Notes: generated by a model from the letters alone, not told the origin. A stretch of DNA of 64,000 nucleotides from Heterodontus francisci (GCF_036365525.1 NC_090413.1:27914262-27978261); one strand, 5' to 3'. Counted from the stretch's first letter, positions 1 to 64,000 are shown. Made by a program: numbers and translations.

Positions 1-1185
1 AAAGGTTTTTTTTTACAACAATCCAGTAATTTCATGGTCACCATTACAGAGACTAGCTTTTTATTCCAGATTTATTTAATTAATTAGATTTGAATTCCCC
101 AGCTGCTGTGGCAGGATCCGAACTCACATTTCCAGATCATCAGTCCAGGCCTCTGAATTACTAGTCCAGTAACATAACCACTGTGCTACTGTACTCTCTT
201 TCCTCGCCTCCCCCCCATTGTTCTAGCAGACACAATATGAAACTGTCACTTATCCATCATGTTGTTGGGAAAGAGCATCAAGGGATATGGGGCTAAGACG
301 AGGAGATGGAGTTCAGGTTCAGATCAGCCATGATCTAGTTGAATGGTGGAACAGGTTCAAGGGGCTGAATGGCCTGCCCCTGTCCTATGGTACCGTGGCG
401 TCAGTGCTGGCCAGCATCTGTTTGCTTCATGCTGAAATCCACCTAACCTCAATCATCTTTCTCCAATCCCCCGAGCATCTCTGGTCAAGTTAGCAGATCA
501 GTAACCTGTTCCCAGAGACAGTGACAAGCCACATATGGGGCATCACTTCAGACAAGCGATCTCAAGTTGCTTTTCCTCAGCTTCTAAGAAATCTGTTTAT
601 TTCAGATTTCCTGTATTCACCCTTATCAGCTCAGTCCTTCCCGACTGTAACACTCAATCCCCATAGTGAAAGGCAGCTCACTAGAACACTACTTCATTGT
701 AGCCCAGGCTGGAAAAGGTGGTACTCAAATTCCCAGAACAGTCACCAGAAAGTTACATGGAACGTACAGAAACAGGCCATTCGGCCCACCTAGTCCATGC
801 TGGTGTTTATGCTCCACATGAGCCTCCTTCCACCCCTCTTCATCTCATCCGATCAGCATATCCTTCTATTGCTTTCTCCGTGTTTAGAAAGCACTCCTTT
901 AAATGCAAAGGAATAAATATCAATCCCCAAGTAAGATGACACAGTCCAGCAGTATTCAGTCTGTAGAGGAGGGAGGAAGCTAACATTGCCTGCCTGGGCA
1001 ACTCAACATGTCACAGCCAATAATACACCAATAACGTGCAAAGCGTTCTGCCTGCTAATCACTTCCCGATCATCCCCCCGCAGAGGCCTCCTGCAACGTG
1101 GCAGTTCATCTTCAGAGATTTCTCACTTCTTAGGTTGAAGCATCCTCTGAACTTTCAACTCGTACAGTGCGTTTGCGAGCCTCAC

Positions 1186-1356
1186 CTTCAGTGTACGGGC
1201 AGTGAACGGCTCCATCAGCCGCCTCATGTCTGTGATCAGCTGGTGCACATTCTGCCCCACTTGGCCTCGGTTGAAGACGAAGGAGTGAGGGACATTGGCA
1301 AACTCCTCCTGCGCAAGGTGAATCGCATTCGCACGAGCTTTTTTCTGATTCTTGGT
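1186..1356 (-). CDS. PPAN: PPAN coding exon 2 (start of Brix domain); gene continues beyond the left edge
   Basis: 171-nt exon between acceptor ...ccttttcag and donor gtgagg. It encodes TKNQKKARANAIHLAQEEFANVPHSFVFNRGQVGQNVHQLITDMRRLMEPFTARTLK, matching the SSF1/PPAN motif PHSFVF.RG...D.RR.MEP.TA..L. Confidence 0.93.
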
Positions 1357-1484
1357 CTGAAAAGGATTTGAACAAATTATCACACACAGAAATACGAATT
1401 ACAAAAATCCAACAATGGCTGGCATTACTTCACCAGCAACGCAGCACGACTGAGGAATTGGTATAGCTTCAACAGGGGGGACAG

Positions 1485-4400
1485 GTGGGGGGGGGGGGTG
1501 GGGTGGAAGGGAGGACGGGGGGGGGGGGGGGGTGGAAGGGAGGACGGGGGGGGGGGGGTGGAAGGGAGACGGGGGGGGGGTGGAAGGGAGGACGGGGGGG
1601 GGGGGGGTGGAAGGGAGGACGGGGGGGGGGGGGGGGGGGGTGGAAGGGAGGACGGGGGGGGGGGGGGGTGGAAGGGAGGACGGGGGGGGGGGGGGGGTGG
1701 AAGGGAGGACGGGGGGGGGGGGGGGGGGGGGTGGAAGGGAGGACGGGGGGGGGGGGTTTGGAAGGAGGACGGGGTGGAAGGGAGGACGGGGGGGGGTGGT
1801 GGAAGGGAGGACGGGGGGGGGGGGGTGGTGGAAGGGGTGACGGGGGGGGTGGTGGAAGGGAGGACGGGGGGGGGGGTGGAAGGGAGGACGGGGGGGGGGT
1901 GGAAGGGAGGACGGGGGGGGGGTGGAAGGGAGGACGGGGGGGGGGTGGAAGGGAGGACGGGGGGGGGGGGTGGAAGGGAGGACGGGGGGGGGGGTGGAAG
2001 GGAGGACGGGGGGGGGGGTGGAAGGGAGGACGGGGGGGGGGGTGGAAGGAGGACGGGGGGGGGTGGAAGGGAGGACGGGGGGGGGGGTGGAAGGGAGGAC
2101 GGGGGGGGGGGTGGAAGGGAGGACGGGGGGGGGGGTGGAAGGGAGGACGGGGGGGGGGGTGGAAAGGAGGACGGGGGGGGGTGGAAGGGAGGACGGGGGG
2201 GGGGGGGTGGAAGGGAGGACGGGGGGGGGGGGGTGGAAGGGAGGACGGGGGGGGGGGGGTGGAAGGGAGGACGGGGGGGGGGTGGAAGGGAGGACGGGGG
2301 GGGGGTGGAAGGGAGGACGGGGGGGGGGGTGGAAGGGAGGACGGGGGGGGGGGGGGTGGAAGGGAGGACGGGGGGGGGGGGGGTGGAAGGGAGGACGGGG
2401 GGGGGGGGGGGTGGAAGGGAGGACGGGGGGGGGGGGGGTGGAAGGGAGGACGGGGGGGGGGGGGTGGAAGGGAGGACGGGGGGTGGAAGGGAGGACGGGG
2501 GGGGGGGGGGGGGGGGGTGGAAGGGAGGACGGGGGGGGGGGGGGGGGTGGAAGGGAGGACGGGGGGGGGGGGGGGTGGAAGGGAGGACGGGGGGGGGGGG
2601 TGGAAGGGAGGACGGGGGGGGGTGGAAGGGAGGACGGGGGGGGGGTGGAAGGGAGGACGGGGGGGGGGTGGAAGGGAGGACGGGGGGGGGTGGAAGGGAG
2701 GACGGGGGGGGTGGAAGGGAGGACGGGGGGGGGTGGAAGGGAGGACGGGGGGGGGGGTGGAAGGGAGGACGGGGGGGGGGTGGAAGGGAGGACGGGGGGG
2801 GGGTGGAAGGGAGGACGGGGGGGGGGGGGGTGGAAGGGAGGACGGGGGGGGGGGGTGGAAGGGAGGACGGGGGGGGTGGTGGAAGGGAGGACGGGGGGGG
2901 GGGTGGAAGGGAGGACGGGGGGGGGGGGTGGAAGGGAGGACGGGGGGGGGTGGAAGGGAGGACGGGGGGGGGGTGGAAGGGAGGACGGGGGGGGGGTGGA
3001 AGGGAGGACGGGGGGGGGGGGGTGGAAGGGAGGACGGGGGGGGGGGGGTGAAGGGAGGACGGGGGGGGGGGGGGGGTGGAAGGGAGGACGGGGGGGGGGG
3101 GGTGGAAGGGAGGACGGGGGGGGGGGGGGGGGTGGAAGGTGAGGACGGGGGGGGGGGGGGGTGGAAGGGAGGACGGGGGGGGGGGGGGGGTGGAAGGGAG
3201 GACGGGGGGGGGGGGGGGTGGAAGGGAGGACGGGGGGGGGGGGGGGGTGAAGGGAGGACGGGGGGGGGGGGGGTGGAAGGGAGGACGGGGGGGGGGGGTG
3301 GAAGGGAGGACGGGGGGGGGGGGTGGAAGGGAGGACGGGGGGGGGGGGTGGAAGGGAGGACGGGGGGGGGGGGGTGGAAGGGAGGACGGGGGGGGGGGGG
3401 GGTGGAAGGGAGGACGGGGGGGGGGGGGTGGAAGGGAGGACGGGGGGGGGGGGGTGGAAGGGAGGACGGGGGGGGTGGAAGGGAGGACGGGGGGGGGGTG
3501 GAAGGGAGGACGGGGGGGGGGTGGAAGGGAGGACGGGGGGGGGGGGTGGGAAGGGAGGACGGGGGGGGGGGTGGAAGGGAGGACGGGTGGGGGGGGTGGA
3601 AGGGAGGACGGGGGGGGGGGGTGGAAGGGAGGACGGGGGGGGGGTGGAAGGGAGGACGGGGGGGGGGAGGTGGAAGGGAGGACGGGGGGGGGGGTGGAAG
3701 GGAGGACGGGGGGGGGGGTGGAAGGGAGGACGGGGGGGGGGGGGTGGAAGGGAGGACGGGGGGGGGGGGGTGGAAGGGAGGACGGGGGGGGGGGGGTGGA
3801 AGGGAGGACGGGGGGGGGGTGGAAGGGAGGACGGGGGGGGGGGGGAAGGGAGGACGGGGGGGGGGGTGGAAGGGAGGACGGGGGGGGGGGTGGAAGGGAG
3901 GACGGGGGGGGGGTGGAAGGGAGGACGGGGGGGGGGGGTGGAAGGGAGGACGGGGGGGGGGGGTGGAAGGGAGGACGGGGGGGGGGGTGGAAGGGAGGAC
4001 GGGGGGGGGTGGAAGGGAGGACGGGGGGGGGGGTGGAAGGGAGGACGGGGGGGGGGTGGAAGGGAGGACGGGGGGGGGGGGTGGAAGGGAGGACGGGGGG
4101 GGGGGGGTGGAAGGAGGACGGGGGGGGGGTGGAAGGGAGGACGGGGGGGGGGGGGGTGGAAGGGAGGACGGGGGGGGGGTGGAAGGGAGGACGGGGGGGG
4201 GGGGGGTGGAAGGGAGGACGGGGGGGGGGGGGTGGAAGGGAGGACGGGGGGGGGGGGGGGTGGAAGGGAGGACGGGGGGGGGGTGGAAGGGAGGACGGGG
4301 GGGGGGTGGAAGGGAGGACGGGGGGGGGGTGGAAGGGAGGACGGGGGGGGGGTGGAAGGGAGGACGGGGGGGGGGTGGAAGGGAGGACGGGGGGGGGGGT

Positions 4401-4895
4401 GGAAGGGAGGACGGGGGGGGGTGGAAGGAGGACGGGGGGGTGGAAGGGAGGACGGGGGGGGGGTGGAAGGGAGACGGGGGGGGGGGTGGAAGGAGGACGG
4501 GGGGGGGGGTGGAAGGGAGGACGGGGGGGGGGGGTGGAAGGGAGGACGGGGGGGGGGTGGAAGGGAGGACGGGGGGGGGGGGGGTGGAAGGGAGGACGGG
4601 GGGGGGGGGGTGGAAGGGAGGACGGGGGGGGGTGGAAGGGAGGACGGGGGGGGGGGGGGGTGGAAGGGAGGACGGGGGGGGGGGGGTGGAAGGGAGGACG
4701 GGGGGGGGGGGGGGGTGGAAGGGAGGACGGGGGGGGGGGGTGGAAGGAGGACGGGGGGGGGTGGAAGGGAGGACGGGGGGGGGGTGGAAGGAGGACGGGG
4801 GGGGGTGGAAGGGAGGACGGGGGGGGGGTGGAAGGGAGGACGGGGGGGGGGTGGAAGGGAGGACGGGGGGGGTGGAAGGGAGGACGGGGGGGAAG
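1485..4895 (+). repeat. G-rich minisatellite, unit TGGAAGGGAGGAC+G(n), roughly 140 copies, filling PPAN intron 1
   Basis: Direct reading: near-invariant 13-nt core separated by poly-G runs of variable length (about 7-20). Confidence 0.97.
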
Positions 4896-4977
4896 GAGCG
4901 GTTGAAGCGACCGTTTTCCCAACAGGCAGCAACTACGGGAAACAAAAATATTAAAATTTAAACCAGGCCCCACTCAC

Positions 4978-4995
4978 CCGCGCCGGTCTCCCCAT
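4978..4995 (-). CDS. PPAN: PPAN (Peter Pan/SSF1, Brix-domain ribosome biogenesis factor) coding exon 1, MGRPAR
   Basis: ATG GGG AGA CCG GCG CGG followed by donor GTGAGTG, in a CpG-rich segment. It splices in phase 0 to the exon at 1186-1356. Human PPAN begins similarly (MGQSGR, recalled). Confidence 0.85.
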
Positions 4996-5210
4996 CCTGT
5001 GTCCTCGGGCGGCTGCCGGGTCTCTGTGTCTCTCACTCCCGCTCCACCGGCGCCGCCATTAACACCCAGGTTAACCACGTGTTTCCGGGTGCACCCACCC
5101 CGCGCTCCGATCAAACCCCCGGCCCCCGCACGGCGTTCCGGTCTATACCGGAACCACAAAGCTCGGGGGAGCCCTTAGCAACAGCACCAACCCTGAAGCG
5201 GATCAGAAAG
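4996..5210 (-). promoter_or_regulatory. CpG-rich 5'UTR/promoter of PPAN
   Basis: Local CpG enrichment just upstream of the ATG. Contains an E-box CACGTG (5076-5081), ETS-like CCGGAA/TTCCGG and YY1-like GCCGCCATT. Confidence 0.6.
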
Positions 5211-5899
5211 GTAATTAAAAAGATCAGAGTCTTGGATCAAAATAGGTTCCTTTCTCCATCCGCCCCTTTTAAACAGGTAAACAGTTTCCCTGCTCAAAAT
5301 GATCAGAAATTGGCATGTTTGCCATCTTATTCCAGCAGATTCTCTAATGTTTCCATAGCAACAGCTTCTGCATCTTTGTGTTTCAGCCACAAAACAAATG
5401 ACCGGATGGTAAATGAAATAACATCCAGCTGGGAGGCCAGACAGATTCTCTGGCACAAATGTGAAGGACTCAAACTCCTGGAACAAGCTACAGGATTATT
5501 ATAAATGCAAAATACTGCAGATGCTGAAAATCAAATAAAAACAAGAAATGCTGGAAATACTCAGTAGGTCTGGCAGTAACTGTGGAGAGAGAAGCAGAGT
5601 TAATGTTTCAGCTCAGTGACCTTTCATCAGAACTCAGTTGACCTGCTGAGTATTTCCAGCACTTTCTGTTTTTATTACAGGATTATTATTCCAGATCCAT
5701 TAATGAGAAGGCCAGGCAGTCACAGTTCCATTGTTCCAGTCATAATTTGTTTGCATTCCTATAGCATCCTCCAGCAGCTTAGGACGTCCCAATGTGTTTC
5801 ACAGCCAATGGAGTGTATTCACGGTTGTAATGTCGGAAACACAGCAGCACAGTACGATCCCACAAACTGCTGCGTATTGACAACCAGATATTCAGTTTT

Positions 5900-6075
5900 A
5901 ATAAAAGCAAAATACTGCGGATGCTGGAAATCTGAAACAAAAACAAGAAATGCTGGATTCACTCAGCAGGTCTGGCAGCATCAGTGACCCGAAACGTTAA
6001 CTCTGCTTCTCTTTCCACAGATGCTGCCAGACCTGCTGAGTGAATCCAGCATTTCTTGTTTTTGTTTCAGATTTA
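5900..6075. mobile_element. Palindromic Penelope-like short element; related copies at about 5505-5680, 10180-10352, 32612-32670 and 51370-51480
   Basis: Long inverted arms ATCTGAAACAAAAACAAGAAATGCTGGATTCACTCAGCAGGTCTGGCAGCATC and its reverse complement around GACCCGAAACGTTAAC. Confidence 0.65.
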
Positions 6076-6645
6076 ATAATGCTGGTTGAGAGATAAATGT
6101 TAGCCAGAACACTCCAGTCTCCAGCTATGCTATCTTAAAGGTTTTAAGAATCTTATGTCTCTCTTCCCCCCCCCCCCCACAGAGGAGCGGCATTAGTTGT
6201 TCATTTGACAACAGTGTGGTATTCAGTTCTTGTCTTTCCCTGATCGCAGCATTGACTCACACTATATGGGCTTACTCGAAGAGGAATTGTATCTAACTCA
6301 GTTTCCCCTCTGTAGTCCAGGCCCATTGAGGATAACTGTAGTAGGCCAATTGCTAATGTAGCACAGAGAGGAGATTCAATTGTAGGCTGGTCTGTATGGT
6401 ACAGCAGGTGGTGAGTTTACCCACTGAAGCAGGACAAAGCAACAAAACAAAGAGCATTTTGCCAGGGGAGAAAATATTACAGAGCCAAGTGCAGGGTTAC
6501 AGCAAATTTTTCTTAAAATAAAACACCAAAGGGCAGATGAACATAAATATACATTAGAAATAAGTGAATACGCACTGCCAAGTTCTTTAAAACACGCAGT
6601 AGGCTCAAGGTTAAGGAATCAATTGTATTAAAATATAATTCCATC

Positions 6646-6651
6646 TTTATT
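6646..6651 (-). terminator. Candidate polyadenylation signal (AATAAA) of the RalGPS-like gene
   Basis: AATAAA on the minus strand in AT-rich context about 2.2 kb past the stop; unverified. Confidence 0.3.
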
Positions 6652-8815
6652 ATACATGTAAAACCTAAACAGAAAAACCCTTCAGAACATGTTCAGCATC
6701 ACCTCTGACAGACACTACACTGCAGCATGTGCTTAAAACACTAACTGCACTACGGTGCAATAAATATCCACGTACCCCTCAGATCATTTGGGCCTGTCTA
6801 ATCTGGAGAATACAGCCTGGGACTCTCATGCCATCCTCACCCTCAGTTGCCCTTAGCAGACCCACTGCTCATGTGTCCACGGGACTATATTCACTAGATC
6901 ACAGGCTCTGGATGTTACTGAAATCAGTTTAATATCTACATATTTAATTTGTGTTTTCTGTTCAATTGTCTTATCTTTGCATGAATGATCCTTAAGCAAG
7001 TCATAGGCCCTCAGAAAGGAGTCGGGGGCTTCCTTTCACAATTACCACACAGGCACATATTGCTGCCAGGTCACATGGATTCAGGCTCTAATTGTGTGCT
7101 AGTTCAATGATGTGGAAGTTAAGGGGAGAGGTGGGTAGTGAAAGGAGCAAGGGGATTAAGAAAGGATGGTACTGGTTATCCAGGAGCATCTCCCTGAGCT
7201 GCTTCTCCAGTTGAGAGGGTGAGTGAACTAAATTAAACAGTGCAGTGATGGAGACTGGAGGTCAAACCTAAACAGAGCATTGCAATCAGCAGGCAATGAG
7301 AGAAGTCACCCATCTAAGAAGGACCCAATTGTTTTGAAACATGAGGTGGGGTGGAAGGGGCAAGAGGCAGATACTTTGCTCAATGTGTTACACACAGTGC
7401 AATGGATACTATTGGAAAGCAACATAAAAAGAACAGGCCCAATGACTTGATATTGGTGCATTGTTTTTCCATTTAATCCTTAACTACAAAGCAAGCCAGT
7501 GAACAATGGACAGGAGGAAGACACAAGGCAGAAAGTTTTTTTTTTTTTTTTTTAGGACAAACATGGTTTTTCACTCAAAGCTGATATGAAGAAGATGGAT
7601 TCTGTCAATTGAGTTGCTTTCCAATGGGCGTGGGAAGGGAGTGCATTGTGAGGATGGACATGCCAGGTGATCAGTGGCGGCAGGGTTGGGGCTGGGAGGT
7701 TAGAGACAAGAAGTCATGTGGTGAAATCTCCAGGAAAACATCCAGCCAGAGTTGGCAACCAGAACTGAAACGTGTGAGCAGAGAAAAACATACAGCACAA
7801 CAACACTACTTTCCCAGGCGTCACATTGATGCCACAATAGGAAGAGGTCACGCGGATTCATTCATACCCGTGAAGTCTCTCGATGCCCTTCGGGAAGGTG
7901 ACTACCAGCTGATCAAACAGCGCCTCATTATCACAATGAGCTCGGAGTAGCCAAGCTGGAATTCACGTTCAGTGGTCTGTGGCTGTTTATTCAGCCATAA
8001 CATCCCAGTCGGAGGTTCGAGTCTCGGGGCCATGGGTAACTGGAGTTTCTTCCACAAGACTGCAGATTCTAGTTTGGGGTTTCTGCTCAGTTTCTCCCCA
8101 GAGTTTGAATGAATGGGATTATCGCAGGCTGGTGCAGCGCCCTCAGATGCCAGCTGACTGATCAGCTGTGGGCAAAAACCTGGAGGTAGTGCAACAGGTG
8201 GACAGAGTGAGTGCTGTTCATTCTTAAAATCGGTGCATTCAAATGGGATATTCAGCAACTTCAACGTCAGAATTACAAGCTTCACGATTCACTCCAATCC
8301 CGTTTCTCTGGTTAGAAACCCATTTCTTTTAAAAAGGGGCATATCTCCATGAGAAAAAGTATCAATGGTTTTTGTTTTGGAGAATCAGAGTCGTTTCTAC
8401 AGACATGTTTTGTGCAAGTGATGCGTTTTCATCCTCCAAACGCTCTCCAGAAAAATTCCACACAAGATAGTGACGATTTCCTCCATTGAAAGAGAAAGTC
8501 AAACATCTGCATCACAATCTAATTGCCTAGTATTTAGTTGCAGTGAGATTATCTTAGTCATTAGCCTTCTGTTTGCTCTCTCTCTGTTGTGTTGGACAAT
8601 TGCCAGTTTAAAGGCTCTGTTTAACTCACTCCTCAAAGCTCTGCTGGTCTTGGGAAGTCTCTGGAACTGCTCGACAATGGGAGGAGCTCCATGGCAGCAG
8701 CTGATAAACTGATGGTAGATCCAGCACATTCACACACCAGTCTGTCCCTATTTTTAAAAAAAAACTTATAAATAACACCATGGTTTCCACATCTTCCTCC
8801 AATGGTCTTCCTTGC

Positions 8816-8845
8816 TCATTCAAAAGACATCAGGTTCAGAGGAGG
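8816..8845 (-). CDS. RALGPS-like: RalGPS-like last coding exon: PPLNLMSFE*
   Basis: tttttgttgcag acceptor, TGA at 8816-8818; NLMSFE is the RalGPS C-terminus. Confidence 0.88.
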   Translation of the reverse strand, partial: PPLNLMSFE

Positions 8846-9539
8846 CTGCAACAAAAATGAAATCAGTTCAGATCACAAGCCATGTTTCGAGGTGAACACC
8901 AGATCAACAATGGAAAGAAATCAGAGGGGCCGGCGCTAAGGGAGTGGTGCACTGCTGGAGGAGACATTAAACAGAGGCCCCGTCTGCTCTCTCAGGTGGG
9001 TGTAAAAGATTGTTTCGAAGAGCAGGCGAGTTCTCCTGGGGCCAGTATTTATCCCTCAACCAACAATCACAAAACACAAATTACCCAGTGATTTATCACA
9101 CTGCTGTTGCATCTTGTGGTGCATAAATTGGCCTCTGGGTTTCCTATATGACAGTGACTACACTTCAAAGATACTTCATTGGCTGTAAAATACTTTGAGG
9201 TCCTCAGGTTGTGAAAGGCGCTACAAAAATGTAAAATTTTCTTTCTCAGTCACCATCACTCAGTTGAGCAGAGTGGTGAAGAGATCCTGTCACTCAGAGA
9301 GCATCAAGGTCGACAAGACGACAGATAAGGGGAAGATGGGTGGCTTGCAATCCCCATCTCATTATCTCTTCGCCTGTGGGCCACTCCACAGTCCAGGGGC
9401 AGCAGCCTCAAGGGAGAGGAGCTGGAAATACCCCCTGACCACAGAGAACCCAAATACCTGATTAACAAAACAAATTAGTTCAGAGATACATGTATTTGCC
9501 TTCATGATCAGGTAGTCCCTAAGATCAGATAGTGCTTAC

Positions 9540-9631
9540 CTGGTTGCTGTTACTGTTGCAAGCCCTGTTAAGGTGTTTGAACCACTGCACTGCATTCAGT
9601 CTGCTCCCTGCATGAAACCTATAGCAATTCC
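9540..9631 (-). CDS. RALGPS-like: RalGPS-like exon (PH end): NCYRFHAGSRLNAVQWFKHLNRACNSNSNQ
   Basis: 92 nt, phase 1/0; PH C-terminal helix Trp (W.KHL..AC). Confidence 0.91.
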
Positions 9632-10972
9632 CTGCTTTGAAAAGAGAGAGAGACTCAAGGCAAGTTTACAGCATGACAACAAAGCACAATGAGAAAGGAC
9701 AGTGCCCAGAACCTCAAACAATGTGAAACCTCAAATTAAATAACAGGGAGCAAGGCAAAACTAAAGTATATTCCTGCAGAGTTTTAACACTGCACTGTAA
9801 ATGTGACTTGGATTTATGTCTGTGATACTCGACACAACGAGTGCCCAATCTCAGCCTGGTCCCAGAGGTGAAAATGCAAAGTGGCAGGGATGTAGCCACA
9901 GATAACTAGAGGTGGGGGAAGTGGTGGGGAGGGTGGGAATAACCAATGGCAAACATGGAATGGTGGGCAAGTCAACAACCTTCATTTCCTCCCGACAGGT
10001 ACCAGTTGCACTTACACAAAGTAACAGTCATTTCTCCACAGGAGAATAAAATGGAGAAGGAACATATACAGGTTCTGTGGGTAAGTGCACTGGTGAGGGG
10101 TGGAGTGGGGGAGGGAAAGAGGGGCAGAGAGTGAAGAAAATAATTGGACAGGAACATTTACAAAAAGTGCTATAATACGAACAAAAACTGCTGGAAATAC
10201 TCAGCAGGTCTGGCAGAACTGATGAAGGGTCACTGACCTGAAACGTTAACTCTGTTTCTCTCTCCACAGGCACTGCCAGACCTGTTAAGTATTTCCGGCA
10301 TTTTTTGTTTTTATTTGCGATTTCCAGCATCTGCAGTATTTTGCTTTTATTTGCAAAGTGCTAATTGTTCTGTAGCAGTGGAGATGTTCATTAACTTTTA
10401 CTCAGTCCTTGCTCTTTTTCATCAGGAATTCTTCACAATTTACTGAAGCCAATATCAAAGCGAGAGAGAGCGAGGGAGGTGGGGGGGGGGCAGGGAGGGA
10501 GCGAGAGAGGTGGGGGGAGGGAGGGCACAGAGAGAGAGAGTGTCCTGACCCTGGTAAACACAGAAATGTACAGGACTGGAAGAGACCACAAGGGTCCAGC
10601 TGACCACTGCCATTGACTTGGGCCAAAGTCAGTCTTCCCTTGTCCCTGCTCCACTCGAAATCAGCCTTCGACTAGCTTCTAGAGACAGACAGACAGACAG
10701 ACAGACTTGTGCCATTGGATATCCAACATGCTCATGGATAAAGGGCTATTTTGCAGATTGTGTCCAGTTCTCCTCTGGAGGCATTTCACGTGCTTTAACT
10801 AGCACCAAATATAAAAACAAAATTTCTTAACCAGTCCCATCGAGAGAAGTGATCGCTCAATACTTTGCAAACAAAATTCTCTTTATGCCCCCTCAAATGA
10901 CAATGTGGAGCAACCTCATGTTTTTAAAATAGAAAGTGATTCCCAAGAGATAAAAAGCAATGTTGAACTCAC

Positions 10973-11075
10973 TGTGTTCAGAGTCTGAGAGCTGAAACAT
11001 GTCCATATCTGAATCAGTCATCAGCAGAGGCATCCAACCCACAACTGACACTCTCTTACACCAGCTCGACTTAAA
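10973..11075 (-). CDS. RALGPS-like: RalGPS-like exon (PH): FKSSWCKRVSVVGWMPLLMTDSDMDMFQLSDSEH(R)
   Basis: 103 nt, phase 0/1, gtgagt donor; VS.VGWM and D.FQL motifs. Confidence 0.9.
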
Positions 11076-11756
11076 CTGCTCAAAAAATAATTCATAAATT
11101 CAACAATTGGAGAAAAAAAAAAACTGAAGCAGTTTATGATTGTTTACCACAGATTCAGTTAATTGGAAATATAGTGAACTCAGCAGTTTGAATTCTAACC
11201 TCAAATGGCACTGTGTCCCCCTCAAAAGGGTGGATGGACAATATGAGGGGGCAACGGGACTAGTACAATTTCTCTGAATTACTCCCCTTTTGGGCACTGC
11301 AGTCTATTTCCTCTGATTGGGAAATCAAGGGCACAATCTTAAAATTAGAGCTCGGCTGTTCGGGGGGGAAATTAGGAAAAACGTCCACATAAAGGGTAGT
11401 GGGAATCTGGAATTCTCCCTCTCAAAGTTGTGGATTCTGGCGACAGAAACTTTCAAGGCTGTGATAGATTTTGTTGGGTAAGGGCATTCAGAAAAATGAA
11501 GCAAAAGGTGGGTAAAATGGAGTGGAGGTGAATGGTAGAACAGGCCCGAGGGGCTGAAGGGCCTCCTCCTGGTCCACGTACCCTATATGACACTTGAGAG
11601 AAGCCTTGCATAGTAGGCCTTAGGAACCTCACCAGCTCAATAATTCCAATTCAACATCCCAATCCAAATGTCTGCGATTTGTCAGTCTGACAAGATGTAA
11701 TTATTCAGGGAAGGAATGCAAACTCTTCTCATAAACCACAGTCCAACAACACTGAC

Positions 11757-11849
11757 CTGTTTTCTTTCAGTCGATTTCATCGATTTGGCTCCATAGTAAA
11801 CCAGCTGACTATCGCAGAGCGCAATCCAATACGTCGTCCATAGTGACAC
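11757..11849 (-). CDS. RALGPS-like: RalGPS-like exon (PH): VSLWTTYWIALCDSQLVYYGAKSMKSTERKQ
   Basis: 93 nt, phase 0/0; W..YW..L....L.YY.AKS motif. Confidence 0.92.
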
Positions 11850-12599
11850 CTGAGTTAAGACAGGACAGTCCCCAGTTTAGAGATTCCCCATCCACATTTA
11901 CTGACTCCGTGCTACACTCAGCTCCACAATCTCTCCCCGGTCTCCTGGCCAATATTTATCCCTCAATCAATACCATTAAAACAGATCTGATCATCATCAC
12001 ATTGCCGTTTGTGGGAGCTTGCTGTGCACAAATTGACTGCTGCGTTTCCTACATGACAAAAGAGACTACTTCTCTTCTTAGGCCGTCCCTCGGGACAGAG
12101 GACGATTTGCTTCCGCTCTAGATCAGTGAGTTTGAACAACGTGTTCGACGCCCAAACCGCAGACCCTCCCACATGTGGGCCATGTGGTGTTTGAAGAGTT
12201 GAATAGGTTGGATAGTGTAGAGGGTATTTCATTGTCGTGAAGCACTTGGGGACATCCCGAAGCTGGGAAAAGGTGCTACAGAAATGGAAATCCTTTTGCT
12301 GTTTCCTTATCTCTCTTTTGCCTCAGGAGGTGGCAGGTCAACAGGAGGTCAGTGAGGTTTAGTGTTTTAGCCATTCACCTCCTGTTGATGCTCATTGTAA
12401 AAAGGTTACAGTCCCAGCACAAAATAGATTAGAAAATAGTAAATTAGCAAATTAACTGTGTGTGGGGAGGAACAAAAAATAAAAACCGCTAACATAGAAA
12501 CAGCTCAGTTACACAACTTGTAACTGATAGACCCTTCCTCACCCCAATAGCATCATTTCACTGAACACCAACATGACAGTGTGTAAACTGCTCCCTTAC

Positions 12600-12705
12600 C
12601 CTCGGTTTCTTGCCATCCTTCAGGACCGTTTTCCTCCTCAGTGTGCTTTCAATGGTTGCAGACCCTCGCTGGGAATGGACTCCAGAATTATCAGGTAGTA
12701 TGGGT
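12600..12705 (-). CDS. RALGPS-like: RalGPS-like exon (PH start): PILPDNSGVHSQRGSATIESTLRRKTVLKDGKKPR
   Basis: 106 nt, phase 2/0, gtaagg donor. Confidence 0.92.
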
Positions 12706-13630
12706 CTAGGTAGAGCAAAGCTAGGATATGTTACTCCAGTAACAATGACAAGAAACTCCACAGCCTCCCGCCACTTTCCAAGTTCAAAAGCACAATTATA
12801 ATCACTTCTCTGCAGCAAAACACTGCAGCTCAGCCCATGTTATATGGGAGGGAAAAATACCTCGCAATTTCCCCCCTCCGTCCCTCCCATTTGATCTCAG
12901 GCTGGGACACAACAGCATGCGTTACATCACCCTCCTATACCTTGTTCAGGTGACTGTTTAACGTGTGGGCCAAGGCAGCACATTTCAAAAGGCTATTTAA
13001 CCACAGCAGGAGGCTAGAACAGTCGAGTCCAATCATGTTCTAATCCCATGTCGACATACAAGTGCTATCACAGAATAATACAGTGCAGAAGAGGCCCTTC
13101 GGCCCATCGAGTCTGCACCGATGAGTCTGCACTCTTGCTATCTAACAAGAGTCACTGGACAGTGATTTTTTTTTTTAACCCTTCCCTCTGAGAATACATA
13201 TCCAATTTTAGTAGCCTTCTTGCTATTCCAACTGAGTGCCAACAGGCTATTCGAACATGGACAGCATCACACCTAGATTCCTCTGCTGCATCAAATGCCC
13301 ACACGCACGCACCCCGGCACTGTATCGTGCTTTAAACAGCTGTAAGGAGAGATGCATTTCATCATTGGAGGAGAATATCCAGACCCTTGTAACAGACACC
13401 ATTACCAAGACTGGAGCTGAAATATACTGGTGAAACACAGACACACCTCATTGGACACAGCAGCAGTCAGGAAACACCGGAATATCTGGGAAGGATATCT
13501 GTATCCTACCCGGAATTCCCTGTGCCCCTACGAGCGGTTTCACCACGTACATTCACACTGACGAAAGATGAGGGTGTTGGGTATCTAGTAGTGAAGAATG
13601 TACCACATGCTCATGTTGACACTTACATAC

Positions 13631-13699
13631 CTGACTAGGATTGTGCAAGAGCTCCGGGTAAACCTGGTCATAGGACCCAGGGAGCGATAGACCCCATTC
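13631..13699 (-). CDS. RALGPS-like: RalGPS-like exon: NGVYRSLGPMTRFTRSSCTILV(R)
   Basis: 69 nt, symmetric phase 2/2; resembles RALGPS N.LYHSLGPVTR motif (recalled). Confidence 0.8.
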
Positions 13700-14704
13700 C
13701 TGTTGTAGAAACAGGTAAAGCAAATCCTAATTAACACACACTCAGCAGGGGGACACAGGAACAGGAGGAGGCCATTCAGCCCCTCAAGCCTGTTCTGCCA
13801 ATGACATTATGGCTGATTTGCATCCGAACACCATATTGCTCAATACCCTGATCTAGCAATAAACTATTGATCTCAGATTTGAAATTATTAATTGATCTAG
13901 CATCTCCTGCTTTTTGTGGGAGAGAGTTTCACACTTCCGCCACCCTTTGTGTGAAGAAGTGTTTTCTAACTTCTCTCCTAAATGACCTGACTCTGATTTT
14001 AAGGTTAAGTCCCCTTGTCCTATCTCCCCCACTAGCGGAAAATGTTTCTCTCTATCTGCCCCATCAATTCCTTTCAAAATCCAAAAAAACTTCACATCAA
14101 AGCACCCCTTAACCTTTTATATTCTGGGAAATAAGCCTAGTTTATGTAACCTCTCCTCATAATGCTTGGTGGGGAAGGGGGGGTTGGTGTTGAGAGTTCT
14201 ATTTAAAGGCAAATTAACCGTTTGGAGTTTATTGCTTCATATTAACTCAGCTCTCACCGTTCAAAAGTTGACCAGGAGCTTGCATCTCCGACGTCACAGC
14301 TTTCTTCACAGGAGGCTGGAACAGGAAGTGAAAACCCATCACCAGACCGTCTCAAAAATACCATCCTGGATTTCCCTCTGGGATTCTCTGAGCCACATCC
14401 CATGTTTCCCGGTTGACAGAGGTTCTTCAACCACTGCGTGCAGTGAGGGGTCCACAATTGACATTGCAGATGCTCTCTCCTCCCTTTGGGGAATCTTAAG
14501 AAAAGCAGGTGCTGAGTGGACCCAACATCGAGCAGGATCTGCTCCCTCCGTGCAGGAACAATGCAAGCTGACACCACACACTGTGAATCACTAGTTGGAG
14601 CCCAACGCAGTGGCACATTAGGATGTGGAAGAGAAAACCATTGGTCATGTATCACATTAATGCTGCCAAGTGGAAGGATGCAGATTGTTCTCACATGACT
14701 TTAC

Positions 14705-14762
14705 ATTGTGCTCAATTCCCGATTGGAACAACATGAACTCCAAGAGATTCCATCAGGCAAGA
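14705..14762 (-). CDS. RALGPS-like: Probable RalGPS-like linker exon: (V)LPDGISWSSCCSNRELST(M)
   Basis: 58 nt, strong acceptor ctttctcttcag and gtaaag donor. It supplies the required phase 1 to 2 change, but sequence similarity is weak. Confidence 0.6.
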
Positions 14763-15174
14763 CTGAAGAGAAAGAGCTGTGACACCAGCCAGCTGCTGTG
14801 TTTCCCCCCACCCCCAGCTCACACATCTTCCCCAGGTTAGTGAGCTGCTGGTAAGTTACACACTCGGCAGAGGTTAGCCTTGGTAAGGTTGCGGGGGGGG
14901 GGGGTGAAGGCAAGGGGACATGAAGGTGCGAGTGAGAGAAATGGAAATGATCTTTGATGTGGGAGCCAGTGTGGTCAACTCACTCAAAACAACATGGTGC
15001 TTTATTTAGAACATATGGTCCCACAGCAACTTTCACACCCTCAGGACACCCCAAAGTGCTTTCCAGCCAATGAAGTACTTTTTGAAGTGTAGTCACTGTT
15101 GTAATGTAGGAAAATGGGGCAGTTTGTGCACAGCAAGATCCCACAAACAGCAACGTGATAATCTCCTGTCTGTA

Positions 15175-15545
15175 TCAGAAGTTTACGAGTTTAAGTTTCA
15201 CCCCAAAGACTTGAGCACATAATCTAGGCCAACACTCCAGTACAGTGCTGAGGGAGTGCCGCACTGTCGGAGGGGCCATTATTTGCATGAAACCTTAAAC
15301 TGAGGCCCCATCAGCTCCTATGGTTACTGTTCGAAGTAGAGCAGGGGAGTTCTCTCCAATGTTCTGGCCAATATTTATCCCTCAACCAACATCACAAACA
15401 GATTATCTGGATCATTATCACATTGGATGTTTGTGGGAGCTTGCTGTGCACAAAATTGGTTGCTATGTTTCATACAACAAATGACTACACGTCAAAAAAG
15501 TAACTTGGTTATCTGTAAAACACTTTGGGATGTTGAGTTCATGAG
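15175..15545 (+). mobile_element. Deu-domain SINE copy
   Basis: GAGCAGGGGAGTTCTC...GGCCAATATTTATCCCTCAACCAACATCAC core. Confidence 0.75.
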
Positions 15546-15623
15546 TTTGTTCTGTCTTTTCCAAGACTAAAAAGCTACAGATGAAGAGAAATGATCCCTG
15601 TGCGACACCAGGTGGTGTTTTAC

Positions 15624-15769
15624 CTGGACAGTGGTCACAAGCCGGCTGGACCGTAGCCTGCACCATCCATAACAAATCATCTTGCAGCACAGTGTCATCC
15701 AGGAGACACCGAGATCGAGAGCCAGGGAATGTGGCACTTTTGGGGCCTGCATTGCTCATTCGTCGAGCT
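15624..15769 (-). CDS. RALGPS-like: RalGPS-like linker exon: ARRMSNAGPKSATFPGSRSRCLLDDTVLQDDLLWMVQATVQPACDHCP
   Basis: 146 nt, phase 2/1; conserved KSATFP....R.LLDD.V motif. Confidence 0.87.
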
Positions 15770-16310
15770 CTGTATAAAATATATCAAATATTAGGCAAGG
15801 CAATGGTGGAGGGGGGGGAAAAAACAAAAACGAAACAGCAAAAAGGTATTTAATTTGCAGCTGTCCAAAAAACCAAACCAAACCAGTGACCTCTCCCAGG
15901 TCATGCTGATCAAAGTCCACCAGCCTCTTTAACAGATTAATATTTCCAAGAGCCGCACAAAGTAATAGGAAATGAAATCACCATTTTTAAAAACAGACCA
16001 TCATGCTAGAAATTTCCAGTCAATTATCAGCTGGAGGCTCCAGACTGACCCCTGCAGGAATGATCAACTTGAATTAGCATCTGCTTTCAAGCAGAAATTC
16101 CAACTGCCAGAGAGACGGACAAGAGGCAGAAAGGGATCATTCCCCACCTCTTCCCCCACCCCCGCCACGCCTCCCCAAGGAAACAGGGACCTCTTCCCCC
16201 AGTTCCGAGGGGGACTGGAACATACACTGTTGGTATATTTTCAGTGCTTGTAAACAAGTAAAATAACAATTTCGAAAGAGAAGATTCTTCTTGAAAATGC
16301 CAGCACATTC

Positions 16311-17708
16311 TCTTCTCTCTCTTTGCACTCCTTATCTCGAGAGACAATGGGTAAGTACCTGGAGGTGGTCAGTGGTTTGTGGAGCAGCGCCTGGAGTGGC
16401 TATAAAGGCCAATATTAGAGTGACAGACTCTTCCACAGGTGCTGCAGATAAAATTGGTTGTCGGGGCTGTTGCACAGTTGGCTCTCCCCTGGCGCTTCTG
16501 TCTTTTTTCCTGCCAACTGCTAAGTCTCTTCGACTCGCCACACTTTAGCCCCGCCTTTATGGTTGCCTGCCAGCTCTGGCAATCGCTGGCAACTGACTCC
16601 CACGACTTGTGATCAATGTCACAGGACTTCATGTCGCGTTTGCAGACATCTTTAAAGCGGAGACATGGACGACCGGTGGGTCTGATGCCAGTGGCGAGCT
16701 CGCTGTACAATGTGTCTTTGGGGATCCTGCCATCTTCCATGCGGCTTACATGGCCAAGCCATCTCAAGCGCCGCTGACTCAGTAGTGTGTATAAGCTGGG
16801 GATGTTGGCCGCCTCGAGGACTTCTGTGTTGGAGATACGGTCCTGCCACCTGATGCCAAGTATTCTCCGGAGGCAGCAAAGATGGAATGAATTAAGATTT
16901 CGCTCTTGGCTGACATACATTGTCCAGGCCTCGCTGCCATAGAGCAAGGTACTGAGGACACAGGCTTGATACACTCGGACTTTTGTGTTCCGTGTCAGTG
17001 CACCATTTTCCCACACTCTCTTGGCCAGTCTGGACATAGCAGTGGAAGCCTTTCCCATGCGCTTGTTGATTTCTGCATCGAGAGACAGGTTACTGGTGAT
17101 AGTTGAGCCTAGGTAGGTGAACTCTTGAACCACTTCCAGAGCGTGGTCGCCAATATTGATGTATGGAGCATTTCTGACGTCCTGTCCCATGATGTTCGTT
17201 TTCTTGAGGCTGATGGTTAGGCCAAATTCTTTGCAGGCAGCTGCAATCCTGTCGATGAGACTCTGCAGACACTCTTCAGTGTGAGATGTTAATGCAGCAT
17301 TGTCAGCAAAGAGGAGTTCCCTGATGGGGACTTTCCGTACTTTGGTCTTCGCTCTTAGACGGGCAAGGTTGAACAACCAGCCACCTGATCTTGTGTGGAG
17401 GAAAATTCCTTCTTCTGAAGACTTGAACGCATGTGAGAGCAGCAGGGAGAAGAAAATCCCAAACAGCGTAGGTGCGAGAACACAGCCCTGTTTCACGCCA
17501 CTCAGGATAGGAAAGGGGTCTGATGAGGCGCCGCTATGCTGAATTGTGCCTTTCGTATTGTCATGGAATGAGGTGATGATACTTAGTAGCTTTGGTGGAC
17601 ATCCAATATTTTCTAGTAGTCTGAAGAGACCACGTCTGCTGACGAGGTCAAAGGCTTTGGTGAGATCAATGAAAGCAACGTAGAGGGGCATCTGTTGTTC
17701 GTGGCATT
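16311..17708 (-). mobile_element. 5'-truncated RTE-clade LINE (RT C-terminal half, C-terminal zinc finger)
   Basis: 440-aa ORF 16369-17691 with FIDLTKAFD, GVKQGCVLAP, LLFADN (catalytic D to N) and C..C..H..C tail. Confidence 0.92.
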
Positions 17709-18039
17709 ACACAGTGATTAAAACGGGAGGGTTGGTGTTCCTCTCTCTCGGAGTCACTCACTCAGCGTTAGGAAGGAACCCAGGGTTGCCTTGTGTTTCC
17801 CTCTCTGGTGGATACACCCCCGCCCACCCGCCACCACCATCAGACCAGCCTGGCTGTGTCAAAGACCCCAGCGGATGCAGCCTGACCGTGCATCAGGGAG
17901 CCCTGGCGAGGTGCCGTTGAACACAATGCGCAGAAGCCCACTGTCCTGTTTAGTAGCCCTTGCAGATGGCGACAGCATCAAACCCAAGATTACAAATGAA
18001 TACCTGATGATTTTCTTAGGAATGGAGTCCATCACTCAC

Positions 18040-18145
18040 TTGTAATCAACACTGCGCCATTTTCTGTGTCCCCGTGTCAAACACAGACACGTAACTGTGG
18101 CATCACCGTCAGAATATTCAGCTGCCTCAGTGGGGGAGAGTGAGC
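18040..18145 (-). CDS. RALGPS-like: RalGPS-like linker exon: SLSPTEAAEYSDGDATVTCLCLTRGHRKWRSVDY(K)
   Basis: 106 nt, phase 1/2, pyrimidine-rich acceptor, gtgagt donor; GHRK..S..Y resembles RALGPS2 GHRKCHSLGY (recalled). Confidence 0.8.
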
Positions 18146-18384
18146 CTGAAGAGGAGAGGACACAGATCTTTATAGTCGTTTCTGCGGTTGTGCTTTGGTG
18201 ATTATACCAGTGCCAAACTTCAAACAAAGATAGCTTCCCAATAATATCAATTGATTCCCCTGCTCTCTGGGTCTCAATCTTACTCTGTCACAGGCACTAA
18301 CAGAAGCTTTCCCAAGTGAGGGCCTGGATACAGTGTCCATACTGGGAACCAATCCCGAAAAATGTGCTTTTCCCTCTTTCAGGT

Positions 18385-18905
18385 GTCAGCTGTGGTTCAG
18401 TGGGTAGCGTTCTCACCTCAACCAGAATATCACAGGTTTACATCCCCCTCCAAAGGCACAAAATCAAGGCCGAGGGAGCGCCGCACTGTCGGAGGCTCGG
18501 TACTGAGGGAGCGCCGCACTGTCGGAGGCTCGGTACTGAGGGAGCGCCGCACTGTCGGAGGCTCGGTACTGAGGGAGCGCCGCACTGTCGGAGGGACTGT
18601 CTTTTGGATGAGGCGTTAAACTGAGGCTCCGTCTGCCCTCTCAGGTTGATGTAAAGATCCCACAGCCACTATTTTTCAAAAAGCGGGGCAGTCCCACCTC
18701 CGGCGTCCCGGCCAATATTCATCCCCTCAAACAGCATCACTAACAGATTATCTGGTTGCTTTAGTGGGATCTTGCTGTGTGCAAATTAGCTGCTACGTTT
18801 GTTATTACAACAGTAATTACACTTCAAAAGTACTTCATTAGCTGTCAAGCGCTTTGGGGCATCCTGCAGTTGTGAAAGGCGCTACAGAAATGCAAATCTT
18901 TCTCC
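18385..18905 (+). mobile_element. Deu-domain SINE (SacSINE1/AmnSINE1-like)
   Basis: tRNA-like head, then TTAAACTGAGGC..GTCTGCCCTCTCAGG...GGCCAATATT.ATCCC core. Further copies at about 5755-5895(-), 8930-9245, 11930-12295, 15005-15160(-), 21815-21990 and 22895-23090(-). Confidence 0.75.
18472..18594 (+). repeat. 33-bp tandem repeat (GAGGGAGCGCCGCACTGTCGGAGGCTCGGTACT) x about 3.7 inside a SINE
   Basis: Direct reading; single-copy versions occur in other SINE copies (e.g. near 15250, 25580, 59760). Confidence 0.92.
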
Positions 18906-19002
18906 AATGTAACATTTCCCATTACGAACATCTCCAAATTCGATCAATTGCCAATTTGTTGATAATTTTGTGCTAGGTTTTGAAGAAAAACCTACAGCTC
19001 AC

Positions 19003-19067
19003 CTACAGCTGCTCCCCCGGAGATCTGATGCTGAGCACAAGACATGGGTTCAATCATCAGAGACAGT
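19003..19067 (-). CDS. RALGPS-like: RalGPS-like exon: LSLMIEPMSCAQHQISGGAAV(G)
   Basis: 65 nt, phase 2/1; LSL.IEP motif ending the CDC25 domain. Confidence 0.88.
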
Positions 19068-19537
19068 CTATAGAGAGAGGTCAAAACATTCAGAGTTCCA
19101 ATAAAGAATATTCACAGTTAATACAATGGATTATTCTGGAATTTCTTCAAACATCAGTGAATCACTGGACTAAAGGTGAGGGATGCAAGAGCTGGGATTT
19201 GGAACACATTCCGTGTCAGGTACTCGTGTTAGCATCACTCCTGGATTCGATTCAGAGTAAAGCTGTCAACTATGCTCCAACAATGTGCCTCAGACCCAAA
19301 CTCCCTGATTAATGTATCCCCACCAGACCTCTCCAACATCATGTACTGTCCCAATGAAAGTCCAAATCCCATGGCTTTTGGACATTTGGGTGCTAGAAGG
19401 TTCTAGAATGCAGCCACGATTCCCTCATCTGCAAAGACTCGCTCCCATTCCCTGGTTTCCAGTTGAACAGTAGGAACAGTGAAAGCCAGCCCTTTGGAGA
19501 ATCTCTTCTCTAAGGAAGAGGCAACTGCAGAACTGAC

Positions 19538-19628
19538 CTGTGGTTGTCCTGCTCCAGGAGCCCTTGCAGTTCCTCGATGTATCTCACAGAGTTCAGGTAT
19601 CTCTGCACATGAGGCAATGTCAGAAGAT
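19538..19628 (-). CDS. RALGPS-like: RalGPS-like exon: (D)[29 protein letters not shown](R)
   Basis: 91 nt, phase 1/2; LPHVQ.YL.SV.YIEELQ motif. Confidence 0.93.
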
Positions 19629-21568
19629 CTACAAATAATTCAAGTTAGAACATGATCACACAACAAATGAGGATCTCACAGCAATACAAGTGTGAATCCA
19701 AGCCCAGCCCAAGTTCAAAATCAAAGAGAAAATGCGAGTCAGTCAGCATCTGAAAGACAGGAGGGTTAACATCGCAGGTGTTTCTATCCCCACCTCCATT
19801 CTCCTTCTCTAGGAGCCAATAAAGCCACCAGACACTGCCAGGCAAAAATTTCTTGATTAGTTTCCTGCTTTTGCCATAACCACAGGCAATGCCGAGTGTG
19901 ACAGACTCTCCAAGACGGAGGCCAACCTCTGCTCACCACCACCCACACTGTCTGGTTAAGATCAGGTCTCCGTTCATGAGGAAACTCCAAACAGGACCCT
20001 TATCCACCTACAGTTTGCAGAAAATGCTGGCAAGAATCAGCTCGAGTTTCATTGTGACCCCAAACACCTCAACGTGTTAGGAGCTTCATAATTCTCTGCA
20101 ATCCAATCACTTCCCTCATCTCCTACTGATCTCCAGCTGGCTCACAGTCCCATTGGGTTCAACGTAGCTACACAGTGGTCAATGTAGAGTTTTAGGGGCA
20201 TGTGGTTGGTCATTGACACAGAGGCCTCAACATGAATGAGGTCACAGAGTTAGCAGACAGTCAAGGTGCGCTCTGTCAGCCAGTCATCATTCATTAGGCG
20301 CAGTGAGAATGACAGGAGCCCTTCTGCAGACTTGGTGGAGCTGAATGGGATCCGGGTGGGCTTGATGGGGTTACTGCTCGCATTGCCCATCCTAAAATAA
20401 TGACACTCAATGGGGACTTTGCATTCTTGTGCAGACAGTAAACTGCTCAATGATTGAGGTCATTGTAGTCAGGCCTGATCACATCACAACCCAAGAGCCA
20501 CACGCATGATCACAACTAGGAGGAGGAAACTGTTCAATATTTCTCCCTCCATAGCCCAGGGCACTGAGGCCAAGTGTAGGAATCTAACTAAATGAACTCA
20601 GGCTAGGGATTGGATCTGCTTGGACCTTTAAAGGGACAGTCCGACACTGGGCAATCACGAAGCAGAGGAGCTGAAGACTTTGCTTCCCAGAACTGAATGG
20701 GTTAACTACAAAAATTAGCCTTTAACCACAGTTCATAAAATTCTTGACTCGAGCAGACATTCCCTGGAAAGCAAGATGTTAAGTATTAGGAAAACCCATT
20801 TGTGTTTAATTTAACAAATTGGATCAAACAGAGCATGTGTTATGAACGGTAATCACACATTACCTGTGGCTCATTCAAAAGACAGTCGAATAGTTTCAGT
20901 TTGGAGACCAGGACAGTTAAAAAGATGGCACCATGGACTGTACCACATGGCAGGAAAAAAATTCAGGATGTCAAGGTCTCTTCCACTGATACTTTAAACT
21001 GCTACATGAAGCACCTGTAGGCCTGCTGCGGTACTGAGCCACAAGGACAGGGAAGATGTCGTGTTTGGGACCCAGTCTGAGCCGTAGCAGTGGTAGGTCT
21101 GCTGTAATTGGCCTCAGCACTCTGGGCTGGGAGGTGGTGAGAGAGGATAAAGCTGCAACTTTGGATCCTTATCCGACTGCTCCCACTGGAAAGCCAGGGT
21201 CGTTCGAGGACAGGATTGGGCTCCCACCATGGAGGAGCCTCAACAGTGACCAAGGAATTGGGGAGGGTACTGGAGGGAAAGTGGGATCAGTGAAACCAAA
21301 CTCCAGGTGAGCTCAAGGAACAGCTAACTGAACAAGTGCAGGTCATCAAACTCTTCAGCCGCTGCTCTTGGCTTGAAACGCCAATTCTACCCCTTCTGGT
21401 TTTGCTCAGTCCTATGAAGGGTTTTTTTTCCTGCTCCTGCCTAAAGTTCCAGCCAAGGTGTTGACCTTTTAGTGGTACAGAGAGAGACAGAGACTAATGG
21501 AAAAGATTCAAAGTGAAGACAGCTACAACCTCAGTTCAGCTATTGACGATTGTCAGACAGGCTTTTAC

Positions 21569-21706
21569 CATATTCACAGAATTGCTGAAAGTCACAGATA
21601 ATCCGTAAAACATTGTTGATCTGATTACAGCGATGCTTATTCTCCAAGATGCCTGCCGATGGTGGATATGCAGCATCAATGTAGGTGAGGTCAGACAAGT
21701 AGATCC
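21569..21706 (-). CDS. RALGPS-like: RalGPS-like exon (RasGEF): (G)[45 protein letters not shown](D)
   Basis: 138 nt, phase 1/1, completes the PYLG-IYL.DL motif across the large intron. Confidence 0.94.
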
Positions 21707-23094
21707 CTGGAAGAGACAAAACAGCCAGAGTTCAGAGATGCCAAAACGGGGGATTCTTTCTGCAAATCAAACATTTTCACAAAAGGTGAAGGCTGTTCAG
21801 CTCTTGCAGCATCACTAAAGCACATGATCTGGTCATTTATCTCACTTTGTGGGATCTTGCTGTGTGCAAATCGGCTGCCATAATTCTTACTTTACAACAG
21901 TGATTATAATTCAAAAGGACTTCAATGTGAAGTGTTTTGGAACATCCTGAGGTTGTGAAATTGCACTAGAAAAATACAAGTTTGTTCTTTCCTTCCTTTT
22001 AGACAGGCAGTGTCAGGTACAGCACCAGTATTGATGTACGTCACTAAAGCTCCTTCGACCCTGCCTTTTAACTCAGGAAGGCAGCTCCCACTGACTGCTG
22101 CCACGCTTTGATATCCTACCAAAGCCATCACTACTCATTCACATAGACTGTCAGTTAGGGAAAGTTGGATTCACATCTGAATTCGTGAATTTTGGGAGCT
22201 TCCCGAGCAGCGCAAGATTAATTTCCAAACCATCAAAATCTAGCTTGCAAAACTAGATCCTAGAGCTGAAACTAGACTGTGTGAAGTTACACTGGCCAAC
22301 AAAATTCTATTAAAATGAAAGTTGGCAATGTAACAATTTTTAATAGTTCAAAAGGTACAGAATAAAAAAAGTGAATTGCAGACAGCTGGGCTCTCCTGTA
22401 AAACGCAAGGTCAATGTGACAATTTCAACCAATTCATCACCGGAGGTCTCTGTGCTGTTATGTTTATATCGAGAAGATGTTCCTGTGCAATTTTTAAGCA
22501 TTTTCCAGTGTGACTCCGTTTCAAGGAGAAAAATTTCCACGAAGCTGCAAAAGTTCATCTCGGGAGATAGCAACCAAGTAGTGTTCTGTCAAAGGTCATC
22601 CTAGACGTTGGCCAGTGCCATGTGACTTCCTTCCTGACCCTTCCCAACATCTTCCCCCCTCGCCGGCCCCCCAACTTCGAGTCCAAACCATTTGCTCAAA
22701 CACTGAGCAATCCTCCAGTCGGCTGATTGCGGAGTTGGATTCTTTACAGTCTGGGTGAGGTGAGAGGAGGAAGGATGTTGACACATTCACCAGAAATAAA
22801 TCAATCAATTAAGAGGTGCAACCTCCAGCACCTTCCTCACCATCTGTAACTCCTGGAAACTGCCCACACTCCAGACCTGTGCTGGCAAAGAAAGAATTAA
22901 AGAACTTGCATCTCTATAGCGCCTTTCACAACTGCAGGACATCTCAAAGTGCTTTACAGCCAAAGAAGTACTTTTGAAGTGTAGTCAGTGTAGGAAACAT
23001 GGCAGTCAATTTGCGCACAGCAAGCTCCCACAAATATGAAAGCTGGATAATTTGTTTTAGTGATGCTGGAGGAGGGATAGATAGTCAAGTGCTC

Positions 23095-24186
23095 ATGGGA
23101 GTAGGGCAATATAGTGCTATGGATTGAGAATTGGTTGACAGACAGAAAACAGAGTAGGGATAAATGGGTCATTCGCAGGATGGCAGGCTGTTACTAGGGG
23201 GGCACAGCAAGGGTTAGTGCTGGGACCACAGCAGTTCACAATCTATATAAATGATTTGGATATGGGGACCAATTGTAGTAATATTTCCAAATTTGCTAAT
23301 GACAAAACTAGGTGGGAATGTAAGTTGTGAGGAGGATGCAAGGAGGTTTCAAGGGGACTTGAATAGGTTAAGTGAATGAGCAAGAACATGGCAGGTGGAA
23401 TATAATGTGAAGAAGTGTGAAGTGATCCACTTTGATAGAAAAAACAGAAAGACAGAGTATTTCTTAAATGGTGAGAGGTTGGGAAGTGTTGATGTCCAAA
23501 GGGACCTGGGTGTCCTTGTTCATGAGTCACTGAAAGCTAGTATGCAGGTGCAGCAAGCCTTCATCGCAAGGAGATTGGAGTACAGGAGTGAAGATATATT
23601 GCTGCAATTGTAGAAAGCCTTGGTGAGACTGCACCTGGAGAATTGTGTACAGTTTTGGTCTCCTTATCGAAGGAAGGATATACTTGACATAGAAGGAGTG
23701 CAATGGAGGTTCACCAAACTAATCCCTGGGATGGCAGGATTGTCTTAAAAGGAAGGATTGCAGAAACTGGGCCTGTATTCTCTAGAGTTTCGAAGAATGA
23801 GAGGTGATATTGAAACTTACAAAATTCTTACAGGACTTGACAGGGTAGATGTGGACAGGATGTTTCCTCTAGCAAGTGAGTCTAGAACGAGGGGACACTG
23901 TCTGAGAATAAGGGGCAGGCCATTTAAGACTGAGATGAGGAGGAATTTAATTCAGAGGGTGGTGAATCTGTGGAATTCTCTACCCCAGAGGGCTGTGGAA
24001 GCTCAATCATTGAGCATGCTCAAGACAGAAATTGATAGATATCTGGACACTAATGACATCAAGGGATATGGGGATAGTGGGGAAAATGGCGTAGAGATAG
24101 ATGATCAGCCATGATCTGTCTGAATGGTGCAGCAGGTTCGATGGGCTGAATGGCCTACTCCTGCTCCTATTTCCTATGAACCTATG
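23095..24186 (+). mobile_element. Degenerate CR1-clade LINE 3' portion
   Basis: W.MEYNV.KCEVIHF, LYSLEFRRMRGD and RVVNLWNSLP motifs with stops and frameshifts; CCTATGAA-type tail. Confidence 0.88.
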
Positions 24187-25504
24187 CCCAATCTGGACAG
24201 TGATTGGCAGATTGAAGATTGGGCAGTTTCCAGGAATGGAAGCAATGCAAGTCTCTCCATCTTGGCTGGTTTGGTGCATCTCCCAATATCTAATTAGACA
24301 GAAGCCTCGAAATGCAGCCACCCCCATCCATCTTACAATGGTAAGGGATGATGGTGCCAATTTGGCCTGGGGATAGGGCCCAAGATTTGAAAATCGGGGA
24401 GGAAGCAGGGGGAGGTGGGGTAGATGTGATGTTTGAGAGATGGTACCTAGAACAGCCATACACCATAACAGCATGAACCAATTCTTCCCAACTCCATTTT
24501 AAAACCAAAAAAAATATATAGTTGAACAGCTAACATGGAGTCAGTGTCCCTGTAATGAGACACTCCTGGGCACATATCACTTTCAATATGAATATTAGAG
24601 AGAGGTTCCTGCTGCTTCCTCTGCAGCTCGAGACCCTCCCTCAGCAGTGGCTCTGGATCCTTTCAGCTTCTGTGAATCCCTTGGTACAGTAAATAAACTC
24701 AAGATCACGAGTTCAAAACTATTCAATCTACTAAGCTGTTATTTAGATGAGGGGGTCACGGACCTGAATGTATACTTTAAAATCTGCTCCGTTTTCGTAA
24801 TTGCCAACAGCTCATCAGATTTATTTGCAAAGCAAAGTGACCTCACTTGCATGCGAGTTCCTTTCCTCTCCCTCTGTTTTCCAACCACCACCCCCCACCC
24901 CCCCAATCTCTCCTGAACACTGGCTCATGCTGGACTATGATTCCACAGGGAATGCAGGAGCACAGATAGGGAGCATCAACCATTTCCCATCATGGAGAGA
25001 ATTGCAGCCCACCCCAACCTGACCCCATCACCACACCAGCAGGGGGTTTCACTGGGGAGATCAGCAGTGGGAACCCGAATCTTTCTTCCTGCCTCAGCTC
25101 AGGGGAACGGAGGCCAGTTTTAGGCCCAGCTAACAACACAGCCAGCCAAGCTCTGTCTGATTCAGTCCCACCTCACAGGGTGCATTGCACCGTAGAGTCT
25201 ACAGAGGGAACAGCAATCCCTTGCTTTGGTCACTCGGGCAATCCTATTGGACAATAGTGTTTCCTCATTAAGCTCTCGGCATTTGAGATTTGATGTTGGT
25301 TTAACAGTGAGCATCATCCTTTGATCTATTCAACACACTTTCCAAGCTTCCTCAGTGGGTATAGCACCGTCTGGTGTAGTGCTGAATCTCAGAGCAGTAA
25401 ACTCCCATCTTCAGACCCGAGATTGTGGCAACTTAGTGGATTTCAGCTGGTGCAGCAGTCAGGGTTACACAGCCCTCGGCTGTGGTTCACTGGGGATCTC
25501 GCCT

Positions 25505-25815
25505 GTGACAGGGTCATGGGTTCAAATCCCACTCCAGAAACTCAAGCATGAAATCTAGGTTGGCACTCCCAGTGGAGTACTGAGGGAGTGCTACGTTGTC
25601 GGAGGTGCTGTCTTTCAGGTGAGATGTTGAACTGAGACCCAGTCTGCCCTCTCAGGTGGATGCACTGTTTAAAGAACAAGGAGTTCTTCCCAGCGTTCCG
25701 GCCAAAATTTATCCCTCAACCAACACGGCTAAAATCTTGCCGTCATTTCATTGCTGATCGTGGGAGCCTGCGGTGCACAAATTAACTGCTGCATTGTCTA
25801 CATTACAACAGTGAA
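25505..25815 (+). mobile_element. Deu-domain SINE copy
   Basis: B-box GGGTTCAAATCCC followed by the same core. Confidence 0.75.
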
Positions 25816-26849
25816 GTCAAGGGTTAGTTTTAGTTTCTTTCATCAGCCAGGGATGGAAAACCCATTCAACTGGGGTCATGTTCCAGATCAGGAGCTAAAG
25901 GCACTCACTGGATACTGTGCATGTCGGATGTCACAAATCTCACTCAGCCACTGTACCGCAACCCTCCCAGTACAGCAACCGACTCTATCCCCAACACTCC
26001 CACTCGATTCTGCCCCGTTATCTTATGCCTGATACGGCAACATTTATTTTCAAAATTTTGAACATTTTTTGAAATTTGATTTTGCACCAACTCCCAAATG
26101 ATGTTTTTCTTCCAGGATTTTTATTTCCTTTCCTGGGTTGTTGCCCCCTCCTTATCCAGACAGCCTGAAGACAACAGAATTGAGTGTGGCTGAATGCCTC
26201 CCCACCCAGTCAAATAGCACACTCTCAGACCAGTTTCACATGATCAACGGCTGCAGTAGCAGAAGCTGCCAGCCCATGAGATACTTCATTGTGAGGCCAG
26301 GCTGCGCTTAACTGGCCAGGCAAGCAAAGTTGATCCCTGCATGCACAGTGCTGCCACTGAACACAAAACACACACACGCACAGACAAGGCAGGTTGTCGT
26401 GTATGTGAATCAGTGCAGGGCTCGACTCTCCTGTTCCCAAACAAAAACCCATCCAACAATTTATTCACCACCTTTCATTTTAGGCTGGTTTCACACCTCA
26501 GCTATTTTTCTGAAGATGTTCCTTTGGTTAAAGAAAAACCAGTTTAAAAAAAAAAAATAGTAAATCCAGTTCAGAGAACAGGAGAAAGAAAAAAGAGAAA
26601 AGTAGCTTTGAGACCGTGGGATTTTCTCCCTGTATCAAGCAGACAATGACCAACAGTTCACTGCTGTTGTGGGAGGAGCCTGCACTGTTCTCCAGGACTT
26701 GTGGTAAAATGACAACATTCACTTATCAGCCTGACAAGCTGAGCCTCTAATGGGCGGAAAGTTACAAAGAGCCAATCTGCTGGTTTGGATAAGTTAGACA
26801 GCACGGTGAGGCAGAGAAAGGCTGCAACTGTAGCTGCCTCTCCTCACTG

Positions 26850-27156
26850 TCCCTATATACAAACAGCGACTGACAAATTCCAGCATTTCTCAAGCATGGA
26901 ACGGCCAAGCACTGAACTGCTCCACTTACCAAGAAGACGACAATCTTAACCCGCAGAAGTTCGTGTGCCACAGGCTGCTCACGCAAACTCAACATAAGCA
27001 GAGAGGAAATCCAGGTTAGCTGCAGTCAGTCCATTGGGATGAACAAATGTCTAATAGTATGTTTCTCATGGAATATTCTCCTTGTTATCTGAAGTTGAGA
27101 ATATCGCAGACGATCACACATTCAGCTATTGGCTAGCTAAAGTCTGCTACTCACAG
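26850..27156 (+). promoter_or_regulatory. Candidate promoter and non-coding first exon of the ANGPTL6-like gene
   Basis: The acceptor at 34103 requires an upstream exon. TATA-like CTATATAC near 26853 and a near-consensus donor CAG|GTAAGG at 27156 lie in non-repetitive sequence. Confidence 0.35.
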
Positions 27157-28308
27157 GTAAGGACGTTTACTGTGCAATTCACTCGCGGAATACAAGGATT
27201 TGTTTTTAAAATTTGCTTTAAAGTTTGAGAGGTTTTGTGTTAAAGTTACCAAGAATGTGTTGGCTTAAAATTCTGTGAAAGTGTGCGCTGCTGTGAGGCA
27301 TAAAGAAGTGAGAAAAATGCACCAGTATTTCCGAAAGAAATTAAACATTTCAAAAGCTTTTGCTATTTAAGGTGGACAAATCAGTTCAAGATCCAGTGGT
27401 GTGGGCAGATGTTAAAGATCCCCAGGTCTCTACAAGATAGACAGGAATTCTCCCAAACTCCAGAGCAACATTCCCAACGGTGCCAGATAAAAATCACTCA
27501 CTGCGCCCTCATATTCAACTACTTGCATGACTTCTCCCCTTACCCTGTCGGAAACCACCTCCATCCCTACGACCCTCCAAGATACCTGCACCCTCCAATT
27601 CTGCCTTCTCGCACACGACTGATATCTTTTCACCCACCATTGGCGGCTGTGCCTTCAGCTGCCGAGGCCAGAGGTTCTGGTATTCCCTCCCCAAACCCCT
27701 CCTCCTTTAATATGCTCCTTAAAACCCACCACACTCATGCCAAAATCTCCTTACATGGCTCCGCGTCAAAATTTATTCTAATAATGCTGTGACGCACCAG
27801 GGGACGATTTTCTGAGTTAAAGGCGCTATATAAATACAAGTTGTTGTGGGAGATTACTGGTACAGAATTTTCCTGCTAAACAGTTACTATCCTTCTAGAA
27901 GCATCGTTGCCTGTGGGCAAGAGGTTTTCATCTGTAAAAGGAACTGTACAAATAATAGGCATTTTTAAAAAGGTGATTTTTTTTCTCCAGATTGTAATAA
28001 ACCAATGGATTTAATGGAGAACAGGACTGCAGGCTAATAGTAAAGTTGCTGGAAATACTGGAAACACAGTAGATGAGTGATTGAGGAGGGGGAAAGCTTC
28101 ATATTGCAGCTGTGATCTTATCGAAACTAGTCTGCAGAATGAAGGGTCACATTCAAAACATTTGCCTTTGAAAGCTCAGTGACCTGGTTTCATTTCAGAT
28201 TCGCAATATCTCTGTTTTTATCCTTATTTTGAAGCAACTGGAGAAAGATTGCTGTTTCCTCCCCCCTCGCCTCCCGAGGAGCTGGACACAAAACATCCCC
28301 GGGATAAC

Positions 28309-28639
28309 TAGGGGGTTGCCAACACCCCCCCCCCCAGGATTTCCCTGGATTCTCCTGGAATTAAACATTCATTTCCAAAACAAACAGAGGCACTGCAAAA
28401 ACATTTTTGTTTACTAGTTATACAAAGATTGGAGATGGGGTTAAAAGTTTGATTGGATGATTCTTTACTGTCAATCAGGCAACAGGGTCTGTTCATTTTC
28501 TGATTGGCTGTGGGAAGGCGGGCCATCGTGAGGATGGACGTGTCAGTTGACCAATGGCAGGAGTGTTGGGCGGGGCCAAGGGCAGAAAGTCATGTGACTA
28601 ATCCTCCTGGAACGCATCCAACCAGAGTTGGCAACTCTA
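28309..28639. mobile_element. hAT-like MITE with TIRs TAGGGGGTTGCCAAC ... GTTGGCAACTCTA; partial related copy at about 7610-7762
   Basis: Terminal inverted repeats of the TAGGGTTGCCA type; no clear TSD. Confidence 0.5.
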
Positions 28640-29119
28640 GTTCCAATACATTGTACTTGTTAACAAAAAGTTATAATTAACAGGCAGGAGGCTGTAATGT
28701 TTATCATTTGCATCCATTTTAAGAGAACATTAGCCTCATCGCCATGGAGATTATAGGGCCTAAGGCCCCTTCCAGGCACGGCCATTCTAGGAATGTTCTA
28801 CAAGAGTGGATGCCTGGAAGTCTGGCCTCAAAACCCCACTCACCTCACTGGAAGCCTGGGGGGGGGGAAAAAAACCCTACAGACCTAACTGGCAATTGGA
28901 TTACCAGCCAGGAGCTGCAGGCTGCACAGGGTGTTTCCTCATTGTGTTTTGGTGGATAAATCCTAAATCCCAACCCCCTGGGTCCATCCGTGTCAGCAAC
29001 CAAGAACCTGGCAACCCAACACCACCATGGATTTAAATTTTGCGCGTGGTCTCTTGGCATCGATACAACTCAAAGGCGGCTCAATTCCCAGCTGTACATT
29101 TCTTTGTCTTTGTCCATGG

Positions 29120-30020
29120 CATCGTGGGCGTTGCTAGCAAGATCAACATTTATTGCCCATCCTTAATTGCCCTGGAGAGGATGGTGGTGAGCAGCTCGCT
29201 TAAACAGCTACAGCCCATGTGATATAGATACGGTAAGGGAGGGAGTTCCAGCATTTTGATAGTGAAGGAACGGCAATATAGTTCCAAGTCAGGATGGTGT
29301 GTGGCATGGAGGGGAACTTGCAGGTGGTGGTGTTCCCATGCATCTGCTGCCCTTGTCCTTCTAGTTGGTAGAAGTCACGGGTTTGGAAGGTGCTGTAGAA
29401 GGAGCCTTCGGTGAGTTGCTGCAGTGCATCTTGTAGATGGTACACACTGCTGCCACTGTGTGTCAGTGGTGGAGGGAGTGAGCGTTTAAGATGTTGGATG
29501 GGATGCCAATCAAGCGGGCTGCTTTGTTCTGGATGGTGTTGAGCTTCTTCAATGTTGTTGGAGCTGCACCCATCCAGGCAAATGGAGAGTATTCCATCAC
29601 ACTCCTGACTCGTGCCTTGTAGATGGTGAACAGGTTTTGGGGAGTCAGGAGGTGAGTTACTCACCACAGAATTCCTAGCATCTGACCTGCTCTTGTAGCC
29701 ACAGTATTTATATGGCTGGTCCAGGTCAGTTTCTGGTTCAATGGTAATCCCCAGGATGGTGGGGGATTCAGCAATGATAATGCCATGGAACGTTAAGGGG
29801 AGATGGTTAGATTCTCTCCAGTTGGAGATGGTCATTGCCTGGTACTTGTGTGGCGTGAATGCTACTTGCCACTTATCAGCCCAAGCCTGGATATTGTCCA
29901 GGTCTTGCTGCATTTCTACACGGACTGCTTCAGTATCTGAGGAGTCGCGAATGGTGCTGAACATTGTGCAATCAGCGAACATCCCCACTTCTGACCTTAT
30001 GATTGAAGGAAGGTCATTTT
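29120..30020 (-). mobile_element. CR1/L2-group LINE 3' portion (second family)
   Basis: MFAD, DLDNIQAWADKWQV.F and QAMTIS motifs; same family at 60945-62075. Confidence 0.82.
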
Positions 30021-30662
30021 GATTCCCCTTTCAGCTTATTTTAATGACGAAAGCATCCAGACATTTTGTAAATTGTTTCGAGGCAGGGATTAGGAAATGG
30101 AAAGCGTGACCAAAACAGACAAAACTGTTCAGACATACAAGGGGCAATGGGGGAAAAAAAAAAAGTTTTTTTCCTAAAAATATCAGTAATAACAAATTTC
30201 TACCTCAATCACATCTCAAAACACCTCTCAGAAACTTGGAGGGAGGAAGAATGGAATTAGAAACACAAGAATATAATAAACACAGACAAATATTCTATAG
30301 GAATCTGTTGAAAGAAGGACAGGAGGTAAAAAGACATGGCAGTTTCAGTGAGTGAGTCATAGTAGTTTACTGGGTGAAGCAACAGCTGATTACAGAGCAC
30401 AGAACAAGGAGCAAACACTGACCGACAGAAAGGTCGGAACCAGGACTGGCCGCCACAAGAATAAAACTTCTGCTGCAACCAGTGCTCATCTTGGAATTTT
30501 AATTGTTTCCCGCGTCTGAGCTGAGAATTCTCACTGTTTACATCAGGGTTATTTTATACACATCTAGTGCAGGATTCACTGCTAACATTCACCTGTACTG
30601 GGAATTTGACTCGGGCAGAGATCGCATCATATGGAAGGATAGCATGGACCATTTGATCTCCT

Positions 30663-31822
30663 AACATAGAAAATAGGAGCAGGAGTAGGCCATTCGGCCC
30701 TTCGAGCCCGCGCTGCCATTCATTATGATCATGGCTGTTCATCCAACTCAGTAACCTGTTCCAGCTTTTGCCCCACACCCTTTGATCCCTTTAGACCCAA
30801 GAGCTATATCTAACTCCTTCTTGAAAACAATGTTTTGGCCTCAATTGCTTTCTGTGGTAGCAAATTCCACAGGTTCACCACTCTCTGGGTGAAGAAATTT
30901 CTCCTCATCTCAGTCCTGAATAGTTTACCCCGTATCCTTAGACTATGACCCCTGGTTCTGGACTCCCTCACCATCGGGAACATCCTTCCTGCATCTACCC
31001 TGTCAAGTTCTGTTAGAATTTTATAGGTTTCTATGAGATCCCTCCTCACTCTTCTGAACTCCAGCGAATATAATCCCAACCGACTCAGTCTCTCCTCATA
31101 CGTCAGTCCCGCCATCCCAGGAATCAGTCTGGTAAACCTTCGCTGCACTCCCTCTATAGCAAGAACATCCTTCCTCAGATAAGGAGACCAAAACAGCACA
31201 CAATATTCCAGGTGTGGCCTGACCAAGGCCCTGTATAATTGCAACAAGACATCCCTGCTCCTGTACTCGAATCCTCTCACTATGAAGGCCAACATACCAT
31301 TTGTCTTTTTTTAAACCACCAGCTGCACCTGCATGCTTACCTTCAGCGACTGGTGTACGAGAACACCCAGGTCTCGCTGCATATTCCCCTCTCGGTTTAT
31401 AGCCGTTCAGATAATAATCTGCCTTCCTGTTTTTGCGACCAAACTGGATAACCTCACATTTATCCACATTATACTGCATTTGCCATGCATTAGCCCACTC
31501 ACTCAACTTGTCCAAATCACCCTGAAGCCTCTCTGCATCCTCCTCACAACTCACTCTCCCACCCAGTTTTGTCTCATCTACAAATTTGGAGATATTACAT
31601 TTAGTTCCCTCATTTAAATCATTAATGTATATTGTGAATAGCTGGGGTCCTAGCACCGATCCCTGCGGTACCCCACTAGTCACTGCCTGCCATTTGGAAA
31701 AAGACCCAGTTATCCCTACTCTGTTTCCTGTCTGCCAACCAATTTTCTATCCATTGCAATACACTACCCCCAATCCCATGCGCTTTAATTTTACACGCTA
31801 ATCTCTTATGTGGGACTTTGTC
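30663..31822 (-). mobile_element. CR1-clade LINE 3' portion
   Basis: SGVPQGSVLGPQLFTIYINDL, LYRALVRPHLEYC and RTRGHSL motifs. Confidence 0.9.
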
Positions 31823-33519
31823 CTCTTGTTGGCCCAGGGCTTTTCTCTGATTTTTTTTTACCTCTCCTAGGGAATTAATTACATGTCTCCAGGGTTGTGG
31901 TGGGGGTTGGGTTCAGAGAGCAGAGAGGGGTAAGAAGTGTTCACTCATGATGTTCCAGCCTTCCTGGGTACAAACAGGATCGCTGAACCTGCTGGGCTTT
32001 TCCCGTCAGTCATCTTCAGATGTTCACAAACTGCCAACATCCATCCATCTTGGGGCTTATTACTGCTTCCCTCAACTGCCAGTCTATCGTTGGGTCTCAT
32101 GCGATTCAATAACGTTTTGTCAAACACCTCAATTGCTGGAGGATCACTTCAAATTGGGACCACCAACCTTTTAATATCTATGTGGACCCAGGCAGTAAGG
32201 GACAGCTATTCAACCAGAGAATGCATCACAACTGAGTACAATCCTTGCCCACGATCCATACACACACTTTCCAGCAAGACTCAGTGGACGATGATTAGGG
32301 GTGGGAACCTTGACTGATGTTTCCGTTCATCGACTAATCCCTGGGACACCTGGCTAACTGGAAGTCCCCTGTGCTTATCCTTCATTTTATAAACTTCGCA
32401 CCACCAGGCAACATTCCACAAAGTATGCAAGATGTCAAACTGATTGACTTGTGACTATGGCCTAGAACAAACACATTGCAACTTCAAAGAATTTCACCCT
32501 TATTTTTCACCCAGTGGGGTCTTGATCAGGAGGGTCGCACATTCTTATTCAAATTTCAACAATCACGCAAGAATAACCCAACAGCGTACAGTCAACACAA
32601 CACGCAGAAAGTAAAAGCAAAATACTGCGGATGCTGGAAATCTGAAACAAAAACAAGAAATGCTGGAATCACGCAGAAAGTAACACCGGATAAAAACCCT
32701 CAGCAAAACTGTGCACTGTAAAGCTGAGAAAGTCATTGACCCATTTGCACCAACATGTACACCATCCCAGAATGGAATGAAAAGAACTTGTATTTAATCG
32801 GACACATTATTGCATCACCAACTCTTTGTCCTCCTGGTATTTTGGAATATTTTTAATGAGACCGAGGCATAGTTAATGGAAGCAGGTTGAGTCAACCTTG
32901 ATAGAGATGGAATGAATAACCCATGCTGTTTCATTCACTATTCTATCCTATCCTTCCATATTAACCAGCCACTCTAACAAATTGTTGCAATTCAAGGAGG
33001 TACAAATAGTGAGTTTTGCGCCTGCCCTTTCTGTAACTGATGGTATACGATCTGTACAAGCTGCTTTTCTTGAGATGATCAGGAGAGATTTCATTGCCTT
33101 TGGATTATAAACAGACCTCGACAGGATATAAACACTGACTACATTCACAAACACCCTGCACAATAACAGACAGACAATCTCAGACACAATTCACAGGACA
33201 GCATTCTCTTCCAACACCCCTGGAACCAAGCTTTTTGAATACATAAGCATTTTTATGAATTGTTTTGCTAAAAGCACATCCCTTCCTGCTGGGGTTTGTC
33301 AGAGGACACAGCCACCAGGAAGTCTGGCTGACATCCGAGGGTGCTGCTTCAAGTGAGATACTGTCCAAGTACAGTGACGTCCTTCTTTCCCACCCTCCCA
33401 GTGGCCCCGCGCCCCATTAATGGCCTTTGCCTTGATTGACATTTGGACCTTTCCCATTCAGGAACGGACACAGGGACAGTTATAAATATTGCAATGACTT
33501 TTTGGACTTGCGATAAAAA

Positions 33520-33890
33520 CTTGTATTTATCTAGCAACTTTTACATAGTAAAACATCCCGAGGCCTGCCACAGGAGCATTATCAGGAAAAAAAATTGACA
33601 GCAAACATAAGAATGAGACATTAGGACAGGTAACTTGGTCAAAGGGGTAGGTGTTCAGGAGCATCTTAAAAGGAGGAGACTGTGAGGCGGAGAGGGTTGG
33701 GGAGGGAATTCCAGAGCTCAGGGACCCGGGCAGCTGAAGGCTCGGCTGCCAATGGTGGAACAATTAAAATCGGGGATGCGCAAGAGGCCAGAATTGGAGG
33801 AACGCAGAGACCTCAAGGTTGTAGGGGGTTAACAGATAGGGAGGGGTGAGGCTATGGAAGGATTTGAAAATAAGGATGAGAATTTCAAAA
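33520..33890. mobile_element. L2-like LINE 3' fragment; related copies at about 27505-27850 (opposite orientation) and 62075-62410
   Basis: Shared GGGAGGGAATTCCAGAGCT..GG...GGCAGCTGAAGGC...CCAATGGTGG sequence across three sites. Confidence 0.55.
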
Positions 33891-34140
33891 TCATCCTCCT
33901 CTCCAAATATTCCTCCTCTGGGTATGATTCCATAGTTGTCAGTCTCCAGGACAGTCCCTGTGAATAAGCCATCCAACATTGGAAAGCCTTGCAGGCAAAA
34001 TGAGTGTTGTTGCTGAGGTGGGGAGAAAAGATGGCCCACAAACAAAAACACACATGTGCGCTTTGATCTAGTTTTTAAAAAAGATTCTTTTGTTTCCTTG
34101 CAGATTTTGAAGCTTCTGGCTCTTACAGCTCGACTGAACG

Positions 34141-34782
34141 ATGCTGAAACTCATCGTCAGCCTCACCATCCTGACTGGGTTAGCAGGAGCTGAAGAGGCT
34201 TCCACAAAAACAGCTTCCAGCACGCAGGCAGAGACAGGGGAGCCCAACAATCGGTTTGCACGATCCCCAGAGAGTCCAGCAGCCAGCAGGTGTACTTACA
34301 CCTTCATCGTCCCACAGCAACGACTCACTGGGCCCATCTGCCTGAGCACCAAGAACCCAGGGACTGGAAACAGCAGTGTGAACCAGAGCGAGTTACAGGC
34401 TCTCCGCCAGGAGATGAGAGAGCAGCAACAGCAAATCGAGGACCTCAGGCAGATGGTGAAGGTGGATGGAGGCATGGTCAACGAGGTGAAGTTCCTGCGG
34501 AAAGAAAACCACAACATGAACTCCAGGGTGTCTCAGCTCTACACCCAGCTGTTGCACGAGATCATCCAGAAGAAGGACGACTCTCTGGAGATCTCCCAGC
34601 TGGAGAACAAGGTGCTCAACGTCACGGCCCAGGTGCTGAGGCTGTCGAGCAGGTACAGGGACTTGGAACGCAAATACTCAGCCCTCACCTCCCTCATGAA
34701 CAACCAGAGCCGCACCATAGCCGAGCTGGAGCAACAGTGTAGACAGATGTCCCCACTACACCAGCAGCAGCTCAATCAACAG
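34141..34782 (+). CDS. ANGPTL6: ANGPTL6-like coding exon 1 (signal peptide + coiled coil); exon acceptor at 34103
   Basis: MLKLIVSLTILTGLAGA signal peptide; CTYTFIVPQQRLTGPIC and DGG.V.EVK.LRKE..NMNSRV.QLY.QLLHE motifs of ANGPTL1/2/6; CAG|gtaaaa donor. Confidence 0.93.
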
Positions 34783-35284
34783 GTAAAAGGACTCGAGTCA
34801 CTATTCAATGAGATGATTATTGATTATTGTCCTCAATGCTGAAGATACAAACTGGCCTCTCAATACTCACTGAACAGAAATTCCCTGTTTCACTTTCCCC
34901 TCCTCACACCATTCCAACCAGGAGGAGGAGGAGAGGCTGATCGGCCTTTAGGGACCAGCTGCCCTCTAACTTCACGGCACTGGAGCAGGAACTCACGCAA
35001 TTGAGGGTTCAAAACTCCCATCATGTCAAGTTGTGAATTTCGTTGGTAATATTGGTGGGCTAACATCAAAGAAAAAGTGACCGGATTGTCATAAAACACT
35101 CAATTGGTTCAATAATTTCCTTCAGGGAAAGTGCCCTCCGATGCCAGTCCCACTATACGATTGGCTCAATGCGCTCAGGAGATGGCCAGGCAAACTCTTC
35201 AGTTGCACCAACAGTTGTTACCATCAAGGCAGCGAGGGATGGGTAATAAATGTGGCCTTGTTCTTGGGAGATGGATGGGTGGGC

Positions 35285-38200
35285 GGAGAGAGAGGCGGGG
35301 GAGGGAGAGGGGGAGGGAGGCGGGGAGGGAGAGGGAGAGGGGGGCGGGAGAGGGAGAGGGGGGCGGGGAGGGAGAGGGGGAGGGGGGCGGGGAGGGAGAG
35401 GGGGAGGGAGGCGGGAGAGGGGGAGGGGGGCGGGAGAGGGGGAGGGGGGCGGGGAGGGAGAGGGGGAGGGGGGCGGGGAGGGAGAGGGGGAGGGGGGCGG
35501 GGAGGGAGAGGGGGAGGGGGCGGGGGAGGGGGAGGGGGAGGGGGAGGGGGAGGCGAGAAGGGCGGGGAGGGGGAGGCGAGAAGGGCGGGGAGGGGGAGGC
35601 GAGAAGGGCGGGGAGGGGGAGGCGAGAAGGGCGGGGAGGGGGAGGCGAGAAGGGCGGGGAGGGGGAGGCGAGAAGGGCGGGGAGGGGGAGGCGAGAAGGG
35701 CGGGGAGGGGGAGGCGAGAAGGGCGGGGAGGGGGAGGCGAGAAGGGCGGGGAGGGGGAGGCGAGAAGGGCGGGGAGGGGGAGGCGAGAAGGGCGGGGAGG
35801 GGGAGGCGAGAAGGGCGGGGAGGGGGAGGCGAGAAGGGCGGGGAGGGGGAGGCGAGAAGGGAGGGGAGGGGGAGGCGAGAAGGGAGGGGAGGGGGAGGCG
35901 AGAAGGGAGGGGAGGGGGGAGGCGAGAAGGGAGGGGGAGGGGGAGGCGAGAAGGGAGGGGAGGGGGAGGCGAGAAGGGAGGGGAGGGGGAGGCGAGAAGG
36001 GAGGGGAGGGGGAGGCGAGAAGGGAGGGGAGGGGGAGGCGAGAAGGGAGGGGAGGGGGAGGCGAGAAGGGAGGGGAGGGGGAGGCGAGAAGGGAGGGGAG
36101 GGGGAGGCGAGACGGGAGGGGAGGGGGAGGCGAGACGGGAGGGGAGGGGGAGGCGAGAAGGGAGGGGAGGGGGAGGCGAGAAGGGAGGGCGGAGGGGGAG
36201 GCGAGAAGGGAGGGCGGAGGGGGGAGGCGAGAAGGGAGGGCGGAGGGGGAGGCGAGAAGGGAGGGCGGAGGGGGAGGCGCAGGGGGGCGGAGGGGGAGGC
36301 GCAGGGGGGCGGAGGGGGAGGCGCAGGGGGGCGGAGGGGGAGGCGCAGGGGGGCGGAGGGGGAGGCGCAGGGGGGCGGAGGGGGAGGCGCAGGGGGGCGG
36401 AGGGGGAGGCGCAGGGGGGCGGAGGGGGAGGCGCAGGGGGGCGGAGGGGGAGGCGCAGGGGGGCGGAGGGGGAGGCGCAGGGGGGCGGAGGGGGAGGCGC
36501 AGGGGGGCGGAGGGGGAGGCGCAGGGGGGCGGAGGGGGAGGCGCAGGGGGGCGGAGGGGGAGGCGCAGGGGGGCGGAGGGGGAGGCGCAGGGGGGCGGAG
36601 GGGGAGGCGCAGGGGGGCGGAGGGGGAGGCGCAGGGGGGCGGAGGGGGAGGCGCAGGGGGGCGGAGGGGGAGGCGCAGGGGGGCGGAGGGGGAGGCGCAG
36701 GGGGGCGGAGGGGGAGGCGCAGGGGGGCGGAGGGGGAGGCGCAGGGGGGCGGAGGGGGAGGCGCAGGGGGGCGGAGGGGGAGGCGCAGGGGGGCGGAGGG
36801 GGAGGCGCAGGGGGGCGGAGGGGGAGGCGCAGGGGGGCGGAGGGGGAGGCGCAGGGGGGCGGAGGGGGAGGCGCAGGGGGGCGGAGGGGGAGGCGCAGGG
36901 GGGCGGAGGGGGAGGCGCAGGGGGGCGGAGGGGGAGGCGCAGGGGGGCGGAGGGGGAGGCGCAGGGGGGCGGAGGGGGAGGCGCAGGGGGGCGGAGGGGG
37001 AGGCGCAGGGGGGCGGAGGGGGAGGCGCAGGGGGGCGGAGGGGGAGGCGCAGGGGGGCGGAGGGGGAGGCGCAGGGGGGCGGAGGGGGAGGCGCAGGGGG
37101 GCGGAGGGGGAGGCGCAGGGGGGCGGAGGGGGAGGCGCAGGGGGGCGGAGGGGGAGGCGCAGGGGGGCGGAGGGGGAGGCGCAGGGGGGCGGAGGGGGAG
37201 GCGCAGGGGGGCGGAGGGGGAGGCGCAGGGGGGCGGAGGGGGAGGCGCAGGGGGGCGGAGGGGGAGGCGCAGGGGGGCGGAGGGGGAGGCGCAGGGGGGC
37301 GGAGGGGGAGGCGCAGGGGGGCGGAGGGGGAGGCGCAGGGGGGCGGAGGGGGAGGCGCAGGGGGGCGGAGGGGAGGCGCAGGGGGGCGGAGGGGGAGGCG
37401 CAGGGGGGCGGAGGGGGAGGCGCAGGGGGGCGGAGGGGGAGGCGCAGGGGGGCGGAGGGGGAGGCGCAGGGGGGCGGAGGGGGAGGCGCAGGGGGGCGGA
37501 GGGGGAGGCGCAGGGGGGCGGAGGGGGAGGCGCAGGGGGGCGGAGGGGGAGGCGCAGGGGGGCGGAGGGGGAGGCGCAGGGGGGCGGAGGGGGAGGCGCA
37601 GGGGGGCGGAGGGGGAGGCGCAGGGGGGCGGAGGGGGAGGCGCAGGGGGGCGGAGGGGGAGGCGCAGGGGGGCGGAGGGGGAGGCGCAGGGGGGCGGAGG
37701 GGGAGGCGCAGGGGGGCGGAGGGGGAGGCGCAGGGGGGCGGAGGGGGAGGCGCAGGGGGGCGGAGGGGGAGGCGCAGGGGGGCGGAGGGGGAGGCGCAGG
37801 GGGGCGGAGGGGGAGGCGCAGGGGGGCGGAGGGGGAGGCGCAGGGGGGCGGAGGGGGAGGCGCAGGGGGGCGGAGGGGGAGGCGCAGGGGGGCGGAGGGG
37901 GAGGCGCAGGGGGGCGGAGGGGGAGGCGCAGGGGGGCGGAGGGGGAGGCGCAGGGGGGCGGAGGGGGAGGCGCAGGGGGGCGGAGGGGGAGGCGCAGGGG
38001 GGCGGAGGGGGAGGCGCAGGGGGGCGGAGGGGGAGGCGCAGGGGGGCGGAGGGGGAGGCGCAGGGGGGCGGAGGGGGAGGCGCAGGGGGGCGGAGGGGGA
38101 GGCGCAGGGGGGCGGAGGGGGAGGCGCAGGGGGGCGGAGGGGGAGGCGCAGGGGGGCGGAGGGGGAGGCGCAGGGGGGCGGAGGGGGAGGCGCAGGGGGG

Positions 38201-38766
38201 CGGAGGGGGAGGCGCAGGGGGGCGGAGGGGGAGGCGCAGGGGGGCGGAGGGGGAGGCGCAGGGGGGCGGAGGGGGAGGCGCAGGGGGGCGGAGGGGGAGG
38301 CGCAGGGGGGCGGAGGGGGAGGCGCAGGGGGGCGGAGGGGGAGGCGCAGGGGGGCGGAGGGGGAGGCGCAGGGGGGCGGAGGGGGAGGCGCAGGGGGGCG
38401 GAGGGGGAGGCGCAGGGGGGCGGAGGGGGAGGCGCAGGGGGGCGGAGGGGGAGGCGCAGGGGGGCGGAGGGGGAGGCGCAGGGGGGCGGAGGGGGAGGCG
38501 CAGGGGGGCGGAGGGGGAGGCGCAGGGGGGCGGAGGGGGAGGCGCAGGGGGGCGGAGGGGGAGGCGCAGGGGGGCGGAGGGGGAGGCGCAGGGGGGCGGA
38601 GGGGGAGGCGCAGGGGGGCGGAGGGGGAGGCGCAGGGGGGCGGAGGGGGAGGCGCAGGGGGCGGAGGGGGAGGCGCAGGGGGGCGGAGGGGGAGGCGCAG
38701 GGGGGCGGAGGGGGAGGCGCAGGGGGGCGGAGGGGGAGGCGCAGGGGGGCGGAGGGGGAGGCGGAG
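35285..38766 (+). repeat. G-rich compound minisatellite; main unit GGGGGAGGCGCAGGGGGGCGGA (22 bp, roughly 113 copies from about 36270) preceded by related 22-24 bp variants
   Basis: Direct reading; essentially T-free on the plus strand. Confidence 0.97.
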
Positions 38767-39475
38767 GCAGATCTTTTGATGGCACAGAGAACAATGTCAG
38801 GAATGAGTTTTCGATCCGGTCCCATTCGGAGGGAACAGGGTCTGTCACACACAGCTGATGGTTAATTTGAACAATTTTGTGTCTTTGACATTGGTTTCTA
38901 TACTCCACAGCCCAATGTTTATGGGTTTGTAAAGTTAAGTTGGCCATATGGACAGTCTATGTTGATTGGGATGAAAGGCATTCACAATTTCTGCTTTGCA
39001 TCAATAGAATAAAGTAGAACAAAGTGAGACACAAGAGTGTGCTACCATGAGCGGTTTTAAATCAACCATGTCTTCCACTGGATATAAAGATATAACGTAG
39101 AGCACTTGTGTAGTCAGATAGCTCAAGGAGTCGCTATTCCCGAAAGCCACGCCATGTGGTCCTGGGAACAAAGGCTGCTCATCACATGACCGGTCGTTTC
39201 CAGGTCCAGTATCCGTTATCTGTGACTCACCTGATATTACAGCCCATAATTCCCCCACACTGCATTCTTCGGATAATGGCCCATGCAGAATGTGTGTCTT
39301 GTTCAGCAACACTGTGCAGACAATACCACATACACCAGAACACGGAGTAATCCTAGAAAGCAGAAAGTCCCAGGTCCAGGGCAGAGTCACTCAGTCTGAG
39401 AGCAGGGGTAGTGGTTGTGGTGTTGCAGTCTGTCTGAATATTTCTGGGCTCAGCAAATGAGAAAGAAAATGTCTT

Positions 39476-42020
39476 CTTCTTTGGCCTCCTTGTCTCGAGA
39501 GACAATGGGTAAGCGCCTGGAGGTGGTCAGTGGTTTGTGGAGCAGTGCCTGGAGTGGCTATAAAGGCCAATTCTAAAGTGACAGACACTTCCACAGGTGC
39601 TGCAGATAAAATTGGTTGTTGGGGCTGTTACACAGTTGGCTCTCTCCTTGTGCTTGTCTTTTTTCCTGCCAACTGCTAAGTCTCTTCGACTCACCACACT
39701 TTAGCCCCGCCTTTATAGCTGTCCACCAGCTCTGGCAATCGCTAGCAACTGACTCCCACGACTTGTGATCAATGTCACAGGACGTCATGTCGCATTTGCA
39801 GACTTCGTTAAAGCGGAGACATGGACGGCCGGTGGGTCTGATACCAGTGACGAGCTCGTTGTACAATGTGTCCATGGGGGATCCTGCCATCTTCCATGTG
39901 GTTCACATGGCCAAGCCATCTCAAGTGCCGCTGGCTCAGTAGGGTGTATATGCTGGGGATGTTGGCCGCCTCGAGGACTTCTGTGTTGGAGATACGGTCC
40001 TGCCACCTGATGCCAAGGATTCTCCGGAGGCAGCGAAGGTGGAATGAATTGAGGCATCGCTCTTGGCTGACATACATTGTCCAGGCCTCGCTGTCGTAGA
40101 GCAAGGTACTGAGGACACAGGCTTGAAACACTCGGACTTATGTTCCGTGTCAGTGCGCCATTTTCCCACACTCTCTTGGCCAGTCTGGACATAGCAGTGG
40201 AAGCCTTTCACATGTGCTTGTTGATTTCTGCATCGAGAGACAGGTTACTGGTGATAGTTGAGCTTAGGTAGGTGAACTCTTGAACCACTTCCAGAGCGTG
40301 GTCGCCGATATTGATGGATGGGGCATTTCTGACATCCTGTCCCATGATGTTCGTTTTCTTGAGGCTGATGGTTAGGCTAAATTCAGTGCAGGCAGCCGCA
40401 AACCTGTCGATGAGTCTCTGCGGACACTCTTCAGTGTGAGATGTTAATGCTGCATCGTCAGCAAAGAGAAGTTCCCTGATGAGGACTTTCCGTACTTTGG
40501 TCTTCACTCTTAGACGGGCAAGGTTGAACAACCAGCCACCTGATCTTGTGTGGAAGAAAATTCCTTCTTCTGAAGACTTGAACGCATGTGAGAGCAGCAG
40601 GGAGAAGATCCCAAAAAGTGTGGGTGCGAGAACACAGCCCTGTTTCACGCCACTCAGGATAGGAAAGGGGTCTGATGAGGCGCCGCTATGCTGAATTGTG
40701 CCTTTCATATTGTCATGGAATGTGGTGATGATACTTAGTAGCTTTGGTGGAAATCCGATCTTTTCTAGTAGTCTGAAGAGACCACGTCTGCTGAGGAGGT
40801 CCAAGGCTTTGGTGAGATCTATGAAAGCAACATAGAGGGGCATCTGTTGTTCGTGGCATTTCTCCTGTATCTGAAGGGAGAACAGCATGTCAATGGTGGA
40901 TCTCTCTGCTCGAAAGCCACACTGTGCCTCAGGGTAGACACGCTCAGCCAGCTTCTGGAGCCTTTTTAAAGCGACTCGAGCGAAGACTTTCCCCACTATG
41001 CTGAGCAGGGAGATTCCACGGTAGTTGCTGCAGTCACCGCGGTCACCCTTGTTCTTAGAGGGTGATGATATTGGCATCGCGCATGTCCTGTGGTACTGCT
41101 CCCTCATCCCAGCACAGGCAAAGCAGTTCGTAGAGTGCTGAAAGTATAGCAGGGCTAGCACGCGATTATTTCAGGGATAATGCCGTCCTTCCCAGGGACA
41201 TTTCCGCTGGCTAGAGAATCAATGGCATCACTGAGTTCCAATTTTGTTGGCTGTGCGTCCAGCTCATCCATGACTGGCAGAGACTGGACTGCATTGAGGG
41301 CGGTCTCAGTGACATTTTCCCTGGAGTACAGTTGTAAGTAATGCTCAACCCAGCAGTCCATTTGCTTGCGTTGGTCAGTGATTGTGTCCCTGATTTAGAT
41401 TTGAGGGGGGACGATCTTCTTGATGGCTGGCCCAAAAGCTCTCTTAATGCCATCATACATTCCTCTAAGGTTTCCAGTGTCGGAGGCCAGCTGAATATGA
41501 CTGCATAGGTGTTGCCAGTAGTCATTTGCACAGCGCCTGGCTGTTCTTTGCGCAGTACTTCTGGCAGCTTTAAGTGCTACGGATGTTAACTCGCTGGGGG
41601 CTTTCTTGAAGTTCAACAGTGCAAAGCGCTTAGCGGCTATGACAGGTTCCAGCTCTCCAAAGTGAGATTGAAACCAGTCTGTATTCTGCTTCTCACGTTT
41701 GCCAAAGGTGGTCATTGCTGAGTCATAGATGGCGTCTCTGATGTGGGCCCACTTGGTCTCTGCATCCCCTGTAGGAGTGTTTTGAAGGGCTTTTTCAAGT
41801 GAATTTAGAAACTTATGTAACAGCTGTGGATAAGAAATTCTGCTAGTGTTGATGAGCGGGTGGCCCTTCTGCTTAGAGTGAGGCAACTTCTTTGGTTTGA
41901 GTCTAACCTTGCTGCACACCAGGGAGTGGTCGGTGTCACAGTCCGCACTGTGGAAGCTGCGTGTGATTTGAACGCTGTTTAAAGAGGCTTGCCTTGTGAC
42001 GATGAGGTCCAGCTGGTGCC
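39476..42020 (-). mobile_element. 5'-truncated, frameshifted RTE-clade LINE, same family as 16311-17708, with 8-bp TSD AATGTCTT
   Basis: NYRGISLLS, QCGFR and LFADDAAL motifs; short (GAA)n tail; AATGTCTT at 39468-39475 and 42021-42028. Confidence 0.92.
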
Positions 42021-42806
42021 AATGTCTTACTCCTCATTAATACACAACCATTCCTATTGGAAAACAGATGTGGAAGGGGAGAACAGAATGGCACACACAG
42101 CAGTGATGCCCTTTATGATCAAATAACTCATCAGCATGTTCCTTCTAAGCACACATTCATCTTGGGCCCAGGTATCCAAAGGCAGCCAGATCCCGTGGAA
42201 GTGTATCCCCAGTGAGGGTCAGTGGCAGGAGGATGGGGAGGGGCCTCAGTATGTAACCAAGGTGATACAGGATGTCTAGCTAGATGACCCTGTTCCCCAG
42301 CCTGCATCAATACCTCTGAGCAGGTGTGCAGGAAGACTAATCTTTACATCCAGTAGAAGACACAGCTGATTTAAAACTGTTTGTGGTAGCACACTCAGTC
42401 TGTCCGGATGTTCTTTGTTCAATTGGTGCAAAGCAGAAACTGTGAATTGCCTTTCATCCCGATCAATATACAGTGCAGATAGCACGAGTACAATGCAGAT
42501 CAGGAAGTCTGCATTGGATAAACTGTCGGTGCAGGGCTCAGTCATACAATGGCACAACACATCACCCATCAACAAACTGCTCCTCATGGCTGTACATTGT
42601 AAAGCTGTACCCTGCACTAATGGTCTAACCCAATGTGGTCTCTTCCGCACACAAATCATGGTAAAACCTGTCCTTGGCTCTAGACCTTTCCCCCAGCTGT
42701 CAATGTCCCTGCACTCCTGCATTGGGAGTTATGCAGGAAGTATTCTCCATTGAGTATTTGGCAGTTCTATGTACTAGTCTCTACCTGGGGTTTGTGCTTT
42801 TACCAG

Positions 42807-43002
42807 CAGGCGCCAGGACAGCCATTGCTTGTCGCTGTCATACCCAACAGTCTGAATGGAAGTAGCAACAGGAGCAAGGGCTTGCTGTCTGGAAATGAAA
42901 TCCTGAGGGATCAGATATACAGTGTGGCACAGGACAGGCTGAAGAGAACAGAACAGCCTCCTCCCACTACAGTTCCAATGATGACTACAACCAAAACGCC
43001 CG
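42807..43002 (+). CDS. ANGPTL6: ANGPTL6-like coding exon 2 (linker): QAPGQPLLVAVIP...NEILRDQ...TTKTP(G)
   Basis: NAGNAG acceptor (start 42807 or 42810), gtgagt donor, phase 0/1; NEI.RD motif. Confidence 0.82.
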
Positions 43003-43541
43003 GTGAGTGAACAGTGCAACTGTAAGTATTGTCTCTAACCTCTCACTCACTCAAGTGAGAATTCAACTCATAGTTCACCAGCACCGGATCCCACCATACT
43101 TCATAAACATCTTTTCCTGCTAATCAATTAGGAGACATTTCCTATAAGCTTCCAATAATGTCACAGTCCACAAGAGCATTTTGCTCAAAACTTTCAATGC
43201 ATCCAACTAACTCCAAGTAACTAGTCAAAGTGAAGAACTCCTCAGCATCAGTCTCAGATTTGTCCATCACCAGATTGAGTGCATGTCCCTCTGGTCTAAT
43301 AGTCAAGACTCACTGAAGTAAATGTCCTAGATTTATATTTTCTATACAATTCTAGCTTTTGTACCTCGAGGCCCCCTCCCATTGACCCCTTTGTAAGTGT
43401 GAAGTTCCCAGGCACCTATAACTAAATTATTTATTCCTACATCTGAACTGTGACATGTACCATTTGCTCATGTAGTGTGATGCACTTTCCATCCTTCACC
43501 AGATCATTGCCTTGTACAGTATCCGGTTATCAGTTATCCTA

Positions 43542-44188
43542 CATAGAGTCATACAGCACAGAAACAGGCCCTTCGGCCCATCGTGTCTGTGCCAGCCATC
43601 AAGCACCTAACTATTCTAATCCTATTTTCCAGCACTTGGCCCGTAGCCTTGTATGCTATGGCGTTTCAAGTGCTCATCTAAATACTTCTTAAATGTTGAG
43701 GGTTCCTGCCTCTACCACCTCTTCAGGCAGTGTGTTCCAGATTCCAACCTCCCTCTGGGTGAAAAATCTTTTCCTCAAATCCCCTCTAAACCTCCTGCCC
43801 CTTACCTTAAATCTCTGCCCCCTGGTTATTGACCCCTCTACCAAGGGAAAAAGTTTCTTCCTATCTAACCTATCAATGCCCCTCATAATTTTGTATACTT
43901 CAATCATGTCCCCCCTCAGCCTTCTCTGCTCTAAGGAAAACAACCCTAGCCTTTTCAGTCCCTCTTCATAGCTGAAATGCTCCAGCCCAGGCAACATCCT
44001 GGTGAATCTCCTCTGCACCCAGAGTTATACAGCACAGAAACAGGCCCTTCGGCCCATTGCGTCTGTGCCGGTCATACAGCACCCAACTATTCTAATCCCA
44101 TATTCCTGCACTTGGCCCGTAGCCTTCTATGCTATGGCGTTTCAAGTGCTCATCTAAATACTTAAATGTTGTGAGGGTTCCTGCCTAC
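43542..44188 (-). mobile_element. Two abutting truncated CR1 3' ends
   Basis: RRFTRMLPG..LGLFSLEQRRLRGD ORF; the ~165-bp 3' end is repeated at about 43545 and 44021. Confidence 0.85.
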
Positions 44189-45966
44189 ATTTCAAACACA
44201 GGAGATGAAGAGATCACAAGTTAGAAGTTGAGGAGAGTGAAAAGACTCACTTATGTAAAAACCATGTGGTGGGTGGAGAGTGTGCGGGAGGAGGGGAGTT
44301 TGGATCGATAGTTCCCAAAGCTCTCCCCCACTGGGGGTTTTCCTCATCTCCATGTCTGTGTCTCTTGTAGACTCGGATAGTGAACGATTGTTGTGATTGG
44401 TCAAGATATTGTTGGATGATCTGATGGCCAGGATGGTAGAAGATAAACTAAATAGACCCGGGTCTTGTTTCATCGAGCAATTCCTGCGTTTGAATACTAG
44501 TGCATAGAGAGGAGGAAAATATCCTTCAAAGTAATCCTGATTTCTCAGTCAGCTGTCACACTGCCAAAAACAAACAAGCAGTCATTGTGGCAGACACACT
44601 CATGCTGCCTCTGGATATTCATGACCCAATTCTTCCTGCTCCCAATTAAACCTCATCATTTCTCCCTCTTCCCCTGCTCCATGGAGGAGTCTTAAAGACA
44701 TACATCAATTGTCCCATGTAATCTGTAAGCCCCAATCTTGCAGGGTCCATTTCAATCAGATTTACCGAATTTTAAAATGTTGCTCCTCCAAGTCTGGATT
44801 ATGACATCGTAGCAGCATTCATCCCATTGAGCCGAGACTGCCAGAAAAATGAAGGGCAGCCGCATAGCAGGGTCCTCGAGGGCACTCAGTACCAGCGAGG
44901 AGGAAAGGGGGAAACCTGGGGCTTCATCCCTTACTCACCGACATAAAACAAAACCGTCCCTGAACAAATTAGTGATTAACAGGAGGTGAAGTCCTAACAA
45001 ATGTCTGAAGATCAAAGTGTTTAAATGTGTTGTAAAGTATCTTAAAGGACAAGGGAGAAACAAAAGATAAAACCAGGTCATTACTGTTCTGTGGCGATGG
45101 GAACATTCTGAACTTTGGTTAATTGCCACTCATTTCTCAGATAACAAAGCAAGCTACTGGCGACAGCTATTAGACTCATTTTCTGTGATCATAGACCACA
45201 GCCATCACAGAAAAGGACTGAAAATAACATGGAACCATACAATACAGCTGTTCCCACAGCTCTAACAATGTAGTGACCACTGACCTCAAAACTACACGTA
45301 AACCGCAATTCCTTTGTACCAGCTCACAACGTACGGTCATCAACTGAGCAGAGACTCAGGCCCCACTCTACACAGAAACACAGCCCATGTTAGCACTGCG
45401 TCAGTGGGTTGGTGCGGCTCAGTGTTTTGGCCTGGCCTGGGTCACATTAGCTCAGCTGCCGACACTGCCAACTCAGATTCACATCCAGCAAGATACTGAC
45501 GGAGTGCAGCATTGCCACAAGTGCTGTCGTCCGATGAAAGATTAATTTCCACTTCAACAGGCAGGCAAAGATCGGTGACACGGTTTGAAGAACAGCATCT
45601 TCTGGTCAATATTCTTCCCCCAACCACCAAAAACCGAATAACTGCTGATCCATCTCATTGCTGTTCCCGAGATTATGCTGGGCACAAAATGGTTACATCT
45701 GCCCACAAAACACTCACCCCACTTCCAGCCAATCCATTGCAGCTGAAGTTCTTTGGAGATGTTTCAGACACAAGATGTTGTTCAATAGATGGAAGTTTTT
45801 GTTCTTTGTCAAATCCAGTTCTCATCTCTTGCTCCCTCTGTGAGCACAGTTTTTCCATAGGGTGGGGGCACAGTAATTGCTTTGCTCCCAAGAACGAACA
45901 TGGTGTTAAAGAAAAGGTTGTGAGTGATGAAACCCATCAGGCGTTACAGTGTGATTTCTTGACCAG

Positions 45967-46157
45967 GTCCCTGGAAAGATTGTCTCCATGTTTTGGAAGA
46001 TGGTCATGGATCCAATGGAATCTACTTGGTCAAACCAAAAACCGTCAACCGACTGATGCAGGTGTGGTGTGAACAGCAAGATCCCGGCGGCTGGACAGTC
46101 ATCCAGAGGCGGCAAGATGGCTCGGTCAATTTTTTTAGGACTTGGGAAAATTACAAG
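45967..46157 (+). CDS. ANGPTL6: ANGPTL6-like coding exon 3 (fibrinogen domain): GPWKDC...QVWCEQQDPGGWTVIQRRQDGSVNFFRTWENYK
   Basis: 191 nt, phase 1/0; canonical GGWTVIQRR.DGSV.F FReD motif. Confidence 0.94.
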
Positions 46158-47021
46158 GTTAGTTAAGTCGGAGCCGATTGCCAGAGTCTGTTCTCATGTC
46201 CCTCTCCAGATAGTGGGTTTTGCCATCAGTTGCCGAGCTGTGTGTCTGACTCAGTTACCCTCGAAATAATTAATAAGGAAACTAGTATTTGAGAAAAGAA
46301 GTGCCTTTCACATGACGGAAAATGTTGTAAAGTAAAAAGGAGGGGGGTTTGTGTGGAGCAGGAAGTAGGGCAGATTTGGGTTGCTTGACCCAAGTAGTGT
46401 CCTAGTGACAGGGTTTGAAGGTGCAGGAAAGTATTTGCCTGGTGACTGGGTCTAAGGAGCAAACTGGGAGGACAGTGGCAAGATGAGAGAGAGGCCAATC
46501 GTCAATGATGGTGGAGAAAGAGGGTAGCAGTATAGGCAAGGGGAGAGGAGTTAGCCCACAGAGCCATGTAAAAACGAGGATGAAGATGATAAACTACTAG
46601 TGGAGGCAACACCAATGAAGGTCACTGAGAGTAGCACTGACTGTAGCAGTGACAGTGGTGCAGGATAGGATAACGACAGCAATAACTCCTGAACTAAGTA
46701 AAGCTTTGGACGTGGAGCATTGTAGGAAACAAGCTTTGAGGTGAGGAAGTGGACACGCGTTTCGGTGGTGGAAGAAAACATGTTTGATAATGAGCCAAGT
46801 GCAGATTAGAACCAGGCTTTTTAAAAAGACCCAAAACTAAGAGTTTCAACTTGAAACACCAGAACAACTTCATGTAAAGGAGCTAAACTGGACAAGTAAT
46901 GAGAGGAACTACAGTATCAAGCTTAAAATACTTGCCTTTCAAAGCACCTAAAGCCTCTTTCCAATGATATGGTGCACAAAAGGGCAAGTAATCAATAAAT
47001 AGTCTTTGTTTTCATTTGCAG

Positions 47022-47292
47022 CAAGGCTTTGGGAACATAGATGGCGAATACTGGCTGGGTTTAGAGAACATCTACTGGCTGACCAACCAAGACAACTACA
47101 AGTTGCTCATCCTCATGGACGACTGGCAGGGGAGGAGAGTGTTTGCAGAGTATGACAACTTTCGCGTGGAAGCAGAGGCAGACTTCTACAGGCTCAGATT
47201 AGGCCACTACCGCGGGAATGCTGGAGACTCCTTATCCTGGCATAACGGCAAACAATTCACCACACTGGACAGAGATCGGGACCTGTATATAG
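47022..47292 (+). CDS. ANGPTL6: ANGPTL6-like coding exon 4: QGFGNIDGEYWLGLENIYWLT...AGDSLSWHNGKQFTTLDRDRDLYI(G)
   Basis: 271 nt, phase 0/1; GFG...GEYWLGLE motif. Confidence 0.95.
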
Positions 47293-47754
47293 GTAGCGTA
47301 TTCCACGGAGTTATAGTACATTTTCAAGAAAGGTTAACAAAAATACACTGAACAGAGACGAGGAGAAAGTACTGGGAAATGTACAGGCCAGTCAGTATGA
47401 AATGGACAAGTGAATGGGGCCCATGAATGGATGCATAATTGGATGTCTTTAAGAGAATGTGTCTGCTCTGTACATTTCACTTGTTATTTCAGTTTTCCAG
47501 CATTTTTATTTTTCCCCCTTCCATTTCGAACACTAGGAAGCTAGGATAATATTTTAGGGAGATTACCAATGATTTAAGAGTTCCCAACTGTGATCGTAAT
47601 CAACTGTAATGTTACTGGAGTGTACAGAAATGAGGGGGGATAGGTTAGATAAGGTAGTGTGTGTATTGCTTTTAAGTGCAGCTGTCACTTTGACCCATTT
47701 AAAAACATCTGCCTTTCCAAGAAGACAATAAACCAAGGCCTCATCTGCCATTTT

Positions 47755-48445
47755 AAGGTGGGCAGAAAAGATCCCATGGCACTATTTAAAAGAAACAAAG
47801 TGATTCCTGACAACGCAGCCAGCCACTGACATCATCAGGCTACTCCAGGGTGCGCACATGAGCAGACCGGCTCCTGCTCCCTGCACGTGCGCTGTGTTCC
47901 AACTTGCCAGGACCGGTTAGCGCATGTGTCGATGACATCATCGCATGACGTATGCATCTTCGGGCAGCACGCCTGGTCGGCCTCTGCGCATACGCTTTAC
48001 GCGTACAGCAATGCAACGCCAACGGGTATTCACCCATGCGTCAAGCTCCGCTACCCACCCCCCCACCCTCACTGCTCTCTCCGGCTGCTCCGCTCTTTCC
48101 ACCGCTTCGCTCCCCCTCTCGCTGTTCTCTGCGGCCGCTCTGCTCCCCCCCCCCCGCCCCCGCCCCGCTGCTCTCTCCGGCCGCTCCGTTCCTCCCCTCT
48201 TAAAGAAAAGCAGGGGAGTCCTGCCTGTGTCCTGACCAATATTTATCCCTCAACCAACATTGCTAAAAAAAATAGAAGGATCTGGTCATTGATCTTATTG
48301 CTGCTTGTGGGAGCTTGCTGTGCACAAATTGGCTGTCGCTTTTCCTTTATTACAACAATGACTACACTTTGAAAAGTATTTTGCTGGCTGTAAAGTGCTT
48401 TGGGCCATCCTGAGGTCGTGACAGGTGCTATGGAAATGTACGTCT
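47755..48445 (+). mobile_element. Deu-domain SINE split by a ~400-bp CpG-rich insertion
   Basis: AAAGATCCCATGGCACTATTT at about 47768 resumes as GCAGGGGAGT...GACCAATATTTATCCCTC at about 48210. Confidence 0.7.
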
Positions 48446-50050
48446 TTTTTTTTCTTGGTCCTGTCCACAAAGGAAGTTTAACTCAGGAGTTTGATCGTCT
48501 CTCCTTGGGAAACCAGAGGTGGTTCTGGTTCTGGTGGAGAAATGATTGCCTGCATTGTTCAAGCACATGGTTCTCCATTACTCACTGAAGGAGTGAGAAT
48601 ATTGGCAGCTGTTAGAGCTGAAGGCAAAAGGACAATCTCCCCACAGGTAAATGGGTAGGAATGAGAAGCGGGTCAGCACGAAATATCACAGCTTCTCATA
48701 GCATAGTGGGAGGTTTTATAGACTAACGATCGAGTGGGAGAGATAAAAGGGATGACCCATTCTCCTGCCCAATTTATCAGTTTTTGTTAAGATTGTAGTG
48801 CTTTATAAAATCGCTGACTCGACGCCTTGACTTCTTTAGATGCAGCTGTGCCTTGGAGGCCGAGAGGGTTTTTTTTTTTATTTGTTTGTGGACATTGCTG
48901 TCTAAGCTAGCATTTATTGCCCAACCCCGAGTTGCCTAACTGAGTGGCTTGCTCGGCCATGTCAGAGGGCATTTAAGAGTCAACCCCATTGCTGTGGGTC
49001 TGGAGTCATATGTAGGCCAGACCAGGTAAGGACGGCAGATTTCCTTCTCTAAAGGGCTTGAGTGAACCAGATGGGTTTTTACAACAATCAACAATGGTTT
49101 CATGGTCACCATTAGACTAGCTTTAAATTCTAGATTAATTGGATTCAAATTTTACCATCTGCCTGGGCTTCAGATTACTATCCAGTGACATTAACACTAC
49201 ACCACTGCCTCCCCAAACTGGGGGGGGGAGCTCTTCAGCTGCAGCTGGTAGACCAGTTGGGCAACAGAATGAACGAGAGGCAGGGCATCATGGAGAGCGA
49301 TAACACTCAACTTAAAAATCAATGCACAGGGCCAAAACTTGTTTTTTAAAATTACATTTCAAGACGTAGAGGCAATCATAAATCTGAAGTTTATTCTAGG
49401 ATTAAAAATAGTCAACGCAGTCATAACTTTTGGAACAAAGTTCGAAATTGAAAATAAAAAACACATTTTGTTTCCAAGCCCCAGTTTATCCTGACATTTC
49501 AGGAGCTGTGAGATAAGTGAAACAATTCACTTTTTCACATTTTAAGAGCAATTCCTGACCAGATTAGCAAAGCAAACCTCCCAAACTAAAACTTGCAAAT
49601 CAAAGACTATACCAAGAAGAAAAAAACAGGAAGCTTCTGCTTATCCAACACATTCCCTGAGTGGAGGACACCCCAGGCCACTTTGCAGCCAAATGAATTA
49701 CCTTTTGTAGAACAGTTACTGATGTAATGCAAAGAACAAGAGGCCATTTCACCTATCAGGCCTGTTCTGTTATTCAATTCGATCAGGGCTGATTTGTATC
49801 TCAACTCCATTTCCCTTGATGCCTTTACAGTCCCAAAAATCTATGACCCCCAGCATCCACAGCCTTTTGGGGAGGGAGGGGGAAAGATATCAGATTTCCA
49901 CTAGCCTTTGTGTGGATAAGTGCTTCCTGATTTCATTCCTAAATGGCTGAGATTTGAGATTACCTCGGGTGAATTACAGAGTGTGAATCTGGACACCTTT
50001 TCATGTACGTCATAGCCTTGCTCATTGGCGTCCGTGTGCTTCTTTTCAAG

Positions 50051-50235
50051 GTAACTGCGCCCACTATCAGAAAGGAGGTTGGTGGTACTACACCTGTGCA
50101 CACTCAAACCTGAATGGAGTGTGGTATAAGGGCGGGCACTATCGCAGCAAGTACCAAGATGGCGTTTACTGGGCTGAATTCCGTGGTGGTGCCTACTCTT
50201 TGAAAAGAGTAGTGATGATGATACATCCAAACTAG
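50051..50235 (+). CDS. ANGPTL6: ANGPTL6-like last coding exon: (G)NCAHYQKGGWWYYTCAHSNLNGVWYKGGHYRSKYQDGVYWAEFRGGAYSLKRVVMMIHPN*
   Basis: cttttcaag acceptor, TAG at 50233-50235; GGWWY..C..SNLNG motif. Confidence 0.95.
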
Positions 50236-52322
50236 ACACTGCTGTAATATATTCACTCAGCTTTACAAAATGGGATTACAATAACATTTGCCTGCATGTT
50301 ATTGTCAGACACCTCTGTATACTTTTTAAATATTGTGTTATACAATGACCGTTTTATAAGCGAAGTTACAGACAACAGAACTACCTACTTAGAGTATAAT
50401 ATGTCTTGCTGAGGCTAAAGTAGATCCAAAGCAACATGGGAATGTCTATCCTGCTCTATGACACATGAATGCTCCAGGAATGTAGCGGGGGAAGGAGCAA
50501 GCTCACAGAAAATCACACGATCACTTTCTGGCCTCTCCAGTGTCCTGCAGCTTTCCCCTTCCCATGTGAACACACTCAAAAAAATATATGGGCAAACAAC
50601 AAACCACTAGATTAGAGCTCATTAATTATTAAAACAGTTATGTCCCAGACACTTAAATTAGTTGTAGTGTCTTTTTAGTGAAATGTACATCTTAGAAAGG
50701 TCAGGAAACTAGAACCTAAAACTATGCTGATTCACCCTGGTTAATGCTTCCCAGCCTTGGCTCTTTATGCTAATTGTAAGGTTGCTACAGGTAGGAGAGT
50801 TTGACAGTCTTAACGCAGGTTAAAGTGAGCATGGTGCCCAGAACACAAAACAGCCCTGATTGGATACGGAGTTGGGTCACAAAGGTGCAAGTGACACATG
50901 GATGAGCATCCTGAGAGGTTTGGGGGTTGTAGGGAGGGGAGGGATGGTCAGGAGTCAATGTATATTGTTGGGATAGAGTACGAGGGGATTTACCCTGCAG
51001 CCAGACTTGCTACACCTGACTTGGAGTGTTTGATGTAGCGACTTGGTGCCAGAAACAGGAACGTGTTCACTTGCTCAGCGTCAACATCCCTCACCTGAAT
51101 TTACAAAAAAAAAAATCCACCGGAAAAAAAAAACAAAATACATTTAGAGCTAATATACAGGACTGACTTCAAACCTGTAAACTCATTTTGGGGTTTTCAC
51201 TGATCACTAGGAGGAGTGGCCAGAGATCCATTAGGAAGACAGGAACAGGAAGGAGGCCATTCAGCCCCTCGAGCTTGTCCCACCATTCAGTAACATCCTG
51301 GCTGATCTGTCTCTCAGCTCCATTCCCCCTCCTTTGATTCCATTCCCCTGAATACTCTTACCAACAAAACTCAGTTCTGATGAAAAGTCACTGACCTGAA
51401 ACGTTAACTCGGCTTCTCTCTCCATAGAGAGCATTTGTTTTAATTTCAGATTTTCAGCAGCCTCAGTCTTTTGCTTTTGCAAAACTTTATCAATCTTAGT
51501 TTTGAAGTTTTCAGTTGACCCCAATCTCAACAGCTTTTTGGGGGAAAGAGGTCCAGATTTCCACTATCCTTTGTGTGAAGAAGTGCTTCCTGACATCACC
51601 CCTGAACAGCCTGGCTCTAACTTTAAGGTTCTATCTCCTCATGACTTGCTCCCTCACCAGAGGAAATGGCTTCTCCCTCTCCCCTATCAAAAGCCTTTGA
51701 TCGTATTAAACACCTTGATTAAATCATCTCTTAATCTTCTATGCATAAAGAAATACTAGCCGAGTATATACAACCGGTCTTCAGTTTAACCCTTTTAGCC
51801 CCAGTAATGTTCTGGTGAATCACTAATCTCTGTACTCAGAGTCCTAGTGACCACCATCTGCAAGTTTACTATCCACAGGTTCAGCCACGTAATCGACTGT
51901 TATCTTCTGTTTGAGCCAGGACGCACTAAGGGATGCAACAGCTGGCCCTGAAACCCTTGTAGCTCCAGAACAGGCCACCAGGAGGTGATCAAGAGCAGCC
52001 AGCTCCCAGTGGACTGGTCTCCAATCTTCAGCTCTCCCCACGGGTAGTGGCAATGATTTCCACTAAGTGAAATGTACCACAGGGCATCTATATACCAGAT
52101 AACATTAAAGCAGCACTCTGCATGGAAGCTAATCATTAGGATGCACAGTCAATGACTCTAGTTTATATAATCTGCTAGATCTTTTAAAGATGGAGACTTC
52201 TCCCGGCTATTTACTAGAAACCTGACATTTAATAGAGATTCTCAGCCTAAATATTAATCTGTCAATTGTTTATGTTTTGTTCACACTTCCGAGCTCTATA
52301 AAAAAAAAACACTAAAAATTTG

Positions 52323-52328
52323 AATAAA
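52323..52328 (+). terminator. Candidate polyadenylation signal of the ANGPTL6-like gene
   Basis: AATAAA about 2.1 kb after the stop, in AT-rich context; unverified. Confidence 0.35.
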
Positions 52329-52744
52329 AGACTTTGTGCTGTAATATGCTCCAGATTTTTGGCGTAGATCAGGGAGTTAAACACTGGACAATGTGGGTGT
52401 GAAACTTGCAGTCGTGTGTTGGCCACACACCTGAGTAACTGCCTCAATACCATAGACCAAGATGGTTAAAAGTGCTGACCGTGTCCACTTGGAGCAGAGG
52501 GAAAGACGCATTGTCTAGTTACTGCTCAGGCATTCTCTCACTCATTGCTGGAGTGACTGAGATGGGTTTTCCAATAACTTCAGACTCTTTAGATCAGAAG
52601 CAGACAATAGGAAATAAATAGCAGAAAAAGGGTTGGGGGTGGGGGTGGGGTGGAATGTAAATACACAGGAACAGGTTGCCATGGTTACAGCTTCACATCC
52701 AATAGTGACCGTTGGCCAAATTCCTTTCGACAGTTCTCCCAGCT

Positions 52745-54670
52745 TACGAACATACAAATTAGAAGTAGGCCATTCGGCCCCTCAAGCCTGCTCTGTCATT
52801 CAATAAGATCATGGCTGATCTGTTTGTGTCTCAAATTCCACACTCCCATCTACCCCCGATAACCTTTGATTCCCTTACCTAACAAGAATCTATCTACCTC
52901 CGCCTTACAAATATTCAATGCCCCCACCTCGACCACCTTCTGAGGCAGAGAGTTCCAAAGTCGCACAACCCTCAGAGGAAAAATGTCTCCATCTCTGTCC
53001 TAAAAGGGCCACCCCTAATTTTAAAACAGTGCCCCCTAATTCTGGACTCCCCCACAAAAGGAAACATCCTTTCTACATCCTCCTTGTCAAGACCATTCAG
53101 AATCTTATAAACTTCAATCAAGTCTCCCCTCACTCTTCTAAACTTCAGGTGAAAACAAATCCAATCTGTCCAACTTTTCCTCATAAGACAACCCGCTCAT
53201 TCCAGGTATCAATCTAGTAAACCTCCTCTGAACTGCCTCCAACGCATTTACATCCTTCCTTAAATAAGGAGACCAAAACTGCACACAGTATTCGAGATGT
53301 GGTCTCACCAATGCCCTGTATAATTGAAGCATAACATCCTTACTTTTATTTTCAATTCCTCTCGTAATAAAAGATAGAATTCCATTAGCCTTCTTTATTA
53401 CTTGCTGTACCTGCATACTAACTTTTTGCAACTCCTGCACTAGAACACCTCGATCCCTCTGCACCTCAGAATTCTGCAGTTGTTCCCTGTTTAAGTAATA
53501 CTCTGCTTTTTTATTCTTCCTGCCAAAGTGAACAACTTCACATTTTCCCACATTATACTTCATCTGCCAGATTTTTGCCCACTCACTCAACCTATCTATA
53601 TTAGTCTGCAACTTCCTTATACCCTCGTCACAACATACTTTCCTACCTTTCTTTGTCTCATCTGCAGATTTAGCTACCATACCATTGCTCCCCTCACCTA
53701 GCTCATTGATACAAATTGTAATAAGTTGAGGCCCCAGCACAGACCCCTGGGGGACTCCACTCGTCACATCCTGCCAATCAGAAAAGGACCCATTTATGCA
53801 TACTCTAATCATAGAGAGATACAGCACAGAAACAGGCCCTTTGGCCCACTGAGTCTATGCTGACATTCAACCACCCATTTATATTAATCCTACATTAATC
53901 CCATATCCCCTACCACATCCCCACCTTCCCTCAATTCTCCTACCACTTACTTACACTGGGAGCAATTTACAATGGCCAATTTACCTATCAACCTGCAAGT
54001 CTTTGGCTGTGGGAGGAAACCGGAGCACCCGAAGGAAACCCACGCAGACACAGGGAGAACTTGCAAACTCCACACCGGCAGTACCCAGAATTGAACCCGG
54101 GTCGCTGGAGCTGAGAGGCTGCGGTGCTAACCACTGCGCCGCCCCATTCTGTTTTCTGTCAGCCAGCCAATCTCCTACCCATGCTAATATGTTACCCCCT
54201 ACACCATGATCTCCTACTTTGCGCAGTAACCTTTTATGTGGCACCTTGTCAAATGCCTTTTGGAAATCCAAATTCAGTACATCAACGGGCTCCCCTTTAT
54301 CCAGAGCACGTGTCACTCCTTCAAAGAACTGCAAGAAATTGATTAAACAGGATTTCCCTTTCACAAAACCATGCTGACTATTCCCAATTACCTCGAGTTT
54401 TTCTAAGTGCCCAGCTACAACCTCTTTTATGATCGCTTCGAACACCTTCCCCATGACAGACGTCAAGCTAACTGGCCTATAGATACCGGTTTTCTTCCTC
54501 CCCCCCCACTTCTTGAATAGAGGGGTTATATTTACTACTTTCCAGTCTGCTGGAATCTTACCAGAATCAAAAACTTTTGAAAAATTAACACCAACGCATC
54601 TACCAGCTCATTAGCCACCACTTTTAAAACCCTAGGATGAAGTCCATCAGGACCCGGGGACTTGTCAGCT
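52745..54670 (-). mobile_element. CR1-clade LINE fragment interrupted by a tRNA-derived SINE
   Basis: SQHGFVKGKSCL, LDFQKAFDKVPH and GVPQGSVLGP motifs; the element resumes either side of 53808-54145. Confidence 0.9.
53808..54145 (-). mobile_element. tRNA-derived V-SINE (HE1-like) nested in CR1
   Basis: Minus strand begins GGGCGGCGCAGTGGTTAGC (A box) ... GGGTTCAATTC (B box), then the V-domain GTGGAGTTTGCAAGTTCTCCC...GCGTGGGTTTCC and a CR1-like 3' tail. Confidence 0.82.
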
Positions 54671-55834
54671 AATTGTTAAATGATGCATCTCCAGCCGAGA
54701 GGTGTCAATCCTCCTTCAAACAGGGTGCTGCTGATTCTCAAGTTTTATTTCAAGCGCGGGTTCCTGTTTGATTGTTCACCGATTTCTCCCACAATCGATT
54801 GAATCAGGGTCTGGAATATTCAACTTTACCAATTCAAGGTAATGTGACTTGAAGTGAAGGTGAAAACATATTGCTTATGAAAGGCGACATACATACAGCG
54901 GGAGAAATGGCTAGACATCTTGTTCCTGTCATTTCTCCATGATTTAAAATAAATCAAACCATGTGGCCAATATTACATAGTGGAAACAATAAACTAACGC
55001 CTAGGGTTGTAGATTTAACTAAAAATTATAAAAGGAACCTCCTGCTTAGAGTTTCAAAGCTGGTCACTTCTGTAATTCATTAAGGATTTTACGACATCAG
55101 TAACATTACACAACACATTTGTGTAATGAACGTTTAGATAGAGTACATTCCCAGACTAGAACAATTAACCAGCATTCGATCATTCTGAACTCTCAATCCT
55201 GTGTTAGCTACAAGGTTTGAGGTTCAGAATCCACAATACACTTACTGTAATGACATTTACCCCACACATCTCCCCTCGAGAAAACCCACCAAGTTTACTA
55301 ACAGATCAACACAGCTATGCATTACGAGAGAAAGCCACAGCTTGATAAAAAGGACACCTTCTACTTTTGAGTGTTAATACAGGGAAGTTATTTAACAAGT
55401 TTGATCATTCACACGCCCTCTCTCCTCAAGAAGGTAGCAATATTAACATTTCCAACATGCCATGTGTAAACCCAACCAGGCAGGAATAACACTCCCACCA
55501 CTCATGGTGAGAGAAGAGAGTTCTCAGCCCATGGGTTAACTTCACACATCACTTTGTAGCTGGTTTCACCATCACTGGTGAAGATCCAGTTCCCAAGTCA
55601 GGTGTCTGCTCTGGGCTCTGGACTGACCTGATGAACCTTTTGCTGCCTCATTGATGCAAGGAGGAAAATGATCAATAGGAGGCAAACTAAACTTGGGAGT
55701 CTCCATCAAGCAAAGACCGCTCAGTCCCTTTGGTCATGGCCTCTCAGCCAGTGGAAGTGTATACAGCAACACTGAAATGTGAGAAGATCTAACAGTTGGT
55801 GAACATTCAGCCTCTCGAAAGAGATTGGACTCAC

Positions 55835-55961
55835 CTAAATATGGAATGCATGGTGTCATTTTCAAGCAGCCAATGTATTCTCTGAGCTGCTTGTAGTTAT
55901 CTTCCTTGGACATCAACATCTCCAGCTTTTCAAAGACAGCCTTATCCTTCCTGCTCAACAG
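55835..55961 (-). CDS. RALGPS-like: RalGPS-like exon (RasGEF): [42 protein letters not shown](G)
   Basis: 127 nt, phase 0/1, gtgagt donor opening the 34-kb intron that hosts the ANGPTL gene. Confidence 0.95.
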
Positions 55962-56116
55962 CTGCAAGTAAAGAACAAACACGACCTTAACCACAACATT
56001 CCTCGCTCGTGTTCACGGATAGCAGGATTACACATTTGGATCACGATGAACCAAAGTTTACAGCAGAGCAGAAGCACATTGGTCTCCTTGTGTCAGTGCC
56101 AGTACTTTGATAGAGC

Positions 56117-56800
56117 AATCCCCAAACTAATCCCACTGCCCCACTCTCTCTCCCATAGCCCTGTATCAATCCCCAAACTAATCCCACTGCCCCACTCTCT
56201 CTCCCATAGCCCTGTATCAATCCCCAAATTAATCCCACTGCCCCACTCTCTCTCCCATAGCCCTGTATCAATCCCCAAACTAATCCCACTGCCCCACTCT
56301 CTCTCCCATAGCCCTGTATCAATCCCCAAACTAATCCCACTGCCCCACTCTCTCTCCCATAGCCCTGTATCAATCCCCAAATTAATCCCACTGCCCCACT
56401 CTCTCTCCCATAGCCCTGTATCAATCCCCAAATTAATCCCACTGCCCCACTCTCTCCCATAGCCCTGTATCAATCCCCAAATTAATCCCACTGCCCCACT
56501 CTCTCCCATAGCCCTGTATCAATCCCCAAATTAATCCCACTGCCCCACTCTCTCTCCCATAGCCCTGTATCAATCCCCAAATTAATCCCACTGCCCCACT
56601 CTCTCTCCCATAGCCCTGTATCAATCCCCAAATTAATCCCACTGCCCCACTCTCTCTCCCATAACCCTGTATCAATCCCCAAATTAATCCCACTGCCCCA
56701 CTCTCTCTCCCATAGCCCTGTATCAATCCCCAAATTAATCCCACTGCCCCACTCTCTCTCCCATAGCCCTGTATCAATCCCCAAACCCTCCCCATAGCCC
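56117..56800 (+). repeat. 51-bp minisatellite (AATCCCCAAATTAATCCCACTGCCCCACTCTCTCTCCCATAGCCCTGTATC), about 13 copies
   Basis: Direct reading; two units are 2 nt shorter in the CT tract. Confidence 0.95.
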
Positions 56801-57517
56801 TATATCAATCCCAACCCAATACCACTGCTCCACACTCTCCCCATGGCCCTCTGTCAATCCCACTGTCCCATTCTCTAATCCCACCGCACTGCAGCTTTTC
56901 CGACTGAGCATGTGAAAAAGCTGGGAGAGGCGGCAAGTTGAATAACTAGGAAACCTGTCCTTTCAGAAGGCAGCTTTGTACAGGTTACAGGCACCTGCAA
57001 TGTGCTGGTTTTGCTGAAGTTCATGAAAATGCACAAAAAAAATGCAGATAAAAAAGAAAAAACTTCAAAAAGCACAGAACAGTCTGGGAAAAACCCATAA
57101 ATTTCCAAAACATTACATTTGCAGCCTTGGAGATTCTGAAGACACAAATATAATGTTCAGTAGAGAGAACTCGCCAACTGAATTATGTAACTGATTATGG
57201 ATCCTTACTGTTCAAAGCAAGATTACCCAATTAACAAAACTCTGTTTTACCACTTCCATCTCGAATTACAGTTTTCAGTTCATTTTCACCGGCAACACAA
57301 ACAAACATTCAAAATCTCACCATGTTCCCCCCACTTGTCCAAATCTAATTTCGAAAAAGACTTTATCCATAAACTGCCCAGTCCTGCTCGATTTGCATTG
57401 ATAGGAGACTGAACAGGTCAGTCACCAGCTCTCTCAGCCTAGAACAATGTGCAATAAAGGAGGTCCCTTAGAAACAAACAATAATAAAAAGCCGTTTAAA
57501 AAGGGTTCTTCACTTAC

Positions 57518-57610
57518 TGTCCATGTTCTTGACAACCTGAATACTGGTGTGCTCTGTAAAGCTGAAATCACCGCCATCAACCCATGGAGATTATGGAGAT
57601 CCTGAAGTTT
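57518..57610 (-). CDS. RALGPS-like: RalGPS-like exon (RasGEF): [31 protein letters not shown]
   Basis: 93 nt, ttgcag acceptor, gtaagt donor; CDC25 motif N...LMAV.SAL.S.P.FRL..TW. Confidence 0.94.
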
Positions 57611-57903
57611 CTGCAACAGAAACAGATTTGTTTTTATACAAATGCTTTTTGTGCTGTCACGGCAGATACACTCAGTGAAACAACTGCCTGCAGAATGCTA
57701 TTTTTACTGATTATTTTATGCATGTTGTTATCAACAGCTTTCTGAAATTAAACAGGTGGAAAGCACCAGCATCTGCAACAATCTCTCAACATCACACCTG
57801 TGAGGCAAGACATTCAAGTCCCACCACATGGAGCCAATTGTCCAAGTTGCTCATCAAACCTGCATCTAATACTCAGCCACTCTCAGGATAAACAGAGACT
57901 TAC

Positions 57904-57993
57904 CTTCGCTATTTTGATAAAGTGGCCGAGAACTTCGACTCTTATTTTAAGAGTCCGTTTGGTGAGAATCTCGTGGATGACCCAGAAACTGAC
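57904..57993 (-). CDS. RALGPS-like: RalGPS-like exon (RasGEF): [30 protein letters not shown]
   Basis: 90 nt, tttgcag acceptor, gtaagt donor. Confidence 0.93.
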
Positions 57994-58541
57994 CTGCAAA
58001 AAGAGAAGCACTCATTTATTTTGTGTTAATCCTTCATCTCTTAATCACACTCCCAAGTCCTTTGCTTGAGTAAATAGGTGTACAATAGTTACTGCCAAGA
58101 ATGTTAGAAGTATTTACATTTTTTTCATTGAATTGATTGGATTAAAATTTCTAAACTTTAGAACTCGCCCTCTCCCACAGCTCCCATCGACAGGTAACTG
58201 AACACAAGGGTTTATTTTCTCCTTTCCCCACCCCCCCCCCACAAAAGCTGGATTAATTTCACCAATTAAAATATCGAGAGGCTGATCGAGTAGGACCCAG
58301 AACCGAAATTCCAATAGGATGACAGAATTGGAATTGGACCAAGGGAGCAGACGGTTTAAGTAGTGACAGTAAAACATGGGACAAGTCGTATTTCTTGGAC
58401 AGTGAATAGTGAGCAGTGAGGATGGACGATCAGGACTCGATGCTGCAGTGGGAGATGGTGGAAATTAAATGGATCAAATGGGTTTGTACATTTCAAATTT
58501 CTCTGGTTAATTACCAGACCATGTTGGTTTCTATCTCCTAC

Positions 58542-58625
58542 CTGGTTAAATCTCCCAGTAAAAGCTACCACATTGGGAGCCAAGGTATGTTTCTCTCTTT
58601 TGTTCCAAACACAACTGGATAATTC
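58542..58625 (-). CDS. RALGPS-like: RalGPS-like exon (RasGEF): [28 protein letters not shown]
   Basis: 84 nt, cag acceptor, gtagg donor, phase 0/0. Confidence 0.92.
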
Positions 58626-59659
58626 CTGTTTAGGGAAAAATAAAAAAATAAAAAGAGAGTTGATTCATCACCCAATAGAAACTGAAGAATTTTTTTTGGA
58701 GAACAGTTCCCCATCACAATTTGGATTGTGCTACAATGTCCGCCAAATATTATTTCTTGTGCTTTTGCCAGGAGCACACCACTTCTTGCTCGTCCCAAAC
58801 CCCATGCCCTTATAAAAGCCTCATGTGGATTAGTGTACTCAGAATTAATTATCCCTTTTTGTCACATCGCCCTGACACGTAGAAATCAGCTGTTCCTGGA
58901 TTTTGATCCAAGGACGATGAAGGAACTCACCACCTAACAGCACTGTGAGCGCACATGGACTGCAGCGGTTCAAGAAGGCAACTCACACCAGCTCGAGGGC
59001 AATTAGGGATGCGCAATACATGCCAGCCTAGCCAGCGACACCCACATCCCGAGAATGAATCTTTTAAAAAGTGAATAATTAGCTGACTGGAAATCACACA
59101 GGGTAACCCTCCCTCCAGAAAATGGAACGAGAAGGGGTGAGAGAATTCCCCATTACTTATCCAGCATCAAGGGCTTGAAAATCATTAACTGTGACTAAAG
59201 ATGCAAAGTGCCGACCCACTGCAAGAAAAATGCAGATGTGCAGATTAGGTTATTAGGTTCCCAATATTTCTTACTGCCATGACCAAACTAAATAGCGACT
59301 GGAGAAAGAAAAAGCTTCCGTCTGCTGACTAACTTACAGGTCTACCAACATGGCCTGGTCCTATAGATAGGTCATCACAAAGCCTTCCCTTTGAAACTAG
59401 CTAACTGAAGAAAAGTTCCATTTTCACTCAAATATTAAATACAAAAACGTTATTTTGTTACATCAAATCCCACTTCCCAGCATGCCCAGGATTAACAATT
59501 AGTCCCTAGTTTACGGGAGATTATGTGGAATGTTGAACACAACTCTCCCAAGAGCCAGCTAACATCACACCATAAACCAATGCATATTGGTCAAAACTAT
59601 TCAGTCAGGTTAACTAAATTGGTAATACACAGCAGCCATGTGACAGATTTCAGACATGA

Positions 59660-60060
59660 CTGGGTGGGGAGCACTCTCACCTCAGAGGCAGCGCACAAGT
59701 TCAAGTTCCACTCAAGCCTCGAGAACGTAACCTGGGTTGACACTCCCAGTGTAATACTGAGGGAGTGCTACGCTGTCGGAGGTGCACCTTTCTGATGAGA
59801 TATTAAACCGAGGCCCTGTCTGCCCTCTCAGGTGGTTATAAACGATCTCATGGCACGATTTTAAAGAAGTTCTCTCCGGTGTCTTGACACGATTTATCCC
59901 TCAACCAACATCACTGAAACAGATCATCTGGTCATCATCACATTGCCGTTCGTGGGAGCTTGCTGTGCACAAATTGGCTGCTGCATTTCCTACATGACAG
60001 CAGCGACTACACTTGAAGAGCACTTCACTGGCTATAATGTCCTGAGGTTGTAAAAGGCGG
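59660..60060 (+). mobile_element. Deu-domain SINE copy
   Basis: TTAAACCGAGGCCCTGTCTGCCCTCTCAGGTGG core and GTGGGAGCTTGCTGTGCACAAATTGGCTG tail. Confidence 0.75.
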
Positions 60061-60944
60061 GGGAGTGGGACTGACAATAGCTCCATGAAGAGCCGGCAGG
60101 GACTCGATGGGCCAAACGGCCTCCTTCTGTGCCGTAAATGACTCCACGAACGTCCCCACATTTTAAAATTTGATTAAATGCTTATTCACGAGGAGTTGAC
60201 ATACCCTCCAGAGGCACGTTATAGGAATGATGAGCAACAAGGCACTAGAGGAAAGTCAAGTTTAACTATTGATTGCAATCCTACGCTGAGAGTTCAGTAA
60301 TGTGCACATGGTACAACGCACATGTTAAAAAGAGCCTTCCTGCAACAACCAATGTGGTTTTAATTGGCTAAAACAAAAAAGATAGTAATGGCGAAGGTTG
60401 TATTTGAATCACCCGATTCAATGATGATTGAATATCTTCTGAAAACTAACAGATAAATTTAAAAACTACTCCCAGGATTGAGCTAAAATGTTTTTTTTTT
60501 TTTAAAAAGCAGCCTAAAAAAGCTTCCACATCCAACCGAGAGGGGAAAATAACATTTCACCAAATAAATTTCACAATTGGACACAGATGTTTCAATGGTC
60601 CTGAAATTTAATTACAGAACTTCATTCTTTGGCAAAGAACATGGGCTTGGTCATAAAATGATTTTATTAAAAAGTCAAATTGAGATTATTTGAATTTGGA
60701 GAGAAAGTGAATGTATGGGGTAGGGGGAGGGGAAGATGAAAGAGACAGAGCAAGTCGCCCATTCACAGCTTGTGTTTGTGTTTGAATCAAATACAACAGA
60801 ATGGAAAGAAAAAGCCGCACTCTGCTGGCAGGCAGTCAGGCAGCTGTCTGTAATGAGTTGGACCATCTCAATCCAACTGCCAGTGGACAAGGACCCCAAG
60901 CTCAAACAACTGGTAGAGTTAACAGCAACTTTTAAATTCCTTAG

Positions 60945-62075
60945 TGGGCGTCGCTGGCTAGGTCAGCATTTATTGCCCATCCCTAATTATCCTCAAGAAG
61001 GTGGTGGTGAGCTGCCTTCTTGAACCGCTGCAGTCCATGTGAGGTAGGTATACTCACAGCGCTGTTAGGAAGGGAGTTCTGGGATTTTGATCTAGCAACA
61101 GTGAAGGAACGGCAATATAGTCCCAAGTCAGGATGGTGTGTGACTTGGAGGGGAACTTGCAGGTGGTGCCCTTGTTCTTCTAGTTGGTAGATGTCACGGG
61201 TTTGGAAGGTGCTGTCTAAGAAGTCTTGGTGCGTTCCTGCAGTGCATATTGTAGATGGTACATATTGCTGCCACTGTGCACCGGTGGTGAAGGGAGTGTA
61301 TGCTTAAGGTGGTGGATGGGGTGCCAATCAAGCGGGCTGCTTTGTCCTGGATGGTGCCGAGCTCCTTGAGTGTTGTTGGAGCTGCACCCATCCAGGCAAG
61401 TGGAGAGTATTCCATCACACTCCTGACATGTGCCTTGTAGATGGTGGACAGACTTTGGGAAGTCAGAAGGTGAGTTACTCGCCGCAGGATTCCTAGCCTC
61501 TGACCTGCTCTTGTAGCCATGGTACTTATGTGGCTGGTGCAATTCAGTTTCTGATCAATGGTAACCCCCAGCATGTTGATAGTGGGGGATTCAGTGATAA
61601 GGCCATTGAACATCAAAGGGAGATGGTTAGATTCTCTCTTGTGGGAGATGGTCATTGCCTGACACTTAAGTGGCAAGTAACATTCACGCCACACGTCAGC
61701 CCAAGTCTGGATGTTGTCCAGGTCTTGCTGCATTTGGACATGGGCTGCTTCAGCAAACATCCCCACTTCGACCTTATGATGGAGGAAAGGTCATTGATGA
61801 AGCAGCTAAAGATGGTTGGACCTAGGTTACCACCACAACCTTTTTGCTCGCTATGACTCCAACCCATGGAGAATTTTCCCCAATTCCCATTGACTCCAGT
61901 TTTGCTAGGGCTCCTTGATGCCATACTCTGTCAAATGCTACGCTGATGTCAAGGGCAGTCACTCTCACCTCACCTCTCGAGTTCTGCTCTTTTGTCCATG
62001 TTTGGACCAAGGCTGTAATGAGGTCAGGAGCTGAGTGGCCCTGGCAGAACCCAAACTGAGCGTCACTGAGCAGGG
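60945..62075 (-). mobile_element. CR1/L2-group LINE 3' portion (second family)
   Basis: QFGF..GHSAPDL, LDI..AFDRVWH and IYKA.VRSVMEYSPL.W motifs. Confidence 0.85.
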
Positions 62076-64000
62076 TCTTTAACATAGTAAGACACCCCAA
62101 GTCACTTCACAGGAGATGTTCCAAAATAAAATTTGACAGAGTCACATTAGGAGAGATTAGGACAGGTGACCAAAAACTTAGTCAAAGAACTAGGCTTTAA
62201 GGAACATCTTAAAGAGGCTGAGAGGTTTAGGGAGGGGATTCCAGAGCTTAGGACCCAGGCAACTGAAGGCACAACCACCAATGGTGGAGCAATTAAAATC
62301 AGGGATTCAAGTCGAGAGGCTAGAATTGGAGGAATACAGAGATGTCGGAGGTTACAGCGATAGGGAGGGGGCAGGGCCATGGATGGATCTGAGAGAATTT
62401 TAAATTCTGACCATCAAGGCTAACAATGCAACTTTAAAACTCAGTGATGGAGAAATGGAGCAAGTTTGAGGTCCAAACAAGCCCCATTGTAAACAATTAA
62501 CTAGCAGCAATAACCCAATCAGTGCTCAGTGCAGAGTTAATGGCAGAGACAATGCATTTGCCTGGAAGCAATACACCACGTCAAGGCGGACAGTAAAAGA
62601 ACAACATTGAGTGCACAGCATCTGGGATTATTGGCAGCAATTTCCAAAAGACTTCAAATCCACCTTTCCCAACTGGCAGAGGTCAACTCCAAAACTCTGT
62701 TCAACTGGCTTTGGAACAAAAAAAAAAACTGTGCTTTAGAGGAAACCCCCATTTACACATCCATGTTGGATCATCTGCCTGTATTGCGGGCAACAGAATT
62801 GTCATGGTAACCAGTGTAAATTGGTTTGGTGGGTTCCTCCAGGGGAAGAGTTGGTGCACGTACTAAGCAGAACCCATTGGAGGTGGGGGTGGGGAATGAG
62901 GAGAACCCCAGGGCCCATCTCGCAACTGTAACCAGGTTAGCCTGGCTTTGAGGCTGTTGTAAGTGTGTCTCTGTATTGGGGGTGGGAAGGCGAATGGAAA
63001 GGTTAAAGGGGAGAATAAACCAGTCATGTAGGGCTCCCAATCTTTGTTCATTATACATTCTCTTCTCCTTCACCTGCACAAATTCAGGCATCAGTCCAGA
63101 GTGGATCGGAGCTCAGCTGTGATTCCCCTCAGGGTCGCATAGCCCCAAACAATGGTTGTCCATGGCCTCATGATGTGGAGGCATTTAAAACGTTTCAACA
63201 TATATGAAGGAATCTCAGAACTGCTGAAGCGTCAGACTTTTGCCTTATTTTTGTTATTTAGCTGTAGGATTCCTGAAACAGCAGGATTTTAAACATTAAA
63301 ACCTGGATTTCCAACTAAAAATGATATCACACAGTTTGTAGCTGGAGTTTGAAGAGATTGCAACTTGATAGAGGCCGATAGACCAGTAACACATCAAATG
63401 AGCTGTAAACAAACAAGAACGTTGTTTAGGAACAGAAACAGATGTTGGAAACGAGAATGAGATTAAGTAGCTGCAGCAGTAAATTCTTCAAATTAGACAT
63501 CCCAAGCTAATTCATTTTCTGAACACAGGTGGTGGTGAGAATGATTTCACTGGTGTCTTTCATTTCTAAAATTTATTATTCAGCACAAAGACTGCCAGCT
63601 GAAACAAAGGAACCCAGGTTAAAGGAGTCAGTAACAGCACAGGGCACTGGTCAGATTGAGAAAGATGACAGAGATCCAGAACTGGAGATAAATATCTAGC
63701 AATTTGGCCACAAATATAGAAAGCGGTGAGACCCACAGCAGAAAATGCAAGGACTGGGACACTGACGTGTGGGTTTACAACCCACAGGCTTTAAGGCGAG
63801 GGAAGACTGAGTGAGATCAGGAGTTTGCAGGTCCTGAGAAAGGAGGTGTGGGAGGCAGAGAATAGTCACCCCCCACATGCATGAATATCACCCCCTTATT
63901 GTTCACTAAACTCACAACAACTTGCACTTGGGCAGCAATTACTGAACATTCCTGAACGTACAAAGAATTACACTAACTAATTTAAGATAATCAGTCGGGC

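Follow-up and report, generated by a model that had tools for sequence, protein, structure and literature searches.

The 64,000-nt stretch of Heterodontus francisci DNA analysed here (the window) holds, we are confident, a third RALGPS gene, which we denote RALGPS3, with ANGPTL6 nested antisense inside it; the pair is likely a whole-genome-duplication copy, sister to RALGPS2, of an ancestral nested pair. An earlier note on this DNA had proposed such a third paralog as the copy belonging to the chr19 paralogon, and this is supported by the trees, the nested ANGPTL6 and the neighbouring genes. Our literature search found no published naming of RALGPS3 or of ANGPTL6/RALGPS synteny, and there was no match in the half of the whale-shark paper supplement files that was searched.

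The window carries 16 minus-strand exons of RALGPS3 (58625-8816), with AG acceptors and GT donors throughout. The intact frame that the earlier note had described is indeed open: spliced, these exons yield 1491 nt, or 496 aa plus TGA, with no internal stops. The 496-aa product is nevertheless only what the window exons give, as the gene has another three coding exons upstream, beyond the window, at window-equivalent positions 72566-72513 (with an apparent GC donor), 68911-68807 and 66685-66635, for a total of 19 and a protein of about 566 aa. Within the window, coding exon 4 (58542..58625, 84 nt, a size also found at the loci on C8 and C32) belongs to the CDC25 domain and is followed by exons 5 (57904..57993, 90 nt), 6 (57518..57610, 93 nt) and 7 (55835..55961, 127 nt), the last terminating in PCIPYL|G. 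The phase 1 host intron that holds ANGPTL6 (21707..55834, 34,128 nt) separates PCIPYL|G from the IYLSDL of exon 8 (21569..21706, 138 nt). Exon 9 (19538..19628) has the 91 nt of RALGPS2 where RALGPS1 has 94 nt, and exon 10 (19003..19067, 65 nt) contains the end of the CDC25 domain. Exons 11 (18040..18145, 106 nt), 12 (15624..15769, 146 nt, SATFP...LLDD), 13 (14258..14315, 58 nt) and 14 (13631..13699, 69 nt, an in-frame cassette) lead to exon 15 (12600..12705, 106 nt), with an RPILP motif and the start of the PH domain. This domain continues through exons 16 (11757..11849, 93 nt), 17 (10973..11075, 103 nt) and 18 (9540..9631, 92 nt), and the last coding exon (8816..8845) encodes PPLNLMSFE and the stop. 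Contig cover points to a probable 3' UTR of about 2.1 kb on the same strand (6680..8815, end approximate), with AATAAA/ATTAAA at 6948, 6933 and 6651 near its end.

The gene has the features that define the RALGPS family: an N-terminal CDC25/RasGEF domain with REM and RA domains absent, a C-terminal PH domain, and the family exon-intron layout with an ANGPTL gene in the intron after PCIPYL. The CDC25 part of the public model for this gene, P0001, has human RalGPS1 (PDB 3QXL) as its best PDB match (E 4.8e-115), and the orthologue P0002 matches the PH structure 2DTC (E 2e-42); Pfam finds RasGEF and PH (PF00169) only in P0002, and RasGEF in P0001. Of the columns invariant across RALGPS1, RALGPS2 and lamprey, the window protein keeps 108 of 132 in CDC25 and 36 of 44 in PH. 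The PxxP motif of RalGPS proteins binds the SH3 adaptors Grb2/Nck. At this site, before HRK, PxxP is present in 19/19 aligned RALGPS1/2 rows and in 0/9 RALGPS3 rows (exon 11 reads ...TVTCLCL before GHRK), while the lamprey protein has a PTAP offset from it. Because this motif is missing, we treat RALGPS3 as a variant of the functionally defined RalGPS. The window protein has a different PxxP further along its linker, as do 7 of the 11 other RALGPS3 records checked. From its domains, RALGPS3 is predicted to be a Ras-independent Ral exchange factor that lacks the usual SH3-binding motif: the CDC25 domain would probably release GDP from Ral and the PH domain position the protein at membranes, with no recruitment by SH3 adaptors at the lost site.

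RALGPS3 evolves much faster than RALGPS2. Between the window protein and its Heptranchias orthologue, identity is 87% in the CDC25 domain, 61% in the linker and 76% in the PH domain, compared with 99/95/99% for RALGPS2. Both this rate and the loss of PxxP in all nine aligned orthologues are new observations. They might also be read as signs of an ohnologue that is decaying under relaxed selection, giving mostly truncated transcripts and retained chiefly because ANGPTL6 and its regulatory DNA lie within it. The public model fits such a picture, for P0001 skips exon 12 and consequently shifts frame, stops at 292 aa and lacks the PH domain, and several orthologue records are short (P0011, P0281 and P0054 are truncated or miss an exon). 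We nevertheless consider decay unlikely, since sharks and rays both have records of 538-596 aa that contain the two domains, since conservation falls from CDC25 to PH to linker as expected under purifying selection, and since one contig carries exon 12 in a frame-keeping path. That contig, X3 record 19 from a close relative (organism B), is the only one including exon 12, and it appears to skip exon 14. More generally, contigs from probable RNA runs match the spliced RALGPS3 exons; RNA status was guessed, as none of the runs is recorded as RNA, and four of the five runs (shares 0.02-0.06) were compared. Splicing was taken from a partial list of contig piece coordinates, with repeats dominating the joint table, over a stretch that excluded the host-intron junction.

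In human, ANGPTL2 is nested in RALGPS1 (chr9) and ANGPTL1 in RALGPS2 (chr1). The shark genome contains exactly three RALGPS loci, as found with three protein queries, and three ANGPTL1/2/6 loci, forming the pairs RALGPS2/ANGPTL1 on C8, RALGPS1/ANGPTL2 on C32 and RALGPS3/ANGPTL6 in the window on C43. The separate RALGPS1 and RALGPS2 pairs that the earlier note had called for are thus in place: a C32 exon is identical to human RalGPS1 at 42 of 44 residues, and the C8 copy falls within RALGPS2 in the tree. All three ANGPTL genes lie antisense in the same intron, downstream of the 127-nt PCIPYL exon, which makes RALGPS3 likely to be a surviving copy from the early-vertebrate genome doublings and suggests that the nesting is older than the duplications.

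The neighbourhood points in the same direction. Dynamin, ST6GALNAC-type and two-domain adenylate-kinase genes are each represented on C8, C32 and C43, which makes three out of three among the multi-copy neighbour families searched genome-wide; the families were hand-picked, and this is no genome-wide tally. C8 and C43 would be second-round sisters. The adenylate-kinase neighbour fits this sisterhood poorly, because its best match is on C32 (65%, against 45% on C8; exons may have been missed). An ancient small-scale event that copied the RALGPS/ANGPTL pair before sharks and bony vertebrates parted, rather than a whole-genome duplication, could draw on this unclean pattern and on the small number of chosen families, and trees alone cannot discriminate between the two. 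We judge it very unlikely, given that copies of all these families, together with RALGPS/ANGPTL itself, recur on the three contigs and span megabases.

Within the host intron the earlier note had placed a complete gene of the ANGPTL1/2/6 class, and we find it there: five plus-strand exons (34141-50235) encoding 494 aa with one terminal stop. Coding exon 1 (34141..34782) encodes 214 aa, with a signal-peptide-like start and a coiled coil; the intron that follows it is missing in the C8 and C32 paralogues. Coding exon 2 (42810..43002, 193 nt, linker; alternative acceptor 3 nt upstream) is a prediction, chosen from the sequence as the in-frame candidate with the best score. Coding exon 3 (45967..46157) begins the fibrinogen-like domain, exon 4 (47022..47292, 271 nt) contains Fibrinogen_C (PF00147, E 5e-27), and the last exon (50051..50235) includes the stop. 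In an 18-row tree, in which vertebrates form a 100/100 clade against amphioxus and tunicate outgroups, the gene joins the clade of named ANGPTL6 genes with support 98/97, and placement with ANGPTL2 or ANGPTL1 is rejected (p 0.009 and 0.034, respectively), so that the possibility of an ANGPTL1/2 orthologue, raised by the earlier note against its own reading, falls away. For ANGPTL, the outgroups thus date the duplications to after the split from invertebrate chordates. The coiled coil, the fibrinogen-like domain and the PPAN neighbourhood are likewise those of ANGPTL6, and the extra linker intron matches the point at which ANGPTL6 fragments enter intron-like sequence. Another candidate for ANGPTL6, a fibrinogen-like exon at C43:24.1 Mb (L014), was set aside: its identity is 42%, the search there turned up no coiled-coil exon, and it is presumably MFAP4-like. 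Costa et al. 2017 (PMC5237311) detected no angptl6 in elephant shark or little skate.

The host gene was placed in a 29-row tree, which is unrooted because it lacks an outgroup RALGPS from invertebrates and has a single RALGPS1 row; P0096 and P0143, labelled RalGPS1 yet RALGPS2-like in the alignment, were kept out of the trees. The window protein and its shark and ray orthologues form a 100/100 clade apart from RALGPS1 and RALGPS2, as the earlier note had expected, and batoids split from sharks within it. Shark, chimaera and bony-vertebrate RALGPS2 form a single clade without RALGPS3. RALGPS2 plus RALGPS3 separate from RALGPS1 plus lamprey with support 99/96, and an alignment of 22 rows restricted to the domains gives the same splits (97/90). 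An indel of one residue following CxYD agrees: RALGPS2 and RALGPS3 share one state against C32, human RalGPS1 and lamprey. The window gene is an orthologue neither of RALGPS1, with which it does not group and whose guest ANGPTL2 it does not host, nor of RALGPS2, within which it is not nested and whose guest ANGPTL1 it does not host. AU tests reject RALGPS3 with RALGPS1 (p 0.016) and with lamprey (p 0.017). The p-values of the AU tests are only modest, and RALGPS3 sits on a long branch. The mixture of RALGPS1-like and RALGPS2-like residues, offered earlier as evidence, did not hold up, since the lamprey protein and chimaera RALGPS2 also have LAPNVVAF, and shark RALGPS2 has NLMSFE.

A segmental duplication of RALGPS2+ANGPTL1 within cartilaginous fishes, its copy pulled out of RALGPS2 by a long branch, would account for a fast-evolving gene that is nearest RALGPS2 and was found in elasmobranchs only, under weak searches elsewhere. 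This reading is largely refuted and highly improbable: AU rejects RALGPS3 with chondrichthyan RALGPS2 (p 0.017), paralogous neighbours occur on C8, C32 and C43, and the nested gene falls with the ANGPTL6 of mammals, turtle and sturgeon instead of ANGPTL1. Since it does so, the RALGPS3/ANGPTL6 block predates the shark/bony split, and so does the duplication.

Downstream of RALGPS3 lies PPAN, on the minus strand and head-to-head with ANGPTL6. Its first coding exon (4978..4995) encodes MGRPAR, and its second (1186..1356) matches human PPAN (PDB 8fkp, E 1.8e-11); this short exon was unrecognised by Pfam and was matched via PDB. The RALGPS3 stop (8816) and the PPAN ATG (4995) lie 3,821 nt apart, in agreement with the 3.8 kb given earlier. 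The shark neighbours PPAN, a P2Y-type receptor, EIF3G and DNMT1 stand in human 19p13.2 order, and SHFL is on the same contig (C43), 3.8 Mb off. A human gene list gives PPAN-P2RY11-EIF3G-DNMT1 around ANGPTL6, with RALGPS absent from that list (PMC13700139). A misassembly or rearrangement that set a RALGPS1/2 copy beside PPAN, which the earlier note had named as fatal to its reading and for which long simple repeats in the window (about 1.4-4.9 kb and 35-39 kb) might speak, can be dismissed given this retained order, the co-linear, in-phase exons, the true RALGPS1 and RALGPS2 located elsewhere and the orthologues in 13 elasmobranch genera.

Orthologues in these 13 genera are inconsistently labelled RalGPS1-like or RalGPS2-like. 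Among 169 RALGPS records, 24 are nearest the window protein, comprising 23 elasmobranch records and one fragment tied with RALGPS2. No bony-vertebrate or chimaera RALGPS3 was seen among the best 120 of 2062 protein matches, a weak search. A linker-only search gave five RALGPS3, one RALGPS2 and no bony-vertebrate RALGPS3 among the best 6 of 832 candidates; it missed the known RALGPS3 records P0049, P0048 and P0011, so this blank for bony vertebrates is weak. Protein atlas searches returned RalGPS clusters or noise and nothing else. The loss in mammals proposed earlier agrees with the lack of a mammalian orthologue among the records seen, but is probably too narrow, as no bony-vertebrate orthologue was seen either. 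We infer that the host around ANGPTL6 was deleted in mammals, and probably in all bony vertebrates, leaving ANGPTL6 head-to-head with PPAN. A fuller scenario has perhaps an even chance of being right: RALGPS3 would be an elasmobranch-only, diverged Ral GEF without the SH3 motif, dropped by bony vertebrates soon after the shark split, with human SHFL-ANGPTL6-PPAN as the scar, and the ST6GALNAC-type and two-domain adenylate-kinase genes of the block might be further unnamed ohnologues.

If the whole-genome-duplication reading is true, the medically studied ANGPTL1, 2 and 6 all come from one gene that was already nested in RALGPS, and ANGPTL6 would be free-standing in mammals because its host was lost. 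RALGPS3/ANGPTL6 would then clearly exemplify un-nesting through loss of the host, making the effect of a host on the regulation and rate of its nested gene testable. A natural RALGPS without PxxP offers a way to probe the role of that motif. The inconsistent labels in 13 genera and the truncated public model can also be corrected.

Compared with known systems, RALGPS3 is closest to RALGPS2, with which it shares the CDC25 and PH layout, exon sizes 84/90/93/127/138/91, the indel state and an antisense ANGPTL gene in the same intron; identity to the C8 copy is 71% in CDC25, 61% in PH and 29% in the linker. It differs in its own clade, faster evolution, the lack of a conserved PxxP, ANGPTL6 as guest and adjacent PPAN. 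RALGPS1 (PDB 3QXL for CDC25, 2DTC for PH) has the same architecture and nesting, and its C32 copy is 69% identical to RALGPS3 in CDC25 and 55% in PH, whereas RALGPS3 has neither the PPVP motif nor the additional residue that RALGPS1 carries after CxYD. The guest is orthologous by tree to ANGPTL6 of bony vertebrates, shares its extra linker intron and sits on a short branch, although its top identity is to ANGPTL2 (64%); human ANGPTL6 lies at 19p13.2 between SHFL and PPAN, the shark gene inside a RALGPS host. According to PMC6371847, human ANGPTL1 is nested in RALGPS2, and DOCK7/ANGPTL3 and DOCK6/ANGPTL8 are likewise nested pairs, each with its ANGPTL gene antisense in an intron of a GEF gene, the two GEF hosts being paralogues; this is another host family, and both DOCK hosts survive in mammals. 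Ohnologues retained in cartilaginous fishes and lost elsewhere are a known class, so RALGPS3, kept in sharks and rays and automatically annotated '-like', follows a known pattern and reveals no new mechanism; unlike typical members of that class, the lost gene hosted a surviving one.

RALGPS3, the minus-strand gene that hosts ANGPTL6 in the window, is a real and apparently as yet unnamed paralogue of RALGPS1 and RALGPS2. Its exons were outlined by tBLASTn with shark and ray proteins, and the borders were then set from splice sites. In the window the gene comprises 16 exons running from 58625 to 8816, every one bounded by AG/GT, which splice into 1491 nt encoding 496 aa with one stop, the terminal one. 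The intact frame described in the earlier note is therefore recovered, and a motif scan of the window found its sequence anchors again. The extent proposed there (8816..58625) holds for these 16 exons and falls short of the gene, since three further coding exons lie beyond the window (window-equivalent 72566-72513, 68911-68807 and 66685-66635), giving a total of 19 coding exons and ~566 aa. The exons match P0001, the public model of this gene in Heterodontus francisci (horn shark), essentially letter for letter; NCBI calls it 'RalGPS2-like', the kind of automated label that had been anticipated. Coding exon 1 (ending at window-equivalent 72513, in stretch L016) appears to have a GC donor when aligned to the orthologue P0002, and this may be why P0001 begins at an internal Met. 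P0001 also leaves out exon 12 and reaches its stop after NLL, at 292 aa, so that this species may really make a truncated isoform.

For transcripts we read contigs from four runs guessed to be RNA, none of them recorded as RNA. Contig X3-19 belongs to organism B (2-3% different); exon 12 occupies its record positions 196-341, the last exon runs from 794, and the intervening 452 nt equal exons 13, 15, 16, 17 and 18, the in-frame 69-nt exon 14 being skipped. In contig X1-3, from organism A (0 other letters), the 92 nt ahead of the last exon equal the length of exon 18. By these lengths, both contigs fit spliced RALGPS3 mRNA. Contig cover reaches ~6680, which suggests a 3' UTR of ~2 kb.

The host intron (55834-21707, 34,128 nt) contains, on the plus strand, an ANGPTL gene with five exons that encodes 494 aa, complete and antisense as previously claimed. 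In an 18-row tree with an amphioxus root, this gene clusters with mammalian ANGPTL6, turtle, sturgeon and one unnamed fragment (98/97), and placing it with ANGPTL2 or with ANGPTL1 is rejected (p 0.009 and 0.034, respectively); its identification as ANGPTL6 rather than an ANGPTL1/2 orthologue thus stands. It also has an intron directly after the coiled coil, which the ANGPTL genes on contigs C8 and C32 lack. Judging from read-through ends, ANGPTL6-type fragments seem to diverge at this point and ANGPTL1/2 fragments to run on. Because mammals share ANGPTL6, the RALGPS3/ANGPTL6 block predates the shark/bony split. A sturgeon record, P0223, is a gene model in which parts of ANGPTL6 are joined to Ig domains and a membrane segment, presumably ICAM-like; it hints weakly that ANGPTL6 in sturgeon may have a nearby neighbour on the same strand and, perhaps, lack a host. 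Long purine-rich tandem repeats occupy 1400-4950 (PPAN intron 1) and 35250-38780 (ANGPTL6 intron 1), with LINE-type fragments elsewhere.

Such nesting occurs three times in this genome. RALGPS loci lie on three contigs only, C43 (with the window), C8 and C32, by each of three queries: a CDC25 exon, a PH exon and the whole RALGPS2 protein, the last with a stricter first look that makes its locus count a floor, its remaining matches being distant RasGEFs. The ANGPTL coiled-coil exon has exactly three matches in the genome, and the last exon three strong ones (100, 87 and 82%), the other 13 of 16 reaching at most 49%. On C8 and C32 the ANGPTL gene is again antisense, in the intron following the 127-nt PCIPYL exon. 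The C8 gene groups with ANGPTL1 (94/95) and the C32 gene with ANGPTL2 (84/99) in the same tree; the C8 RALGPS shares 99% identity with Heptranchias RalGPS2 in each of the two domains, and a C32 RALGPS exon is identical to human RalGPS1 at 42 of 44 residues. The separate RALGPS1+ANGPTL2 and RALGPS2+ANGPTL1 loci that the earlier note proposed to look for are therefore present, on C32 and C8, and the accessible text of PMC6371847 describes the same nesting in human. Core exon sizes are common to all three RALGPS loci, implying duplication at the DNA level. The RALGPS2 query also drew matches at C1:222.8-243.1 Mb, an expanded RasGEF family with repeated RasGEF-like matches in long open frames (25-33% identity to RALGPS2, four equal scores), and C8:117.4-124.2 Mb, where ~9 near-identical weak matches to RALGPS2 residues 126-166 (43-49%, several with TAG) are probably repeat or chance.

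In an unrooted 29-row RALGPS tree that includes lamprey, with a single RALGPS1 row and long RALGPS3 branches, the window protein joins eight shark and ray proteins from the databases in one clade (100/100), in which batoids stand apart from sharks. The protein thus falls outside both RALGPS1 and RALGPS2; the RALGPS2 proteins of chimaera, elasmobranchs and bony vertebrates form a clade of their own (99/96), and the inner split sets RALGPS2+RALGPS3 against RALGPS1+lamprey (99/96). A domains-only tree of 22 rows, leaving out two incomplete RALGPS3 records and five redundant RALGPS2 rows, gives the same splits. AU tests reject RALGPS3 with chondrichthyan RALGPS2 (p 0.017), with RALGPS1 (0.016) and with lamprey (0.017). 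One residue after CxYD is missing in RALGPS2 and RALGPS3 rows and present in C32, human RalGPS1 and lamprey (exon of 94 nt at C32 vs 91 nt), an indel that supports the RALGPS2+RALGPS3 grouping independently of any tree model. Two public records named RalGPS1, P0096 and P0143, align as RALGPS2.

The PPAN ATG, at 4995, is 3,821 nt from the RALGPS3 stop, in agreement with the ~3.8 kb noted earlier. Downstream, RALGPS3 is followed by PPAN, a P2Y-type receptor gene with a single exon (by position P2RY11), EIF3G and DNMT1 exons. EIF3G (C43:27857742-27859470, minus) is on PPAN's strand; we take human EIF3G to be on the opposite one, a difference that would mean a local inversion. SHFL is on C43, 3.8 Mb away; at C43:24087434-24146538 (L014) two tandem copies flank a fibrinogen-domain gene, presumably MFAP4-like. 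Two-exon dynamin GED matches occur on C32, C43 and C8. Upstream of RALGPS3 are a sialyltransferase, an adenylate kinase and a FUBP-type gene. The sialyltransferase (GT29) exon (L017:5077-5511, C43:27993371, plus, ~6.5 kb beyond the start codon) is possibly a further unnamed ST6GALNAC ohnologue; its paralogues on C8 (74%, 56%) and C32 (58%, 59%) fit C8/C43 sisterhood. The two N-terminal exons of the two-domain adenylate kinase, presumably AK5-like (C43:28013913 and 28061571, L024 and L025, plus), do not fit it, matching C32 best (65%, a two-match locus) vs C8 (45%, a single match); these matches are possibly extra AK5-type paralogues. The FUBP-type gene shows FUBP-family C-terminal exons (L027:5334-5564, minus) and may, by position, be KHSRP.

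The window protein retains 108 of 132 CDC25, 36 of 44 PH and 15 of 27 linker columns invariant in RALGPS1, RALGPS2 and lamprey, and a domain search of P0002 found REM and RA absent. On these grounds RALGPS3 is quite probably a Ras-independent Ral exchange factor, which its PH domain would target. The available text of PMC13732082 describes the PH and SH3-binding parts as conserved in the family. The 40 residues before HRK lack PxxP, the SH3-binding motif to which the family owes its name, in 9/9 RALGPS3 rows and contain it in 19/19 RALGPS1/RALGPS2 rows, and RALGPS3 is a variant of RalGPS for this reason; another PxxP occurs further along the linker, both in the window protein (as RPILP) and in 7 of 11 other RALGPS3 records checked. 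Identity to Heptranchias is 87/61/76% for CDC25/linker/PH, against 99/95/99% for RALGPS2, so that RALGPS3 evolves far faster than RALGPS2. Conservation is ordered by domain, and sharks as well as rays have full-length records, which argues for purifying selection; relaxed constraint, the main rival reading, is unlikely.

RALGPS3 records come from at least 13 elasmobranch genera among the matches listed. Among 169 stored RALGPS records, the window protein is the closest match for 24; 23 of these bear elasmobranch names, and the last is an unnamed fragment of one exon that matches RALGPS2 about equally well (77 vs 76%). No chimaera or bony-vertebrate RALGPS3 was among the best 120 of 2062 protein matches, nor in a linker-only search that also missed known RALGPS3 members. 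The accessible part of PMC13700139 orders human 19p13.2 as SHFL, ANGPTL6, PPAN, P2RY11, EIF3G, DNMT1, with no RALGPS in that list, and that of PMC4858283 counts six human RalGEF genes, two of them RalGPS. The suggested loss in mammals is thereby supported for humans; beyond them, we infer loss in all bony vertebrates.

RALGPS3 was not found in open-access text, and subscription papers or gene-tree databases may already contain the clade. Costa et al. 2017 (PMC5237311) failed to find angptl6 in either elephant shark or skate, and the available portion of that paper never mentions RALGPS. Set beside the ohnologues kept by sharks, RALGPS3 belongs to that familiar class.
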